IMG/VR virus record: IMGVR_UViG_3300025138_000035 | Location: 622 to 64,621 of that record | DNA: 64,000 nucleotides | Reading direction: 5' to 3' (one strand) | DNA from: a virus | In this document: positions 1-64,000 of the stretch, one piece after another | Layout of the letters: every line of letters begins with the position of its first letter | Numbering within the stretch: position 1 is the stretch's first letter | Program-made: the position numbers and the translations under genes | Notes under the pieces: generated by a model | What the model was told of the DNA's origin: nothing | What the model saw: the letters and a program-made list of their open reading frames with translations, nothing else | Databases searched by the model: none

Positions 1-2562
1 ACGGGATTACAAGGAATATCTAATTTCTTAGGAATTTATTATCCTGATATTAACAATACGATTAATAATGTTGCGGTCGCTTATAATGTTAACGTAGACT
101 TACCTTATGTTATGGATGGAGTTACAGGTAATTTATTTGATAATTTCTTACATGCTCATGAAATAGGTCACGCGGTTCTTGGATTCCACACTTGGAATTT
201 CGGTAACTATACAGTTCCTTTAGGTCCTTTCACAGGTACATTTATCCCTGATTGTGCAAATGGTTTAAATAGTGGTCCACTATGTCAAACATCGGACCCT
301 GGTTGTCATACTATTATGTCATATTGTGCCAATAACGGAACTTCTTTTATTAATTTAGAGTTTAGACCAGAAAGAATAACTGACGGATACACCTACGGTT
401 CAACATACGGTCAACATATGGTATGTGAAGATGAAGAGCCTTATTGTGAGTTATCTATTGTTACTAATATGACATCTCCTTTATTTACGTTTACGGTAAT
501 GTTTAGAAATTGTGTGGGAGGTCCATTTGAAACGTATGGTACTAATTTTACATATGATGATTTCCCATTACAAATCTTAGTTAGCGATTTACCTGCGGGT
601 AGTGAGGGATGTTACGAATATAAAGTAATATCTAATAATGTGAGTATTGAATGTTTCGGGTCTAACACTCCGGTAACTCCGACTCCAACTCCGACAAACA
701 CCCCTACACCGACTCCGACCCCAACTCAACAACCCGCTAGTTTATGTTTTGATAAAACTCAACCAGAAGGGTTTCCTAATGCCCAAACAGGGAATGGAAC
801 AAAAACATTATCCAATGGTATTGTAATGACTACAACATACCAAGGAACTGCACCAGTATTTAGAGCAAGACCTCCATTATTGCAAGAATTTTGTGATGGG
901 TGGTATGTAAATAATGGTAATGCTTCATCATCATCATCGCAGGTCATTATGTCAAATACTTTTGGTTCTCCATCAGTTGGTGGTATACTGACAATGGAGT
1001 TTGATTCTCCGATAACTTCCATAGCGATTACGTCTGACGGATATGGATACTCAACAAACCCATCAATTTACGAAGTTATAGGGATAACCGCTACAGACGA
1101 CTTACAAAATGAGGTACCAATTGTAGGTGAGACATTGACAACGTGTTTTCCTGAGGACGGATTTCAGACTTTTGAGACGGAACAAGTAAGTGAGTATCAA
1201 GTTAACTTGAAATCAAACCAATTGGGTGGTAGACAAAGAGGGGTATCACTTATTAGTTCATCGAATGGTGAAGGTATAACTAAATTAACTCTAACAAATC
1301 TCGATACTATAAATTTAAGAGGAGTTGTTTTTGACTTTTTTGTGTGTGGTATAAGTCCGACTCCAACACCTACACCTACATCAACTCCGACTACAACTCC
1401 AACAAATACACCTACATCAACTCCGACTAATACACCAACAAACACTCCAACAAATACCCCAACCAACACTCCAACCAATACGCCAACTAATACACCTACC
1501 AATACCTCAACTACAACCCCTACTAATACCCCGACCAATACGCCAACTATAACACCAACTAACACACCTACACCTACCAATACCTCAACTACAACTCCTA
1601 CTAATACCCCGACTAATACACCTACACCTACGAATACCGTAACCCCAACAAATACTCAAACTCCAACAAATACTCAAACGCCGACCCCAACTAATACCCC
1701 AACAAATACTCCAACTAATACTCCAACTAATACTCCTACACCTACTAATACCGTAACTCCAACAAATACTCCGACACCTTCATCGACTTCGGTAGGTCCA
1801 TCATTTAATTGTGATGATAGTCCTAACATACCAAGTGGTACACTGGGAAAATATCTTTCTAATTTTAATGTTGGTAATGACCCCGCTGATTTAGGTGCGG
1901 TAATAATATACTTTAACCCCCAAACAGCACCTGATGGTATTAGAGTTCTACATAACGGTAATTACTATAATAGATTGTTTAGTCCAAAACTATCAATATT
2001 TACTCCGTTAGAATCAACAAACGGAAGTACATCATACACAACTGTTGGTGGCAATGCTCCGTCAGTTGGTTCGGGTGTTCCAATACAATATGATAGTTTT
2101 ATTTTAGGTCTTGATGAAAATGGTAATGACGCTTGGTTACCTAATGGGTTTGAAACCGTTACTTTTAATAATGGCGATTATCAATCAGGAGGTGTCAATG
2201 AATTTAACCTTATGGTAATACCAAAAACAATTGCTCAATCAACAATAGTTGCCATTGAGAATATGGGATGGACAACCGGTACATTTTTTAATTTGGAAAT
2301 TAATTGTCCCGTTACACTACCTTCATTCTTAGGTGCGTCTGGGTCAACATCCTGTGTTGCGGTTAAAAGTGAAACATATTATTTCGCACGTTTTAGAAAT
2401 CAAACTAACACATATCCTGAAAGGAATAATCCGATTTTCTCTGACCCTAACGGTGAAAATCCGATAAATGACACAGCCTTCGTGCTTGAAATTTCTATGG
2501 ATAACGGAGATGTGATACAAGTTAAGAGGGGTATGGTAATAGGTGTGAACGGATGTACATAA
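1..2562 (+). CDS. Large modular virion/fibre-like protein, 5'-truncated: metzincin-like Zn protease domain, beta-rich modules and long Pro-Thr linkers
   Basis: Frame 1 is open from base 1 ([14 protein letters not shown]...), so the ATG at 112 is probably internal. [11 protein letters not shown] (157-189) plus TIMSYC Met-turn; PT/PTN repeats at ~675-730 and ~1355-1790. Confidence 0.6.
675..1790 (+). repeat. Coding Pro-Thr(-Asn) tandem repeats, roughly 6/12-nt units (ccN acN / acN ccN acN aaY)
   Basis: Directly visible; short block ~675-730 and long block ~1355-1790 encoding [14 protein letters not shown]. Confidence 0.95.
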
Positions 2563-2581
2563 CCTTAACATAATAAAGTAA

Positions 2582-2588
2582 TATTTAT
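2582..2588 (+). promoter_or_regulatory. Candidate late promoter motif TATTTAT
   Basis: Motif just upstream of the ATG at 2594; recurs before many structural genes. Confidence 0.5.
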
Positions 2589-2593
2589 TTAAT

Positions 2594-2947
2594 ATGGAAT
2601 TTTTTATAAAACATAAAAGTGAGTTACCAATCCTTAAAATGCAAGTCGTCAGAGATGGCCGTACAGATGCCTATAAGTTGTTTGACGCCGATTTAGATAC
2701 CGCAACTATAAGATTCTCAATGAAAAATGAAGCGAATGGTATACAAAAGGTACTAATGAATAATGCCTACATTACCGAAAAAATACAGGTTAACCCTGAT
2801 GCCCCTTATGAATACTATATTTATTATAAATGGGGTAAACGGGACACTAACACTAAAGGTAGATTTATAGGTGAATTCCATATACATAATTCGATGGGTG
2901 AATTAATCGCACCAATAAGAGAAAATTTATATATTAACATAATTTAA
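2594..2947 (+). CDS. Small beta-sandwich structural protein, BppU N-terminal-like
   Basis: Pattern MEFFIK..LP.LKMQV...DLDTATIRFSM...YYKW...DT..KGRFIGEF resembles phage baseplate upper-protein Ig-like domains. Confidence 0.45.
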   Translation: MEFFIKHKSELPILKMQVVRDGRTDAYKLFDADLDTATIRFSMKNEANGIQKVLMNNAYITEKIQVNPDAPYEYYIYYKWGKRDTNTKGRFIGEFHIHNSMGELIAPIRENLYINII

Positions 2948-2950
2948 GAT

Positions 2951-3403
2951 ATGAGTAATAACGTAAGAAGAAAAAAAAATTTAGTAATTGAAAGATTAAA
3001 TCGTAGATTATTGGGGGAATCAGAAATGGATTGTCCAAAAGCTACTCAAGATTTGGAATTAAACACCAAAAATAGAGATTCATCGATTAAGGCAGAACAT
3101 ATAAAATATGGACCATTAAATGTTGATGAACCTGGTGATTATTGGAAAAATTTAGCTAACCATTGGGACACTACAGAATCTGCAGCTAAAAAATCTTTAT
3201 GTGGTAACTGTGTTGCGTTTGATATATCAGAAAGAATGGATGAATGTATGCCCGGAGTAACATCAGATGAAGACGGTCGTTTAGGTTATTGTTGGATGCA
3301 CAATTTTAAATGTCACTCGGCTAGAACTTGTTATACGTGGGCAAAAGGTGGTCCAATTAACAAGGATAAAGTTTCTTATGAATGGCAAGAAAGAAACGCA
3401 TAA
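2951..3403 (+). CDS. Cys-rich hypothetical protein (CGNC...GYC...C..W) with basic leader
   Basis: ORF track; multiple Cys in a HiPIP-like spacing. Confidence 0.6.
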   Translation: MSNNVRRKKNLVIERLNRRLLGESEMDCPKATQDLELNTKNRDSSIKAEHIKYGPLNVDEPGDYWKNLANHWDTTESAAKKSLCGNCVAFDISERMDECMPGVTSDEDGRLGYCWMHNFKCHSARTCYTWAKGGPINKDKVSYEWQERNA

Positions 3404-3407
3404 TAGT

Positions 3408-3436
3408 TTGACAATACTATAATTGTTACTTATTAT
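3408..3436 (+). promoter_or_regulatory. Sigma70-type promoter for DNA polymerase
   Basis: TTGACA (3408-3413), 17-nt spacer, TATTAT (3431-3436). Confidence 0.65.
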
Positions 3437-3507
3437 TTAGTTAAGTGTTAAAGAGTAATCATGTCAATACGATATGAGTAAATGTCTCAAACGAAAAAAC
3501 AAATAAT

Positions 3508-6339
3508 ATGGTATCACAAAAAGAAATCGAAACTTTCCTTAACGGAGAGGACCCTGAAAAGTATATAGTGGCGTTAGAATATGATTACGCATCAGGAAAA
3601 ATATTCAAAATAATTCAAGACCCTGTTCAGGGTAAATCAATAAAATCAGACACATTTATTCCATTTGCTTGGGTAGGTAATCTACAAGGTATTAACTTTT
3701 ATGGGGGTTCTAAATCCGCGCAAAAACAAGCAATGTCAACACATGGTATTATTATCGAGACATTAGATACTCATAATGATTCACGAATGGAAGCGGGTTT
3801 AAAATATTTAGTTAAAACAACTAAATCATATAGTAATTTAGTAAATTTCTTTAAAGGTGGTGGGTTAGACCCATGGGGTCGAGGTAATTCAGATTATATA
3901 ATGATTTTAGCTCCTGCAGAACAATACCTTATACAAAAAAATAAAAGACTTTTTAAGGGTTTTGATGAGTACGATGAGGTACATAGATTTGTATTTGATA
4001 TTGAAACCACTGGTCTTTCTCCAGAAGATAGTAAAATTTTCATGATAGGGATGAAAGATAATAAAGGGTTTGAAAAGGTTATTGCCTGTGAGAACGATGA
4101 AGAAGAACGTCAATTAATTATAGAATTTTTTAATATTATTGCGTTTATTAAACCGTCATTAGTTGGTGGGTACAACTCAGCCTTTTTTGATTTTCCCTTC
4201 ATTATTCGTAGAGCTGAAATATTGGGATTAGATATTAAAAAAATAGCTAAAACATTAAATCCTAAACAAAAGTTAAGACAAAAGGAGGGTATGTTGAAGT
4301 TAGCGAATGAGATGGAACCATATACTCAAACAATGATGTGGGGTTATAATATTATTGATATTGCCCATGCGGTTAGAAGAACTCAAGCAATTAACTCAGA
4401 TATTAAAAGTTGGGGACTTAAATATATTACTCAATTCATTGGTGCGGAAAAAGAAAACCGTGTTTATGTTGAAGGGGATAAAATTGGTAAAATTTATTTT
4501 GACAATAAAGATTATTATTTCAACCCAAAAACAGGTGGGTATAAAGAAGTTGGCTCAATAGGTACTGAAAACCTAATGGAAAGATTTCCAGGTCACTATG
4601 AAAAGGTAAATGGGAACTACATTATTGAGCGATATCTTTATGACGATATTTGGGAGACTATGGTTGTGGATGAAGAGTTTAATCAAGCGAACTTTCTTCT
4701 ATCTAAATTAGTACCCACCACATACGAAAGGTTATCAACTATGGGTACTGCGACATTATGGAAAATGATTATGGCGGCTTGGTCATATAAACATAACTTA
4801 TCCATCCCTAAAAAAGGTGAGAAACGACCATTTACAGGTGGGTTATCAAGATTAATGGCAGTGGGGTACTCTACAGACGTTTTAAAACTCGATTACTCTT
4901 CACTATACCCATCGATACAGTTAGTTCATGATATCTTCCCTAAATGTGATGTAACGGGGGCAATGAAGAGTATGTTGAAGTACTTTAGAGATACTCGTAT
5001 CAATTATAAACAATTAGCATCAGATTTATATGTTTCAGACCCAGAACAGTCTAAAAAGTATAATCGTAAACAATTACCAATTAAGATTTTTATTAATGCT
5101 TTTTTCGGGTCATTATCGGCACCTCACGTATTTCCGTGGGGAGATATGGATATGGGGGAACAAATAACTTGTACTGGTAGGCAATACCTTAGACAAATGA
5201 TTATGTGGTTTATGAAAAAAGGTTATAAACCATTAGTGATGGATACGGATGGTGTAAACTTTTCATCACCACCTGAACGTGAAAATCATACCTATATCGG
5301 TAAGGGGTTGAATGGTTTAGTTAAAGAAGGTAAAGAATATGTTGGTACTGAAGCAGATGTTGCTGAGTATAATGATATCTTTATGAGGGGAGAAATGGGA
5401 TTAGATACTGATGGTGTATGGCCGTCAACAATTAACGTAGCTCGTAAAAATTACGCATTACTTACGGATACGGGTAAAGTTAAATTAACAGGTAACAGTA
5501 TTAAATCTAAAAAATTACAAACATATGTTGCCGAGTTCTTGGACCATGGACTTCGTTTATTATTAGACGGTAAAGGTCACGAGTTCTTGGATTTCTATTA
5601 CGAGTATGTAAATAAAATTTACAATTTAGAAATACCTATTTCTAAAATTGCAAATAAATCTCGTGTTAAACAAAGTATAAACGACTACAAATTACACATG
5701 AAAAAAAGAACTAAGTCAGGTTCTTTAATGTCGAGACAGGCACACATGGAATTAGCAATAAAGCATAATTTAAATATTGGGTTGGGTGACACAATTTACT
5801 ATGTTAATAATGGAGAAAGAAAATCTCATGGGGATGTTCAGAAAAAGAATAAATGGAACGCAACCGCCGCCGAAAAAAGAGAATACGCAATTAGTAATGG
5901 TAAACCTATGCCTCCAGACTCTACTGAAATCGTATTAAACTGTTATTTAATTGATGATAAACATATAAGTGATACTCCCGATAAATTAGGTGAGTATAAC
6001 ATTGCTCGTTATATGGCGGCATTTAATAAGCGTATTGAACCATTACTTGTCGTGTTTTCACCTGAAATTCGTAGTGAGATATTAATAGATAACCCAGAAA
6101 ATAGACCGTTTTTTACTAAATCCCAAACTAAGTTAGTAAGGGGGTACCCAATGAAAGAAGGTAGTCAAGATAATTTAGATGAGGTACTAACACTGTCGGA
6201 CCCCGAAATTAGGTTTTGGGATGATGTTAATATAAGTCCTTATTATATGTATTTAGAGGATACCACTAAATTAGTGGATATGGAGTATGTGAATAAAAAT
6301 ATGAATATTATGAGTTCTTTAGCCCATCAGAAGACATAA
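3508..6339 (+). CDS. polB: Family B DNA polymerase with 3'-5' exonuclease
   Basis: ExoI FDIETTG, ExoII GYNSAFFDF, ExoIII YLYDD, motif A DYSSLYPS, motif B KIFINAFFG, motif C MDTDG. Confidence 0.95.
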   Translation: MVSQKEIETFLNGEDPEKYIVALEYDYASGKIFKIIQDPVQGKSIKSDTFIPFAWVGNLQGINFYGGSKSAQKQAMSTHGIIIETLDTHNDSRMEAGLKYLVKTTKSYSNLVNFFKGGGLDPWGRGNSDYIMILAPAEQYLIQKNKRLFKGFDEYDEVHRFVFDIETTGLSPEDSKIFMIGMKDNKGFEKVIACENDEEERQLIIEFFNIIAFIKPSLVGGYNSAFFDFPFIIRRAEILGLDIKKIAKTLNPKQKLRQKEGMLKLANEMEPYTQTMMWGYNIIDIAHAVRRTQAINSDIKSWGLKYITQFIGAEKENRVYVEGDKIGKIYFDNKDYYFNPKTGGYKEVGSIGTENLMERFPGHYEKVNGNYIIERYLYDDIWETMVVDEEFNQANFLLSKLVPTTYERLSTMGTATLWKMIMAAWSYKHNLSIPKKGEKRPFTGGLSRLMAVGYSTDVLKLDYSSLYPSIQLVHDIFPKCDVTGAMKSMLKYFRDTRINYKQLASDLYVSDPEQSKKYNRKQLPIKIFINAFFGSLSAPHVFPWGDMDMGEQITCTGRQYLRQMIMWFMKKGYKPLVMDTDGVNFSSPPERENHTYIGKGLNGLVKEGKEYVGTEADVAEYNDIFMRGEMGLDTDGVWPSTINVARKNYALLTDTGKVKLTGNSIKSKKLQTYVAEFLDHGLRLLLDGKGHEFLDFYYEYVNKIYNLEIPISKIANKSRVKQSINDYKLHMKKRTKSGSLMSRQAHMELAIKHNLNIGLGDTIYYVNNGERKSHGDVQKKNKWNATAAEKREYAISNGKPMPPDSTEIVLNCYLIDDKHISDTPDKLGEYNIARYMAAFNKRIEPLLVVFSPEIRSEILIDNPENRPFFTKSQTKLVRGYPMKEGSQDNLDEVLTLSDPEIRFWDDVNISPYYMYLEDTTKLVDMEYVNKNMNIMSSLAHQKT

Positions 6340-6646
6340 TATACCAATAACCATTAATATATCTTAATTCAACTGAGGCAAACTTTTCGAGTCTAATTTC
6401 CTCATATTGCTCATCGATTAGTTTGCTAGATTTAACTACTGAATCGGACATAGATTTTACTGTAACATGTTCAGTAGTAGTTTCATCTAATAAAATTACA
6501 CATTCCAATTTATCATTTTTTACAATAATTGAGCTTTCACCTTTAGTGGTATATGAAGATGTACCATTAACCACAATAGAATCAGAAACAATCGTTTCTT
6601 TACCGTTAATAATTTTTTTAATCGGACGTGTTTTTATTATTCCCAT
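6308..6646 (-). CDS. Small beta-rich hypothetical protein, probably structural
   Basis: Directly downstream of the neck gene on the same strand (2-nt gap); ends in SVELRYINGYWYI, a pattern like small fibre/decoration domains. Confidence 0.55.
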   Translation of the reverse strand: MGIIKTRPIKKIINGKETIVSDSIVVNGTSSYTTKGESSIIVKNDKLECVILLDETTTEHVTVKSMSDSVVKSSKLIDEQYEEIRLEKFASVELRYINGYWYIMSSDGLKNS

Positions 6647-6648
6647 AA

Positions 6649-7761
6649 TTAAATAACATACATTTGTCTAGGTAATGCTCTATATTGTAATGATTTATTT
6701 AACTGTTCAGCTAAGTTAGCCTCTCTTTCCATCATTTTATCAGGTCTTAATCTTTCTAATCTAGCGGTTAACTCCTCCAATAACTTACTTTTTTCATCTT
6801 TAGCTTCAGTAAGTAGTGAATCATAATCCATAGTTACTTCAGAATCGGGGGTTTTTAAGTTACCACTAAATTTACCTCTAACACGACCTAACGTTTCTTT
6901 TACATATGCTACGAACCATTTTCTAACCCAAGCCTGTGCAGGATTATTTAACTCTGCCCATAACATCTCATCAATCGGAATATCAGAAGGTAATCTAATG
7001 ATATCAGGATTTTTTGCTAAACAGTCTTCTCTATCATCAGTTTCATAATACCAATACCATACTCGGTACTCATTGTTTTGTAGATTACCAAAATCAAATT
7101 TACCACCAGGTACATTATAAAGATGTAGTGCCTTTTTACCTTCAGGTAATGCGGTTACTCTATAAGTTAGTTCACCACCAATCAATCTTCTTTTTAAGTT
7201 GATGTCTTGCATTCTAAGTAAAATGTCGAACGCTGGAGTTATCATATAGTTACCGGATTGACCCATTTGTGAAAAACCAGCACCTCCACCCATACCTACG
7301 CCACCCATACCTCCAAATCCACCCATAAATGGGTCGAAAAATGCGGCGTCTAATTCGGCTCTAGTAAACCATAATAATTCATTTAACTCTCTACCCGCGG
7401 GTATTTCATAGATTTGTTGGTTTGTCTTTAAATCTATGTAGTCTTTTTTAAGTACAGAATCTCCACCGGCTTGTAGTCCAACAATTTTAGAATACGCGTA
7501 AGTGTATTGTGTTTCCCAATCTAAGGAACGTGTAGTAAATGCTCTAGTAACCGATTCTTCGTCTAAGTTCAACCCATAAAGAGATGTCCATTGTGATTCA
7601 ATTAACCAATCATTTACATATTGGGCATAATCTTGAATTGAAAACTCTAATAATGAGTCCATCATTTCATCTTCTATTTCGATACTACGTATTGGTGCAC
7701 CTAACAGGTGTTTTACACGAGTATACAGTTTTGTTCTTTGTGGTTCAATAATTACAGACAT
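6649..7761 (-). CDS. Neck/head-tail adaptor protein (T4 gp13-like)
   Basis: N-terminal RVKHLLGAPIRSIEIEDEMMD...SIQDY resembles gp13-type neck proteins; TATTTATA at 7776-7783 (minus) upstream. Confidence 0.7.
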   Translation of the reverse strand: MSVIIEPQRTKLYTRVKHLLGAPIRSIEIEDEMMDSLLEFSIQDYAQYVNDWLIESQWTSLYGLNLDEESVTRAFTTRSLDWETQYTYAYSKIVGLQAGGDSVLKKDYIDLKTNQQIYEIPAGRELNELLWFTRAELDAAFFDPFMGGFGGMGGVGMGGGAGFSQMGQSGNYMITPAFDILLRMQDINLKRRLIGGELTYRVTALPEGKKALHLYNVPGGKFDFGNLQNNEYRVWYWYYETDDREDCLAKNPDIIRLPSDIPIDEMLWAELNNPAQAWVRKWFVAYVKETLGRVRGKFSGNLKTPDSEVTMDYDSLLTEAKDEKSKLLEELTARLERLRPDKMMEREANLAEQLNKSLQYRALPRQMYVI

Positions 7762-7802
7762 ATATGTGTTTTCTTTATAAATATTAAGAAAACTACATTT
7801 CG

Positions 7803-9365
7803 TTAATTATTATATTGTGATGACTCACTAAACACGTATCTTCCGTTAATTATCTTTGTGTTTTTATTTTCAAAAACTTCGGTACCTAATTTATTACTAT
7901 GAAATACTAAGTAGTCAGTTTTATATGGTTTGACGTTTCCTGTACCATAAACAATAACTTTACCGTCTTGTTTATTAATTCTATTAAATGGTTTAATTTG
8001 TATTGTTTTAGTACCTTCAGGTAATTCAACAACCGCATCAATACCTTTAATCATATCATCCACATCACCTAGTTCACCAACTTTTTTAACGTCGCTAGTA
8101 TTGAAAATATTTTTTAAACTTGCTACGGCGTCAACTTCTCTTTTATCCCCAAATTTGTTAGTTTTATCTAATCCCGCCATAATTGTTTTAAACGTTGGGG
8201 AGTCTGATTTAAAGATAGAGTACCTTAATTCGACTAAATATTTATTAAGTCTATCTACTTCAGATAGTTGCTCTTTACGGTTTTTATCATTAAAGTTAAT
8301 TGCATCAATACCATATTTTCTTAAATACTGATTAGTATCGCTAACTAAAGTACAAAATGCGGTGTAATTAGTATTTAACTTATTAATAACAGAACGACCT
8401 TTTTGTTCATAATCGTAAATTCCTGACATTTGACCTTTATCGTATTTATTTTTTTCATACCAATACTCTGAAAATACTTCTTTTAAAATATCCATTATAG
8501 TATACATAAAACGTTTTTTAATTTCAGGGTTCGTATTAAATAATCTTCTATATGTTTGTACTTGGTTTCTATTACAACCCGCACTTGCACCTTCAGAAAT
8601 AATATTTTTAACTATCTTAGTCTCAGTTAATTTTTTAGAGGTTTGATTTAAATATAATTCATTAACATAATCCCAATTAATTATTGTCCAAAAATTTCTA
8701 ACGTATTCGTCTCTTTTGTTACGATATTTTAAATAATATGCATGTTCCCACGTATCTAAACAAAGGATTGGGTACCCACCATTTTTAACCACATTCATTA
8801 ATGGGTTGTCCTGATTAGGGGTGGACATAACTTTTAATTTACCTCCCTTAGTTACTACCAGCCAAGTCCATCCTGAACCAAAATTTTTAATGGCCTCATT
8901 ACTAAATATTTTTTTAAATTTAGGAAAACTTCCAAAATCTTTAATTATTTTTTCATATACCGCACCTTCAGCTCTTTGTTTTTTAGGTGACATAATTTTC
9001 CAAAATAATGCGTGGTTAAATGCCCCACCCGCATTATCTCTAATTGTTTTATTATACCTTGAGATACCTTTTATTAGTTGTTCTAATTCAATATTTCCAT
9101 CGACTCTACTTGAAAGAGCATCATTTAATTTTTTTACGTATCCTTTATAATGTTTATTATAGTGAGTGTCCATAGTTTCTGAATCTATAAATCTCTCTAA
9201 GGCAGAATAAGAGTACGGTAATTCTTCTATACCAATTTTTTTCATTTCTGTTAAAATTTGTTTGGGAGTGTGCGAGATAATAGGATTAACTTTAGTTAAT
9301 TTTTCTCGGCTATTAATTTTATGTTCAATTAATGAGATTTTGTCTTTTAACCTTTTGAACTTCAT
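7803..9365 (-). CDS. sodA: Fe/Mn superoxide dismutase (Mn-type signatures) fused to a C-terminal PD-(D/E)xK-like domain
   Basis: LPYSYSALE, THYNKHYKGY, NAGGAFNHALFW, FGSGWTWL, NQDNP, DTWEHAYY (ligands H68, H118, D204, H208); extra ~260-aa C-terminus with GID...TIQIKP. Confidence 0.9.
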   Translation of the reverse strand: MKFKRLKDKISLIEHKINSREKLTKVNPIISHTPKQILTEMKKIGIEELPYSYSALERFIDSETMDTHYNKHYKGYVKKLNDALSSRVDGNIELEQLIKGISRYNKTIRDNAGGAFNHALFWKIMSPKKQRAEGAVYEKIIKDFGSFPKFKKIFSNEAIKNFGSGWTWLVVTKGGKLKVMSTPNQDNPLMNVVKNGGYPILCLDTWEHAYYLKYRNKRDEYVRNFWTIINWDYVNELYLNQTSKKLTETKIVKNIISEGASAGCNRNQVQTYRRLFNTNPEIKKRFMYTIMDILKEVFSEYWYEKNKYDKGQMSGIYDYEQKGRSVINKLNTNYTAFCTLVSDTNQYLRKYGIDAINFNDKNRKEQLSEVDRLNKYLVELRYSIFKSDSPTFKTIMAGLDKTNKFGDKREVDAVASLKNIFNTSDVKKVGELGDVDDMIKGIDAVVELPEGTKTIQIKPFNRINKQDGKVIVYGTGNVKPYKTDYLVFHSNKLGTEVFENKNTKIINGRYVFSESSQYNN

Positions 9366-9403
9366 TTGTTTTTTTATTATAAATAATAGGTAATTATAAT
9401 TTT

Positions 9404-11167
9404 TTATCTTCTAACTGATATTTCATTAATAATTTGTTCCATAATGTCCCCTCTTTCCTCATTATCGCCCATAACGGTTTCAAAGATATTTTTCTTTTGT
9501 GAGAGAATATCATAAATTATCCCTTCAATAGAGTTTTCAAATATTGGATAAAATACTGATACGTTAGAATTCTGACCATACCTATAAGCCCTGTCTTCAG
9601 CCTGAGAATGGTCCGAAGGGACAAAAGATAAATCATTCATAATGACCGCCTCCGCAGCTGTTAGTGTTATTCCAACACCCGCAGCTTTAAGATTACCCAC
9701 AAACACCCTTATTTTATCATTTTCTTGAAATTGGTCTACTGAGTGTTGTCTTGATATTTTATTCATCTTACCGTCTAACTTCACCGCTTTTTTACCGAAA
9801 TGGTCAGCAATCTGATTTAAGGTATTGGTGAAGTTAGTGAAAATTATTACTTTTTTACCTTGTTCGATAATGTTCTCAACTAATTCACAAGTTTCTTTAA
9901 TTTTACTTTCAGCTATTATCTGTCTTATTTTCATTAACATAGAAAACTGTACCGTTAATGATTTCTTTTCCCTATCGTCTTCCATCCAATCATAATATTC
10001 ACCCATTAGAGCAACATACTCTTTAGATTTTAAATTAAGGTAAACGGGGGTAATAATTTTATCAGGTAAATCTAAAATATCTTTTTTTAATCTTCTGAGT
10101 ACGTGAGTCTTAGTTCTATCTCTTAGTTCCGTAAGATTAGACGACCCGTTCACGTTCCAAACTCTACGGTTACCTACATTAAATTGATATCCTTCACAAT
10201 ATCTAATAACGTACGCCATCCAATTATATGCGACAGGCGACTCAACTAAATTTAATAAGTTATAATAATTTATTGGTCTTGATGTCATCGGCGTTCCTGT
10301 CAATAACCAAACCTTACCTATTGAGTTTATAATATCATTAATAAGTTTGGTTCTTTTAGCTTGAACATTCTGAATATAATGTGCCTCATCAACAACAACT
10401 AAATCAAACCCTTCTTGTAATATAATTGACTCTTCTTTGTTCTTAATATTGTGAAAGTTTTTTAATATGTCATAATTAATAATAACAAAATCCGCACTTT
10501 CCCATTTCTTACCTTCAACTATCGATATTGATTTTTCAGTGTAGTTTTGAATTTCACGTTTCCAATTAATTTTTAATGACGCTGGACAAACAATTAATAC
10601 TCTTTCTGCTCCCGATTCTAAAGCGGCAATTACTGTTGAGGTCGTCTTACCTAATCCCATATCGTCAGCTAAAATATATTTTTTATGACTAGCTAACTTT
10701 TCTATAGATTCGATTTGATGTTCTAGCGGAGGTCTATGTGAATACTTTTCATAATCAATTTCAACCTTCTCCGTTTCTTGTGATTTAATTAATGCGACAC
10801 GAGGTAACCAAAATGAATGTAATTTTTCATTTTCGAAGATTTTACCCCAAATATGAAAGGATTTATCTTTTTCAACTAAAAGTTTTTCTATGTAGACTTT
10901 TTCGGGAACTCTTGTGAGAAGTTTATCTTCCATCATTTTTTTACCAAAGTAACTATCTAAGTCGACCCACTTTCTAGCTATCTTGGGAATTAATCCGTTA
11001 TAGGAATTAATATAGTCCGCTTGAGCTCTAGTTAATTTAAAATGTTTTTGTTCTCTGAATTTTTTTTGAATGGATTGTATATAGTTATTGAACCCATCGT
11101 AATCCTCTAATATACGTTGCGCCCTAACTTCAGGTATCTTTGATAATTTATCTTTATTACTTTCCAT
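9404..11167 (-). CDS. SNF2-family (SMARCAL1/HARP-like) helicase
   Basis: LADDMGLGKT, DEAH, LTGTP, QAEDRAYRYGQ. Confidence 0.92.
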   Translation of the reverse strand: MESNKDKLSKIPEVRAQRILEDYDGFNNYIQSIQKKFREQKHFKLTRAQADYINSYNGLIPKIARKWVDLDSYFGKKMMEDKLLTRVPEKVYIEKLLVEKDKSFHIWGKIFENEKLHSFWLPRVALIKSQETEKVEIDYEKYSHRPPLEHQIESIEKLASHKKYILADDMGLGKTTSTVIAALESGAERVLIVCPASLKINWKREIQNYTEKSISIVEGKKWESADFVIINYDILKNFHNIKNKEESIILQEGFDLVVVDEAHYIQNVQAKRTKLINDIINSIGKVWLLTGTPMTSRPINYYNLLNLVESPVAYNWMAYVIRYCEGYQFNVGNRRVWNVNGSSNLTELRDRTKTHVLRRLKKDILDLPDKIITPVYLNLKSKEYVALMGEYYDWMEDDREKKSLTVQFSMLMKIRQIIAESKIKETCELVENIIEQGKKVIIFTNFTNTLNQIADHFGKKAVKLDGKMNKISRQHSVDQFQENDKIRVFVGNLKAAGVGITLTAAEAVIMNDLSFVPSDHSQAEDRAYRYGQNSNVSVFYPIFENSIEGIIYDILSQKKNIFETVMGDNEERGDIMEQIINEISVRR

Positions 11168-11181
11168 AATGTAATATTTAT

Positions 11182-11210
11182 AATATAACTATAAACTAAC
11201 TATTTATCAA
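11182..11210 (-). promoter_or_regulatory. Sigma70-type promoter for SNF2 helicase, overlapping a plus-strand late motif
   Basis: Minus strand TTGATA-N17-TATATT, 14 nt before the ATG at 11167. Confidence 0.5.
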
Positions 11211-11213
11211 TAT

Positions 11214-11729
11214 ATGAGTAATAGAAAGATACCAATAACGCGTTTAGAGAAGTTTTTCGGGTCCGAAGATTTTGGTTTGGAACAAAATATGGGTCGAGAG
11301 TGGCTTGAGGGTGATATGCACTTCACTCTTGTTTTATACAAAGTTGACCGACAAAAAACTAAAACTGATGACGTATACGGTGAGTCCTTAGAGGATGGGA
11401 TACAATTTTTACCGCCCGTTGAGTTTAAAGGTTATGTTACAATCGAATCTCCCGACAATCAAAATTACGCTAGTTCTAATTTATCTCAAATGGAGCCAGG
11501 AAACTTAAAGGTTAGTGTTTATCAGGATTCGTTAGATGAGTTAAATATTGATATCGATTATGGTGATTACTTAGGTTATTACGAAACTGAGGACCGAGTA
11601 AGATATTACTCTGTCGTAAACGATGGTCGAGTTGTTAGTGACAATAAACATACTTATGGAGGATTTAAACCTTTCTATCGAAGTATAATCGCAGCTCCCG
11701 TCAATGACGGAGAATTTAGAGGAATATGA
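11214..11729 (+). CDS. Neck/head-closure protein (gp14-like)
   Basis: PVEFKGYV...GNLKVSVY..L..LNIDIDYGDY...RYYSV pattern; precedes the terminator and sheath genes; TATTTAT at 11201-11207. Confidence 0.55.
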   Translation: MSNRKIPITRLEKFFGSEDFGLEQNMGREWLEGDMHFTLVLYKVDRQKTKTDDVYGESLEDGIQFLPPVEFKGYVTIESPDNQNYASSNLSQMEPGNLKVSVYQDSLDELNIDIDYGDYLGYYETEDRVRYYSVVNDGRVVSDNKHTYGGFKPFYRSIIAAPVNDGEFRGI

Positions 11730-12286
11730 AAAAATTAATAAAGGAAATAAGTTTAATTAAGAGTCGTATGTCACATATGTGTGAAGGTATTGAGGGTGAA
11801 AAAGTTGTGTGTGACGAATGTGGATGGTCTTGGGATTTAAGTGATGGTGGTCATGACCCATATATTTGTCATAAATGTGGTAACGATAATCAAGAGGTTA
11901 ACTATGTCGGTAAAAAAGTTATGGTGTATTATAACTTACATAAGCACACGTTTTCAGTATCATACAAAAATAAGATTGTTATGTATGCAGATTATGTTAA
12001 ATTGGAAAATGTTGAGTTTAGGGTTAGACAAGGCGGTAAAGAAAAAGTTAGGGATGAAATGAGAAAAAATGTTCATGCCTTTGTAATTGGAACTTTAGTG
12101 GATTTTTGTACGTTTCCATGTGAGAACTTACCTGAAGAGCCAAATGAAAATGTAATTACTTATAATCCGTATAAGTATGACTCATTTGTTAGAAAAGACG
12201 GTGAAAAACCAATCTATAACGCCAATGAGGTTGAGATGATTAACTCAAAAAATAAAGTTTTTTTTATCAGTGAAATCAAAGAATAA
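11726..12286 (+). CDS. Hypothetical protein: basic leader, Zn-ribbon (CDEC...CHKC) and a conserved phage domain (VYYNLH...KNVHAFV...YNPY)
   Basis: ORF track; 4-nt overlaps/coupling with neighbours. Confidence 0.65.
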   Translation: MKKLIKEISLIKSRMSHMCEGIEGEKVVCDECGWSWDLSDGGHDPYICHKCGNDNQEVNYVGKKVMVYYNLHKHTFSVSYKNKIVMYADYVKLENVEFRVRQGGKEKVRDEMRKNVHAFVIGTLVDFCTFPCENLPEEPNENVITYNPYKYDSFVRKDGEKPIYNANEVEMINSKNKVFFISEIKE

Positions 12287-13326
12287 TGGGACTACCTAAA
12301 AACGTAAAAAAACATTTACCTTTAACTCTACCTAAAACTCTACTTAAAAGAAGAGAAGAATTATTAGAGCAGATTGAGAAGGACGGAACGTACTTACCTA
12401 AATCCATTTTACATGCCGATTTAGATAGAGGTATGTTAGACTTCGTTAGAGATGAGTTAGGTATTTCAATAAACGGTAAAAATGTAAGTAATATTGATTT
12501 AATTATAACTACACAAAATTGGGCTCAATTTACAGAATCTTGGAATTTTCAAGATTTAGATAAAAATATTAAACCTCCGTTTGTTGCTACAGTTAGAAAT
12601 CCAGACGTTAAGTTTGGAACTAACCCCTCATTACAATACACCATACCAAATAGAAGACAGTTCTATTATGCCAAAGTACCAACATGGGATGGTCAAAGAA
12701 AGGGAATGGACATTTATAAAATACCACAACCCGTTCCCGTAGATATAACTTATAATGTTAAAATATTTTGTAATAGAATGCGAGAGTTAAATGACTTTAA
12801 TAAAAAAGTCTTACAAAAATTTTCATCTCGACAAGCGTACACTGAAATAAAAGGTCATTACATACCGATGATTTTAAATAGTTCATCTGATGAATCTGTT
12901 TTAGAACTTGAAAAAAGAAAATACTATGTACAAAGTTATGAATTTTTAATGATGGGGTTTCTATTGGATGAGGAAGAGTTTGAAGTGTCTCCTGCAATAT
13001 CAAGAACCGCAACTATATTTGAGGTCGATACTCTTAACACAGGTAGGAGAGTTGAAAAGTATCCTTCAAACCCAAGTGATTTTGATTTAGACATAATTTT
13101 TGTTAGTGGTATAGAATCTTTAACTGAAACTTATAGATATGAAATTGATTTAACAATATTAGAATCCACTAATGTCGACAGCTATTCTGTTTATATTAAT
13201 GGTAACTATATTGGTGATGATATTTCAACTATAAAAATATCCACTAACGATGAAATCAAAATTGATGTCGTTAAGATAGATATAGGTAAACAGTCGGTAT
13301 TAAAATCTAAAGCGAGACTTCTTTAA
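12286..13326 (+). CDS. Tail terminator/completion protein (gp15-like) with C-terminal extension
   Basis: Position between neck and sheath; PVDITYNVKIF...LNDFNKK pattern. Confidence 0.55.
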   Translation: MGLPKNVKKHLPLTLPKTLLKRREELLEQIEKDGTYLPKSILHADLDRGMLDFVRDELGISINGKNVSNIDLIITTQNWAQFTESWNFQDLDKNIKPPFVATVRNPDVKFGTNPSLQYTIPNRRQFYYAKVPTWDGQRKGMDIYKIPQPVPVDITYNVKIFCNRMRELNDFNKKVLQKFSSRQAYTEIKGHYIPMILNSSSDESVLELEKRKYYVQSYEFLMMGFLLDEEEFEVSPAISRTATIFEVDTLNTGRRVEKYPSNPSDFDLDIIFVSGIESLTETYRYEIDLTILESTNVDSYSVYINGNYIGDDISTIKISTNDEIKIDVVKIDIGKQSVLKSKARLL

Positions 13327-13476
13327 TTATTCTCCGTAGATATCTTTAACTTCTTTACAATTATCTTCAATTAATTTTTCTAAGAATTTATAAATCTTTA
13401 AACCGTGTTTTTCACAGTATATTTTTAAAGTCATATGTGACTCAGGTGAAATTTTTATGTTTTTTATTTTAGCCAT
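13327..13476 (-). CDS. 49-aa ribbon-helix-helix-like DNA-binding protein (not in ORF track)
   Basis: Manual translation MAKIKNIKISPESHMTLKIYCEKHGLKIYKFLEKLIEDNCKEVKDIYGE*; TATTTATA on minus strand at 13526-13533. Confidence 0.65.
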   Translation of the reverse strand: MAKIKNIKISPESHMTLKIYCEKHGLKIYKFLEKLIEDNCKEVKDIYGE

Positions 13477-13611
13477 AGGTGTTTTTTTAAAATGTAGAAA
13501 AAAGGTAGAACTTTTTCATACTCTTTATAAATATACTCTTATCTTATTAGTTTTTTCATCTTTTTGCTAATATTTATCAATAAATAAAAACTTAAAGAAA
13601 AAAATTACACA

Positions 13612-16600
13612 ATGGCAACATCTAACAAAGTATTTGTATCTCCGGGTGTTTATACATCAGAAAGAGATTTAAGTTTTGTGGCACAAAGTGTAGGAGTCAC
13701 AACTTTAGGGTTAGTAGGTGAAACAATTTCGGGACCAGCATTCGAGCCGATTTTCATAACTAACTTTGACGAGTTTCAATCCTATTTCGGTGGTACAAAT
13801 CCAACTAAATTCGTAAATACTCAGATACCTAAGTATGAGGCGGCTTACATAGCTAAATCATATCTACAACAATCAAATCAATTGTTTGTTACTAGAGTAC
13901 TTGGTCTATCAGGGTATGACGCAGGACCTTCATGGTCAATAACAACTATCGGTAACTTAGATAGTTCAGGAACAACCGCTACGGGGGTACTTGGAGCATT
14001 TAATATTACATTCACCGGAGTTTCAGGAACATCAACAAGTGTTGAAGTGACAAATTACAGTTCACTTCCAGCTTCAATTCAAGGTGTGATAACAAATCCA
14101 TATACTACGTATACTGGTGGTCAATCATCAATCCTTTCAGATATGGAAGGTTATTTCTATTCAGAAATAGTAAACAACGCAACTTCAGGTCAAACATCTT
14201 ATTTTTGGGGAGCGGTGAGTGCTTCTACATTTGACAGTACTACAGCTTCAACGGCTAATCAAACGGGTGCACTTGCAGCAATTAACACTAACGTTTTAAG
14301 TGTTGAGGATATTCGTTTTGAAAGTATAGACTTGACGGACTCAGTAAATGACCCATGGTATTATGCATTATTTACTGAATCTAATGACGTTTATAACGGT
14401 ACTGGGTTTGGTTTAGGTTTAACGACTATGAATAATGTTGGTTTATCTTTCACAGGTACCGCGGCGGTTTTTGTAACTAATTATAGTGGTACACCATATA
14501 ATGATTATCATGATGTGGTAGTAGCTACTTTACGTTCACGAGGTATTGACACATATACTACTGATGACGGACCAGTATATGAGGTTTCAGGAACAACTGA
14601 CGCAATAATAGACTGTTCAGGGGCTTATTCTGGAATATCCACTAACCCTTTTGATACTTTTGCGATTTCAGCGACAACTGCGGATGGGGATAACTTCTTT
14701 TTCCAAACTTCATTTAATATATCTAATTCAAATTACTTATCAAAAGTATTTGGTAAATCTAATTTTGCTAAACCAAAATCTGAAGTACCTTTATTTGTAG
14801 AAGAAGAATATTATAACTTATTAAACACGGGATATCGATTAGGTCGAGTTCGTGGGTTAAATTGTGAATTCGTTGATTTACCAAGTGCAAGACAAGATTT
14901 AGGTACTAACACTAGTATTGGATGGTATTTAGAACAATATCAAACACCTGAAACACCCTACTTTGTTTCGGAACTAAGAGGTAATCAAGTTTATAACATG
15001 TTTAAAGTATTAACTATTTCTGATGGTAATTCGGCAAACAGAGAGGTAAAAGTATCTATCATGAACATTTCATTTAATAATGGAACGTTTGATGTTGTAG
15101 TACGTGACTTCTTCGATACGGATGCTAATCCTGTAGTTTTAGAGAAATTTACTAACTGTACAATGGATATGAATCAAAATAGTTTTGTAGCTAAGAAGAT
15201 TGGTACTTCTAATGGAGAGTTTGAATTAAGGTCTAGATTTATAATGTTAGAAATGAATGAAGATGCACCTATGGATTCACTACCTTGTGGATTTAGAGGA
15301 TATCAAACAAGACAGTTCTCAGGAGTTAAATCACCATTCTTAGAATATAAAACAAAATACGACACACCAGGTGAAGTTATTTGGAACCCACCATTTGGTG
15401 CGGCTTCGGGTACAGATAATGAAACAAGAAGTTCGGGTGACAGAGTCAGAAGAACTTTCTTAGGTGTTTCTAACACTGCAGGTATAGATGCGGATTTCTT
15501 ATCATATAAAGGAAAACAAAACCCAACAAACTTAGCTACCGCGACGGATTCACAACCATGGGCTTACCTTACTAAAGGTTACCATATGGATTCAGGAGCG
15601 ACTGTTATTACTATTTCTTCTAATTATACTACATCAGGTGAAACCGCTTTTGAGGTTGGTGATGCTAGTTTTGATTCGGAACCAGTTGAAGGTAGTCCAT
15701 ATTTTAGATTAAATTCACGTAAGTTCACTGTCGTTCCATCAGGAGGTTTTGACGGATGGGATATATATCGAGAATATAGAACAAATGGTGATAGATACCA
15801 ATTAGGTGCGGCTGGTTTTAGAAAAGGTGCGGCACCATCAATAACTTACCCAACGGCAACAGGATGGGGGGCATTTAAACAAATTGTTGGACCAGACAAA
15901 TTAACTTGGGCTAATACTGATTATTATGCTTACTTATGGGGTCAATATACTTTTAACAATCCTGAAGCGGTTAACATTAATGTGTTTAGTACACCAGGTA
16001 TTGATTACGTAAATAATTCAAACTTAGTTGAGTCGGCGATTGATATGATTGAACAAGACAGAGCGGATTCTATTTATATATGTACTACACCTGATTATCA
16101 AATGTTTACACCTTCTTTAGGTAGTTTTGATACAGACTTTATTTACCCTGAAGAAGCGGTAGATAATTTAGTTGATACAGGAATTGATTCCAACTATACG
16201 GCAACCTATTACCCGTGGATACTTACAAGAGACACGGTTAATAATACCCAAATTTATCTTCCACCAACAGGTGAAGTTATTAGAAACTTAGCGTTAACGG
16301 ATAACATAGCATTCCCATGGTTCGCATCTGCGGGTTACACAAGAGGTTTAGTTAATTCAGTTAAAGCACGTAAAAAGTTAACACAAGAAGATAGAGATAC
16401 ACTATACCAAGGTAGATTAAACCCAATTGCAACCTTCTCTGATGTTGGTACTGTTATTTGGGGGAACAAAACTTTACAAATTAAAGAATCTGCACTTGAT
16501 AGAATAAACGTTAGAAGATTACTACTACAGGCACGTAAATTAATTTCGGCAGTGGCAGTGAGATTATTGTTCGAACAAAATGACGAACAAGTAAGACAAG

Positions 16601-16809
16601 AATTCTTAGACTCAGTTAACCCTATCTTAGATAGTATTAGAAGAGACAGAGGTTTAATTGACTTTAGAGTTACAGTTTCAGGAACACCTGAAGATTTAGA
16701 CTCTAATACGTTAACAGGTAAAATATACTTGAAACCGACAAGAGCACTTGAATTTATTGATATTGAATTTTTGATAACTCCTACAGGAGCATCTTTTGAA
16801 GATATTTAA
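13612..16809 (+). CDS. Contractile tail sheath protein
   Basis: N-terminal VSPGVYTSERDLS; C-terminal WFASAG..RG, LNPIATF, IWGNKTLQ, LDRINVRRLL, LFEQND. Confidence 0.95.
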   Translation: MATSNKVFVSPGVYTSERDLSFVAQSVGVTTLGLVGETISGPAFEPIFITNFDEFQSYFGGTNPTKFVNTQIPKYEAAYIAKSYLQQSNQLFVTRVLGLSGYDAGPSWSITTIGNLDSSGTTATGVLGAFNITFTGVSGTSTSVEVTNYSSLPASIQGVITNPYTTYTGGQSSILSDMEGYFYSEIVNNATSGQTSYFWGAVSASTFDSTTASTANQTGALAAINTNVLSVEDIRFESIDLTDSVNDPWYYALFTESNDVYNGTGFGLGLTTMNNVGLSFTGTAAVFVTNYSGTPYNDYHDVVVATLRSRGIDTYTTDDGPVYEVSGTTDAIIDCSGAYSGISTNPFDTFAISATTADGDNFFFQTSFNISNSNYLSKVFGKSNFAKPKSEVPLFVEEEYYNLLNTGYRLGRVRGLNCEFVDLPSARQDLGTNTSIGWYLEQYQTPETPYFVSELRGNQVYNMFKVLTISDGNSANREVKVSIMNISFNNGTFDVVVRDFFDTDANPVVLEKFTNCTMDMNQNSFVAKKIGTSNGEFELRSRFIMLEMNEDAPMDSLPCGFRGYQTRQFSGVKSPFLEYKTKYDTPGEVIWNPPFGAASGTDNETRSSGDRVRRTFLGVSNTAGIDADFLSYKGKQNPTNLATATDSQPWAYLTKGYHMDSGATVITISSNYTTSGETAFEVGDASFDSEPVEGSPYFRLNSRKFTVVPSGGFDGWDIYREYRTNGDRYQLGAAGFRKGAAPSITYPTATGWGAFKQIVGPDKLTWANTDYYAYLWGQYTFNNPEAVNINVFSTPGIDYVNNSNLVESAIDMIEQDRADSIYICTTPDYQMFTPSLGSFDTDFIYPEEAVDNLVDTGIDSNYTATYYPWILTRDTVNNTQIYLPPTGEVIRNLALTDNIAFPWFASAGYTRGLVNSVKARKKLTQEDRDTLYQGRLNPIATFSDVGTVIWGNKTLQIKESALDRINVRRLLLQARKLISAVAVRLLFEQNDEQVRQEFLDSVNPILDSIRRDRGLIDFRVTVSGTPEDLDSNTLTGKIYLKPTRALEFIDIEFLITPTGASFEDI

Positions 16810-16831
16810 TAACTAACTATATTTATAATAA

Positions 16832-16856
16832 GGAGGAGGGTTAATTCCCTCCTCTT
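16832..16856 (+). other. GC-rich RNA hairpin after the sheath gene
   Basis: gaggaggg-ttaatt-ccctcctc; no good U-tract on +, so a stabiliser/processing site or weak terminator. Confidence 0.5.
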
Positions 16857-16885
16857 AGCCAATTAAAAGTTTAAACAAAAATAAA

Positions 16886-17032
16886 ATGGAATTTAACAAA
16901 AAAACACTTAACGAATCGTTAAACGTAAAGTCTAACGGAAAAAAGTCTTTTTCTAAAAAACCTCAAAACATTGTTATATCTGAGACACAATTAGAAAGAC
17001 TAATGGTAAAAATCAATAAAAAAACGAAGTAA
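16886..17032 (+). CDS. 48-aa basic micro-protein (not in ORF track)
   Basis: MEFNKKTLNESLNVKSNGKKSFSKKPQNIVISETQLERLMVKINKKTK*; A-rich start context; TATTTATA at 16820-16827; 2 nt before the next ATG. Confidence 0.6.
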   Translation: MEFNKKTLNESLNVKSNGKKSFSKKPQNIVISETQLERLMVKINKKTK

Positions 17033-17034
17033 TA

Positions 17035-17886
17035 ATGAGTTTAAAGAAGGTCATTAGAGAATTTTATCACGAAAAAAAATTACAGGAAGGATTTGACCCT
17101 GAAGGTAACCCCGATTTGAAGTATTATGCTTTTGATTGGGACGATAATATTGCTACTATGCCAACACAGATTATACTTTTGTCTGATGAAGACGAAGAGG
17201 TCGGTATGTCAACGGAAGATTTTGCAGACTATAGAGGTATGATTGGTAAAGAACCTTTTGAATATAAAAGTAAAATGATTGTGGGGTATGCCGATGACCC
17301 TTATAGAAATTTCGGTGTTAGAGGTGACAATGCCTTTATAGTCGATTCCCTATTAGCGAAACCAGGACCATCGTGGAATGATTTTGTTGAAGCAATAAAT
17401 GGGGGGTCAATTTTTTCAATAATCACTGCAAGAGGACATACACCATCGGTATTACGTGAAGCGATTTATAATATGATTGTGACTAACCATAACGGTATTA
17501 GTAAGGAGTCTTTAATTGACAATCTTAAAAAATATCGTAATATGACGGGTGATGAAGAAAAAGATTCGTCAATAATGATTAACGACTATTTAGATTTAAA
17601 TAAGTACCATCCTGTTACATATGGTGAAGGGAATGCTGCGGACCCTGAAGAGGGTAAAATTAAAGCATTAAGGAGTTTCATTACATATGTTAAAGAAATG
17701 AGTGAGAGGATTGGTAAAAAAGCCTTTCTTAAAAATGATATAAAAAATAATTTTGTACCAATGATTGGGTTTTCTGACGATGACCCAGGCAACGTAGAAA
17801 AGATTAAAGCATTTTTAGATAAAGAATATAAAGATAAACCAGTTAAAACGTATTTAACTAAAGGAGGAGATAAAAAAGAAGTATAA
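17035..17886 (+). CDS. HAD-superfamily phosphatase/nucleotidase with basic leader
   Basis: Motif I AFDWDDNI, motif II ITARGH, motif IV GFSDDD. Confidence 0.75.
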   Translation: MSLKKVIREFYHEKKLQEGFDPEGNPDLKYYAFDWDDNIATMPTQIILLSDEDEEVGMSTEDFADYRGMIGKEPFEYKSKMIVGYADDPYRNFGVRGDNAFIVDSLLAKPGPSWNDFVEAINGGSIFSIITARGHTPSVLREAIYNMIVTNHNGISKESLIDNLKKYRNMTGDEEKDSSIMINDYLDLNKYHPVTYGEGNAADPEEGKIKALRSFITYVKEMSERIGKKAFLKNDIKNNFVPMIGFSDDDPGNVEKIKAFLDKEYKDKPVKTYLTKGGDKKEV

Positions 17887-18006
17887 TTATTATTATATTT
17901 TATTTGCTCTAGTAGATTACTGAAAAAAAAATAAAAGTAAATAGAAAAACTTTTAAACTGGATATTTATAATTAAATAAACTAAAGAAATATAAAACCAA
18001 AATACA

Positions 18007-18495
18007 ATGGCAGACTTATTAATGAAAATGCCCGTTCCCTATGAACCAAAAAGGAAGAATCGATTTATACTATCGTTTCCATCATCATTGGGTATTAATT
18101 CTTGGTATGTTGAGTCTACGTCAAGACCTAACATCCAAATCGGGTCAACAGAGATTCCTTTTTTAAACACCTCTACATATGTAGCGGGTAGATTCGTGTG
18201 GAACACGATAAACGTTACATTCCGTGACCCAATTGGACCATCAGCTTCACAAGCGTTAATGGAATGGGTTAGATTACATTCGGAGTCCGTAACAGGACGT
18301 ATGGGGTATGCTGCGGGTTATAAGAAAGATTTAGACTTAGAGATGTTAGACCCAACAGGTGTAGCAGTCGAAAAATGGATTCTACAAGGAACATTTTTAA
18401 CTGATGTTAATTTCGATAGTTTAGGATATAGTGATGACGCGTTAGCGACAATTACGGCGACATTACGTCCTGATAGATGTATTTTGGTATACTAA
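18007..18495 (+). CDS. Tail tube protein (gp19-like)
   Basis: YEPKRKNRF...RP...W..INVTFRDPI...LMEW...GYKKD..L.MLDPTG...EKW.L.G; TATTTATA at 17963-17970. Confidence 0.9.
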   Translation: MADLLMKMPVPYEPKRKNRFILSFPSSLGINSWYVESTSRPNIQIGSTEIPFLNTSTYVAGRFVWNTINVTFRDPIGPSASQALMEWVRLHSESVTGRMGYAAGYKKDLDLEMLDPTGVAVEKWILQGTFLTDVNFDSLGYSDDALATITATLRPDRCILVY

Positions 18496-18508
18496 TATAA
18501 AACAAGTA

Positions 18509-18536
18509 TTGATAATAAACCAATCAATTGTATATT
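18509..18536 (+). promoter_or_regulatory. Possible sigma70-type promoter
   Basis: TTGATA-N16-TATATT immediately before the terminator hairpin. Confidence 0.3.
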
Positions 18537-18537
18537 T

Positions 18538-18573
18538 AAAACCATAGAGGTCATTGTACTTCTATGGTTTTTT
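18538..18573 (+). terminator. Intrinsic terminator after the tail tube gene
   Basis: 11-bp stem aaaaccataga/tctatggtttt followed by a T-run. Confidence 0.75.
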
Positions 18574-18589
18574 ATTTAAATTAACTATT

Positions 18590-19339
18590 ATGGACCAAGG
18601 AAAACAATACGGACAAGCAAATATGAACTTACCACACGATGTGGTACCATTACCATCGCAAGGTACTTTTTACACTAATAAGAAAAAATCACTTAAAGTC
18701 GGTTATTTAACTGCACAAGATGAGAACTTATTATTATCTAATTCAGGAAGTAAGAACTTAGTGATGACATTACTAAAAAATAAAATTTACGAACCTGATT
18801 TTAATGTTAACGAATTATTAGATGGAGATGCGGAGGCGGTATTAATATTCTTAAGAAATACTGCGTTTGGTTCTGACTATAACTTTGTATTAAAAGACCC
18901 AAAAACAGGTAAAGATTTTGAATCTAAAATTGCTTTAGATGAATTAAATATTGTAAAAGCTAAAATAAAACCTAATGAAAAAGGTTTATTTGAATTTAAT
19001 TTACCAAAAACAAGTGTCAATGTTGTGTGTCGACTTTTAAATATTCAAGACACTAATGAATTATCTGAATTACCTGATTTATACCCTAACGGAGTAACTG
19101 TACCAATTGTTACTAAACGGTTAGAAAAATTAATCGTCTCTATAGATGGAGATGAGAACAGAGAAAAAATATCAACCTTTATAAGTACGCTACCTATTAT
19201 GGATTCAAAATTTATTAGAAACACAATGAAAGATTGTGAACCTAAGTTGGACCTTAATAGAACTACTACAGCCCCGTCAGGAGAAAAAGTGAATATGCGT
19301 ATCACTTTTGGGGCGGAGTTTTTTCGTCCTTTCTTCTAA
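18590..19339 (+). CDS. Baseplate hub/tail assembly chaperone (T4 gp26-like)
   Basis: VPLPSQG.FY, YLTAQDENLL, LL.GD..AVLIFLRNTAFG; the ATG at 18590 is preferred over the TTG at 18554, which lies inside the terminator. Confidence 0.7.
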   Translation: MDQGKQYGQANMNLPHDVVPLPSQGTFYTNKKKSLKVGYLTAQDENLLLSNSGSKNLVMTLLKNKIYEPDFNVNELLDGDAEAVLIFLRNTAFGSDYNFVLKDPKTGKDFESKIALDELNIVKAKIKPNEKGLFEFNLPKTSVNVVCRLLNIQDTNELSELPDLYPNGVTVPIVTKRLEKLIVSIDGDENREKISTFISTLPIMDSKFIRNTMKDCEPKLDLNRTTTAPSGEKVNMRITFGAEFFRPFF

Positions 19340-19352
19340 CTATAGGAAAATT

Positions 19353-19514
19353 ATGCTCGATGAGTTCTATTATCTAAGTAAACATGTTAATATGTCTTAC
19401 TCAGACCTACAATTAATGCCCACCTTTGAGAGAAAGTTTTTTATTGATAAACTTTCAACAGAATTTCAAGAAAAAAACGAACAGATAGAAAAACAACGAC
19501 AGAAATCTAGATAA
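19353..19514 (+). CDS. Short tail assembly chaperone-associated ORF; possibly the +1 frameshift extension of the upstream gene
   Basis: MLDEFYYL...MPTFERKFFI; the frame is open back through the last codons of the upstream gene (from 19308). Confidence 0.65.
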   Translation: MLDEFYYLSKHVNMSYSDLQLMPTFERKFFIDKLSTEFQEKNEQIEKQRQKSR

Positions 19515-19542
19515 ACGATATTTATAATAAAAGATATTTCAT

Positions 19543-21489
19543 ATGTTTATGTTTAAAGATGAGAAAATGGAAGAGGTAACGGGTAATATTGCCAGTAATA
19601 TTAAATTAGCCAATATTTCTCTTCTTACTTTTACTAAAAGTCTTAAAAGTAGTTTAACCGATATAACAGGAGTGATTAACTCCGTTGCGAGTTATAATAC
19701 CTTAGCGGCGAATACCGCTAGAGAGACTATGGGGTCCACAAGGGTTGTTGGTGACGCGATACAAAGGGCGTCCGCCGCCGCCGCAGAAAATACTTTATTA
19801 GTCGGAAAAGGTGTTGAAGATAATATTAAATTATATGGAGCACTAAATGCGTCCATGATGAGATTAACATTTTTCTCTGACAAACAAATTGAGGCGTTTC
19901 AAGTCTTAGGTTTTACTGCTAATATGTCTGCCGCGGAATTGGCTACTATGGCAACTTCATTTGATACATTAGGTTATACGACCGACAAAACATTGGAAAC
20001 GATGGGGGGTATGACAAAACAAGCGAGGTCATATGGTTTAAATGTCTCAGAATTTATGGGTGGTGTTAACAAAAATTTAAAGTTAATGACATCATATAAT
20101 TTTAAAGATGGGGTAGACGGTCTTTCTAATATGGTAGCCCAAGCTCAAGCCTTAAGGATTGATATGGGTACAACCGTTAGTTTAGCCGATAAATTAATGT
20201 CTCCTGAAGCAGCTATTGAGACCGCGGCAGGGTTCCAAATGTTAGGTGGGGCAATTGGTAAACTAGGGGACCCATTCCAATTACTCCACATGGCCCAAAC
20301 GGACATGGAAGGGCTACAAGATAGTCTTGTTCAAATGTCTGCGGCTGCGGTAGTATTTAACGAAGATACAGGAGAATTTGATTTACCTGTTACTGAAATG
20401 TATCGTCTTAGAGAGGCTGCTGATTTAGCGGGAATGGGATACCAAGAGATGACCGAAATGGCTATGATGGCGGCTCAAAAGAATAAGAAATTAGATATAT
20501 TAGGTAGTATTAGTGGTCTAGATAACGACCAAAAAGAATTAATTTCTAATCTTGGTAAGATTAATAAAGACGGTAATATTGATATTACTATGCCTGATGG
20601 AACACTTAGACAAATTGGTCAAGGTTTCAATGATATGACAGCCAATGATTACACTGCATTAGAAAAAGTTGTAGCTAAAGATGCGTTGAATGAACTCGAT
20701 GTCGCTAAAAAATCGATGGGTTATCTTAATGAAATAGCGGCGGCTCAATCGGTTCTAACACAAATGACTAGACTACAATTAGCACAAGGTGACGGTTTTA
20801 CAAATGTGGCGGAAGGTTTAGTAAAGTCTAGTACCAATGTAATTGACTCCCTTAAAGGTGAAAACGATAAAGGTGAAAGAGGTAAAGGAAATCGAGTACA
20901 AGAAACCTTTCAAATACCTGATAAAGTTGTCGAAGCATTTTCTTTGGGATTAAGTCAATTAAAAGTAAGTGAAGAACAGGCCGATGAATTTGCGAATTCG
21001 GCATATGAATTCCTTGACAAAGCATACCAGGCGGCGGCTTTAAAATTTGGAGAATTTGATTTTCAGAAGGAAGTTATAGATAAACTTAAAGGTCTTTTTC
21101 AGGAATCAAGCGCGATAATGTTTGACCGTTCAAACGATACTGAGGCCCAACCTGTTACGGGTGAGAATAATTCAAATGAGACAAATGAAGATGGGGAAGG
21201 GGCAACACCTTACCAAAGAGATAATTTCTCTGTGAATAATTTAAATACTTCAAGTCTTAACATTAATGAACCAACTACAAGTACTATTGCATCCAATTCT
21301 AACCTTAATGTTAGTGGTCAAGTTAATTTAACCGTTGATAATATGCCAACTACTTCGGTTATGACTAAAGAACAATTTGCAACGTACTTAACCAATAATC
21401 CAGACGCAATGGCAGCAATCAGTTCTCAACTACTTAATAAAACGGGAGCGTACGGTGGTTCAGTGGCCGGAGTACAAAGTATGGTATAA
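19543..21489 (+). CDS. Tape measure protein
   Basis: Ala/Met/Gly-rich helical 648 aa directly after the chaperone genes; TATTTATA at 19519-19526. Confidence 0.7.
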   Translation: MFMFKDEKMEEVTGNIASNIKLANISLLTFTKSLKSSLTDITGVINSVASYNTLAANTARETMGSTRVVGDAIQRASAAAAENTLLVGKGVEDNIKLYGALNASMMRLTFFSDKQIEAFQVLGFTANMSAAELATMATSFDTLGYTTDKTLETMGGMTKQARSYGLNVSEFMGGVNKNLKLMTSYNFKDGVDGLSNMVAQAQALRIDMGTTVSLADKLMSPEAAIETAAGFQMLGGAIGKLGDPFQLLHMAQTDMEGLQDSLVQMSAAAVVFNEDTGEFDLPVTEMYRLREAADLAGMGYQEMTEMAMMAAQKNKKLDILGSISGLDNDQKELISNLGKINKDGNIDITMPDGTLRQIGQGFNDMTANDYTALEKVVAKDALNELDVAKKSMGYLNEIAAAQSVLTQMTRLQLAQGDGFTNVAEGLVKSSTNVIDSLKGENDKGERGKGNRVQETFQIPDKVVEAFSLGLSQLKVSEEQADEFANSAYEFLDKAYQAAALKFGEFDFQKEVIDKLKGLFQESSAIMFDRSNDTEAQPVTGENNSNETNEDGEGATPYQRDNFSVNNLNTSSLNINEPTTSTIASNSNLNVSGQVNLTVDNMPTTSVMTKEQFATYLTNNPDAMAAISSQLLNKTGAYGGSVAGVQSMV

Positions 21490-21576
21490 TATTGATAGGG
21501 GTATCTTTGTATAAATCTATTCTTTTAGTTTACACAAAATTATGTTACCATCTATTTATCTAAAAAGAATATATAG

Positions 21577-24500
21577 ATGTCATTAAGTCCATTATCATTT
21601 GATTCTACTGAAAATTTTAGAAAAAAATTATTAGTAAAAAATCTACAACCATATAATAGTGATGGTTTTACTCCTGCATCACAACCAGGGCAGAGTGAAG
21701 TTATTATAAATGATATTGGTGTTATTGACTCTCAAGAGGTAGAAGTGATTGGTTCTGATGAAGGAAACTATGCTTATGTTAAGAATCAATACGGGCCTGA
21801 AGGTGGTTTTGGAGAACCAAAATCTATTGATGATGTTACGTTTATAAATTCAGTTACAAGTTTTAGTAACACTTTAAATTTAGATATGAGTCAGGGTATA
21901 CCCGCATTAGTCGGTAAAAGCCCTTACAATACCTTTATCGCTTCATCATATAATCCGTTCACACTACTAACGAGTCAGAACCCACAAGGTAATAACGGGT
22001 CTTTATCTCAGGATTCCGATTTAGCAAGAATAGCTGCGGAATCGCTTAAGACTGAATTTCAATATAGAATCGCCGAAGAAACGTTTCAACAAACAATAGG
22101 AAGGGTAAACGCAATAGATGCATTATCTGACCCATTTGATTTACTAGGTATTATTACCGGTAATAAGTCTGTAATTGAAAGGGATTGGAAAATTTCAGTA
22201 CCTAAAAGTTTAATCGGAAAAGGTTTAGATTTCATCAGTAGAGTAAGTGGAATCTACTCTCCGTATTCATGGATACCTGGTGACTATTTTAGTGCCGAAC
22301 CAAAACAAATGTATTTAAATCAAATCGCCAATAAAATTACTGGTTTTTTTGATAAGAGAGGGGTTCTAAAATTACCCACTGAAAAAACAGGGATGCAAAT
22401 TTTCTTGGATAATACTGGTGGAGGACAACGCTCAAGACTTTTTCACGGACTTAGATTAAACCGATATATACCCGATTATAATCGAAATTTCTTAACTGAC
22501 TTATTTACAAAGGTACCAAAACAAAATTATTATGTAGGTAGTTCACAACAAGAAATGAGGGACATTGTTGCCCCCGCTGAATCACTACCATTAGACCAAG
22601 ACGGTAATAAAACTCAGGTACCCGTTTATGGGTACGATGAGATTGCTAAAATATATGAAAACGAAAAGAGGGATAATATATACCAATTTGGATTAAATCA
22701 GACTTCAACATATGACGGTTCAGGATTACAGGGTGGTTTTACATGGGTTTCACCTAAATATAAAGATAGGGCGGGTCAAAAAGTTGGTAAAGGTGCAGAA
22801 TTTTTTGGTACCATTGATACTGATTGGAACGAACAAGGGGTTCAAAATACTTTCACGGCAACTCAATCGGTAGACGGTACAGGTAATTATGACTTTACAC
22901 CTGGGTCGATATTAGATAACACACAAAAATTAATTAACGCGGCAGATGAGGTCGTGGGAGTTAGAAAACTACAACATGTCGGTAACGCTATTGACCAAGT
23001 ATCAAAAGTATTTCATGATGGTACGAGGGAGTTAACGAAGGGTTCCAGAGTAATCGCATATAAAGATGTTGATGGTGATATTGTGGGACAAGAGTACTGT
23101 CGAGTGTTTACTAAAGATACCCCATATTTTTCTATGGCGGATTTACAAAAAACAGAGGGTATAACAACCGCGAACAGACGTTTTACCTACTCAGTGTTAG
23201 ATAGCACATATAATCTAAATATTGCTCCAATGAGGGGTAATGAGACCACAAACTTAACGGGTAATGATTTTAGTCCTGAAGGAGTTAAAAAATATATGTT
23301 CTCTTTAGAAAACTTGTCTTGGAGAACATCAAGAAAAAAAGGTTTCACATATCAAGACCTACCTCATTGTGAGAGAGGTCCTAATGGTGGTAGAATAATG
23401 TGGTTTCCACCATATGACATGAAAGTTAGCGAAACAAATTCAGCTAATTGGAATACAAATGAATTTTTAGGTCGACCTGAACCAATTTACACATATAATA
23501 ATACAACAAGAAATGGTAATTTAAGTTGGAAGATAGTTGTTGACCACCCGTCAATATTAAATGCTATAGTAGATAAAGAATTGGCTAATCAAAGTAATAA
23601 CAATAAAGTTACAAGTATTGTTGATTCATTCTTTGCTGGTTGTAGAAAATACGACATATATGAATTAGCCTTAAGATATCCACAATTTACTTATAGTGAT
23701 ATCTATGAGATAATTGTTAACTCACCTGTACCTGAAGAGGTTAAGGAAAGTTTTGATACGATAAATGCTGATATTCCCGGAACAGAAGACCCTGCTACGG
23801 TTGAATACGTAGATAAAATAAAAGAATCGACATATGACTTTTCTTATTACTTTGACAATGATATACCTGGACCACCTACTACTTCATCACTAACAACTCA
23901 GGAATCATATCCCGAAACATTATCAAACTATATTGCATTACAATCAGTATATACTGCAACAACAAATAATAAAAATGGGGTTAAAAATTTCTTTGAGACT
24001 AATATATTAACTGGTGAAACAAAAGGTCCTCTTTATCAAACACAAGAGTTTCTTAAAGGAGTGGGTGAAGCTTTAAATGCGGGGTCTACAGTTAAAATCT
24101 TATTAGATGGCTCTGCGTCATCACCAAACACCGCCCCATATAACAAGTCACTATCGAGTAGAAGAATTAGTAGCGTTACTCAATATATGTTACCATTAAC
24201 ACCATTAAACAGTGAAAAAACGTTACAACAATGGAAAGATGATGGTAAACTTATAATTGAAGAATTTACTGGTGGTGAAGAAGTAATCATTAATGGGGTT
24301 GATTGTACCGCTGATTTAACGGGTGTGGATAAAATCTATTCAACACAAGCGATGACCTGTAGACAAGTTTATTTTCATAGTGTTGTAGAAACACCATATC
24401 AAGAAGAAATACAGGTAACTGATGAAGAAAATACTCCAGGTGTACTTGATACTGTAACAGAAACTGTAACACCTGAGAAACCGGTTATGAAACAACCAAC

Positions 24501-26337
24501 AAAAACTGAAAAACAAAAACAAGAGGTTGCGAAGATAATAGTTAGAAAGTTGTTAACTGAATGTGATTACTTTAATTTAGTTAAAGAAAGTTCGCCAATG
24601 GTTTATAACGGAATAAAAGAAAAGTTAAAGTATTTTCAACCAGCATTTCATTCTACCACACCCGAAGGTTTAAATTCAAGACTAACGTTTCTACAACAAT
24701 GTATTAGACCTGGTGATACAATTCCCGTTATTGGCGATGATGGTAGACCAACCGAGTTTAACGCTAAGAATACTTCATTTGGGGCTCCTCCAATATGTAT
24801 ATTAAGGATTGGTGATTTTTATCACACTAAGATAGCCATTAACCAAATATCTATAAGTTATGAGCCATTAACTTTTGATTTGAATCCGGAAGGAATCGGA
24901 GTCCAACCAATGTTAGCGGATATTAATATGTCATTTTTCTTTATAGGTGGTCAAGGATTAAAAGAGCCCGTTAATCGATTACAAAACGCCCTTTCATTTA
25001 ATTACTATGCAAATACTGAAGTTTATGATGATAGGTCTGTTGTTACAGAAGAAAGGGAAGAGTTAAATCAAGAGATATGGGAGTCGATAGAAAGTAACGT
25101 AACGTTTGGTTCTGATAATAGACCAACTAATGAGGACATACCAACTAAAGGGGTTACAATTGGAACAGTTAAAACTGAAGAAATAACAACTTACCCAACA
25201 ACCGATATTAGTACTGCTAGTGGTCAAACTTCTTTTAAAACAATAATGGCGACTGCGGTTGAGGATGTTAAAAATTACGCGAACTCAATTACCGAATCAC
25301 TCACTCAAGTTGCCACAACATATTCTATAGACGGATTAGCGTACTTTACTGATGAAAGAAATTATACTGATGGTAAAACAACGGGGTACTTTACTGATGG
25401 ATTCACTGGTAACACTACCGATACTAATTTATTTGGTAAACCAAAAGAGGACGAGTTACAAAACAAAATAAATAATCTTTTTGATGAAATAATTGATGAT
25501 GTAAACACGGATAACTCACCACTTCTAAAAAAAATACAAAATAAAAATTTCACAAACGCAGATATAGATTTATATAAATTTAATATAATCACTTTGATTA
25601 ATGAAGTTAAAACAAACTATATATCGGATTATATGAGTGTTATGCCAAAAGTTGTAAATAATCAACTAAGCCTAATCAATACCATAGATAAAGTAAGTTT
25701 TGTGATGACTAATACGGATGGGTTTGCGGATAAGGCAAGAAATGTACAACAAGAATTGGAAGCCACTGATAATGTTGACAAAACCTCTAAAAACGCAAAT
25801 AACACTTACGAGGAAATAGAAAATGATATGGTGACTTTAAGTACTGACTTACAGGAATTTTATGACCAAATATTTGATGATAATAAACAATTAGTGGAAA
25901 AACCATTTAAACCCGATTATTCATTTTCAATAGAATATCAAGATGAGGGGTTATATTATTCTCGATTTATGAATGCTATGTATCAAAAAATACTAAACGA
26001 TAAGGACAATGTAATATTAAAATTACTAAATGATAGGTTAAGTGGTATTAATAAGTGGGACAGATACGTCAATAATATCGTAGATGACTTACAAAGGGAC
26101 TATGAAAAAGTACAAAGAAAAACTGAAAGAGAGTTAGATAGATTTAGTAAACGTAGCTCAGTTAGGAAGTTTAACGACTATTCACCATTTACTAAAGAAA
26201 AAGAAAGAATATTTTATTATGTAAACGTACCTAAAGATAGTATCAATTCAATTAAAGATGGGTACTTTAACGACTTATATTCTGGATTAAACACGGGGGG
26301 TAACAACTCATATAACGGAAAAATAACATTTAATTAA
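21577..26337 (+). CDS. Baseplate tube-initiator/hub protein with internal OmpA-like domain
   Basis: Two gp48/gp54-like segments (WFPPYD...FLGRPEPIYTY; PPICILRIGDFY...QPMLADINMSF) flank LLDGSAS...YNKSLSSRRISSV. Confidence 0.6.
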   Translation: MSLSPLSFDSTENFRKKLLVKNLQPYNSDGFTPASQPGQSEVIINDIGVIDSQEVEVIGSDEGNYAYVKNQYGPEGGFGEPKSIDDVTFINSVTSFSNTLNLDMSQGIPALVGKSPYNTFIASSYNPFTLLTSQNPQGNNGSLSQDSDLARIAAESLKTEFQYRIAEETFQQTIGRVNAIDALSDPFDLLGIITGNKSVIERDWKISVPKSLIGKGLDFISRVSGIYSPYSWIPGDYFSAEPKQMYLNQIANKITGFFDKRGVLKLPTEKTGMQIFLDNTGGGQRSRLFHGLRLNRYIPDYNRNFLTDLFTKVPKQNYYVGSSQQEMRDIVAPAESLPLDQDGNKTQVPVYGYDEIAKIYENEKRDNIYQFGLNQTSTYDGSGLQGGFTWVSPKYKDRAGQKVGKGAEFFGTIDTDWNEQGVQNTFTATQSVDGTGNYDFTPGSILDNTQKLINAADEVVGVRKLQHVGNAIDQVSKVFHDGTRELTKGSRVIAYKDVDGDIVGQEYCRVFTKDTPYFSMADLQKTEGITTANRRFTYSVLDSTYNLNIAPMRGNETTNLTGNDFSPEGVKKYMFSLENLSWRTSRKKGFTYQDLPHCERGPNGGRIMWFPPYDMKVSETNSANWNTNEFLGRPEPIYTYNNTTRNGNLSWKIVVDHPSILNAIVDKELANQSNNNKVTSIVDSFFAGCRKYDIYELALRYPQFTYSDIYEIIVNSPVPEEVKESFDTINADIPGTEDPATVEYVDKIKESTYDFSYYFDNDIPGPPTTSSLTTQESYPETLSNYIALQSVYTATTNNKNGVKNFFETNILTGETKGPLYQTQEFLKGVGEALNAGSTVKILLDGSASSPNTAPYNKSLSSRRISSVTQYMLPLTPLNSEKTLQQWKDDGKLIIEEFTGGEEVIINGVDCTADLTGVDKIYSTQAMTCRQVYFHSVVETPYQEEIQVTDEENTPGVLDTVTETVTPEKPVMKQPTKTEKQKQEVAKIIVRKLLTECDYFNLVKESSPMVYNGIKEKLKYFQPAFHSTTPEGLNSRLTFLQQCIRPGDTIPVIGDDGRPTEFNAKNTSFGAPPICILRIGDFYHTKIAINQISISYEPLTFDLNPEGIGVQPMLADINMSFFFIGGQGLKEPVNRLQNALSFNYYANTEVYDDRSVVTEEREELNQEIWESIESNVTFGSDNRPTNEDIPTKGVTIGTVKTEEITTYPTTDISTASGQTSFKTIMATAVEDVKNYANSITESLTQVATTYSIDGLAYFTDERNYTDGKTTGYFTDGFTGNTTDTNLFGKPKEDELQNKINNLFDEIIDDVNTDNSPLLKKIQNKNFTNADIDLYKFNIITLINEVKTNYISDYMSVMPKVVNNQLSLINTIDKVSFVMTNTDGFADKARNVQQELEATDNVDKTSKNANNTYEEIENDMVTLSTDLQEFYDQIFDDNKQLVEKPFKPDYSFSIEYQDEGLYYSRFMNAMYQKILNDKDNVILKLLNDRLSGINKWDRYVNNIVDDLQRDYEKVQRKTERELDRFSKRSSVRKFNDYSPFTKEKERIFYYVNVPKDSINSIKDGYFNDLYSGLNTGGNNSYNGKITFN

Positions 26338-26339
26338 TT

Positions 26340-26657
26340 ATGAGATATTGGAATAGATACACCGACTTTTTAGTTAATGGACAACAATCGGTTGTTCCGT
26401 TTGTTAGAATACCCTCAAAACCTTCAGATAAGAGATTTATCTTTAGAACTGGTCGTAGTCGGTTAGATAAATTAAGTTTTGAGTTTTACGAATCACCATA
26501 TTTTGGTTGGTTAATATTGGCCGCAAATCCACAGTATGGTGGTTTAGAATCTAATATACCCGATAATGCACTACTTTTTATACCATTTCCCTTAACAAAT
26601 TCTTTGCAGGATTACAAAGCGGCAGTGGAACAACATTTCTTCTACTATGGCAGATAA
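26340..26657 (+). CDS. LysM-like baseplate wedge protein (gp53/P2 gpX-like)
   Basis: RLDKLSFEFY.SP..GWLILAANP...IP...LLFIP. Confidence 0.75.
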   Translation: MRYWNRYTDFLVNGQQSVVPFVRIPSKPSDKRFIFRTGRSRLDKLSFEFYESPYFGWLILAANPQYGGLESNIPDNALLFIPFPLTNSLQDYKAAVEQHFFYYGR

Positions 26658-29600
26658 TAAATTTTTCGGTAATGATAAGGTTTATGTTCAAACTGAATAT
26701 GATAATGTTGTTGTAATTGACCCTAATAAAGTAGTCAATTCTGATGGTACAGTAGAGGAGCGCAATGTTAAACAAGAAAACCTTATTACTTACGCTAATT
26801 TAGAGGCTAGAGTTATTCCAAGAACGAAACTGGCTATCGGTTCTAATTATGGTGATAGCGTTAAAAATGTGGGTGTGGCTCAATTAAAGGTTAACTTTAT
26901 GGAAGGTAACCCACAAAATCAAAAAGAACCTAATGTTAATTTAGGGGGTAAAGAATCCGAAGACCCAAAATATTTTGATTCGTCATGGACCGACCAATTT
27001 TTACCTGGACAAAATAACATGGGTGAAAACGATATTTTTAGTTCAGGAAGAGGTGTCGACACTCAACTATTAGGTATTACTCGAATTAATATTAAGATGA
27101 ATCCGGCTTTTGTTCCGACAGTTACTATTGAAATGACAGACGTACAAGGGAGAGTTTTATTTGAAAGAGGTGATAAATCACCATATTCTATATTCATGAA
27201 CTTACCTTACCCAATTTTTATATTAACGGTAAAAGGTTATTACGGAAAGGCGATTAAGTTAGAGTTAATGTTAAAAGATTTTAACGCTCAATTTGACCCT
27301 TCAGATGGTAGTTATAGAATTACCACATCATACGTTGCTAGGTCACATGCATTTTTAAAAGATACTTTATTAGATTACTTATATACCACACCACACATGT
27401 ACCCAAAAAGTTATGAACTTGAAAATGTTAAAGGTATACCTGTTGGTGGGACAGTGGCGATTGATAAGATAGAAACCACTAAAGGGATGGAAAAAATTAA
27501 AGAAGTTTATTCCTTATATAAAGCTAAAGGACTTATTTCTGAAGACTTTCCTGAGATAACTCTAAATCAAATGAGAATGCGATTAGAGTATTTTAATCGA
27601 TATGTTATGGAGGCTTATTCAAAAGAAGATATGTCGGTATTAAATGATGTGGTTAGATATGAGTCGGCGATTACTAAGTATAGACGTAGTTTTTATCCCG
27701 CGGTTGGTGAAAACTTTTTTAGCCAATATATTGACGAAGGAGATATATACGTTTTAAATAACACTAAAGCAAGTGTTTTATATGGATTAAAAAAAGAACT
27801 TAACGAACAAGGACGTAGAGCCGCCATATCCAAATTAATGGTAGGTATTGATGAGGGTAATAAGTCACTGACCGATAACCCAACATTTTATAATCCTGGT
27901 AATTATGTGATTGATGGGTTAACCCGACCTTCAAAAATTTCTGTTAATATCAAGGCTAATGATTTGATTAGAGAAGATATTAATCCAGAAACGATAGATT
28001 ACAAGGCAACATATATCGTACGAAACAGAGGTACTGAACCTACAGATAAAGATTTGGCCGAATTCGAATCGAAAATTAAAACGGAATTTGAGGTTTCATC
28101 TAAAACTTTTAAAGTTGGAGATGATGGTGAATTACAGGAAGCCAATAAGAAGGTACTCATTACGTTTGGTAGTGTTTTTAAAGACGCTAATTTTGAAAAC
28201 GGTAGTTTTTTGGCTAAATTAGGTAAGATTGAAACGACATTTAAGTCTAAGAGAGAGGCTATTGAAGTACAACTATCTGAAGCGTTAGCTAAAAAAGTGA
28301 TAAGTTCGGATGTTGGGTTAGGATTTAACCCAACCATGAATAATGTTTTGGCGGTAATATGTGCAAACTCGGAAGCGTTTTATCGATTAATGGATGAAAC
28401 TCATACTCGGGCTTGGGACGTAAGAGACAATCCAGTTAGATTAACCGCAATTATGCCTCCCGAAAAATCTTTTGGAGTTGACGTAGCCAAACAATCATTA
28501 AAAACTGTAAAAGTTGAAGGTAAGGCGGATACTTTACAAAATAGTCAGATAGTGTATCCGTGGCCACAATATTTTATTGAAGAGACGGAAGAAGGTAAAG
28601 ACGCTAAATATACCCTAACTTATCCTGGAGACCCTTCAGTTATTAATACAATACAAGGATGGGATTACAATCTGTGGCCAGAAATACAATTTACTGAAGA
28701 ATATATAACTTCTTCCTTAGAAAAGGACAAACCAAATATTAATATAAATTATGGTAATGAGACTCAAGTTTCTAAATACATTGGAATAAACTCTGTGGAA
28801 TTCCCATTTAATGAAATACCATATACTAACGAAGAAATGGTTTCATTTTTTTATGAAATGTATGAAAGAACTTATTTAGGTGCAAATTATAGTAAAGTTG
28901 TAAGAAATAATAATTTTAGAAAAACACTTTATACTGTATTAGCTGATTTTGAATCAACAAATATTAAAGAAGGGGTAGACAATATTCCTGAACTAATGAA
29001 GTTATTAAAGAAATTTCAATTTAATGCGTCAACATTTAATCAATATTTATTGTCGATTTCCAATAACGGTGAGGGTAGTTATTTCGCTAGAAAATCGAGA
29101 GATATATATACTCAAAACTATATAAAGGGTTATGTTGATATAGATTTTGGTATCTATAGTCAAGAAAGTATGAATACTAATTCTGTAGAGATTATATCAT
29201 CAACGGAGTCAGTAAAAGATTTAGAAACTTATATTACGGGAACGTCATCAAATGCAACTACGTTAATGGATGTGTACCCATTTAATAATCTTAAATGGTT
29301 AAAGGAAAATATTTCTAACGGTAATGATATATCAAATATTGATAGGGCTAATAGTACTACTGATGTTATGAACTTTAATATCCTTAAAAAGACTATCGCA
29401 ACATTTGACGACCAATCATCCGAAGATATGAGATATAAAAATAATTTTATCACTTATTTCCAATACGAGAAGAACTACCCATCAAATCCAAATCAAAATA
29501 TTAGTAATAATAGTGATAGTACGCAGTATCAAACAAATGCTCAGGCTAAAGATTATTATTTAAACAGAGAAAATAAAGATTTTTATTTAACAGAAAGCCC

Positions 29601-32600
29601 AATAGAATATGGTACCGATTACGATACCGCAACAAATAACCTAACCTCAATACAGACAACATCTCTATTGAATACCCCTTATTTAACTAATGCGTTATTA
29701 AAGGGAGTGTCAGGTGAAACCAACGGAGTAATAAATCCATATGTAGGTTTAGGATATATTTATCTTAATTCATTACCGTTACCTACACTCAGTGAAAAAT
29801 ATTTAACAAGAAATACTAGCGACGCTGGAGTTAACACGACTAAGTGGGGGGATAATATTTATGCGGGTCTAAGTAAATTTGCCGCAATACATAAAATACC
29901 ATATCTTTGGTTATTAAAGTATGGTTCAATATGGCACAGATACAAAGAAGATAAAATAGGTAATGGAGATATTCTTGACGGAATATGGAAGGATTTTGAT
30001 TATGTCAATGCGTATGACCCAATCACTAATGATATAAATAAAGTTTATGATGTACAAAACTATACGGGTGGGAGTACAACCTATGTTCCTCAAAAAACTG
30101 AAATTGTTCCATTTACTATACCCAACATATTAAATCCAACGTTACCAGGGGTTTCCGTTAACTTTAACTATCAATTCACTAAAAACGGATTTTATCCTAA
30201 AGTGGTAAATGATACTTACAAATTCTTTACGGGTAAATCGCCTTTAATAGGGTATACCAATACTGAAATGAATGACTTATTTAATAATGGTCAATTTAAA
30301 TTAGGTAAATCACAAAGTAATTTTTTACCTGCGGGATATGACCAAGATAATGTACTTAATACTTTAAGTTATGACAGTTACTACCAATATTTTGATATTG
30401 AAGGTAACAATAGTTTTGATTTTAATTTATCTACTTTTGAATTGTTATCCGCGATTGGAACGTCAGGAAATACAGGAAACACAGTTAATAATTCTAAGAT
30501 GTTAATAATACCATCTTCAGGTTATTTAAAATTTACACAAGCCCAAAGAGAGTGTCTAAACTCAGAAGGTCACTTAACTCAAAATATAGACATTAATAAC
30601 AAGTCTATTCAAAATGGTAATGTTAGGTCATTATGGTCTTCATCCCATTATGGTTATTATAATAATCAATGGGTAAGAAAACCTAAAACAACTCAATATA
30701 TTAAAGTTATTGATACGGGAGATACTCAACAAGAGGCCTTTAATATCATTAATAAGGATAATGACAGAGCATATAAATCTATTGAGGAAATTTTCGCAAT
30801 ATTTTCTAAAGAAATGTTAGATGAGTTTGAAAAACACTTTTTAAATTTTTGTAAAAAAGATAAAGATTATGAAGATATTGTGTTTAACCCATCGACACCA
30901 AATGATGATGAGTATTTAGGGTCATTTAATATTGAATACAATTATAACATTGAAAAAGTTATGGCAAGTTTACTTATTGTCGATAAACCTGAACTAACAG
31001 ATAATTCAATAAATGACGCTAAAACTATTTCAGACAAACAAATGGAACAATTTGTTAATTTAAATAAAACACAAATACTTGAAAGGGATATAATATTAAA
31101 AATAGGTAATCCAGGTAGGTTTAGTAGACGAGTATTTGATTCATTCTCATCTAACGAAAGTCTTATACCTATAGACCCTATCGATTTTAGTTATTATAGA
31201 GAAGGGTCGGTTCCTACAGCAACAAACGCCACCACATTAGTAGGTAGTCAAGGGTCGTCACCTGAGGCTTGGGATGAGTTATACTTACGTGTCGGTTATT
31301 ATGATGATTTTGATTTAATGTATAGTGATAACGGTTCGTTTATAACCGATTTTTTCCCAACTATGGATATTCAATTTACTAAAGAAAATGTTCGAGATTT
31401 ATCACAAATTATTAAAGTTTTTATGACTCAAAAAATGAATAATAATGATTTAACTAAAAGTGATTTTCAACAGACGTTTGATTCATTTATGTCTGGTCAG
31501 GTCACATTTCAAAACGACATGTTAAATCAAATATTTAGGACGTTAAATAAAACACTACCCAACGTAAAAGTAAACAATACTCAAGTTAGGATTTCTAAGT
31601 TAGATGATAAGGGTGGTACTATGAAAACATCATTGTGGGAAACATTTAAAAATTTTAATGATAGGTGGATATCGGGACAAGACGTTAAAAATAAAACATT
31701 GTTCGAACAGTTTTTATTTTTAGACAAAGCAAATAGACCTATTGGAAATAAAGTTATTATTAATATTAATCAATTAAGGGGGTTCTTGAAAAGTAATAGC
31801 GCACAAACAAGTGTCTTAGATTTAATCGGTACAATTTTAGAAAAAAATAATTTTATTTTTATGCCGACACCATCGTACGCTAATTTTTATGGTAGAAATG
31901 AGAGAGTTAAAGAAGGGATGCCAAATCCGGCTTTTAGTGATGTTGCAAATAATACTTTTGGTACTTTTTTAGAAGTTGATACTCACACGTCTGAACCTAA
32001 ATTATTGGCAATTTATGTTGGTAAACCATCAGAAAAATTAAACACCTCACCTGAAAATGATAATTATTTATATGGTGACGACTCTTTTGATTTATCAATA
32101 CCTTCACAAAGTGGAGTTAGGGCGTCCGAAGACGGAGTAACTAATTTTTCAGATAGAAATAAAGTTGTAGCATTTAATGTAGATTTTGGAAGACAAAACC
32201 AAAGTATATTTAAATCAATTAACATTGATATGTCTCAAAGAAAAAATATCGAACCAACATTCCAAGTACTTGCGGATATGGGGGCGCAAGCCGATGGTCA
32301 AAAAGTAGCTCAACAGTCGGTAAGTTTATATAATTTTTATAAAGCGGCTAGTTATAATTGTAGTGTGACATCTATGGGTAATGTTATGATTCAACCTACA
32401 ATGTACTTTAATCTAAGGTACGTACCTATGTTTTACGGTCCTTATTTAATAACAAGTGTGACTCATGATATAACAACAAGCGATTTTCAAACTAGTTTTG
32501 AGGGTGTACGTATGTCAAAATACTCATTAAAAATGCCGGATGGTCTAATATCGAGTGTGAATCGAGAAATTGTACAAAATTATTTATCAGAAGTTAGAAG

Positions 32601-33303
32601 GATTCCTTCTCTTGCTGGTTCAACCGCTGATACAGTTACCCGTTCAACAAATATAAAAAATAGTTCAAACAAGAGTGGTGCAAAAACACAAATCACTGAT
32701 AATCAAAAATGTGTTGCAGTACAAAAAATTAATAAACCTTATGTTGATATTATACGAAAAAGTATTACTCAGACTAAATTTAAAACTTTAATTGACGGAA
32801 GTAGTAATCTTAACGATAATGTAAAACGATTTATTTTTGGTGTTGGTTATGTTGAAAATGGTAAAGGAACCAATGTGTTAAGTATAAATAATAATCATTT
32901 CAACTTAAAAAACCTTAAAGAAAATGCCAGATGGACAATTAATTTTGAAGAGCAAGTCTGTGTTAATGATAGTGATTATGCGGTACCTTATCTCTCATTT
33001 AAATCACCAGGGGATTCAATTAACTTTATGAATCAAGTATGTTCACAGTATGAACAAATAATTGAGGCGTTTTTAGTTAATACAACAATAAATGGTAATT
33101 TACCTAAAACATTTGCGTACTTATGGTATTATACCTTTAGATTTACTACTATGGATAAAGAATTAACTGCTGGTAGTAATATTGATGATTCAATTATTGC
33201 TTCAGTTAATCACGATTTAAACACAAATACAGAATCAAAACAACTTTTTGATACTGCCGAGAAGGTTTTTAAATCTAAAATAAACACTTGGAATACGAAC
33301 TAA
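26647..33303 (+). CDS. Giant (2218 aa) baseplate hub protein (gp27/GpD-like) with C-terminal GH73-like domain
   Basis: CSVTSMGNVMIQPTMYFNL...GPYLITSVTHDI...FQTSFEGVR hub signature; follows the LysM protein. Confidence 0.6.
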   Translation: MADNKFFGNDKVYVQTEYDNVVVIDPNKVVNSDGTVEERNVKQENLITYANLEARVIPRTKLAIGSNYGDSVKNVGVAQLKVNFMEGNPQNQKEPNVNLGGKESEDPKYFDSSWTDQFLPGQNNMGENDIFSSGRGVDTQLLGITRINIKMNPAFVPTVTIEMTDVQGRVLFERGDKSPYSIFMNLPYPIFILTVKGYYGKAIKLELMLKDFNAQFDPSDGSYRITTSYVARSHAFLKDTLLDYLYTTPHMYPKSYELENVKGIPVGGTVAIDKIETTKGMEKIKEVYSLYKAKGLISEDFPEITLNQMRMRLEYFNRYVMEAYSKEDMSVLNDVVRYESAITKYRRSFYPAVGENFFSQYIDEGDIYVLNNTKASVLYGLKKELNEQGRRAAISKLMVGIDEGNKSLTDNPTFYNPGNYVIDGLTRPSKISVNIKANDLIREDINPETIDYKATYIVRNRGTEPTDKDLAEFESKIKTEFEVSSKTFKVGDDGELQEANKKVLITFGSVFKDANFENGSFLAKLGKIETTFKSKREAIEVQLSEALAKKVISSDVGLGFNPTMNNVLAVICANSEAFYRLMDETHTRAWDVRDNPVRLTAIMPPEKSFGVDVAKQSLKTVKVEGKADTLQNSQIVYPWPQYFIEETEEGKDAKYTLTYPGDPSVINTIQGWDYNLWPEIQFTEEYITSSLEKDKPNININYGNETQVSKYIGINSVEFPFNEIPYTNEEMVSFFYEMYERTYLGANYSKVVRNNNFRKTLYTVLADFESTNIKEGVDNIPELMKLLKKFQFNASTFNQYLLSISNNGEGSYFARKSRDIYTQNYIKGYVDIDFGIYSQESMNTNSVEIISSTESVKDLETYITGTSSNATTLMDVYPFNNLKWLKENISNGNDISNIDRANSTTDVMNFNILKKTIATFDDQSSEDMRYKNNFITYFQYEKNYPSNPNQNISNNSDSTQYQTNAQAKDYYLNRENKDFYLTESPIEYGTDYDTATNNLTSIQTTSLLNTPYLTNALLKGVSGETNGVINPYVGLGYIYLNSLPLPTLSEKYLTRNTSDAGVNTTKWGDNIYAGLSKFAAIHKIPYLWLLKYGSIWHRYKEDKIGNGDILDGIWKDFDYVNAYDPITNDINKVYDVQNYTGGSTTYVPQKTEIVPFTIPNILNPTLPGVSVNFNYQFTKNGFYPKVVNDTYKFFTGKSPLIGYTNTEMNDLFNNGQFKLGKSQSNFLPAGYDQDNVLNTLSYDSYYQYFDIEGNNSFDFNLSTFELLSAIGTSGNTGNTVNNSKMLIIPSSGYLKFTQAQRECLNSEGHLTQNIDINNKSIQNGNVRSLWSSSHYGYYNNQWVRKPKTTQYIKVIDTGDTQQEAFNIINKDNDRAYKSIEEIFAIFSKEMLDEFEKHFLNFCKKDKDYEDIVFNPSTPNDDEYLGSFNIEYNYNIEKVMASLLIVDKPELTDNSINDAKTISDKQMEQFVNLNKTQILERDIILKIGNPGRFSRRVFDSFSSNESLIPIDPIDFSYYREGSVPTATNATTLVGSQGSSPEAWDELYLRVGYYDDFDLMYSDNGSFITDFFPTMDIQFTKENVRDLSQIIKVFMTQKMNNNDLTKSDFQQTFDSFMSGQVTFQNDMLNQIFRTLNKTLPNVKVNNTQVRISKLDDKGGTMKTSLWETFKNFNDRWISGQDVKNKTLFEQFLFLDKANRPIGNKVIININQLRGFLKSNSAQTSVLDLIGTILEKNNFIFMPTPSYANFYGRNERVKEGMPNPAFSDVANNTFGTFLEVDTHTSEPKLLAIYVGKPSEKLNTSPENDNYLYGDDSFDLSIPSQSGVRASEDGVTNFSDRNKVVAFNVDFGRQNQSIFKSINIDMSQRKNIEPTFQVLADMGAQADGQKVAQQSVSLYNFYKAASYNCSVTSMGNVMIQPTMYFNLRYVPMFYGPYLITSVTHDITTSDFQTSFEGVRMSKYSLKMPDGLISSVNREIVQNYLSEVRRIPSLAGSTADTVTRSTNIKNSSNKSGAKTQITDNQKCVAVQKINKPYVDIIRKSITQTKFKTLIDGSSNLNDNVKRFIFGVGYVENGKGTNVLSINNNHFNLKNLKENARWTINFEEQVCVNDSDYAVPYLSFKSPGDSINFMNQVCSQYEQIIEAFLVNTTINGNLPKTFAYLWYYTFRFTTMDKELTAGSNIDDSIIASVNHDLNTNTESKQLFDTAEKVFKSKINTWNTN

Positions 33304-33347
33304 TTTAAGAAAAAGAGCATTTATCGTATATTTATAAATAAAACATT

Positions 33348-33572
33348 ATGGATACTAAAGCATTATTAGACCAGTTTTTGTCAAAAGACACTAGAATAAC
33401 TGAAAAAAATACGGGTAATGGTTACAAAGAAGTTTGTGATTTAGACACTGGAGATTGTTATACCGTAAGAATGAGAGATGGCCTTATAGAAAGAGTTGAT
33501 AATTCTATGAAACTAAATAGGACTTTAAGAGTTGAAACACCTCATGGGGTAAAAACACTTTTGAACGGTTAA
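33348..33572 (+). CDS. Hypothetical protein
   Basis: ORF track; palindromic TATTTATAAATA at 33329-33340 upstream. Confidence 0.7.
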   Translation: MDTKALLDQFLSKDTRITEKNTGNGYKEVCDLDTGDCYTVRMRDGLIERVDNSMKLNRTLRVETPHGVKTLLNG

Positions 33573-33585
33573 AAAAAAATACAAA

Positions 33586-34197
33586 ATGTCTATAGATAAG
33601 AAAATATTAGAAGAAATAAGTAAATATAATAATATTAACAAATATATTACTGAGCAAGAAACTGACTTACCTGAGCCGATTGAAGGTGGTGACCTTGATT
33701 TAGAAAGTCCTGAACTTGAGATTGATGATGTACAACCTGTTGATGTTGATTCCGACCCCGATGTTGAAGTTGTGGACGAACCTTCATCTGATTCAGATGT
33801 TGAAGAGAGTGGAACAGAAGAATTAGATATAACTGATTTAGTTACTACTCAAAAAGATATGTCAACTAAACAAGAGGAATATATGGATAGTATGATGGAT
33901 AGGTTAAATGACCTTACTTCTAAATTATCTGATATGGATAAAATATTAGTTAAAATTAATAGTTTAGAAGATAAAGTTGAAAAATATCGTCAAAAATCAC
34001 CTGAAGAAAAGTTACAACTAAGAAGTTTAGATAGTTACCCATATAATCAAAAGTTAACCGATTTCTTTATGGACAAAGGTCCTGATATGGAAAAGACAGG
34101 TAAAAATGAATATGTGCTAACGTCTGATGAAGTAGAAAGTTATTCAGATAGAGATATTAAAGATTCGTTTGATGCACCTTTAGAACAAGAATATTAA
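33586..34197 (+). CDS. Acidic coiled-coil protein, possible scaffold/head-internal protein
   Basis: D/E-rich N-half, heptad-like MDRLNDLTSKLSDMDKIL; leader KKILEEI...YITEQE. Confidence 0.6.
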   Translation: MSIDKKILEEISKYNNINKYITEQETDLPEPIEGGDLDLESPELEIDDVQPVDVDSDPDVEVVDEPSSDSDVEESGTEELDITDLVTTQKDMSTKQEEYMDSMMDRLNDLTSKLSDMDKILVKINSLEDKVEKYRQKSPEEKLQLRSLDSYPYNQKLTDFFMDKGPDMEKTGKNEYVLTSDEVESYSDRDIKDSFDAPLEQEY

Positions 34198-34236
34198 TAC
34201 CCCTTACATATTATATAAAGTTTATAAATAAAAATT

Positions 34237-34263
34237 AAAGACCATTCTAAATGGTCTTTTTTT
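34237..34263 (+). terminator. Intrinsic terminator
   Basis: aaagaccat-tctaa-atggtcttt followed by a T-run. Confidence 0.8.
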
Positions 34264-34265
34264 AT

Positions 34266-34295
34266 TTGACTTCATGACTTTCTTTGTTATATTAT
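34266..34295 (+). promoter_or_regulatory. Sigma70-type promoter for the replication operon
   Basis: TTGACT at 34266-34271 with TATATT/TATTAT 16-18 nt downstream, directly after the terminator. Confidence 0.55.
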
Positions 34296-34343
34296 TACTT
34301 GAGTAAACGATAAATAAATAATAACAGAGAAAAAAGAAAAATT

Positions 34344-35204
34344 ATGGCAAATGCATTAGACGCGGTATTAGCTCAGTATGAGCAGAATACCTCAAAATCA
34401 AACACAGGAAGACAATCTATCTCTCAAGAAGATAGGTTAAAACGTTATTTTACGACTTATTTACCAAAAGGTACAAGTTCGGGACAGAAAAGAGTACGTA
34501 TACTACCAACACCTGATGGTTCATCACCTTTTAAGGAAGTGTGGTATCATGAGGTACAGATTGACGGTAAATGGACTAAACTTTATGACCCAGGTAAAAA
34601 TGACGGAGAACGTTCACCTCTTACTGAGGTTTACGAAGAACTAATCTCAACAGGTAAAGAATCTGATAAAGATTTAGCGAGACAATATCGTCCACGTAAA
34701 TTTTACATTGTAAAACTTATCGACAGAGATAATGAGGACCACGGACCTAAATTTTGGAGATTTAAAGATAACTACAAACAAGAAGGTATCTTAGATAAAA
34801 TCATTCCGATTTGGAAAGCAAAAGGTGATGTAACCGATGCTAATGAGGGACGTGACTTGATGGTTGAACTATCAAAGGCGAAAACACCTAAAGGTATTGA
34901 GTACACTGTAGTACAAACGGTTATGTATGATGACCCGTGTGCTATTCATACAGACGAGTCTCAAATGAAAGAGTGGATGACAAATGAGTTAACATGGCAA
35001 GATGTTTACGCACAGAAACCTGTAGAATATTTAGAGGCGATTGCGAGAGGTGAAACACCTGTATGGAGTACTGACTTAAAAAAGTATGTATATGGTGACG
35101 ACTCTTCTGAAGTAGTATTAGGTGGTTCAAATGAATCAACTAAAACTGAAGGGACTACTGACCCACAATCAAAAATGGGTGTGGACACAGACTTACCATT
35201 TTAA
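34344..35204 (+). CDS. ssb: Single-stranded DNA-binding protein (gp32-like)
   Basis: RVRILP, aromatic-rich OB-like core, acidic C-terminal tail ending DTDLPF; first gene of the replication block. Confidence 0.75.
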   Translation: MANALDAVLAQYEQNTSKSNTGRQSISQEDRLKRYFTTYLPKGTSSGQKRVRILPTPDGSSPFKEVWYHEVQIDGKWTKLYDPGKNDGERSPLTEVYEELISTGKESDKDLARQYRPRKFYIVKLIDRDNEDHGPKFWRFKDNYKQEGILDKIIPIWKAKGDVTDANEGRDLMVELSKAKTPKGIEYTVVQTVMYDDPCAIHTDESQMKEWMTNELTWQDVYAQKPVEYLEAIARGETPVWSTDLKKYVYGDDSSEVVLGGSNESTKTEGTTDPQSKMGVDTDLPF

Positions 35205-35220
35205 TAACAACTAACATGAT

Positions 35221-35250
35221 GATGGTGACGACAGTTATGTTGTCACCATC
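35221..35250 (+). other. 13-bp RNA hairpin between ssb and recA
   Basis: gatggtgacgaca-gtta-tgttgtcaccatc (one G.U); only a short T-run follows. Confidence 0.6.
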
Positions 35251-35269
35251 TTTATCAATTTAAAAAAAT

Positions 35270-36274
35270 ATGGCAATAAAGAAAAAAGATTTTAGTAGTA
35301 TAAAGAAGAAATTTTCTACATCCGCAAAATACAAACCACAAAGGTTTTTTGATTTGGGTGAGGATTTCTTAGATGCCGTTGGATTACCTGGACCGGCAAT
35401 AGGTCATTTAAATATGTTTTTAGGACATTCAGATACAGGTAAAACAACTGCATTAGTAAAGGCGGCAGTAGATGCCCAAAAAAAAGGTGTATTACCTGTA
35501 TTCATTATTACAGAACAAAAATGGTCTTTTGAACACGCAAAACTTATGGGTTTCGAGTGTGATGAAGTGGTTGATGAAGAAACAGGTGAATTAGATTGGG
35601 ATGGGTTCTTTATATTTAATAATAATTTTAATTATATAGAGCAAATAACTGACTATATTAATGAATTATTAGATGCACAAAATAAGGGTGAGTTAGAGTA
35701 TGACTTACTTTTCTTATGGGACTCTGTAGGTTCAGTACCATGTAAAATGACATTTGATGGTAAAGGAGGTAAACAACATAATGCTTCGACATTGGCGGAT
35801 AAGATAGGAATGGGTATAAACCAAAGAATATCGGGTTCACGTAAAGCTGACTCAAAGTATGAGAATACTTTATTAATTGTTAATCAACCGTGGGTTGCGT
35901 TACCTGACTCACCATTTGGTCAACCTAAAATTAAAGCTAAGGGAGGTGAATCAATATGGTTAAATTCATCTTTAGTGTTTCTATTTGGTAATCAGAAAAA
36001 CGCAGGAACAACAACTATAGCGGCAGTTAAGAACAAAAGAAAAGTAAAGTTCGCGTCCAGAACAAAAATATCAGTAATGAAAAATCACATTAATGGATTA
36101 GGATATGCTGATGGAAAAATAATTGTAACACCTCACGGATTCATAGCGGGCAAAGAGAGTACTGAGGAAAAAAAATCAATTGAAAAATACAAAAGTGAGC
36201 AATCTGAGTATTGGAAAAAAGTTATCGGAGTTGAAGGTGACTTTAAGTTAGAGGAAGAAAAACAAGAAGTGTAA
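35270..36274 (+). CDS. recA: RecA/UvsX-like recombinase
   Basis: Walker A GHSDTGKTT, FIITEQK, FLWDSVG, IVNQ, KGGE. Confidence 0.88.
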   Translation: MAIKKKDFSSIKKKFSTSAKYKPQRFFDLGEDFLDAVGLPGPAIGHLNMFLGHSDTGKTTALVKAAVDAQKKGVLPVFIITEQKWSFEHAKLMGFECDEVVDEETGELDWDGFFIFNNNFNYIEQITDYINELLDAQNKGELEYDLLFLWDSVGSVPCKMTFDGKGGKQHNASTLADKIGMGINQRISGSRKADSKYENTLLIVNQPWVALPDSPFGQPKIKAKGGESIWLNSSLVFLFGNQKNAGTTTIAAVKNKRKVKFASRTKISVMKNHINGLGYADGKIIVTPHGFIAGKESTEEKKSIEKYKSEQSEYWKKVIGVEGDFKLEEEKQEV

Positions 36275-36292
36275 CAATTTAACACAAATAAA

Positions 36293-37309
36293 GTGGTTAA
36301 AACATTATTAATTGACGGAAATAATTTATTTAAAATAGGTTTTCATGGAGTTAGAGATTTCTACCATGAGGGTAAACATATTGGAGGTATCTACCATTTT
36401 GTCAACACAATTAAAAAGTTTCTTAATGAACACAACCATGATAAGGTAATTGTGTTTTGGGATGGGGAAAACAACTCGTACCAAAGAAAACTTATTTCAC
36501 CAGATTATAAGGGTAATCGTAAGCAAACATTAAACGATGCAAAAAAAGAATCGTTTGAGTGGCAAGTACAACAAGTTAAAGCATATCTTGAAGAAATGTT
36601 TATCAGACAAGTTTCTGTTAAAAACACTGAAAGTGATGATTTAATCGCATATTATTGTCACATATCTGAGAATGAGTATAAGACTATCTATTCTTCAGAT
36701 AAGGACCTCACACAACTTATCTCTGATAAAGTAGAAGTGTACCAACCCATGAAGAAGATAACTCTTAAAAATGGAGATTTGGTACCTTTAAAGGAAATAT
36801 CTATCCCGCATGCAAACATATCAACATTTAAAATTATATCTGGCGATAAATCAGATAATATTGATGGTATTCGATACATGGGTGAAAAAACATTTGTTAA
36901 GTTATTTCCTGAAATAGTTGATAGTGTCATAACTATTGATGATATTTTAAAACGTGCGGAGGAACTACATAAAAATGATAAAGACAATCGAGCTTTACAA
37001 AATTTACTCTCAGGTAAAACTAAAAGAGGAATTTATGGTGAAGAATTTTTTATAATTAATAAAAAACTCGTAGATTTGTCTCAACCATTAATTACTGAGG
37101 ACTCAAAAGAAATTATAAAACAGTACCATACAGAAAATTTAGACCCTGATGGTAGAGGTTATAAAAATTTAATGAGGATGATGATGAAAGATGGAATTTT
37201 TAAGTATCTACCAAAACATGACAACGCGTGGGTTGAATTTTTAACCCCCTTTATGAAATTAACAAGAAAAGAAAAAAGAAGATTTAAAACTAAAAAACGT
37301 TTAATATGA
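36293..37309 (+). CDS. 5'-3' exonuclease/flap endonuclease (T4 RNase H-like)
   Basis: LLIDGNN, ESDDLIA, SSDKDLTQL, GDKSDNIDGI; GTG start. Confidence 0.9.
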   Translation: MVKTLLIDGNNLFKIGFHGVRDFYHEGKHIGGIYHFVNTIKKFLNEHNHDKVIVFWDGENNSYQRKLISPDYKGNRKQTLNDAKKESFEWQVQQVKAYLEEMFIRQVSVKNTESDDLIAYYCHISENEYKTIYSSDKDLTQLISDKVEVYQPMKKITLKNGDLVPLKEISIPHANISTFKIISGDKSDNIDGIRYMGEKTFVKLFPEIVDSVITIDDILKRAEELHKNDKDNRALQNLLSGKTKRGIYGEEFFIINKKLVDLSQPLITEDSKEIIKQYHTENLDPDGRGYKNLMRMMMKDGIFKYLPKHDNAWVEFLTPFMKLTRKEKRRFKTKKRLI

Positions 37310-37770
37310 AAGAAAAAATAGAAACAACCAAATTAGAGTTCTTAATGACTCTAAACAACAACTTTGTTGTACAAAGGTATTTTAATGTCAGGGGTTATAA
37401 TCCTAAGGCGAGGGGAAGTGTTGAACTTTATGATGTAATCAAGGGATTCTCTGAAATAATTCAAGAGGACTTGAAGGTTAAATCATCTGACTACCTTACG
37501 GAAAACATGGGTCAAATTATAAACAACCCCGAACTTTTAGAAACTTCAAATACTGAAGGCGATGAGAATTTTAACCTATACCTTAAGATAGGAGATGAGA
37601 CAATTTGTCATAGAATTTGGGACGCTAAATTATACCCACCAAAGACTAGATACACTGTGGATGTACGCCCACACCTAAAAAAGTTACTTCGTAACTTAAC
37701 TGACACTTTCTCAAGTGAAAATTTAACTTACAAGTACTTGGGGCATTCACTAGTTTACCCATATTTATAA
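37306..37770 (+). CDS. Hypothetical protein in the replication block
   Basis: ORF track; ATGA overlap with the upstream gene. Confidence 0.75.
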   Translation: MKEKIETTKLEFLMTLNNNFVVQRYFNVRGYNPKARGSVELYDVIKGFSEIIQEDLKVKSSDYLTENMGQIINNPELLETSNTEGDENFNLYLKIGDETICHRIWDAKLYPPKTRYTVDVRPHLKKLLRNLTDTFSSENLTYKYLGHSLVYPYL

Positions 37771-37801
37771 TTTACAAACACAGATTAAAACTCAATAAAA
37801 T

Positions 37802-39181
37802 ATGTCAAAAGAAAAGAATTTTGGTTACCTCGGTAATACATTTCAACTACAAATACTTAACAATATTATCCTTTATAAGGATTTTGCAAGTTCTATTGTT
37901 GATGTGTTGGAACCTAAGTACTTTGACAATCAATATTTTAAGTTAATTATGCAGATGACCAAGGAGTATTATCACAAATATGAACACGCTCCTTCATTCT
38001 CAACACTTGAACAAATTACTAAATCTGAGGTTACATCACCTATGGCTCAAAAAATGGTCTTAGACATGATAACTCAGGTAGTTGATGCCCCTGAAGATGG
38101 GTATCAGTATGTTCAAGAAAAGGCTTTAAAGTTCTGTAAACAACAAGAGTTACAGAAAGTAATGTCAAAAGCTCAAAAAATTATCGACAAAGGTGATTTT
38201 GAATCTTATGACCATTTAGAAGAAATGGTTAGAGAGGCGTTACAAGTTGGGGAAGTAGATACGGGAACTGCGGATGTATTTTTTAATTTAGACGAGGTAT
38301 TAGATGATGACTTCAGACATCCAATTCCTATCGGTATAACAGGTATTGATAATCTACTAAAAGGTGGATTAGCAAAAGGTGAAATTGGTGTTATTTTAGC
38401 ACCGACAGGTGTAGGTAAAACTACAGTTCTTAGTAAAATTGCAAATAATGCGTTTAACTTAGGTTATAACGTATTACAAATATTTTTTGAGGATAACCCT
38501 AAAATTATACAAAGAAAACATTTCACTATGTGGACAAAAATCGCACCTGATAATTTGTCAGTACAAAGAGAAGAGGTTTTAGAAAAAGTTAGACAAATTA
38601 AAGAAAATGCACCTAACAGACTTATACTAAAAAAATTACCTTCAGATACATTAACGATGAATCAGATAAAGAATCAAATACGTAAAATGGTTGCTGAAGG
38701 AATTAAAATAGATTTAGTTGTAGTTGATTATATTGACTGTATCGTTCCTGATAAAAATTTAGGGGACGAATGGAAAAGTGAAGGTTCAGTTATGAGAGGG
38801 TTTGAATCTATGTGTCATGAATTAGATATTGCTGGTTGGACGGCTACCCAAGGGAATCGTTCCTCAATATCTTCTGAAGTTGTAACCACAGACCAAATGG
38901 GTGGTTCAATTAAAAAGGCCCAAGTAGGTCACGTTATTATTTCTATCGCTAAATCCCTACAGCAGAAAGAAATGAATTTAGCAACAATAGCTATTACCAA
39001 ATCAAGAATTGGTAAAGATGGTATTGTATTTGAAAATTGCAAATTCGATAACGAAATGATAGAAATTGATACGGATAGTAGTGTAACCTTCTTAGGTATG
39101 GAAGAACAAAAAGAAGAGAAAAACAAAGTACGTATTCAAGAACTACTACAAAAGAGAAAACAAAGGGAAAGTAAAATATAA
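37802..39181 (+). CDS. dnaB: Replicative DnaB-like (gp41-type) helicase
   Basis: APTGVGKT, VVVDYIDC, TATQGNR, ITKSRIG. Confidence 0.92.
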   Translation: MSKEKNFGYLGNTFQLQILNNIILYKDFASSIVDVLEPKYFDNQYFKLIMQMTKEYYHKYEHAPSFSTLEQITKSEVTSPMAQKMVLDMITQVVDAPEDGYQYVQEKALKFCKQQELQKVMSKAQKIIDKGDFESYDHLEEMVREALQVGEVDTGTADVFFNLDEVLDDDFRHPIPIGITGIDNLLKGGLAKGEIGVILAPTGVGKTTVLSKIANNAFNLGYNVLQIFFEDNPKIIQRKHFTMWTKIAPDNLSVQREEVLEKVRQIKENAPNRLILKKLPSDTLTMNQIKNQIRKMVAEGIKIDLVVVDYIDCIVPDKNLGDEWKSEGSVMRGFESMCHELDIAGWTATQGNRSSISSEVVTTDQMGGSIKKAQVGHVIISIAKSLQQKEMNLATIAITKSRIGKDGIVFENCKFDNEMIEIDTDSSVTFLGMEEQKEEKNKVRIQELLQKRKQRESKI

Positions 39182-39203
39182 AATTTTTTAAAAACAATAG
39201 TAT

Positions 39204-40484
39204 ATGGACAATCTAATTGATAGTGTCACTAAAGACATTCGTTATGTAATAAAGAGAAGTGGAGATAAAGTGGTTTTTAAATCTGAAAAGATTGAAATGG
39301 CCATTTTAAACGCGATGAAAAGTATAGATAAAGTAGATGAGGGTATGGCTGAAAAAATAGCTAGACTCACAACTAAAGGACTTTTTAGAGGTAATAAAGA
39401 AAGAATTCCTAATGTGGATGAGATTCATGATATGGTAGAGAATAAATTGATGGATAATGGATTAAATGATGTAGCAAAAGAATATATTATTTATCGTTCT
39501 AAAAATCGACCTAACATTTTTTCAAAAAGAACTAATCTTAAACCTTATGAGTACCCAAATTTAAATGAATATGTGGACGCAATTAGACACTCCTATTGGG
39601 TACACACAGAATTTAATTATACGTCTGATATCCAAGACTATAAAGTACATTTAAATGAAAAAGAAAAATCTGCAGTTGAAAGAGCGATGTTAGCGATTTC
39701 ACAAATTGAAGTTGCAGTTAAATCATTTTGGGGTGACATTTATAAAAGAATGCCAAAACCTGAAATTGGTAATGTAGGTGCTACATTTGCCGAATCGGAA
39801 GTGAGACATGCGGACGCTTACTCACACCTAATCCAATTATTAGGGCTTAATGGTGAATTTGAAAATTTGTTAGAAGTTCCACAAGTGAGAAGAAGAATTA
39901 AATACTTAGAAAAGGCTATCTCAAACTCTAAATCGGTCGATGATAAAGAATACTTTGAGTCTATAGTGTTATTCTCAATGTTTGTTGAAAACGTATCACT
40001 ATTTTCACAATTTTTAGTTATTATGTCATTTAATAAACATAAAAATAAATTAAAAGGTATTAGTAACGCGGTTGAGGCAACATCTAAAGAAGAGAATATT
40101 CATGCTGAATTTGGGTTTGAATTAGTTAATTTAATTAAAAAAGAAAATCCTGATTGGTGGACACCACAATTAGTTGAAGATTTAGTGATAGCGACTAAAG
40201 AGGCTTATGAGGCGGAGACTGAAGTAGTTAATTGGATTTTCGAAAAAGGCGATTTAGAATTTTTAACTAAAAAACAAACAATGGAGTTCATTAAACATAG
40301 ATTTAATGTATCTTTGAACTCTATAGGTGTTGATAGTATTTTTGAAATTAATCAAACACTATTGGAAACAACTGAGTGGTTTGATGATGAAATTCTAACT
40401 ACAAAACATACTGACTTTTTTAATAAAAGAAGTATAAATTACAGTAAAAAACAGAAATCGATAACATCTAACGATTTATTTTAA
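39204..40484 (+). CDS. nrdB: Ribonucleotide reductase beta subunit with N-terminal ATP-cone (NrdBi/class Id-like)
   Basis: ATP-cone VIKRSG...EIHDMVENKLM...AKEYIIYR; ligands QIEVAVK, ESEVRHADAY, ENVSLF, EENIH; C-terminal DFF. Confidence 0.93.
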   Translation: MDNLIDSVTKDIRYVIKRSGDKVVFKSEKIEMAILNAMKSIDKVDEGMAEKIARLTTKGLFRGNKERIPNVDEIHDMVENKLMDNGLNDVAKEYIIYRSKNRPNIFSKRTNLKPYEYPNLNEYVDAIRHSYWVHTEFNYTSDIQDYKVHLNEKEKSAVERAMLAISQIEVAVKSFWGDIYKRMPKPEIGNVGATFAESEVRHADAYSHLIQLLGLNGEFENLLEVPQVRRRIKYLEKAISNSKSVDDKEYFESIVLFSMFVENVSLFSQFLVIMSFNKHKNKLKGISNAVEATSKEENIHAEFGFELVNLIKKENPDWWTPQLVEDLVIATKEAYEAETEVVNWIFEKGDLEFLTKKQTMEFIKHRFNVSLNSIGVDSIFEINQTLLETTEWFDDEILTTKHTDFFNKRSINYSKKQKSITSNDLF

Positions 40485-40509
40485 AAACAAACAATAATAA
40501 AACAATAAT

Positions 40510-42216
40510 ATGAAAAATAGAAAACCTTTTAATTGGATTAATGAAGAATCAATTACGTTTCTTCGTAGAGGTTATTTGAGTGAGGGTGAGGAACCTTTAG
40601 ATAGAATAAAAACAATTGCAAAACACGCAGAAAAACTATTAGGTAAAGAAGGGTTCGCCGATAAATTTTACGAATATATGAGTAAAGGATGGTATTCACT
40701 ATCATCACCAGTATGGGCAAATTTCGGTAAAGTAAGAGGTCTACCCGTTAGTTGTTTTGGTTCTAATGTCAGCGATAGTATAGAATCAATTCTATTTACT
40801 CAGGCTGAGGTTGGTGAGATGAGTAAAATGGGTGGAGGTACTTCAGGGTATTTCGGTAACATTCGTGGTCGTGGGGCTAAGATAACCGATAATGGACATG
40901 CGCCAGGAGCGGTTCATTTTATGAATCTTTTTCAGAGTGTAGTGGATAATATTTCACAAGGAGCAACACGTAGAGGTAGGTTCTCACCTTACTTACCTGT
41001 TGAACATCCCGACATTATGGAGTTTTTAGAGATTGGTACAGAAGGGGCTTCAATTCAAGATTTGACACATGCAGTGACCGTAACTGATAAATTCATGGAA
41101 GATATGATTGATGGAGATGACGATAAAAGAAAAGTGTGGGCAAAAGTAATTCAAAGAAGAGGTGAGATTGGTTATCCATATATTATGTTTCATGATACAA
41201 TGAATAACAACGCACCTGACGTTTATCAAGATAAAGGGGCTAAGATATATAACTCCAATCTTTGTTCTGAAATTGCATTACATAATTCTGAAGACGAATC
41301 ATTTGTTTGTGTTTTGTCATCTATGAATGTACTTTATTATGATGAGTGGAAAGATACTGACGCTGTTGAAACTATGGTTTATTTTTTAGATGCTGTCGTT
41401 ACTGAGTATTGTAATAAATTAGAGGAATTAAGAGACAACGGGACGAGAGAAGGTAAAATGGCGTTTTTATACATGGAAAAGGCTTATAACTTTGCTAAAA
41501 GACAAAGAGCTCTTGGTTTAGGTGTTTTAGGTTGGCATTCTCTTTTACAATCAAAAGGATTAGCGTTTGACACAAGAGAAACGGCTAAACTTAATGTTGA
41601 GGTGTTTAAAACCATTAAAGATAAATCATACAAGGCGTCAGAAGAATTGGCTAAAATATTTGGGGAACCAGAATATCTAAAAGGGTATGGTAGAAGAAAT
41701 GTAACACTTAATGCAGTTGCACCAACTACTTCTTCAGCATTTATTCTTGGTCAAGTTTCACAATCTATTGAACCTATTTGGTCTAACTGTTACGTAAAAG
41801 ACGTAGCGAAAATGAAGGTCACAATTAAAAATCCAGTATTAAAAGAATTGTTAAGTACTATGGATATGGATAATAAAGATACGTGGGACAGTATTAAAAA
41901 GGGTGATGGTTCTGTACAACATTTAGATTTTTTAAGTGATGAACAAAAAGATGTTTTTAGAACATTTGCAGAAATTAATCAATCTTCAATTATTAATCAA
42001 GCGGCAATCAGACAGGATTATATTGACCAATCACAATCATTAAATTTAATGGTGTCACCTGAAATGCCAACTAAAGATGTGAATAAACTACTTATTGACT
42101 CATGGAAATTAGGGGTAAAAACACTATACTATCAACATTCAATGAACTCAGCACAAGCATTTGCTAGAAAAAAATTAAATTTAAATGATTTACAATGTGT
42201 TGCGTGTGAAGGTTAA
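40510..42216 (+). CDS. nrdA: Ribonucleotide reductase alpha subunit lacking an ATP-cone
   Basis: PVSCFG, NLCSEI, FVCVLSS, APTTSS, KTLYY, C-terminal CVAC. Confidence 0.95.
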   Translation: MKNRKPFNWINEESITFLRRGYLSEGEEPLDRIKTIAKHAEKLLGKEGFADKFYEYMSKGWYSLSSPVWANFGKVRGLPVSCFGSNVSDSIESILFTQAEVGEMSKMGGGTSGYFGNIRGRGAKITDNGHAPGAVHFMNLFQSVVDNISQGATRRGRFSPYLPVEHPDIMEFLEIGTEGASIQDLTHAVTVTDKFMEDMIDGDDDKRKVWAKVIQRRGEIGYPYIMFHDTMNNNAPDVYQDKGAKIYNSNLCSEIALHNSEDESFVCVLSSMNVLYYDEWKDTDAVETMVYFLDAVVTEYCNKLEELRDNGTREGKMAFLYMEKAYNFAKRQRALGLGVLGWHSLLQSKGLAFDTRETAKLNVEVFKTIKDKSYKASEELAKIFGEPEYLKGYGRRNVTLNAVAPTTSSAFILGQVSQSIEPIWSNCYVKDVAKMKVTIKNPVLKELLSTMDMDNKDTWDSIKKGDGSVQHLDFLSDEQKDVFRTFAEINQSSIINQAAIRQDYIDQSQSLNLMVSPEMPTKDVNKLLIDSWKLGVKTLYYQHSMNSAQAFARKKLNLNDLQCVACEG

Positions 42217-42241
42217 GGGATGAAATATATGTGTATTATGT

Positions 42242-42274
42242 AAAAAGGTTGGATTCGTCTAACCTTTTTTCTTT
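42242..42274 (+). terminator. Intrinsic terminator after nrdA
   Basis: aaaaaggttgga-TTCG-tctaaccttttt followed by a T-rich tail. Confidence 0.85.
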
Positions 42275-42314
42275 TATATTTAGATAAAATAATCTGTGTT
42301 TATATTTATGAAAT

Positions 42315-42776
42315 ATGGCAGACGGTAAAACATACGGAGTATTTTTTCCATTTAGGGATAGTTTACAAGGAGACTACCTTAGATTGACTCAATCACCTAA
42401 TGAGGAGATTAGGGCGGATTTACTACATTTAATATTAACTAGAAAGGGAAGTAGGTATTATTTACCCAATTTTGGTACTCGTATTTATGAGTTTATTTTT
42501 GAGCCAATGGATGGGCCTACGTTTGATGCCATTAAGGCGGATGTTAGACAAGCCGTAGATACATTTATACCTAATTTACAAATAAATGATATAAGTATTA
42601 AACCATATGTCGAAACAGAGGCATTACCCGGAGAAATAAATTATGATGAATTAAGTGGACAAGTCTTTCGTGTGGCCAGTGATAGTGCTGTAGAGTACAC
42701 CGCAAAACTAAGAATTGACTTTACTATTGTTAATGGTACATTTTCATCAAAAGATTTCGTGATTATAAATATTTAA
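42315..42776 (+). CDS. Baseplate wedge protein (gp25-like)
   Basis: LILTRKGSRYYLPNFGTRIYEFIFEP; TATTTAT at 42303-42309. Confidence 0.9.
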   Translation: MADGKTYGVFFPFRDSLQGDYLRLTQSPNEEIRADLLHLILTRKGSRYYLPNFGTRIYEFIFEPMDGPTFDAIKADVRQAVDTFIPNLQINDISIKPYVETEALPGEINYDELSGQVFRVASDSAVEYTAKLRIDFTIVNGTFSSKDFVIINI

Positions 42777-42782
42777 TAGTAT

Positions 42783-44621
42783 ATGGCTAACCGTAAAATT
42801 TCATACACAGATAGAGACTTTCAATCCTTAAGACAGGAATTGATAAATTATACTCAACAATATTACCCGGATTTAATAGGTAATTTTAATGACGCATCCA
42901 TTTATTCGGTATTTATGGATTTAAATGCTGCGATTGGAGATAACCTACACTATCATATGGACCGTAGTATCCAAGAGACGGTACTCCAATACGCTCAACA
43001 AAAATCTTCAATATATAATATTGCTAGAACATACGGTTTAAAAATACCCGGTAATCGACCATCTATTGCCTTAGTTGACGTATCAATTACAGTGCCCGCA
43101 TTAGGTGACCAAGAAGACGAAAGGTACTTAGGTACAATGAGAGCTGGTTCTCAATTTATTGGTGGAGGTCAAGTATTTGAAAACCCTAATGATATTGAGT
43201 TTACTTCACAATATAATAGTGAGGGATTTCCTAATCGTACTAAAACCCCGAACTTTGACGCTAATAATCGTTTAATTAATTATACCATGACTAAAAGAGA
43301 AGTTGTGGTAAATGGTTTAACTAAAACTTTTAAAAAAGTTATCAATAATAATGATGTTAAACCATTTTTTGAGTTCTTCTTACCTGAAAAAAATGTTATA
43401 AGTATAACTTCGTTAATACAAAAAGACGGAGTTAATTACCAATCACCACCAACATATGATGAGTTTATTAGTTCACCTAATAGATGGTATGAGGTAGACG
43501 CTTTGGCGGAGGCTAAAATATTTATTGAAGACCCAACCAAGCCCGCCGACCAACCAGGAATTAAAGTCGGCAAGTATATTGAAACCGAAACTAGATTCGT
43601 ATCAGAATATACACCTGAAGGTTATTGTAAAATAAATTTTGGGGGAGGTACTACCACACCTGAAGAACAATTACAGGAATTTACCAGAACGGGTGTTCCG
43701 TTAAGAATACAGGATTATCAAAATAATATTGGATTAGGTGTGACCGTTAGGGCTAACACCACATTATTTGTTCAATATAGGATTGGTGGGGGTAAAGCTT
43801 CCAACATTGGAGTTGATGTGTTAACTCAATTTGGTACAACGTATTTTGATGTAAATGGACCATCTAGTACTATTAGTCAAAATGTCATTGAAAGTTTAAG
43901 GGTTACCAATGTTACTGCAGCAATTGGTGGAGGGGATTTACCTACCACTGATGAGGTTAGGAATATGGTATCATTTAATTTTGCGGCACAAAAAAGAGCG
44001 GTAACTGTAAATGACTATAACTCATTAGTTAGGACTATGCCTAGTAGATATGGTGCTCCAGCTAAAGCTTCGATTACTGAGGAAGATAATAAAATAAAAA
44101 TTGAAATTCTTTCATATGATAATCAAGGTAAATTAACGGAATCGGTATCTAATACTTTAAAACAGAACATAGCTAATTATCTATCACATTATAGGATGAT
44201 AAATGATTATATCGCAATATCTAGCGCTAATGTTGTTGATTTAGAATTTGACTTATCAGTTGTTATGGATTCTACTCAGAATCAAGGACAAATTATAACC
44301 AATATTATTAACTCTGTTGATAGTTATTTTTCACCCCAAAAACAACAATTAGGTAATAATATAAATGTTTCAGATGTAAGAAGAATAGTTCAAGACATCC
44401 CTGGAGTTATTTCATTATCCGACTTAAAAGTTTTCGGAAAGGTTGGCGGTAGATACTCTAACTCACAGACATCTCAACGATACTCCGACAGTCAAACAAA
44501 ACAAATAAAATTGATTGATGACACAATTTTTGCGCAACCAAATCAAGTTTATCAAATTCGTTTTCCTGATAACGATATCAAAGTAAGAGCTAAGTCACTT
44601 AAAAATGTCGACTTCTCTTAA
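42783..44621 (+). CDS. Baseplate wedge protein (gp6/BaseplateJ-like)
   Basis: DRDFQSLRQEL, AQQKSSIYNIARTYG, YRIGGG, IGGGD, RAVTVNDY. Confidence 0.88.
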   Translation: MANRKISYTDRDFQSLRQELINYTQQYYPDLIGNFNDASIYSVFMDLNAAIGDNLHYHMDRSIQETVLQYAQQKSSIYNIARTYGLKIPGNRPSIALVDVSITVPALGDQEDERYLGTMRAGSQFIGGGQVFENPNDIEFTSQYNSEGFPNRTKTPNFDANNRLINYTMTKREVVVNGLTKTFKKVINNNDVKPFFEFFLPEKNVISITSLIQKDGVNYQSPPTYDEFISSPNRWYEVDALAEAKIFIEDPTKPADQPGIKVGKYIETETRFVSEYTPEGYCKINFGGGTTTPEEQLQEFTRTGVPLRIQDYQNNIGLGVTVRANTTLFVQYRIGGGKASNIGVDVLTQFGTTYFDVNGPSSTISQNVIESLRVTNVTAAIGGGDLPTTDEVRNMVSFNFAAQKRAVTVNDYNSLVRTMPSRYGAPAKASITEEDNKIKIEILSYDNQGKLTESVSNTLKQNIANYLSHYRMINDYIAISSANVVDLEFDLSVVMDSTQNQGQIITNIINSVDSYFSPQKQQLGNNINVSDVRRIVQDIPGVISLSDLKVFGKVGGRYSNSQTSQRYSDSQTKQIKLIDDTIFAQPNQVYQIRFPDNDIKVRAKSLKNVDFS

Positions 44622-44692
44622 ATCTATCCATATACTTTTGACAAAATCAAATTAAAATTAGGATGAATAACTATTTATCTTAAAAACTAATT

Positions 44693-47600
44693 ATGCCAAA
44701 ATCAATTAGAATAAGAACAGAACCTGGAGTTGATAGAAATATTAATGTTAAAATTGACCAAGATTTTGATTCGTTAGAAATTCTGTCTTTAAAATTAAGA
44801 CAAGAAGATTTATACACACAGTTCTGTGCCGACTATGGTGTCGTTGTGGGTCGTGTTATCGCCAATGGAGGGTTAGGTATACCTAATGCTCATATTTCTA
44901 TTTTTATACCTTTAGATAGTGTAGATGAGGAAGACCCGATAATTTCTACACTTTACCCATATAAAACACCAACCGCTAAAAATGAGGATGGGTATCGTTA
45001 TAATCTTTTACCTTATGAGGATGAGTATTATGGGCACAATGCTACGGGAACATTTCCAACAGTTGATGATGTGTTAACACGTAAAGAAGTTTTACAGGTT
45101 TATGAAAAGTATTATAAGTATTCTGTAAGAACCAATGCGTCAGGCGATTTTATGATAGTAGGGGTACCGTTAGGTAGTCAAAAAATTGTTATGGATTTAG
45201 ACCTGTCTAATATGGGTGAATTTTCATTAAGACCTTCCGATTTAATTAGAATGGGTAGAGGGGTTAAATCTCAATTTAATGGTCAACTATTCAAAGATTC
45301 TGAAAATATTGATTCATTACCACAGATAGTTCACGAAATAAAAGATATCGATGTTAGTTCATTTTGGGGTCAAGATGAGATGTGTGACGTTGGAATTACT
45401 AGAGTTGACTTTGATTTATCTAACCAAGGTATTGAGATACTTCCACATTCTGTTTTTATGGGTTCGATTACGTCATCAAATGATGATGAATACATTAAAG
45501 CCACTTGTAGACCTAAAAAAGATACGGGTAACCTATGTGACATGGTTGCGGGTCCTGGAGAGATTTTAGCCATAAGGCACACAATCGAGGAAGATGTAAA
45601 TGGTGACCCTGTACTTGAACAATACCAATTAGAGGACGGTGGTAATGTTATAGATGATAATGGTGCTTGGTTAATTGACCTACCGATGAACTTAGATTAT
45701 ATAACCACTAATGAGTTTGGAGAAAGAGTAATTTCAGCCGACCCAACAATCGGTGTACCAACTAAATCTAAATACAGGTTTAAGGTTAAATGGCAAAATG
45801 AGGCGGGATTACAAACTCAAATAATGAGAGCCAATTATTTAATTCCAAACATAAAAGAACATTGGACAGGTACTACTAGTCCTGGCGATAATTATGGAAC
45901 GAATCCTATAAATAGAAATAAATCATATTCATTTTCGTTAGATTGGGGGGATTACTACGATAAAGATGCCGCAATAAAATGTGAGGATACATTTTATCAG
46001 TTTGGGTTTAATAAAGTATACACAACGGCAGCTCATATTGACCGTTGGAAATATGGTATTAATAGGGCATCACATTATGGTATAAAAGAAATTTTAGATA
46101 AGTCATGTGCGAGTGAGAATAATAGGTTTCCCACAAATGATGGTCAGAGAAATTTTGATTTAATATACTTCTTATTTAATATTTTACTAAACATTATTTC
46201 ACCAGTTATTTTTGTTATTTTACCGATAATGCACGTTTTAGCGTTACTATATCCAGTTTTTAGAGTTTTAATAAATTTTGTTTTGAAGATTGTAAATGTT
46301 ATAATTTTCTTTATTTGTAAAATTGTTGCGTCTATACCCTTCACTAAACTTAAGAGAAGTCAGTGTAAAAAAGAAACTATTGCTGAACTACCTAAAGATA
46401 ACCCATTCAAGAGGTTAACTCTACCTATGATTACTTATCCCGATTGTGAGGCTTGTAATTGTTCGGAAATTAATCTGCCGCCAGCTGAGAGTGATACTCT
46501 TGAGGATTTAAATGTGGCATTGGCGAATAACAACGACAGTATTTTAGCTGATTTTGTTAGTATTGGTGCGTATGAGCCACCAATTAAATGTTCTGGAAGT
46601 TCTCAATTACCTAATGGTAATACGATACCTGATTCGGGTACTGACTCACAAATTTGTTATTACTGTTATAATAATAACTCCCACCCCGACACCCTTGCGG
46701 GAGCAAATTACAATACAGTTTTATTTTCAGGATATGACCCTGATGCTGAAATAACAGGTGATGGGGCTGGTAATTTAACACAACCTTCTAATAAGTGGTA
46801 TAAAAGTCCTTTTGCTGTGGTGGACTCAGCTAATACTTCACCTTATCAAAGAACCGCCTATCATGTAACGTTACCTCAGGCGGTAAACTTAATGAATCAG
46901 AGGGAACGATATTTTGAACAGATAGAAGATGTGAATAATCCAGGTAATTTCATCAATAACATGACCCCAAATCGTATGTTGGTTGACCTTATAAATGACC
47001 AATTCGCATCTAATGGTGTTGTTCCTCCACCTCCAAGTCCTGGTGTAAATAGATACGAAGATATGCCTCTTATAATGGTTACTGACTCTCAAGTTAATAT
47101 GGATAATGGACAATTATTAAGTTTTGTAGACCCCGAATTGGTACCTGACGAAAACGTTAATAATACTGGATTAACAGTTAACCAATACGGGTACCAAAGT
47201 ATAGAGGGAACTATGACTTACAACCCTTCTAATTATGTTCAGGTTCCAAGTGCAATCGAATATATAGACCCTAATGGTAATACTCAGAATGTTGATATGG
47301 ATTTCTACTCACCTGTTTCAGGATTGTCATATAATTTTAAAACGGGTCTTGAGTATCACCAAGTAATTGGTAGTATGACGATAGGTGAAGCGTTTGATAT
47401 TATGACGGGAAACTCTAATAATACCATCTACATAAATCAATCAATATTATGGAATTATATGATTGGTAAAGTTAATCAGTTACCATGTGGTTACCCAATA
47501 CCTGCTCCATTTGGTGGTAAACAAGTTATTCAATCACTATCATGGACAGAATATTTTTCGGAATATAAATCTTTAAAAATATATTTTATGGCTAAGGGTG

Positions 47601-50239
47601 TTGACCCTTTTGCCCCAAGACAAAAGATGAAATTTAATATGTCTATGTTGTTTGGAGCTAGTAGTTATTCCGATAGTAGTACTTATTCCCAAACTGTTTT
47701 TGAGGGTGATTATTTTCCAAATATACCTATTAGTGAGAGTAGTGGAGACCAGTACACACCTGAAAGTCACTACGATGATTTAACATCAAATCTCAGATTT
47801 GATAATAATGGAATTGGAAATTCTAATAGTAATTTATTTTATAAATCTTTTTTGTTTACCCCACCTGTTAACGGGACGACATATGTAAATTGTAGTAATC
47901 AAACCATACCTTTACCGCAACCTCAAGGTACGGTCTCTGGTTTTACAATAGGTTTTAATTTACCGTATGTTACGGGAGACGAGGTAAAATTATCTTTGGA
48001 TGATTCAAATTATATAATAGCTACTGTTAATTCATATGACCCCGCAAACGGAAACATTGAATTAACGTTTAATAGTTCCATATATACCCCTGGAACCTCA
48101 GGTGGTTTTGGTAGTTGGTGTATAACATTAATAAACTCATTTACACCATTTGAGACAACGGCATTTGCATATTATTCTTCATTAGGTATACAATGGGGAA
48201 ATAATTTGGGTACCTTTAATACCTCAGGTAATGGGGATATGGGTAGTTCGGATGGTAAAACAGTTAACTCTACTAACTCAGCTGATGGTACAATTATACC
48301 GTTCGTTCCACCTGGACCATGGGCACCAGATTTACCGCCAGCAGAAGGGTCAGGCGTACAACCTAATTATGTATATTCAATAAGTAATACTAATGCTACG
48401 AAAAACGGTCAGGGACGTATTGATGGTGCATCATACCAATGGACGAATAAGTCCCCAAACTCAGCTTTAAACGTCAATACTGACCGTGGATATACTATCG
48501 CGCCGTCATATTGGTTAGATGAGGACCCATTAGTTCCTGATTTAAATACTCCAACCATCGAGATGAATGATAGGACACAATTAATATTTAGGTCTGATAG
48601 ATTACCTACTTCATCGTATAGGGATACGGGCCTTGACGCAACTTTAAGAACTTACCAAGACTTTCCGTTTATGTTAAATGAAACATTTTCTCTTTGGATG
48701 GTTGGAGATAGCGGACAAAGTACTTTAGTTGGTGGTAGTGGAGGTGGGACCGTTTCTAACGATAGTTCAGGTGGTTTAGGTGATTTAGAAGCTGACCCAG
48801 ACTCCTCAGGGCTACCTGATGTATTACAAACTTTTACATGTGATGGGTTGGTTGTTCTTAGATGCTATACCGGTGATGGGGATGATTTTGGAGTAAACCC
48901 AGATTGTAGTGAATTTGATAGAATACAAGGTGGTTGTTATGTTTTTGTTGACAATCCCCTTATTTTTAGTTTGTTTGGAAAAAAAGGAGATTTCGCCTAC
49001 CTTGTTGAGTGGAGAACTAGAATTAAATTTATGTTTGCTGCATGTCGAGGGGTAATCGCCCATTCGTTTCAAAACAATTGGATTAACGGAACTCTATATA
49101 TGCCATCATTTCAAAAAAGAACTTTTTATAATAGTGACAATGAAGTAAAACGTTATAAGTATTGTGGTGACCCACAGAGTGGTGAGGGCGGATTATTTTC
49201 AGTAGATAAGAAGAATTGTGGTCCACTTTATTTTAATACGGATACTAATTCATTCTTTTATAGGTCTGCACCCTTTTATAATGGTAATTTTGTACCATCA
49301 AAAAAATGTAACTACGGGGCTTTTGGTGGGTTATCTACGATAGGTGCTAATGACGGTAATATTTTTCAACCAACAACAATAATGGATTTAGGTCCAAAAA
49401 CTGATTTCTTAAAAGAAATTTTATTAACTCCTGAGTTCCAAGGGTATATTGTGGATGAAATTGAAACAACATCATATCAAGACATATCGGGATTATTAAA
49501 TTTATTTATTATCTCAAGATTAATTAGTACGTCATTTATTGAAAAAATACTAGGTGCGGAAGATGCGTCTGTACAGACATTATTTTCAAGAGATGGTGGT
49601 ATTATTAATCAGTTCACTGATTCTAGAATCGATGGAGATTACGCACAAATGATTTCAATTAATACTGAGTTTGGAGTACTCCCTTATCTATCCGGAAACT
49701 ATGCGGATAGTATTTCAGTTAATGATAGTTTAATGGGTATATGGTTTACGGGTAGTACTAAAAGTATATATAATACAATTGGTAGTACAGTTGAAGATAG
49801 AAGGGTATTAGGACCAGGTCAATTAACTTTTAATGAGCCAACGGCTTTAAACCCCCTAAGTCCGTTTTTAACAAGTAATTTTAAATACCCTGGTAGTCAA
49901 ATTATACCACATTATGGGTGGAAATATCAGAATGGTAGTAGTGTTTGGGGTACCGAGCAAAATACATGGAAAACAGACAACGCGATAACTGCGAAATACC
50001 AAGATGAGACATTTGATGGGGCTAATGACTATCCAAAACCCGCTAGTGGACTTGGGACGGGATTCTTATTTAATCGACCATTAGGTATCTTTACGGGTAC
50101 TCCACCACCAGATGGTGATTCTGGTAACGGGTATCGTGTTGGTTCACCATTTCAAAATTACTTTGGATTGAAAAAAGGTAAAAGTGCGATGAATTTGTTC
50201 ATAACTAAATATATGTTTAATGCTGACTTAAATGGGTAA
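44693..50239 (+). CDS. Giant baseplate-associated protein (1848 aa) with N-terminal prealbumin-like fold and internal hydrophobic segment
   Basis: GVVVGRV...IPNAHISIF...TNASGDFMIVGVP; TATTTAT at 44672-44678; follows gp6-like gene. Confidence 0.55.
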   Translation: MPKSIRIRTEPGVDRNINVKIDQDFDSLEILSLKLRQEDLYTQFCADYGVVVGRVIANGGLGIPNAHISIFIPLDSVDEEDPIISTLYPYKTPTAKNEDGYRYNLLPYEDEYYGHNATGTFPTVDDVLTRKEVLQVYEKYYKYSVRTNASGDFMIVGVPLGSQKIVMDLDLSNMGEFSLRPSDLIRMGRGVKSQFNGQLFKDSENIDSLPQIVHEIKDIDVSSFWGQDEMCDVGITRVDFDLSNQGIEILPHSVFMGSITSSNDDEYIKATCRPKKDTGNLCDMVAGPGEILAIRHTIEEDVNGDPVLEQYQLEDGGNVIDDNGAWLIDLPMNLDYITTNEFGERVISADPTIGVPTKSKYRFKVKWQNEAGLQTQIMRANYLIPNIKEHWTGTTSPGDNYGTNPINRNKSYSFSLDWGDYYDKDAAIKCEDTFYQFGFNKVYTTAAHIDRWKYGINRASHYGIKEILDKSCASENNRFPTNDGQRNFDLIYFLFNILLNIISPVIFVILPIMHVLALLYPVFRVLINFVLKIVNVIIFFICKIVASIPFTKLKRSQCKKETIAELPKDNPFKRLTLPMITYPDCEACNCSEINLPPAESDTLEDLNVALANNNDSILADFVSIGAYEPPIKCSGSSQLPNGNTIPDSGTDSQICYYCYNNNSHPDTLAGANYNTVLFSGYDPDAEITGDGAGNLTQPSNKWYKSPFAVVDSANTSPYQRTAYHVTLPQAVNLMNQRERYFEQIEDVNNPGNFINNMTPNRMLVDLINDQFASNGVVPPPPSPGVNRYEDMPLIMVTDSQVNMDNGQLLSFVDPELVPDENVNNTGLTVNQYGYQSIEGTMTYNPSNYVQVPSAIEYIDPNGNTQNVDMDFYSPVSGLSYNFKTGLEYHQVIGSMTIGEAFDIMTGNSNNTIYINQSILWNYMIGKVNQLPCGYPIPAPFGGKQVIQSLSWTEYFSEYKSLKIYFMAKGVDPFAPRQKMKFNMSMLFGASSYSDSSTYSQTVFEGDYFPNIPISESSGDQYTPESHYDDLTSNLRFDNNGIGNSNSNLFYKSFLFTPPVNGTTYVNCSNQTIPLPQPQGTVSGFTIGFNLPYVTGDEVKLSLDDSNYIIATVNSYDPANGNIELTFNSSIYTPGTSGGFGSWCITLINSFTPFETTAFAYYSSLGIQWGNNLGTFNTSGNGDMGSSDGKTVNSTNSADGTIIPFVPPGPWAPDLPPAEGSGVQPNYVYSISNTNATKNGQGRIDGASYQWTNKSPNSALNVNTDRGYTIAPSYWLDEDPLVPDLNTPTIEMNDRTQLIFRSDRLPTSSYRDTGLDATLRTYQDFPFMLNETFSLWMVGDSGQSTLVGGSGGGTVSNDSSGGLGDLEADPDSSGLPDVLQTFTCDGLVVLRCYTGDGDDFGVNPDCSEFDRIQGGCYVFVDNPLIFSLFGKKGDFAYLVEWRTRIKFMFAACRGVIAHSFQNNWINGTLYMPSFQKRTFYNSDNEVKRYKYCGDPQSGEGGLFSVDKKNCGPLYFNTDTNSFFYRSAPFYNGNFVPSKKCNYGAFGGLSTIGANDGNIFQPTTIMDLGPKTDFLKEILLTPEFQGYIVDEIETTSYQDISGLLNLFIISRLISTSFIEKILGAEDASVQTLFSRDGGIINQFTDSRIDGDYAQMISINTEFGVLPYLSGNYADSISVNDSLMGIWFTGSTKSIYNTIGSTVEDRRVLGPGQLTFNEPTALNPLSPFLTSNFKYPGSQIIPHYGWKYQNGSSVWGTEQNTWKTDNAITAKYQDETFDGANDYPKPASGLGTGFLFNRPLGIFTGTPPPDGDSGNGYRVGSPFQNYFGLKKGKSAMNLFITKYMFNADLNG

Positions 50240-51980
50240 TCAAAAAAATAATCAAACAATAAGGATTGTTAGGGGTTCTGACAGATACGCAGGTGCTCCT
50301 GATACGGACTTATCTATTCAAGTACCTATAGAGAATACCAAAAAAAGTATTATCGAAGGTGATAGAACTGTATTATTAAATTTAGAGGAAAGATTTGACC
50401 ACGAAAGACAAATATCGACCAAGTTTAGAGTAGCGGGAAAAATAGTTAATCTGTTTGATAATATCGTTTCAGGTAAAACAAATAACTATCAACCGTTTGA
50501 GGATGAATTATATTTAATTGACCCTACTAAGACTGTAGTGGATGCGTTAGGAGATTTAAACGCTTGTGACTGGACAGGTTACCCACCGTATGATGAATTT
50601 AATTTTTTTAGAGTAAGTGCGGTCCCTGGACATATTATATATAGAAGTAAAAGTGCTTCAACTTATAATTGGTCCACCTATCTAACGTATCCACATAGTA
50701 ACGATTATAATCAAATAATGACATATACTGATGAGGAAAGTGGTACCAATATATCATTTCAAGTTTCTGAAGGTATACCCTATACAATTAAAAACCGAGT
50801 GGTGAACGGTAAGAATATGTTAAGCTTTTATTGTGGTTATAAACATAATATAAAACAGGGGGATTACATTTATTTAAGTACGCCAATAAATGGCAGTAAC
50901 CTTCTTGAGGTTTATAGTTTAGGTGACCAAGCATATGGAAATGACGATAAAATTCTTAATGTATATAACTATGGTTTTACTGGAGTAACAATTAGTGACG
51001 GATATATGTCAAATTTAAAACGTGTTATAAACCCTAAAAATTCAGGAGAAACAATGTCTAAGTATTATGTTAGAAAACATAAAACTTTAACGGATGTTTC
51101 AAATGTGGATTTAACTAAAATGGGGTTTGAACAAAATAATTTCCCTATTAATAAAAAATTAGAATATTCTGCATTAACTCCTAATGAAGTTTCAAGAATA
51201 TCTATTAAAGATGGTAGGGGAACATTCGGAGTATCTTTTGATAAGGATATTGATATAATTTCTTTAATGGATAATTTAGACCGACCTGTAACTGAATTAT
51301 TTATAACGATTATTAATAAAGGTTATATTGGTTACTTTAATAAACCACCTGCAACTCACCCAACTAAAGGATTAGAAGTTGGATGGAGTTTTAATTTTTT
51401 AGAAAATAGTGTGGATGATTGGTGGTCTAAAATAAATGGTAATAATAAAGATAATATTGATGTTGATTTTTATGATAGGACAGGTGATAACGGATTAAAT
51501 ATTAGATTTTATTATAATAAAGATTTACCTATCGGTACTGAATTGAAAGGTGATATTTGTGAATGGAATGAATTTGACCAAAAAGAAACTGTGCTTTCAC
51601 CGATATCACATAAATTTTCATTTAATTCTGATGTTTTTACAACTAATGCGGATATTAATTTACCTGATGGTTATACGTATAACCCACACCATTCAGTAAA
51701 ATTAAGAGTGTATTCCGATTATATTGAGGTGGGCGATAAAAATGATGTAAGTGGTGTACCGGACTACTCATTCTTTTCAAACTATGAGCAACAATGGAGA
51801 TGGAGAGACATATACTCTTACGGTTTTGTTGATTCAAGTGGTAACGGTGTCAATTATCCATTTTTAAACGGAGAACACTACCCATTTGGTGAGGTACTAT
51901 TCTTACAAACGCCACTAATGAAAAATAATAACGTTTTCAATAACATAATCTTTCAACCAATAATAGATAATTGTGAATAA
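50232..51980 (+). CDS. Baseplate/tail structural protein
   Basis: Overlap-coupled within the structural operon; beta-rich. Confidence 0.5.
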   Translation: MGNQKNNQTIRIVRGSDRYAGAPDTDLSIQVPIENTKKSIIEGDRTVLLNLEERFDHERQISTKFRVAGKIVNLFDNIVSGKTNNYQPFEDELYLIDPTKTVVDALGDLNACDWTGYPPYDEFNFFRVSAVPGHIIYRSKSASTYNWSTYLTYPHSNDYNQIMTYTDEESGTNISFQVSEGIPYTIKNRVVNGKNMLSFYCGYKHNIKQGDYIYLSTPINGSNLLEVYSLGDQAYGNDDKILNVYNYGFTGVTISDGYMSNLKRVINPKNSGETMSKYYVRKHKTLTDVSNVDLTKMGFEQNNFPINKKLEYSALTPNEVSRISIKDGRGTFGVSFDKDIDIISLMDNLDRPVTELFITIINKGYIGYFNKPPATHPTKGLEVGWSFNFLENSVDDWWSKINGNNKDNIDVDFYDRTGDNGLNIRFYYNKDLPIGTELKGDICEWNEFDQKETVLSPISHKFSFNSDVFTTNADINLPDGYTYNPHHSVKLRVYSDYIEVGDKNDVSGVPDYSFFSNYEQQWRWRDIYSYGFVDSSGNGVNYPFLNGEHYPFGEVLFLQTPLMKNNNVFNNIIFQPIIDNCE

Positions 51981-52836
51981 ATTTAGATTTACCGTTAATA
52001 ATGGAGATACGTTTATAAATCTTCCGATGGAAATTGACTTTGATAATTTCGGTAGGGAAGATTTAATTAAGCAGTATGAAAACGATGTGCTTGAGGAAAT
52101 CATTAATCCTGTGGAGGATTTTGAGACTACTAGATATTCACATACTCAGTGGTTAACGGTTAATGGTGAACCTAAAACTAGTACGACTTATGAGTTTTTC
52201 TTTTTTAATAGGGAAATAGACGTTAATAATACTACACCAGCAAATACTAGTATGTGGGATTCAAGTTACAATTATGTGGACCCCTCAGTTTATCAAACAT
52301 ATAGTGGAATTTCGTTTACTAATAAAGAAATGTATTACTACGCTAACTCATTTAAAAGAAGCTTTTTTAAGTTGGACTTTTATGATTCTAAACAACCTGA
52401 AAATCAAAGATTATATTTCACATTGGTAATACCTACTCAACAAGGTGAAAAACAAGAAGTTGAAATTGGAACGCCATCAGTACCTAAACCTGTTATAATA
52501 AGGACCCCTACATTTAATTTAGATTTTATAGGTGATAAAGAAGGATATTTTATCTATTGGTTAAAAAGTAGAGAATATATTGATGTTAATACATTTTATA
52601 TGTCAGCCAAATTTTTTAATGCTAAAACAGGTCAATTCGTAAGAATGATTAATCGACCACAATCTGAAATGAGTGAAAAGTTTAAATTTAATAAAACTGA
52701 ATACTTTTATTATCAGGTTGATTTAACTGTAGATAATTATCAATATCAAGTGTTTCAGGGGTATGGTTCACCACCAAACCGTGTGGGACAACTTACGAAC
52801 GGTATAAAATGGTATGAATATGTTAATCCACAATAA
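51973..52836 (+). CDS. Structural protein, function unknown
   Basis: Overlap-coupled within the structural operon. Confidence 0.5.
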   Translation: MNKFRFTVNNGDTFINLPMEIDFDNFGREDLIKQYENDVLEEIINPVEDFETTRYSHTQWLTVNGEPKTSTTYEFFFFNREIDVNNTTPANTSMWDSSYNYVDPSVYQTYSGISFTNKEMYYYANSFKRSFFKLDFYDSKQPENQRLYFTLVIPTQQGEKQEVEIGTPSVPKPVIIRTPTFNLDFIGDKEGYFIYWLKSREYIDVNTFYMSAKFFNAKTGQFVRMINRPQSEMSEKFKFNKTEYFYYQVDLTVDNYQYQVFQGYGSPPNRVGQLTNGIKWYEYVNPQ

Positions 52837-53918
52837 TGGAAGAGAAATACTACATAAAGATTTCACCCGAATCAATAAAAGGTGACGTAATTACTGAATA
52901 CTTTAGTGGAAACACTTTTGGGGTATATACTGGAATGACTCAAATATTAAGTGGGGGTACGAATGGTAGTAGTTTACTAACGGGACTAACTGTACCAATA
53001 GTATTTAGACAAACATATGAAAACTACGGTTTTTATACACCATTTGATGGATTTGCATTACAACAAGATGTTGTATCTAATTTTATAACATCGGGTGACC
53101 CGTCTAATCAAAATACGATTAGGTTGTTTAACACATCTGACGAGTTTAAAGGATTTTTAAAGTTGTCTGACTATGTTGTCGATTGGGGGGATGGTTTTAA
53201 CGAACCACTAACTTCAAACGCACCTCAGTATTTATCACACACTTACCCTAACGTAACCAGTAGTTATGTTATAACATTGACTCAAAATAACCCATGGGGT
53301 CAAACAATAGTTGAGAAAACGGTTTATATTCCAACAACAGGGGTAACAATAACTAATCCTTACGGTAATGTTACATTTACTCCTCAAGGAGGTAGTTGGT
53401 CAGGAATACCTATTAGTTATGATTATATTTTTACGGGAGATAGTTCTAATACTGTACAAAGTCAAACATCTAATAATTTCACTACAGTACCATTTATACT
53501 AAGTGGGTTTAGTTCTTCAAGGTTATCTGAACTTAAATTATACGGAAATACTCAATTTGATATAACAACAACAGTGGTTAAGGGAGGTCAACCTTTTGGT
53601 AAGGTGGACCAAATAACGAGTGGTTATACCTCTTATACAATTAATAATGTTCAATACTATGATTACTTAGATGGTACCACATTATATATCGCCGAATCTT
53701 CAGGTTTAACAAGCAATGAGTTAGTTGCATCAGCAATTACTAAACAAGAAGTATTAATTAACGTAGTTGACTCGCCAGAAATACAATCTGAAATATTTAT
53801 AGAGAGAGGTAAGCTTTCAGGGTTTGAATCACTACAAAGACTTGGAGAGGTAGATAACTTAGGTGACATGATATCTTATGGGTATGGTTACTTTACAATA
53901 AACAATAATAACGAGTAA
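52836..53918 (+). CDS. Structural protein with PKD-like domain
   Basis: YVVDWGDG...SHTYPN...YVITLT PKD signature. Confidence 0.6.
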   Translation: MEEKYYIKISPESIKGDVITEYFSGNTFGVYTGMTQILSGGTNGSSLLTGLTVPIVFRQTYENYGFYTPFDGFALQQDVVSNFITSGDPSNQNTIRLFNTSDEFKGFLKLSDYVVDWGDGFNEPLTSNAPQYLSHTYPNVTSSYVITLTQNNPWGQTIVEKTVYIPTTGVTITNPYGNVTFTPQGGSWSGIPISYDYIFTGDSSNTVQSQTSNNFTTVPFILSGFSSSRLSELKLYGNTQFDITTTVVKGGQPFGKVDQITSGYTSYTINNVQYYDYLDGTTLYIAESSGLTSNELVASAITKQEVLINVVDSPEIQSEIFIERGKLSGFESLQRLGEVDNLGDMISYGYGYFTINNNNE

Positions 53919-53922
53919 AAAA

Positions 53923-54831
53923 ATGGCATTAGGAACATACGGAACAGTAAGACCAGCTGACATGTCTCCACAGGATGTGGAGATAATTTTAAATTATACT
54001 CCATCAAGAGACGTTACAACAAACTTTGTTTTAACAAAATTGAACGCCGAAGACGTTTTAACACCTTATTTCCATAGTTCAACGACAGGAGGTAATGCAG
54101 ATGTTGAAATATTAGGTGGTTTATATAATTTAAAACTTCCAGCTGAAGAATTTAATAAAATAGGGATATATACATTATACATTAGACCCGTAGAAATCAG
54201 AACTACGATTACTGATTGTGGGGTATTATCATCATTACCAAACGTTAAAGGTATAATAATCGATTTAAATGGGGTACCTCAGGAATATAGAAATAGATTT
54301 ATCAATCAAGGGTTAATAGGTTACCGTATTGAATATTTAAATAGCGACGGCACTAAAATACCTAATTTTTATAGGGTTGTTACTTCATCATTTTACTGTG
54401 AGCCTGTAGTAACTAATTTAAGTAATAGTTCACAGAAAGCAATTAGGTATAGATATGTAGATGGAGGTAGTGATTTAATTTTTTGTACGGTCTCACCATC
54501 AAGTGCACCATCTAATAAAGCTAATGCAACACCATTTATTGGTCAACCTAATCAAAATATTGTAATGACTAATACATTCTTTAACCCTATAAGTATCGAT
54601 GTTGAATTAGCGGAACATGATATAGATACTTTGGCTATCGCTCTTTACGGTAATCAAACTAAGAGTATGGAGGACGGTATTTACACGATGTACGATAGTA
54701 ATCTTAATATCTACAAACAATACAATCTGTATGAGATTAGAGATGAGTTTAATGACTTACTATATGAAGTTAGACAAGATAGGGACAATAATATTGATTT
54801 CAGTAAGAATTTTAACAATATAACCAATTAA
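53923..54831 (+). CDS. Structural protein, function unknown
   Basis: Within the structural operon. Confidence 0.5.
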   Translation: MALGTYGTVRPADMSPQDVEIILNYTPSRDVTTNFVLTKLNAEDVLTPYFHSSTTGGNADVEILGGLYNLKLPAEEFNKIGIYTLYIRPVEIRTTITDCGVLSSLPNVKGIIIDLNGVPQEYRNRFINQGLIGYRIEYLNSDGTKIPNFYRVVTSSFYCEPVVTNLSNSSQKAIRYRYVDGGSDLIFCTVSPSSAPSNKANATPFIGQPNQNIVMTNTFFNPISIDVELAEHDIDTLAIALYGNQTKSMEDGIYTMYDSNLNIYKQYNLYEIRDEFNDLLYEVRQDRDNNIDFSKNFNNITN

Positions 54832-54833
54832 AT

Positions 54834-57800
54834 ATGGCTACAAATAACAATAATAAAAAGTATTTTTATCCTCCAGCACCTCCGAGTGCTGACCAATCAT
54901 TTTCACCTGATTTAGTTGGGCTTCAAGTGGTTGAGGGCGGTGGACTAACTCAAGGTAATTTTGAGTTTTCTACTAATATTGTTGAAAAAGTTAATAGGAC
55001 GTTTGAGACCGGTGTTTTTAGTAATCCAATTTCATTAAAAGACCTTGATGTTAGTAGTATTGAAGAATCTCGAGCAATTGCAATAAAAAATTATAGAGTT
55101 TACCCAAACTACGATATAAGTCAGGTAACTAACTATGCACTTTATGGGTCATTACAGAAAAGATTATCTGCTTCTATTACTAAAATAATCAATTTTTTTC
55201 CTGCTTCAATACAAGTTAATAAAGTTACGTTTCCATCATATGTTAGTGCTAATACCGCGAATAATATAACTTTTGATAGTGTTGAACAATTAACGACATT
55301 TACTATGGATGTTAATAGGTTTGATAATCCTTTTGATATTGATTATTCGGTAAACGCCGCTCGTAATGTTTCTGTGAGACCATATCCTACCAGTCCGTTA
55401 AGGGATATGACGACCAATTATAACAAATACGCTTTATATGTTAATGACATGGAGATTGAGTACCCATTTGTTAACTTTATTGCATCACAAAATGTTTCAG
55501 GTGGTACAATTACTGTGAGTGTTCAGGGTAATCCGTTTAGTGGATTAACTGCCTCTACTGATACTTTAATATTAAGGCCAAATACATTTCAAACGGAGTT
55601 CACATTTAAAGAAGCGTTTGATGAGGTTGAAGACTTTTTACTAACCCGATTTAGTAATCCTCCTTATACTGCAATATTTGATTTAGTGGAGGAAAATGAT
55701 AATGGTCAATTTATTAAACGTAAAAAAAGAGTTACTTGGCCTAAATTTGGAGTATGGAACTTAGATATTCAGACAAATAACTTTGATAATTACCTTACAG
55801 AGATTAGTGAAATTGGTGAAGTTATCGATAGGTATAAAACTGATTTAATTGTTAGATTCTTAACGACAGGGGCATTCAAAGACTTTGATACCGGAGATAA
55901 GAAAGTTGAAAAAGTATTACAATTATATGGTAGAAGTTTTGATGAATCTAAAAAATTCATAGACGCATTATCATTTATGAATTCAGTACATTACACGCCT
56001 CAAAATGATATACCTTCTGAGTTATTACAAAATTTAGCTCAGACCTTAGGATGGAATACCGACATATCTCCAATTACTAATGAAGATTTTTTAACTTCTA
56101 TCTTTGGTTCTAAAAATAAGTCCATTTATTCTGGATTTCAAAATGACCCAACACCAAATCAGTTAAATTATCAGTTTTATCAAAATTTAATACTTAATTC
56201 GGCGTATTTGTTTAAATCGAAAGGTACTCGACACTCTATTGAGGCTATTATGAGGATGGTAGGGGCACCTAAAGATTTAATTGAATTTAATGAAATAGTA
56301 TACATTGCTGATGGTCCAATAAATGTAAAAAGATTCGAAGGTGAGTACTTAAAAATGTCAGGTGGTACAAAAGTAGATGATGTACCAGCTTTAGACCCAA
56401 ACGTAGTTTATAATATACAAGGTACAACATATACAGGTTTTACCACATCAAAATACGTTAGTCAAACAGATGCCACAAGAGCGGATTACCCGATAAATGA
56501 GTATGGGTATCCAAAAAGGCCTGTAACAAATAACGAATATTTCTTTGAAAAAGGAGCTGGTTGGTATATTGAGACACCTGACCATAGAGCGATTGAAAAA
56601 CTTGATATTACAAATTCAACATTTACTGGTGCAAACCCTAGTATTCAGACCTCTTTAGAGACTTTTACTTATGGTCAAAAATATTTTGATAGATTTAGAA
56701 AATTTCCATATATGAATATTGGTTTTGGTCTAACTAGAACAATAGATAATAATAAGTCGTGGGATGATAGAGAAACGGGTGTGAGAAGAAACCGTGATGG
56801 AGCATACAACGCATATTATGAAGTATTTGATGAAAAATTGGTACTTAACGCCAAAAATGTTGAGTTATATTTAAACATGGCTCAAGGTATTACTTATGAT
56901 ATATGGAGAATGTCAAGACGTTATAATTACCCTTTTCCATCCTCAGGGTTAACATCACCTTACCCATCACCTGGAGGTCAAGATTGGACAATTATTAATC
57001 CGTTACCTAAAGAAAAAACATTTTTTGAGTTTGCTCAAACTTTTTACAATACACTAATCAATGTAAGAAACCGACAGACAATTAGCGATGGTGCAGTAAA
57101 CAGTTATCCGACACTACAATCGATATATTGGAAATACTTACAATCCGATTCTGCGGTAAACATACCGTCAAATCAATATACCTACCAAAAGATGATTGAT
57201 TTTACTTTAGGTATTGGTGACTATTGGACGAAACTGGTAGAACAAATGATTCCCGCTTCAACAATATGGATGGGTGGTCAAAAAATGGTAAATAATGTTT
57301 TACAAAGACAAAAACATGTTTGGAGAAGACAACGAGGATGCCAACTTATCCCTGTTGAGTGTATACCTTGTATTTACTACGGTAAGTTATTTGATAACGA
57401 TTGTATTGATGAAACACTGACGTGTGATGTTAATATAAGTTCTATACCAACTATATTAAATAATAGTATTAATAGTTGTATAAATAAATCAGGTTATACG
57501 ATTAATGATTGTATACAAAATACTTTAACTAGTACGTGGTATGTTGATGTAAGGTTGGATTCTACAATTTTAGTACAGGAAATATTTTATACGGGATATG
57601 GCGCACAAGATTATCCAACATTTTCTATGTGGATTAACGCATTGAATGATAAGTTACAGTATTTATATCAAAGTGGTTTAAACTATACTATAGATAGTAA
57701 TAATATTTTGACAGTAAGTAATACGGGGTGTGACCCTGAATTCACCGATAAAACTCTAACAGTAAATGTTGGGGTAAACATACAAATTAATTGTAGTTAA
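54834..57800 (+). CDS. Baseplate wedge protein (gp7/P2 gpI-like core)
   Basis: LLQNLAQTLGW...AYLFKSKGTRHSIEAIMRMVG. Confidence 0.6.
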   Translation: MATNNNNKKYFYPPAPPSADQSFSPDLVGLQVVEGGGLTQGNFEFSTNIVEKVNRTFETGVFSNPISLKDLDVSSIEESRAIAIKNYRVYPNYDISQVTNYALYGSLQKRLSASITKIINFFPASIQVNKVTFPSYVSANTANNITFDSVEQLTTFTMDVNRFDNPFDIDYSVNAARNVSVRPYPTSPLRDMTTNYNKYALYVNDMEIEYPFVNFIASQNVSGGTITVSVQGNPFSGLTASTDTLILRPNTFQTEFTFKEAFDEVEDFLLTRFSNPPYTAIFDLVEENDNGQFIKRKKRVTWPKFGVWNLDIQTNNFDNYLTEISEIGEVIDRYKTDLIVRFLTTGAFKDFDTGDKKVEKVLQLYGRSFDESKKFIDALSFMNSVHYTPQNDIPSELLQNLAQTLGWNTDISPITNEDFLTSIFGSKNKSIYSGFQNDPTPNQLNYQFYQNLILNSAYLFKSKGTRHSIEAIMRMVGAPKDLIEFNEIVYIADGPINVKRFEGEYLKMSGGTKVDDVPALDPNVVYNIQGTTYTGFTTSKYVSQTDATRADYPINEYGYPKRPVTNNEYFFEKGAGWYIETPDHRAIEKLDITNSTFTGANPSIQTSLETFTYGQKYFDRFRKFPYMNIGFGLTRTIDNNKSWDDRETGVRRNRDGAYNAYYEVFDEKLVLNAKNVELYLNMAQGITYDIWRMSRRYNYPFPSSGLTSPYPSPGGQDWTIINPLPKEKTFFEFAQTFYNTLINVRNRQTISDGAVNSYPTLQSIYWKYLQSDSAVNIPSNQYTYQKMIDFTLGIGDYWTKLVEQMIPASTIWMGGQKMVNNVLQRQKHVWRRQRGCQLIPVECIPCIYYGKLFDNDCIDETLTCDVNISSIPTILNNSINSCINKSGYTINDCIQNTLTSTWYVDVRLDSTILVQEIFYTGYGAQDYPTFSMWINALNDKLQYLYQSGLNYTIDSNNILTVSNTGCDPEFTDKTLTVNVGVNIQINCS

Positions 57801-60800
57801 TGGCGACTTTATATTTTAAATTAGAACAAATAGCAACTGTAGGTTCACCAACTACAGGTTCTACCGTTTATATGGCTTGGCCTGACGGTATTAATCCCGC
57901 GGGTACTGACCGAACGGCTACGGTAAATTATTTAAGTGGGTTACCTAATTCAACATGGTACTTTAGGTCAAGAACTTGGAGTCTTCAAAATTTAGGTTCG
58001 ACGCCAATCGCTTTTGATACTCAAATGATTGCTGGAGAACCTTGGAATTCAACATCGTCTACTTCAGTTAGTGCTTATGTTGGTACGACTTTTAATATTA
58101 ATACGACATTTTTTGCTCAAAACTATATCGATGTTCAAGGTTCAGGTACTACGTTTAAATCCCCAAGATATGTTACTAATTTTTATAGTGCCAATACGTT
58201 TAATAATACATTAAAATTAATCGGAACTGATACTAATAGGTATGACTACATTACTTTAGAAAGTTTAGAGGATTATAATCACATAACTAACGATGCAGTT
58301 TTAAATTATGATTTTAATTCGTCAACAGTAATTACTTCTGATATATCATCTGGAACTCCTGATTATGGTTTAATACCCGAAACGGCAACTTCTGCGGTAA
58401 ATTATTTTAATGGTTTATATGATGGTTGGCTTTCAGATTCAGATGATTGTTTTGGCAATATTTTTACAACAGAATTTAAAAAAGTTCGATATTTAGGTGA
58501 TTTACATGAAAGGACAGAGTCATTTGCATCTAAGTGGGGTGGACCTTGTTTAAAAATTAACAATATTCAGACACCATATACTGGTACTCCGACTGGATTT
58601 GAGGATATTGTCACTAATTGGTATTCTGATTGTAGTGATTGTTACACAGGTAATCCGTATAATAATATATATAAATTTACTTCCGATAAAAATTGTTCGG
58701 GGATAAGCCAAGGTCTTCGGGTCTTTAGTGCGTCAACTTTAACATGGGGTTCACCATTTGGTGGAGAAATACTGCAACCACAATTTGTTCAAGTAAAAAA
58801 TCAATGTTATGGTGGTGTAACTGATACGGTTAACCAAGTAGTTATTTCTACAGCATTAGTAGGTGACCCAATTGACGATGTATTTGAGAATTGTTCTGAC
58901 TGTAATAGTAACATAAACGCCATAAGTGATTATTACTATTTTTCTGCTTGTACTAATAACAAAACATTCAGATTTAATACCGTAGATTTTGATAACGATT
59001 TTATAGGACCATTTGCAATAGGGGATACCTATTTAATTGAAGACGTGGGAGGGGTAAATACTTGTGCCACTAGAATAAATCCCCCATTTGAACCGTACTC
59101 AGGTATATCAGTAACTTATTGGGATAACAGTATTGCCTCAGTAAGTACTATAAAGTGTGATGATGCGTTATGTACTACTGTCTCTCCCACACCTACTAAC
59201 ACACCAACTAATACTCCAACACCAACAACGACTCCGACAAATACGCCGACAAATACGCCTACTAACACACCAACTAATACTCCAACACCTACACCTACAC
59301 CTACACCTACAGTTTCAAGTGCGGGTTTTAAGTCATTAGCAGATAAGTTAAATAGTTGTGAATTTACAAGTCAAAGTCAAAAAGTTTTTGTTTTTTATGA
59401 TGCTACATCGTTAGATGCAACAAAGACTCAAGAGGCTTCGGAGTCTATACGTAGTTGGTACCAAACAAATGTTATTAGTGGTAATTTACAATCAGGTAAT
59501 CTTTATGAAGGGGTTATAGGGGAACCAAGTAATAATGGTGAAAATTGGATGTGGTGGTTATCTTACCCTAATTTGGGCTCACTAAGTGGTGGTACTGTTG
59601 ACGGTACTCAAGTTAATGAATTTAATTCTGCGGTAAACAACTCTATATATAATTCAGATTGGTGTTCTTCAAACGTGGGTGGTGAGTGTATACCTAAAAA
59701 CTCAGAATTTAATGATTCTCAAAGTTCGGGTGAGGTATATAGGAGAATTAATAGAGGGTGGTCGTTTTCGCCAGCGTCCTACGGTACTGTAGATATTAGA
59801 ACAAATGGTGTACCATTTAATCATAGTGAGTTAGATAACTCAGCAACATCAGGGCCAGGTACATTTTCGGGTCAAGAAACCAATTATATAGTTATTAATG
59901 TAATTGATGAGTCAGATGGTACAGTTGGGTTTTATACGGGAAACATTGATAAAAGTGAACACATATACGAATATCCTTTTCAGTTAAGAGGGATTAATAG
60001 GTGGAACGTACAATCTGAAAAAGAATATACAAATAGATTTCAATATGATTATGAGTCCTACTTAAAGGTATGGGCTGAAGTTAAAGTTTCTGGTGGTACG
60101 ATAAATGGTTTAGTTTATCCTGTTGCAACAAATAATTTAGGAGGAACACCACCATTCGTTCAACATTCGGTTGCAGCATCTCAAGGTAATGTTATTTCGC
60201 AATCTGATTTTCTAACGGAGTATGGAGAAAATATAGAACAAGTTGGTCCATATAATTTAAATTTAAGTGCCTTAACAATAACTAATCCGTACAGTGCCTT
60301 AACAACAACAACAGAGTATCAAAATTTACCACCTATTTATCAAAATGGTTCAGGTCTTAAGAATTTTGGGATTTTAACTGACCCAACAGTTACTAACTTT
60401 ACTGAACCAATAGTCGCCGCAACTTTAGATAACTTTTTAATTAATATTCAAACACCGTTAAACGTTATTTATGTTCAAACTGGAGGTCGAAGTGTAGATG
60501 AGGTATATAACCTATCGGGAGATTGTTATACTGTTGAGATTGTAAATACTCTTACTTCCGAAATACTTACTAATGTTACTAATCAAATAGGTCCGTTTAA
60601 TAATTGTGTCAATTGTACAACTACGGGTTGTTTTTCAGGGACTACTAATGGGTTTTATTCATTTACCGATTGTTGTGGAACACTACAACAAGGTACCCAA
60701 GTAGGGTTATCTGTATGTGTTGACACTAGTTTATCGATGCAAGGGATACAAATTAGTACTGACTCATGTGTGGTTAGTTGCGATGAGGGGCCGATAATTT

Positions 60801-63559
60801 ATAGTTTTGAAGTAACAGGTACTTGTGTTAATCCTAAAGATGGTATTATAATAATAAGTCCTTCAGGTGGTACAAAACCTTATACAATTACGAATACTTC
60901 AACCACTGCGGCTGGAGGGATATTATTAGTTCAACAAACGGGTAATGGCCCGTTTAGTTGGTTTGGTGTTGATGAGGGTAGTTATGTCTTTTTACTTCAA
61001 GATAGTTCGGGAGGGGTTAATCAAGATGTGACTATTAATGTTAATGTTGAAGGTTGTTTTAACGCCACTATTACTTCTTCAGGTACAACATGTGGTAGTA
61101 TCAACGGAGTTGTAACAGTTACAAACGATTCAATATCTAGTCCATTTCAATATGATTTATATGATACGGTTTCGGGAAGTATTTTTCAATCTGCTAATAG
61201 TTTTGGAAATACTCAGACATTTACAAATATTGGACCCGCAACCTACTACTGTATTGTTACAGATTTTGGAGGTGCGACTGCACAAACAACAAATACAACA
61301 GTTGTAAGTACGGACCCAATTAGTTATAATATTTTAGTTGTTCCTGATTCTCCGTGTGGTCCTGGCGTCGGTTCTGCAACTGTTACTAACTTATTAGGTG
61401 GTACTCCACCATACACATACTTGTGGTCTAATGGACAAACAACACAAACTGCGACTGGTTTATCTGTGGGGTCATGGACTGTTGAAGTTATTGATTCTCA
61501 AGGGTGTAGACTAAGTCAAAGTATTAACGTAGGGTTAGCCGACCCATTAGGTGTAGTTTCAACTGTACCAACACAGGCGGGTTGTTTTGATTGTGATGGT
61601 CAAGTTGTGGTGACAATATCGGGAGGTACTTCACCCTATACATACCAAAATAGTGCAGGTGAAGTAATAACTTCTAATAATTTATCAGAATCATTTACAG
61701 GATTATGTGGAGGTTTTAATAGTACTCTTATTACAGATGCTGGAGGTTGTTCTGTTACGTCATTTCAGTCTATACCTTCAACTGCGGGGTTTACAATTGT
61801 TAATATAGGTGTTGCTAATTCTGATTGTAACGATGAAGGTTCAATATCGATAAGTATAACCGCACCTTCAGGAAATTTTACTTATTCGGTTACAGGTGGT
61901 TTAATTTCTGATAGTGTAACTACTCAATCACAAAACCAAACTTTTAATAACTTACCTTCAGGTACATATACAGTAACAATTACATCTCAAAATGGTAATT
62001 GTACATATAGTACCGTTAAAACTATAAGTAATAATGTTAAATTTAACGTTAATAGTACTATCACTGATGGTACTTGTGGTGATAACAATGGGATAATAGA
62101 TATTAATCTAACTGCTGGTTCGGTTTCGTTAGAGGGTCCATTTGATTATATATTAACAGATGTTAATACAGGTTCAGTTGTTTATTCAGTAATTGATGAC
62201 CCATCAAATACTCAGACAATATCCTCACTGACCCCATCAACGTACCTTTTAAATGTTATTGATGTAAAAAATTGTACAGTTTCACAAAACATTACGATTA
62301 GTCAGTCAACTGGTATGAATTTTTACATAGTACCTACAGAATGTACCAATGGTAATGACGGTAGTGCTGAAATTTTTATTACTGAAGGTGTTGCTCCTTT
62401 TACTATTCAATGGAGTAATGGCGAAACTACGATGTTAATTACTGGTTTAAGTGGTGATACATATACTGCAACTATTACTGATAATGATGGATGTAGTACC
62501 ACGGAGTCAGTAACTATTAACTGTAACAATCAAATTGTTGAATGTTATGAAGTAACTGAAATATGTGAAAACGACTTCATTACCACTTCAGCGGGTGTTA
62601 GAGATTTTGGTAGTATGTTAAATGAAGGTTATCTTGATTTAACTGTTGGACATCAGAACTGTACGTTAGTACAGGCGGTTTTTTATGCTATAGTTGACCT
62701 TTCAGGAGGTACCATGACGCCAGCATTACACGTAGAAAATCCATTTTATACGGGTACTACACTAAATGACTACCCAAGTGCTCAAGAATGGATGGATGCT
62801 ATTGAAGAAATACTTACACCAATACCACAAATCGAAGGGTTCACATTAGATATTAACCAAAATTTGATAACAATTATTTCAGATTGTAAAGAATTGAAAA
62901 ACGTATACTTTAAATTAAGTACTAAAATTGTATATAATATATGTTGTAATGATATTCCGACGCCAACTCCAACAGCTACACCTACGACAACTCCAACAAA
63001 CACGCCTACTCAAACACCGACACCAACACCGACACCAACACAACAACCTGTAGTCGCTTGTATTGAGTCTCTAACATTTATTGTTGAATATAACCAGTCT
63101 CCACTAAACGGGTCACCTTGTTCTGGTGGTCATACATGTAATAGAGGAGTGTTTGATATTACGGCAAATGGTATAATTATTGGTCAGGTATCTATGAATA
63201 ATAATGGAGGAAGCACCGACCTTCAAAATTACCCACCTGATTCTACTCTTGCGACTCCTCCGGGTCCTGGTTATCCTGGTCAAGGCGATAAAGATAGATA
63301 TAATGCAATTCCTGTATCTTCTCTAGCTGCTCAGGCTATCGCCGCGAATTCCCCTAGTGGACTTATTGACTTTGATTTTGTTTGTGCATGTATATGGTCA
63401 GGACCTAACCAAAACTGTTACCACCCTTCCTCTACACAATGTCACCAAGATGTTAGTTGGGTTAGAGTAGTAAAAGACCTTAACTTATCTACTGAAGAAG
63501 TAATGTATAATGATTGTCCTGTTGGTAACTTTATTACAGGTTTCGACCCTTGTGCGTAG
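57800..63559 (+). CDS. Giant tail fibre/adhesin (1919 aa): Cys-rich modules, PT linkers, vWA-like region, SprB-like repeats
   Basis: GGTPPYTYLWSNGQTTQTATGLSVGSWTVEVIDSQGC and similar units; PT blocks at ~59180-59310 and ~62955-63045. Confidence 0.7.
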   Translation: MATLYFKLEQIATVGSPTTGSTVYMAWPDGINPAGTDRTATVNYLSGLPNSTWYFRSRTWSLQNLGSTPIAFDTQMIAGEPWNSTSSTSVSAYVGTTFNINTTFFAQNYIDVQGSGTTFKSPRYVTNFYSANTFNNTLKLIGTDTNRYDYITLESLEDYNHITNDAVLNYDFNSSTVITSDISSGTPDYGLIPETATSAVNYFNGLYDGWLSDSDDCFGNIFTTEFKKVRYLGDLHERTESFASKWGGPCLKINNIQTPYTGTPTGFEDIVTNWYSDCSDCYTGNPYNNIYKFTSDKNCSGISQGLRVFSASTLTWGSPFGGEILQPQFVQVKNQCYGGVTDTVNQVVISTALVGDPIDDVFENCSDCNSNINAISDYYYFSACTNNKTFRFNTVDFDNDFIGPFAIGDTYLIEDVGGVNTCATRINPPFEPYSGISVTYWDNSIASVSTIKCDDALCTTVSPTPTNTPTNTPTPTTTPTNTPTNTPTNTPTNTPTPTPTPTPTVSSAGFKSLADKLNSCEFTSQSQKVFVFYDATSLDATKTQEASESIRSWYQTNVISGNLQSGNLYEGVIGEPSNNGENWMWWLSYPNLGSLSGGTVDGTQVNEFNSAVNNSIYNSDWCSSNVGGECIPKNSEFNDSQSSGEVYRRINRGWSFSPASYGTVDIRTNGVPFNHSELDNSATSGPGTFSGQETNYIVINVIDESDGTVGFYTGNIDKSEHIYEYPFQLRGINRWNVQSEKEYTNRFQYDYESYLKVWAEVKVSGGTINGLVYPVATNNLGGTPPFVQHSVAASQGNVISQSDFLTEYGENIEQVGPYNLNLSALTITNPYSALTTTTEYQNLPPIYQNGSGLKNFGILTDPTVTNFTEPIVAATLDNFLINIQTPLNVIYVQTGGRSVDEVYNLSGDCYTVEIVNTLTSEILTNVTNQIGPFNNCVNCTTTGCFSGTTNGFYSFTDCCGTLQQGTQVGLSVCVDTSLSMQGIQISTDSCVVSCDEGPIIYSFEVTGTCVNPKDGIIIISPSGGTKPYTITNTSTTAAGGILLVQQTGNGPFSWFGVDEGSYVFLLQDSSGGVNQDVTINVNVEGCFNATITSSGTTCGSINGVVTVTNDSISSPFQYDLYDTVSGSIFQSANSFGNTQTFTNIGPATYYCIVTDFGGATAQTTNTTVVSTDPISYNILVVPDSPCGPGVGSATVTNLLGGTPPYTYLWSNGQTTQTATGLSVGSWTVEVIDSQGCRLSQSINVGLADPLGVVSTVPTQAGCFDCDGQVVVTISGGTSPYTYQNSAGEVITSNNLSESFTGLCGGFNSTLITDAGGCSVTSFQSIPSTAGFTIVNIGVANSDCNDEGSISISITAPSGNFTYSVTGGLISDSVTTQSQNQTFNNLPSGTYTVTITSQNGNCTYSTVKTISNNVKFNVNSTITDGTCGDNNGIIDINLTAGSVSLEGPFDYILTDVNTGSVVYSVIDDPSNTQTISSLTPSTYLLNVIDVKNCTVSQNITISQSTGMNFYIVPTECTNGNDGSAEIFITEGVAPFTIQWSNGETTMLITGLSGDTYTATITDNDGCSTTESVTINCNNQIVECYEVTEICENDFITTSAGVRDFGSMLNEGYLDLTVGHQNCTLVQAVFYAIVDLSGGTMTPALHVENPFYTGTTLNDYPSAQEWMDAIEEILTPIPQIEGFTLDINQNLITIISDCKELKNVYFKLSTKIVYNICCNDIPTPTPTATPTTTPTNTPTQTPTPTPTPTQQPVVACIESLTFIVEYNQSPLNGSPCSGGHTCNRGVFDITANGIIIGQVSMNNNGGSTDLQNYPPDSTLATPPGPGYPGQGDKDRYNAIPVSSLAAQAIAANSPSGLIDFDFVCACIWSGPNQNCYHPSSTQCHQDVSWVRVVKDLNLSTEEVMYNDCPVGNFITGFDPCA

Positions 63560-63738
63560 TGGTGATATTGTTACGTCATTATCGTCATATATAGAGGGTA
63601 ATTATAATGAAATATAAAGAGGTTGGTGGTATTTATAATAAAATAGTATATCTAAGTGGAGAAACTAAAAAAAAATAAAGTAAATAGAAATCTGTATTTT
63701 ACATTCTTGCAGTATTTATATAACAAATGTATTAATTA

Positions 63739-64000
63739 ATGTCGCAAGTAATAATAAGATTAACTTTAAGTTCAAATGCTGTTGGACCGTTTGATATTCA
63801 CACGGGTTCCACTACTACTACGCCTATTAAAACGGGTGTAACTAGAGACCAAATTATTGCAGGAGTTGTTTTAGATTTACCGGGTTCAGTTGCGGGTATT
63901 CAATATACTATTTTTGTCGTTAATAAACAACCAGGGTGTAACGATGAGGTAGTATCTAAAAAAGTGATTGTTTATGAGAGTGGTGTAACGCCTACTCCTA
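63739..64000 (+). CDS. Fibre-like protein, 3'-truncated by the window end (not in ORF track)
   Basis: MSQVIIRLTLSSNAVGPFDIHTG...YESGVTPTP, open to base 64000; TATTTATA at 63713-63720. Confidence 0.75.
   Translation, partial: MSQVIIRLTLSSNAVGPFDIHTGSTTTTPIKTGVTRDQIIAGVVLDLPGSVAGIQYTIFVVNKQPGCNDEVVSKKVIVYESGVTPTP

Follow-up and report, generated by a model that had tools for sequence, protein, structure and literature searches.

The stretch of DNA analysed here (the window, 64,000 nt) represents ~21% of the genome of an uncultured jumbo myophage of about 300–310 kb, whose host is probably a member of the Bacteroidota. The initial annotation had singled out six of its ORFs as starting with similar basic leaders that end in (I/L)-x-E, and had proposed that a SOD, a putative nuclease, a HAD phosphatase and a Cys protein are packaged into the phage head and freed by maturation cleavage. 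All six ORFs and the strings cited for them are present in the window, together with the following features (numbered from its first letter):

2582..2588, plus strand: TATTTAT, ahead of ORF 2594 (translationally coupled to ORF 2951)
2951..3403, plus strand: Cys-rich HiPIP-like protein, leader at residues 1–23 (nt 2951–3019) ending in L-G-E
7803..9365, minus strand: SOD fusion gene, 520 aa, consisting of a leader, Fe/Mn SOD, a linker and a PD-(D/E)xK-like domain (Pfam, AF2)
7806..8591, minus strand: C-terminal domain of the fusion, residues 259–520, weak PD-(D/E)xK nuclease-like fold
8592..8645, minus strand: interdomain linker, residues 241–258, with the candidate sites K-L-T-E and I-I-S-E
8646..9245, minus strand: Fe/Mn SOD domain, residues 41–240 (Pfam PF00081 and PF02777)
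9246..9365, minus strand: SOD leader, residues 1–40, with a conserved amphipathic helix (2–23), a variable spacer and I-L-T-E before M41
9379..9385, minus strand: TATTTAT, a late/structural promoter-like motif, 14–20 nt upstream of the SOD start and conserved there in relatives
11726..12286, plus strand: Zn-ribbon and Phage_L5_gp82 protein (Pfam PF25735)
16886..17032, plus strand: 48-aa basic ORF, with an internal tag-like stretch at residues 28–42 (nt 16967–17011)
17035..17886, plus strand: possible HAD-like protein, with I-R-E and L-Q-E (before G) in residues 1–18 (nt 17035–17088)
33329..33335, plus strand: TATTTAT, before ORF 33348, which precedes ORF 33586
33586..34197, plus strand: acidic 203-aa protein, N-terminal module conserved family-wide

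The six genes map to the neck/tail module, which holds genes for neck, sheath, tube and baseplate, and not to the head module. Enrichment of TATTTAT upstream of genes is 15-fold, and the genes it precedes include those of head, neck and tail. Consistent with the earlier remark that several of the six genes lie behind a late motif or are coupled to genes that do, we found it before the SOD gene and ORFs 2594 and 33348, and also before ORF 11214 (coupled to 11726) and before the sheath gene, ahead of 16886/17035. At the SOD gene, the motif adjoins the first ATG and not Met41.

Pfam places Sod_Fe_N (PF00081, 1e-21) at residues 47–126 and Sod_Fe_C (PF02777, 5e-39) at residues 133–236 of the fusion, and all of 47 homologues retain the metal ligands H68, H118, D204 and H208. 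The same leader-SOD-linker-C-terminal architecture recurs in >1700 homologues, and the AF2 model contains two confident domains. The C-terminal domain (pLDDT 92) had no match in Pfam or PHROG; its best Foldseek hits, I-Ssp6803I, Hjc and NhoI, are weak (E 2e-3 (2.4e-3) to 5e-2, TM 0.24/0.42), and E410, D437, D443, Q456 and K458 are invariant in the 47 homologues.

Are the borders of these domains built as cleavage sites? Position 5 of the Pfam profile falls on residue 47, so that the SOD released by a cut after I-L-T-E (residues 37–40) would begin normally, at M41, as had been argued. The motifs reported between the two domains are likewise in place, K-L-T-E at residues 245–248 and I-I-S-E at 255–258 (followed by T249 and G259, respectively). 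Across the 47 diverged homologues, whose kinship, as in all family alignments used here, means that the counts are not independent events, the leader junction has I/L at P3 in 41/47, Glu at P1 in 41/47 and Met at P1' in 41/47, with a variable P2. In the linker, E248 and E258 are invariant (47/47), P3 is L/I/V/M at the first site and I/L at the second, and P2 of the second site varies. All three sites lie in low-confidence stretches of the AF2 model (pLDDT <50 for residues 20–42 and 245–258). The alignment and the model support the view that the junction motifs show the pattern expected of a recognition site, in putatively flexible linkers. The fusion is a candidate polyprotein precursor and the best candidate substrate in the window. 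As for the rest of the leader, the first L-I-E has no conserved P3, 23 of 26 relatives keep the reading frame open through indels of whole codons, and the N-terminal amphipathic helix shows protein-level conservation in aligned family members as distant as ~50% identity.

The prohead protease had been expected outside the window, and a gp21-family gene is indeed found in relatives, the head genes, PF03420 included, being absent from the window's own 66-kb record (~21% of the genome). Of 13 long contigs with the SOD fusion, 10, among them the sole complete genome (322 kb), encode PF03420 (T4 gp21-type prohead protease, Peptidase S77) at E about 1e-25; PF07068 (gp23-type capsid protein) is present in 3/3 close relatives. 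The capsid protein of the lineage has L-I-N-E, followed by A, ~11 residues ahead of the segment aligning to residue 28 of mature T4 gp23.

The likeness between the six leaders fared less well. By profile search their N-termini are dissimilar, and a profile of the SOD leader matched no other protein, leaving that leader unique. When ranked among internal decoy windows with the canonical-tag profile of the lineage (see below), ORF 11726 falls in the top 0.9%, 16886 in the top 3.4%, the SOD fusion and 33586 in the top 9%, 2951 in the top 12% and 17035 in the top 41%; no targeting sequence common to the six proteins was found, with only 11726 reaching p 0.009. Nor is (I/L)-x-E enriched at N-termini in the window: it occurs within the first 40 residues of 14/39 ORFs, ~13 being expected from N-terminal composition, and the ORFs that contain it include an SNF2 helicase, the RNR large subunit and a UvsX-like recombinase. 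Over whole proteins, the density of the motif does not set head proteins apart (9 vs 9.0 expected in the scaffold; 16 vs 8.7 in the SNF2 helicase).

A tag emerged in the relatives. The canonical tag of the lineage, MK-(I/L)-(I/L)-I-T-E-S/N-Q, occupies the N-terminus of unrelated late proteins, at least 48 of them in relatives G001 and G004, where 48 N-termini exceed the 0.1% decoy threshold of the tag profile and 0.74 are expected. Once the first 25 residues are removed, 37 tagged proteins form 31 BLAST components and are thus related by the tag only. The Ser and Thr codons of the tag vary, which indicates selection at the protein level. TATTTAT precedes 24/48 tagged genes compared to 119/618 others (p 5e-6), or 38/48 compared to 216/618 when operon chains are counted (p 3e-9). 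One tagged gene, at the gp68 position, is the immediate upstream neighbour of the protease gene; other tagged products are lysozyme, GH19 and peptidoglycan-binding proteins, and the N-terminus of the scaffold scores weakly. G004 has additional tagged genes inserted within the same neck/tail locus. Most canonical-tag genes are located outside the window. Genome-wide, (I/L)-x-E with Glu at positions 4–12 is in excess, at 60/288 vs 39 ± 5.5 and 92/401 vs 59 ± 6; about two thirds of the N-terminal occurrences are expected from shuffling. Together, these results support a genuine, portable N-terminal tag with I-T-E on unrelated late proteins of this lineage.

Within the window, the N-terminus of ORF 11726, M-K-K-L-I-K-E (nt 11726–11746), has the top tag score (decoy p 0.009). 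Its G004 orthologue carries a canonical tag directly on the gp82 domain and L/I-x-E is kept in all orthologues; the sequence is a degenerate canonical tag, and the protein is a candidate cargo weaker than the SOD fusion. The 2951 family combines variable leaders with a conserved Cys domain, and in ORF 2951 itself L-G-E lies five residues ahead of that domain. In this family, (I/L)-x-E falls ≤6 residues from the domain in 59/108 unique leaders vs 13.8 ± 3.5 in shuffles, a boundary signal that holds in 8 of 15 leader clusters; 13 of the 108 leaders are without any hydrophobic-x-Glu, and some close homologues have L-G-K/Q/R in place of L-G-E. The L-V-I-E string of 2951 has Val at P3. The protein had no match in Pfam or NCBIfam and takes its HiPIP name solely from the depositors' annotation of GenBank phage homologues; it, too, is a candidate weaker than the fusion.

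Among 53 unique N-termini of the 17035 family, the second site is L-x-E-G in all 53, with a variable P2, and the Glu of the first is present in 50; the G004 orthologue has L-I-E, before G, at the same aligned position. ORF 17035 had no match in Pfam, NCBIfam or PHROG. Its F-D-W-D-D-N motif, and HAD-type families in just 10–83% of the members of its atlas neighbours, make a HAD identity only a lead, and the protein may be a further candidate cargo weaker than the fusion. ORF 16886, conserved in G001–G003 and absent from G004, matches the tag profile marginally (E 0.008 to 0.16), and its leader is unconvincing as a tag, the tag-like stretch being internal only. The N-terminus of 33586 (tag-profile p 0.09) was rejected as a lineage tag: its module, L-x-E-E-L-K-R-F-N-x-I-N-x-Y and then (I/L)-x-E-Q, recurs in homologues as distant as ~35% identity and across very distant phages, and because the N-terminal module is itself conserved it does not behave as a propeptide. 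ORFs 16886 and 33586 are probably not tagged cargo. Plausible tagged cargo in the window is limited to the SOD fusion plus two or three of the six proteins named.

What is the function of these sequences? Of the head-cargo system first proposed, the protease, a family of tags and the SOD junctions were supported, and a tagged PA5oct protein of the SOD family (see below) also counts in its favour; a single shared leader and the motif count in the window were not supported. We favour a reading, whose chances we judge to be about even, in which a T4-type head protease would trim tagged cargo in the prohead, the SOD fusion being its best substrate in the window. The head would be built the T4 way, from a gp23-type capsid protein, a scaffold and a gp21-type (Peptidase S77) protease that would cut after Glu in hydrophobic-x-Glu. 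Extra proteins would enter the prohead by means of short N-terminal propeptides and be trimmed there by the protease. In the SOD fusion, removal of a private 40-residue amphipathic leader after L-T-E would yield a normal Mn/Fe SOD, and two further cuts in the 18-residue linker would release the PD-(D/E)xK-like domain; ORFs 11726, 2951 and 17035 would be weaker candidates of the same kind. Packaging, targeting to the head, cleavage and injection with the DNA are steps that we infer.

Alternatively, composition and ordinary helices might suffice, the conserved N-terminal segments of the SOD, HAD-like and HiPIP-like proteins acting as interdomain linkers or as helices with a structural or oligomerisation role, without ever being cut. 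At 33% G+C, the genome encodes N-termini with an abundance of Lys, Ile, Leu and Glu, in which hydrophobic-x-Glu arises by chance, in keeping with the chance-level count in the window (14/39), the two thirds of genome-wide N-terminal occurrences expected by shuffling and the motif in non-structural enzymes; the conserved amphipathic helix of the SOD leader could mediate oligomerisation, and the 33586 module is conserved far beyond the lineage. However, composition leaves unexplained the invariant Glu and free P2 in the low-confidence linkers of the fusion, the many unrelated HiPIP-like leaders that tend to end in (I/L)-x-E at a domain edge (59/108 vs 13.8) and the canonical tag on unrelated late proteins, and we consider it unlikely. 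A second possibility is that the tags genuinely direct sorting or assembly, cleaved or not, but towards a destination other than the capsid interior (for example neck, tail or baseplate, a membrane site or a chaperone). The neighbours of the six genes do encode neck, sheath, tube and baseplate proteins and have the same promoter motif, G004 has its extra tagged genes in that same locus, and tagged lysozyme, GH19 and peptidoglycan-binding proteins could equally be tail-associated. However, one tagged gene adjoins the protease gene in the prohead-core (gp68) position, with a weak score for the scaffold N-terminus as well, the tag holds I-T-E, a site cut in T4 Alt, and known gp21-type proteases work inside proheads (PMC9026906), making another destination quite improbable. 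Finally, a protease would be unnecessary if the SOD were made mainly from Met41 and the 40 codons ahead of it were an extension that is optional or separate, through dual initiation or as a regulatory upstream peptide. In favour of this, 41/47 homologues retain Met41, a frameshift at a C5 run inside the leader leaves the SOD of three IMG/VR contigs readable from Met41 only, and 480-aa forms are on record. We judge it very improbable: the leader is open in 23/26 relatives, its helix is conserved at the protein level, the promoter-like motif is just upstream of the first ATG and not of Met41, and the two invariant linker sites are not addressed by this reading.

Returning to trimming by the head protease, a stronger version, possible though doubtful, is that the fusion is a capsid-packaged polyprotein from which the prohead protease makes an active Mn/Fe SOD and a PD-(D/E)xK nuclease, both injected along with the DNA, a HiPIP-like redox protein and a phosphatase. 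If true, an abundant marine jumbo-phage clade would bring with it a prefabricated set of antioxidant and takeover proteins, and its cargo could be listed from sequence alone.

The internal proteins of T4 have one common capsid targeting sequence (CTS). T4 gp21 cuts after L/I-x-E, in propeptides that often have several sites (PMC9026906), and Alt is cut at I-T-E-6 and L-T-E-619 (PMC5694885). Like our lineage, T4 (IPI, IPII, IPIII, Alt, gp67 and gp68) combines a gp21-family protease with short propeptides ending in hydrophobic-x-Glu, I-T-E/L-T-E sites and diverse cargo, and the lineage has its tagged gene at the gp68 position and apparently late genes. However, the 10-residue IPIII tag has another sequence, the six window proteins are without one tag, and the SOD fusion would have to be cut internally, between its two enzyme domains. 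In the jumbo phages phiKZ, 201phi2-1 and SPN3US, numerous head and ejection proteins are likewise cleaved after Glu by a gp21-related protease, commonly with several sites per propeptide (PMC9026906, PMC5694885). Their protease belongs to subfamily S80, unlike that of our lineage, and its sites are S/A/G-x-E, with a small P3 instead of Ile/Leu. We know of no common short tag described in these three phages. Chlorovirus PBCV-1 encodes a late, virion-packaged SOD, the Cu/Zn enzyme A245R (PMC7019647), but this is a eukaryotic virus and the enzyme is of an unrelated SOD family, without a protease-removed tag. Pseudomonas jumbo phage PA5oct, for which 93 gene products identified by ESI-MS/MS are tied to virions (PMC7318152), encodes EST35_0261 (QCG76142.1), a 182-aa protein of the Fe/Mn SOD family by Pfam. 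This protein differs from the fusion in its sequence (26% identity) and has neither a nuclease-like domain nor a 40-residue leader. Like the fusion, it is a member of the SOD family, and PA5oct, like relatives of our phage, encodes PF03420. Its 13-residue N-terminal tag ends in I-A-E, before A, and its GenBank record carries the note ESI-MS/MS, which marks it as MS-identified in virions.

Are the N-terminal leaders of these proteins capsid addresses? The initial annotation had read K/R-rich leaders ending in (I/L)-x-E on six ORFs as head-targeting signals released by a prohead protease similar to T4 gp21. This idea fared better for the lineage than for the window: relatives have an S77 protease and a canonical tag (MK-(I/L)-(I/L)-I-T-E-S-Q), and a load-and-cut mechanism is very probably present in the lineage, whereas the likeness of the six window leaders is mostly chance resemblance. 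The six ORFs and all of the quoted strings were recovered in the sequence.

7803-9365, minus strand: SOD fusion
2951: HiPIP-like ORF
11726: ORF named by position
16886: ORF named by position
17035: HAD-like ORF
33586-34197: ORF with a conserved N-terminal module

However, one quoted example, L-V-I-E, has Val at P3 (P1 being the Glu before the candidate cut), and likeness of the leaders beyond chance was not confirmed: (I/L)-x-E occurs in the first 40 residues of 14 of the 39 window ORFs, versus about 13 expected from N-terminal composition, with the SNF2 helicase, the RNR large subunit and the recombinase among the ORFs that have it. The tripeptide alone carries almost no information in the window. 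Genome-wide, I/L two residues before Glu at positions 4-12 was counted in 60 of 288 ORFs versus 39 ± 5.5 in shuffles, and in 92 of 401 versus 59 ± 6 in G004, a relative rated complete; roughly a third of N-terminal occurrences exceed background. Whole-protein density was rejected as a substrate marker, the scaffold being at expectation and the helicase enriched. The bare tripeptide is thus too frequent in AT-rich phages for spotting cargo, and cargo calls need family-wide conservation at domain boundaries together with a decoy-calibrated tag profile.

The source record is linear, metagenomic and 66 kb long (21% of the genome by CheckV estimate; window, 64 kb), and both of its ends break inside long Thr-Pro-Thr-Asn repeat DNA. 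The 5' ORF (1-2562) combines a HExxH metalloprotease-like start with several domains joined via PT-rich linkers. The window encodes a family-B DNA polymerase, SNF2 helicase, DnaB, SSB, a UvsX-like recombinase and RNR, as well as all the components of a contractile tail and baseplate (sheath, tube, hub, gp25-like and gp6/J-like proteins), and no head genes. The RNR (39204-42216), in the same genome as the SOD, carries an ATP-cone on its small subunit. G+C is about 33%. Megablast with 18 kb of the window matched no GenBank phage; among cultured phages, the most similar capsid proteins, at about 42% identity, belong to Flavobacterium phage immuto and Microcystis phage Mel-JY01. TATTTAT is 15-fold enriched at most 60 nt upstream of structural genes across the window (for example 9379-9385, minus strand; 2582-2588; 33329-33335). 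As had been claimed for a late motif, it precedes the SOD gene and genes coupled to 2951, 11726 and 33586, in addition to neck, sheath, tube, tape-measure and baseplate genes. TAnnTTTG, a Bacteroidota-promoter-type motif, is enriched upstream of some other window genes, which would fit a Bacteroidota host.

The prohead protease that the proposal requires was found outside the window, in relatives that share the SOD fusion. The same fusion is present in 26 IMG/VR contigs at 77-99% identity, and the three longest (139-199 kb) each encode a Peptidase_S77 (PF03420, E ~1e-25) together with a capsid protein of the gp23 type (PF07068, E ~1e-63). The protease was also found in 7 of 10 further long contigs bearing more distant SOD fusions, including G004 (322,477 bp, rated complete and syntenic with the window). 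In G001, a close relative that overlaps window 2929-21328 at 88% nucleotide identity, the head module follows a T4-like order: portal, three small genes, protease, small gene, acidic scaffold, capsid protein. Residues 57-61 of the capsid protein read L-I-N-E then Ala, eleven residues ahead of the segment aligning to residue 28 of mature T4 gp23, and the propeptide is likely cut at L-I-N-E|A. In phage immuto (L052), the gp68-position gene (5659-6741) has an N-terminus with H-F-I-A-E then Ala, much as the T4 IPIII tag ends, and the capsid protein carries I-V-S-E|A at the expected propeptide end.

What does the tag of the lineage look like? A subset of the 265 G001 ORFs begins with Met, 1-6 mostly basic residues and (I/L)-(T/N)-E-S-(Q/D)-L, often with a second (I/L)-x-E-Q about 13 residues downstream of the first motif. 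A profile built from seven seeds and iterated across G001, G004 and the window passed 48 N-termini; because 5 of 4772 internal 30-residue decoys exceed the threshold, 0.74 false hits are expected. Several features of the tag emerged: (i) 37 tagged proteins stripped of their first 25 residues formed 31 BLAST components, which shows a portable tag and not a mark of paralogy; (ii) the P1' Ser is encoded by both AGT and TCN and the Thr by all four codons, showing that selection acts on the peptide; and (iii) TATTTAT lies directly ahead of 24 of the 48 tagged genes versus 119 of 618 others (p 5e-6), or 38 versus 216 when operon chaining is included (p 3e-9). One tagged gene is at the gp68 position, immediately upstream of the protease gene, and the scaffold N-terminus has a weak score with the tag profile. 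Among the remaining tagged products are a lysozyme (GH24) and several peptidoglycan-binding proteins, one of them with GH19. The iterated profile did not recruit window ORFs, and a six-frame scan of the window gave only a marginal match, inside ORF 16886. A full-text literature search with the tag strings returned no relevant paper.

Protein packaging and cleavage are predicted here from sequence, and three other explanations compete with them. The conserved N-terminal segments could be ordinary helices and linkers, as the helical SOD leader described below would allow; we consider this the strongest of the three, though unlikely given the portability of the tag. The tag could also signal a destination other than the capsid interior, a reading that sits poorly with the tagged gene at the gp68 position and with the weak tag score of the scaffold N-terminus; we regard it as improbable. 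The third, an internal start in the SOD gene, is taken up below.

Tagged genes also appeared at variable loci. Window 11214-12286 is syntenic with G004 161392-162600, where a pair of additional genes with the canonical tag, each of about 128 aa, is inserted between the orthologues of 11214 and 11726; tagged genes thus seem to be gained at this neck/tail locus by insertion. A 461-aa canonical-tag protein with D-K-P-T-E-Q repeats adjoins the capsid protein gene in the relative G003 (L031), and a different Lys-rich tagged protein occupies that place in G001 and G002; cargo beside the head module appears to vary between relatives. Two adjacent genes at G001 152570-155514 (L044) have products with tag-like N-termini: one is 792 aa long, with a DHH-like start, a peptidoglycan-binding domain and GH19, and the other is a GH24 lysozyme of 189 aa. 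Both may be virion-borne wall-degrading enzymes.

In the window, conservation and predicted structure make the SOD fusion a good candidate for a polyprotein processed by the protease. It is a true Fe/Mn SOD whose Pfam profile starts at about residue 43, so that the first 40 residues are an extension, unique by profile comparison over about 245 kb of lineage sequence. Across 47 homologues that share <80% identity with one another, the leader retains an amphipathic helix, followed by a spacer variable in length and sequence and then by the junction, where I/L at P3, Glu at P1 and Met at P1' are each found in 41 and P2 is free (entropy 2.8 bits). The interdomain linker holds two sites, each with Glu in 47 of 47; the first has L/I/V/M at P3, and the second has I/L at P3 and a free P2. 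AlphaFold2 predicted confident SOD and C-terminal domains, with pLDDT <50 exactly at residues 20-42 and 245-258; the isolated C-terminal domain has a confident predicted fold weakly resembling PD-(D/E)xK nucleases (weak Foldseek hits). Synthesis from an internal start at Met41 would account for the conserved Met, and is very improbable since the leader is clearly translated: in 23 of 26 relatives its frame stays open and indels are of whole codons, and the promoter-like motif immediately precedes the first ATG. In three contigs, each from another sample (L019-L021; P0017, P0018, P0020), the leader shares a frameshift of one base within a C5 run, which leaves the SOD readable only from the Met41 equivalent; 480-aa forms are on record. 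The cause may be a genuine leaderless variant or a homopolymer error shared by the three.

The other five ORFs differ in promise. PHROGs gave nothing for five of the six named ORFs and NCBIfam nothing useful. ORF 11726 is a fair tagged-cargo candidate: it outscores every other window ORF with the tag profile (p 0.009), all orthologues retain (I/L)-x-E, and its G004 orthologue fuses the canonical tag straight onto a Phage_L5_gp82 domain. ORF 2951, whose GenBank homologues are annotated HiPIP by their depositors, is a possible candidate. Its conserved Cys domain stands behind at least 15 unrelated leader clusters across different phages, with (I/L)-x-E at most 6 residues from the domain in 59 of 108 unique leaders versus 13.8 ± 3.5 when shuffled, an excess seen in 8 of 15 clusters; Glu is replaced in some close homologues and 13 leaders lack such a motif. 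ORF 17035 is possible too, L-x-E-G with free P2 immediately preceding the conserved core in 53 of 53 unique N-termini; the G004 orthologue keeps L-x-E-G and lacks the first ten residues. ORF 16886, basic and 48 residues long, is doubtful as cargo: its tag-like stretch is at residues 28-42, not N-terminal, and it is absent from G004. ORF 33586 is likewise doubtful. Its N-terminal 25 residues form a module conserved in many phage groups, with homologues down to about 35% identity and (I/L)-x-E-Q next in many; a lineage-specific address was rejected, the conserved pattern being an integral domain. It had no match among GenBank phages. With P0363-P0510, it forms a widespread phage family of acidic proteins in which the module (L-x-E-E-L-K-R-F-N-x-I-N-x-Y) is followed by a low-complexity spacer rich in Pro and acidic residues and then by a conserved C-terminal domain; in the window, the gene precedes the SSB gene.

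If the tags work as in T4, the proteins carried into the cell by an uncultured jumbo phage would be predictable from N-terminal sequence, and for this clade an antioxidant enzyme fused with a nuclease-like domain would be among those predicted. The clade is widespread and aquatic (>1700 SOD-fusion homologues in metagenomes). Such cargo would suggest that oxidative stress is important as the cell is infected or within the virion, and would extend protease-released polyprotein cargo beyond T4 Alt.

How does this compare with known systems? The 287-kb Pseudomonas phage PA5oct has PF03420 and a 182-residue SOD-family protein, EST35_0261, whose first 13 residues end in I-A-E, then Ala, a sequence similar to that ending the IPIII tag of T4. 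Its GenBank record is flagged 'ESI-MS/MS', and 93 PA5oct gene products were linked to virion particles by that method (PMC7318152). Our literature search found no paper connecting PA5oct with SOD, so the virion assignment of EST35_0261 rests on the GenBank note and the general statement of PMC7318152. Chlorovirus PBCV-1 packages its own Cu/Zn SOD, unrelated to Fe/Mn SOD (PMC7019647). In T4, gp21 cuts after L/I-x-E, often at several sites in propeptides (PMC9026906), ten N-terminal residues of IPIII are enough to target the capsid (PMC3012670), and Alt is shortened by six residues through a cut at I-T-E and by 63 at its C-terminal end through one at L-T-E (PMC5694885). Thus, the canonical tag matches the T4 system in length, position and cut motif.

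Follow-up and report, generated by a model that had tools for sequence, protein, structure and literature searches.

How is the second of two overlapping open reading frames (ORFs) in the tail module of a myovirus translated, as a protein of its own or as an extension of the first? This question is raised by the stretch of DNA analysed here, which has a length of 64,000 nt and will be referred to as the window. Tail chaperones made by frameshifting belong to the textbook picture of lambda-like and P2-like phages, and we know of no counterpart that has been attributed to T4-type phages and their relatives among the large myoviruses.

Organization of the Locus

ORF1 is located in a myovirus tail module with the gene order sheath, 283-aa ORF, tube, ORF1, small ORF, 648-aa ORF, and 1586-aa ORF (Table 1). 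It ends with the codons GAG (19316-18), TTT TTT (19319-24), CGT (19325-27), CCT (19328-30), and TTC TTC (19331-36), followed by the stop TAA (19337-39). In the +1 frame, a TGA (19290-92) is followed by an open stretch that starts at 19293 and runs to the stop at 19512-14, reading ..SFFVLSSNYRKIMLDEFY..; it contains an ATG (19353) 14 nt past the ORF1 stop, with an AGGA (19344-47) upstream of it. This gene end, the slippery run, the open +1 frame, and the ATG with its AGGA had been described in the initial annotation, and the description was borne out by the sequence. The overlap in which both frames are open shrinks to a minimum of 38 nt within the clade of the window and of 20 nt within remoter clades. 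As for the start of ORF1, it is most likely ATG 18590 and not the TTG 18554 given by the ORF finder, since it is only at Met 18590 that the alignment with distant relatives begins.

The two overlapping ORFs lie between the tail tube gene and a putative tape measure gene, the latter assigned by its position. In Pfam and PHROGs, the extension, the 648-aa ORF, and the 1586-aa ORF gave no matches beyond weak ones, with zero family matches for the 648-aa ORF, and a BLASTP comparison of this ORF with the tape measure proteins of the phages immuto and Mel-JY01 was not significant. In immuto, Mel-JY01, and GXN1, the gene in this slot is a tape measure gene, either by annotation or evidently so. The initial annotation had placed the locus directly upstream of the gene for the tape measure; the gene order holds, whereas the identity of that gene rests on its position and on the annotation of immuto, with no family match. 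No tRNA genes were found within the window.

Table 1. Features of the locus, in positions of the window.
Feature	Position	Strand	Remarks
Tail sheath gene	13612..16809	+	phrog_23, 1e-51
Tail tube gene	18007..18495	+	phrog_4542, 7e-28; weak match to PF06841 (T4 gp19)
ORF1	18590..19339	+	249 aa; putative hub-assembly chaperone of the gp26/gp51 family; predicted short, unshifted product
Conserved nucleotide block GCCCCGTCAGGAGAA	19271-85	+	synonymous diversity 0.09-0.12; rare GC-rich codons kept
Possible stem, GCCCCG (19271-76) with TGGGGC (19309-14)	19271..19314	+	5 nt before the U-run
Overlap, frames 0 and +1 both open	19293..19339	+	
Proposed shift site UUU_UUU_C	19319..19325	+	P-site tRNA-Phe would move from UUU (19322-24) to UUC (19323-25)
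0-frame A-site codon CGT (Arg)	19325..19327	+	candidate slow codon
+1-frame extension, gp51-C-terminal-like module	19326..19514	+	62 codons plus stop
ATG, possible but dispensable independent start	19353..19355	+	
648-aa ORF, putative tape measure protein	19543..21489	+	position only

The Product of ORF1

ORF1 matches the family PF12322 (T4_baseplate) with 29.0 bits, above the gathering cut-off of 24.5, over residues 43-257 of the 261-aa reading, and also phrog_150, described as 'baseplate hub' (3e-11). An AlphaFold (AF2) model, built from 18 relatives and with a pLDDT of 83, retrieves from BFVD gp26-type proteins described as 'baseplate hub subunit / hub assembly chaperone', down to 3e-18. 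These matches comprise the Bacillus SP-15 hub subunit (3e-18, TM 0.81), Campylobacter CP220, Vibrio VH7D, Aeromonas phage 25 gp26, and many more. A C-terminal EFF motif is also common to ORF1 and T4 gp26, which ends KEFFELL. The comparison of a profile of the window's clade with 1.8 billion cluster representatives brought up 2986 clusters that belong to the family.

The initial annotation had spoken of a G/GT-like chaperone pair. The layout of such a pair stands, with the refinement that ORF1, judging by its sequence, is a hub-assembly protein of the T4 gp26/gp51 family (PF12322) and not a lambda G homologue. T4 gp26 is listed as hub assembly chaperone in a review of the T4 tail, and it is for T4 only that proteins of this family are known to be needed for the baseplate hub, yet absent from it (PMC3004832). 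At the level of the fold, a Foldseek search of the ORF1 model against the PDB gave nothing significant, with 2ob9 (HK97 TAC) at E 0.58. In an exhaustive structural alignment with VIA-align, the top five matches are small phage or prophage proteins aligned on ORF1 residues ~127-226, with Z-scores that lie below the confidence level of the tool (3fgx, 5.5; 2ob9, 5.2; B. subtilis YqbN, 3klu, 5.1) and rmsd values of 3.9-4.3 A over 84-92 residues for the top matches. This resemblance of the model offers a lead towards a fold kinship of ORF1 with solved tail assembly chaperones.

Conservation of the Proposed Slip Site

Close relatives were collected by searching viral contigs with ORF1, which gave 80 loci with 50-95% ORF1 identity, and a second search with the extension alone covered the best 80 of at least 482 relatives. 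The stretch is found in marine and seawater metagenomes of many studies. In the window's clade, TTT_TTT_CGN together with a +1 ORF of at least 40 codons is present in 57/57 distinct junctions, and the search based on the extension contributes 38 further distinct junctions, 38/38 with TTTTTTCG. Pairwise synonymous diversity, which is 0.4-0.5 along ORF1, drops to 0.00 at TTT TTT, CCT, TTC, and TTC; TTT TTT is kept in all 58 distinct aligned relatives (58/58), and the only variable base of the site is the third of CGN, where a substitution changes the +1 residue (V/G/A/D) and leaves the 0-frame Arg unchanged. The initial annotation had proposed a conserved TTT TTY junction in homologues as a check, and the T-run is indeed invariant, with the same slippery sequence inside the overlap of every member of the clade.

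Across clades, what is conserved is UUU_Y, that is, an in-frame UUU with U or C as the next base, which would enable tRNA-Phe to re-pair in the +1 frame and is the sole element common to the overlaps of all clades. Two facts count against the weight of this conservation. The FF codons encode a conserved motif of the protein family, as seen in the KEFFELL of T4 gp26, which explains part of the T-richness of the site, and in a genome as AT-rich as this one, UUU_Y by itself is found very often. The +1 extension layout, shared by over 130 distinct junctions of three clades, is far beyond chance.

The +1 Frame Is Conserved as Protein

The extension is conserved as protein starting at the shift site. 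Codons 2-10 of the +1 frame encode [VGA]-L-S-S-[DNES]-Y-[RK], with L-S-S nearly invariant, and an R/K upstream of the Met position is present in 52/52 sequences, for which six codons are used (AGG, AAG, AAA, AGA, CGG, and CGC). The coding conservation upstream of Met 19353 that the initial annotation had proposed as a check is therefore found.

An ordinary way to express this ORF would be (re)initiation of translation at ATG 19353, which would produce a free gp51-like protein of 53 aa and no fusion. Such a pair of ordinary genes is favoured by the closeness of the ATG and its AGGA to the ORF1 stop, by the retention of the ATG in 30/52 relatives, and by the gp51-like ORFs with an ATG of their own that are free-standing in two remoter loci (L175 and L181) or annotated in KVP40 and S-PM2. 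However, the Met codon is dispensable: the column reads CTG in 11, GTG in 6, TTG in 3, and TTA in 2 of the 52 relatives (22/52 non-ATG), CTT, GTA, or CTA appears in further relatives from the extension-based search, and 19/57 junctions have no ATG at all from the upstream stop of the +1 frame to 30 nt past the ORF1 stop. The second ORF is thus conserved as protein and yet has no start of its own in many relatives. Moreover, natural in-frame fusions can be aligned with the +1 codons that precede the Met position, and the +1 frame runs uninterrupted from the T-run to the Met position in more than 130 junctions, so that the stops which the initial annotation had regarded as contrary to a frameshift are absent from the homologues.

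Nor is the AGGA at 19344 believable as a site for ribosome binding, because no Shine-Dalgarno sequence was found in any of the 35 window genes (0/35). The upstream regions of these genes are A/T-rich, and A/T-rich upstream regions that lack a Shine-Dalgarno sequence are Bacteroidota-like. Initiation at ATG 19353, which had been named in the initial annotation as the alternative, is weakened by these data, and two ordinary genes that never form a fusion seem very unlikely; alongside the fusion, a 53-aa protein with its own initiation may also be made. Another candidate for an internal start, an AGGAG located 9 nt before an ATG in the +1 frame of loci L024-L044, was rejected: it is missing in the window and in most relatives, and the ATG is discounted because it is a by-product of 0-frame Asn-Val codons.

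Remoter Clades with the +1 Layout

With ORF1 proteins only 28-29% identical to that of the window, three GenBank phages (Streptococcus phage GXN1, Microcystis phage Mel-JY01, and LR756508, an uncultured phage of 484 kb) each have a +1 ORF that overlaps the end of the gene and encodes a recognisably homologous peptide. In the Mel-JY01 clade, the +1 extension is found in 63/63 distinct junctions, 57 of which read TTT_TTT_TGG and 31 of which have no ATG. The LR756508 clade shows it in 12/14 junctions, mostly with TTC_TTT_TGG, and its shift site is tightly bracketed, since the +1 frame does not open until 20 nt before the stop. GXN1 carries TTC_TTT_CGT, and a search with its protein returned one partial relative only. 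Flavobacterium phage immuto presents AGC_TTT_CTT plus a +1 ORF, of which the GenBank record calls only the last 36 codons and leaves 110 nt unannotated at the junction. The free-standing ORF of L175 and L181, which belong to the LR756508 clade, has ~20 extra N-terminal residues, and its independence suggests that the gp51-like module can work as a separate polypeptide.

These clades also bear on transcriptional slippage, in which RNA polymerase would omit one U of U6 and a subset of the mRNA would encode the fusion. Homopolymer slippage is known to lead to the same result (PMC5009743). The 6 T's in the window's clade, and the 7 in most of the Mel-JY01 clade, are in keeping with it. However, other clades have only T3-T4 (AAC_TTT_CTA, TTC_TTT_CGT, AGC_TTT_CTT, and TTC_TTT_TGG), and efficient transcriptional slippage usually requires longer runs. 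In addition, contigs from RNA libraries of four studies span the junction with the genomic T6 and without any indel, which argues weakly against an edited major transcript, as contigs conceal rare variants and the libraries may contain DNA. Slippage of the polymerase is on these grounds highly improbable.

Natural In-Frame Fusions

In two proteins, P0126 (304 aa) and P0148 (324 aa), the sequence continues in frame past EF(F/L) into a region homologous to the extension. The hhalign alignments of the extension with them (96%, E 4e-9 for P0126; 89.5%, E 2e-6 for P0148) begin at extension residues 4 and 2, respectively, which is upstream of the Met position, and the P0126 junction, EF-L-GVTP-DYRK, has the same place and the same spacing as EF-F-VLSS-NYRK in the window. 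P0126 is found on six groundwater contigs, each time preceded by a second PF12322 gene of 273 aa that ends ..KLFWPNSDID and lacks the extension. On these contigs, as seen in loci L186-L190, where the fused gene is located downstream of the paralogue with no extension, the short and long forms are thus encoded as tandem paralogues, an arrangement with a precedent in an unrelated chaperone of phage 0305phi8-36 (PMC2147016).

The fusions help to discriminate a +1 shift from a -2 ribosomal shift, in which tRNA-Phe would move two bases back in the U-run and add one extra Phe (..EFFFVLSS..). The two events would be told apart by their junction peptide, ITFGAEFFFVLSSNYR for -2 and ITFGAEFFVLSSNYR as the tryptic peptide predicted for +1. 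The U6 permits perfect re-pairing two bases back, and phage tail chaperone genes offer known cases of -2 shifts that resemble +1 (PMC10885494). Nevertheless, the sites that hold only UUU_C (locus L003, immuto, and GXN1) offer no -2 re-pairing, and the spacing from FF to [DN]-Y-[RK] in the in-frame fusions is that of the +1 product and not that of the -2 product. Hence, neither a backward shift nor its peptide receives more than minimal credence here.

The gp51-like Module and T4-like Phages

A search with the extension of Synechococcus phage S-H38 found 579 phage records, with the match invariably located where genes annotated as gp26 and gp51 meet; the records include T4-like cyanophages, KVP40, nt-1, and Aeromonas, Rhizobium, and Sinorhizobium phages. 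According to a note in the GenBank record of KVP40.0327, the protein resembles the last 40 residues of T4 gp51. The extension profile of the window's clade matches the profile of these mini-gp51 proteins (hhalign 95.8%, E 7e-9), from which the extension is judged to be homologous to the mini-gp51 of T4-like phages.

Both T4 proteins are full-length PF12322 matches (residues 1-206 of gp26 and 1-201 of the 249 of gp51), and T4 gp51 is therefore a gp26 paralogue plus a 48-residue C-terminal tail. This tail aligns with the mini-gp51 profile in the expected place, with a weak score (hhalign E 1e-3, probability 20%). A pairwise BLASTP of KVP40 mini-gp51 against the T4 gp51 tail found nothing, and an hhalign comparison of the window-clade extension profile with the whole of T4 gp51 gave no match at the tail. 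The tail of T4 gp51 probably corresponds to the extension of the window. As gp51 appears to be a paralogue of gp26 with an extension-like tail, T4 genes 26 and 51 look like a two-gene equivalent of the lambda G/GT pair.

In 11 T4-like records (S-H38, KVP40, S-PM2, ACG-2014d, S-RIM2, AS-yj, AF3, P-HM1, Ochrobactrum OC, Atu_ph04, and Paraglaciecola GD1), gp26 ends with ..T_TTT_TTC_Gnn-stop, or with T_TTT_TTT or T_TTT_TTG, and behind this X_XXY_YYZ heptamer the -1 frame contains a gp51-like ORF. The -1 frame of P-HM1 is not open until 10 nt before the stop, precisely where the heptamer lies. In ACG-2014d, AS-yj, and S-H38, the conserved MPWEK motif of the ORF is not preceded by a Met, for which reason these ORFs are unannotated or shortened in GenBank, and those of KVP40 and S-PM2 are annotated with ATG starts. 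A joined CDS is found in none of the 11 records.

Proposed Mechanism

The best explanation for these observations, and one that we consider highly probable, is that a short and a long form of a hub chaperone are produced by a +1 ribosomal frameshift at UUU_UUU_C. The initial annotation had already read the locus as a programmed +1 frameshift, and this reading is supported by the junctions of the clade, the coding conservation of the +1 frame, the dispensable Met, and the in-frame fusions taken together. Most ribosomes would stop at TAA 19337 and release the short form. In a minority of them, at the moment when tRNA-Phe is paired with the second UUU in the P site and the A site presents CGU, this tRNA would slip one base forward, from UUU to UUC, and the next codon would be GUC. 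As the anticodon of tRNA-Phe is GAA, re-pairing on UUC would exchange a G-U wobble for a G-C pair. The long form would then have 307 aa (245 + 62), with the sequence ..GAEFF/VLSSNYRKIMLDE.. and the junction ..GAEFF/VLSSNYRK.. (the slash marks the shift), in which the 62-residue gp51-like module is added to the body. The two forms would act like lambda G/GT or T4 gp26/gp51, sharing a common body and with the adaptor tail on a small fraction of the molecules, and the partners of each form would be those suggested by this analogy. Bacteria are especially prone to +1 shifts at UUU_Ynn, and UCC_UUU_CGU is the +1 site of influenza PA-X (PMC5009743).

The codon in the A site may take part in the shift. 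In the window's clade it is always CGN (CGT, CGG, CGC, or CGA), whereas other clades hold UGG, CUA, or CUU. The usual Arg codon of the phage is AGA (20.4 per 1000 codons in the window genes); CGG (0.2) and CGC (0.1), one or the other of which is at the site in 15/58 aligned relatives, are far less used, and CGT (4.9) is only moderately rare. UUU_CGN occurs in frame twice in 20,341 codons, the shift site included, against ~6.8 expected.

Regarding possible stimulators, no convincing stimulatory RNA structure was found. The stem of GCCCCG with TGGGGC is a possible candidate: it is predicted by RNAalifold, and both of its flanking pairs are compensatorily changed in locus L082, but it is broken in L157 and L159, where the slip site is kept. 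The single-sequence fold of 19260-19420 is no better than that of shuffled sequences (z = -1.0). A hairpin whose loop would contain the slip site shows no covariation and was discarded for this reason. A stimulator of the prfB type was also rejected. The GGAG at 19315-18 has the correct 3-nt spacing, but, unlike the case of the prfB +1 frameshift, this Shine-Dalgarno-like element is not conserved (it reads GCAGAG in 25/58 relatives and is missing in L157 and L159), and the genes of the window do not use Shine-Dalgarno sequences.

Comparison with Known Systems

The system that most invites comparison is the tail chaperone frameshift of lambda G/GT (Levin 1993; Xu, Hendrix and Duda 2004; reviewed in PMC5009743). 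Both consist of overlapping ORFs between the tube gene and the (in the window, presumed) tape measure gene, with a slippery run near the end of the first ORF, a second ORF that often has no start, and a short and an extended product with one body. They differ in the shift, which would be +1 on UUU_Y in the window and is -1 on X_XXY_YYZ in the lambda type, and in the body, which in the window has 249 aa, belongs to PF12322, and has no sequence similarity to lambda G. In the lambda class, the tape measure protein is the partner of the short form and the tube protein that of the extension, both products being absent from the virion; in the window, any such binding would be a matter of analogy. 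T4 resembles the window in the family and EFF motif of ORF1 and in the mini-gp51 family matched by the extension; unlike in the window, its short and long forms would be two divergent genes with no recoding. T4 gp26 and gp51 have been described as hub assembly chaperone and catalyst, without a mechanism (PMC3004832). Phage 0305phi8-36 accomplishes the G/GT logic with paralogous genes (PMC2147016), as L186-L190 and, by inference, T4 would do, but it is a different phage with an unrelated chaperone family.

The P-site codon and its proposed movement, UUU to UUC, are the same as in PA-X of influenza A, and the string UUU_CGU_C is present in both the window and GXN1. As in PA-X, no strong RNA stimulator is evident at the site of the window, whose translation is in contrast bacterial (probably Bacteroidota) and whose E-site codon is UUU. 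Forward shifts in tail chaperone genes have been reported in actinobacteriophages and in the haloarchaeal myovirus HSTV-2 (PMC10885494, PMC5009743), although these cases, already annotated as such, concern another chaperone family and other lineages. Frameshifted tail chaperones, +1 ones included, are therefore already known, and what sets the present case apart is its PF12322 gp26/gp51 family. Recoding of gp26/gp51-type genes is annotated in none of the GenBank records inspected, in which the region is unannotated or called as a shortened ORF of 36-58 aa, and no description of it was found in a full-text literature search, most subscription journals lying outside its scope.

Implications for the T4 Superfamily

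According to the layouts described above, four solutions exist in nature: +1, -1, in-frame fusion, and separate genes. On balance, we favour the view that PF12322 gp26/gp51 proteins are the counterpart of lambda G/GT in the T4 superfamily, a short and a tail-extended form being needed and made in four interchangeable ways. These would be a +1 shift at UUU_Y in this phage, immuto, Mel-JY01, and several hundred uncultured myoviruses; a -1 shift at U_UUU_UUY in T4-like cyanophages, KVP40, and Aeromonas and Rhizobium phages; an in-frame fusion beside a paralogue that lacks the extension; and the separate genes 26 and 51 of T4. If this is true, an unannotated recoding event would be added to several hundred phage genomes in GenBank. 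The same protein family would hold a recoding site, +1 or -1 depending on the lineage, that joins a gp51-like tail to a gp26-like body, and the hub-assembly proteins gp26 and gp51 of T4 would be tied to the logic of G/GT.

Sequence features around the proposed slip site

Near its 3' end, the chaperone gene (ORF1) contains a block, GCCCCGTCAGGAGAA, in which synonymous sites are frozen and rare GC-rich codons are used. This block is predicted to be able to pair with TGGGGC, which adjoins the slip site, and a further predicted pairing could form between AGGAGAAA and UUUCUUCU. The motif TATTTATA follows the stop codon of the +1-frame extension, ahead of the 648-aa ORF, and no motif of this type is found in the window between ORF1 and the extension, an arrangement that fits the translation of both as one unit. 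Across one and the same set of loci, the identity of the tube protein is 77-99%, while that of the chaperone is only 50-95%.

The 35 window ORFs of at least 100 aa have A/T-rich upstream regions, and none of them is preceded by a Shine-Dalgarno motif; due to these features, a Bacteroidota-type host fits the window phage. The +1 layout is common to the window and Flavobacterium phage immuto.

Fused and free-standing forms of the gp51-like module

Groundwater phage contigs carry two PF12322 genes in tandem, of which the upstream one (273 aa) lacks the extension and the downstream one (304 aa) holds it fused in frame. The LR756508 clade of remoter relatives has two members whose module forms a separate ORF in the other frame; this ORF possesses an ATG of its own and about 20 additional N-terminal residues.

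Many family members (representatives P0014-P0150) reach 340-500 aa, with an additional N-terminal region of 100-190 residues and the gp26-like domain at the C-terminus; nearly all of these still have their end no more than a few residues from the FF motif.

In T4, residues 1-201 of gp51 and 1-206 of gp26 both match the entire PF12322 model, and hence gp51 is a gp26 paralogue with a 48-aa tail. This tail aligns weakly with the extension module.

Coordinates of the features discussed
Feature	Locus	Position	Strand
Tube gene	window	18007-18495	
Chaperone gene (ORF1)	window	18590-19339	
GCCCCGTCAGGAGAA	window	19271-19285	
TGGGGC	window	19309-19314	
UUUCUUCU	window	19330-37	
TATTTATA	window	19519-19526	
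T4 gene 26	L084	7803-8429	minus
T4 gene 51	L084	8480-9229	
Tandem PF12322 genes	L186	986-2734	
Tandem PF12322 genes	L187-L190		
Separate gp51-like ORF	L175	2227 onward	
Separate gp51-like ORF	L181	2215 onward	
-1 junction	L273	2950-3171	
-1 junction	L274	1501-1683	
-1 junctions	L275-L283		
Unannotated stretch	L272	3030-3141	
Unannotated stretch	L276	1517-1703	
Unannotated stretch	L279	1520-1686	
Unannotated stretch	L282	1217 onward	

The -1 layout and its annotation

In T4-like cyanophages, KVP40, and Aeromonas, Rhizobium, Agrobacterium, Ochrobactrum and Paraglaciecola phages, gp26 ends in a T_TTT_TTC (or TTT/TTG) heptamer and the mini-gp51 ORF lies in the -1 frame, in several cases without any Met. 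In GenBank, the extension region carries no annotation in immuto, ACG-2014d, AS-yj and Atu_ph04, and in the records of S-H38 and immuto only a remnant of 36-37 aa is called, from the first internal Met. The heptamer arrangement at the gp26/mini-gp51 junction, found in many of the 579 matched records, has the look of a -1 programmed frameshift that was left without annotation.
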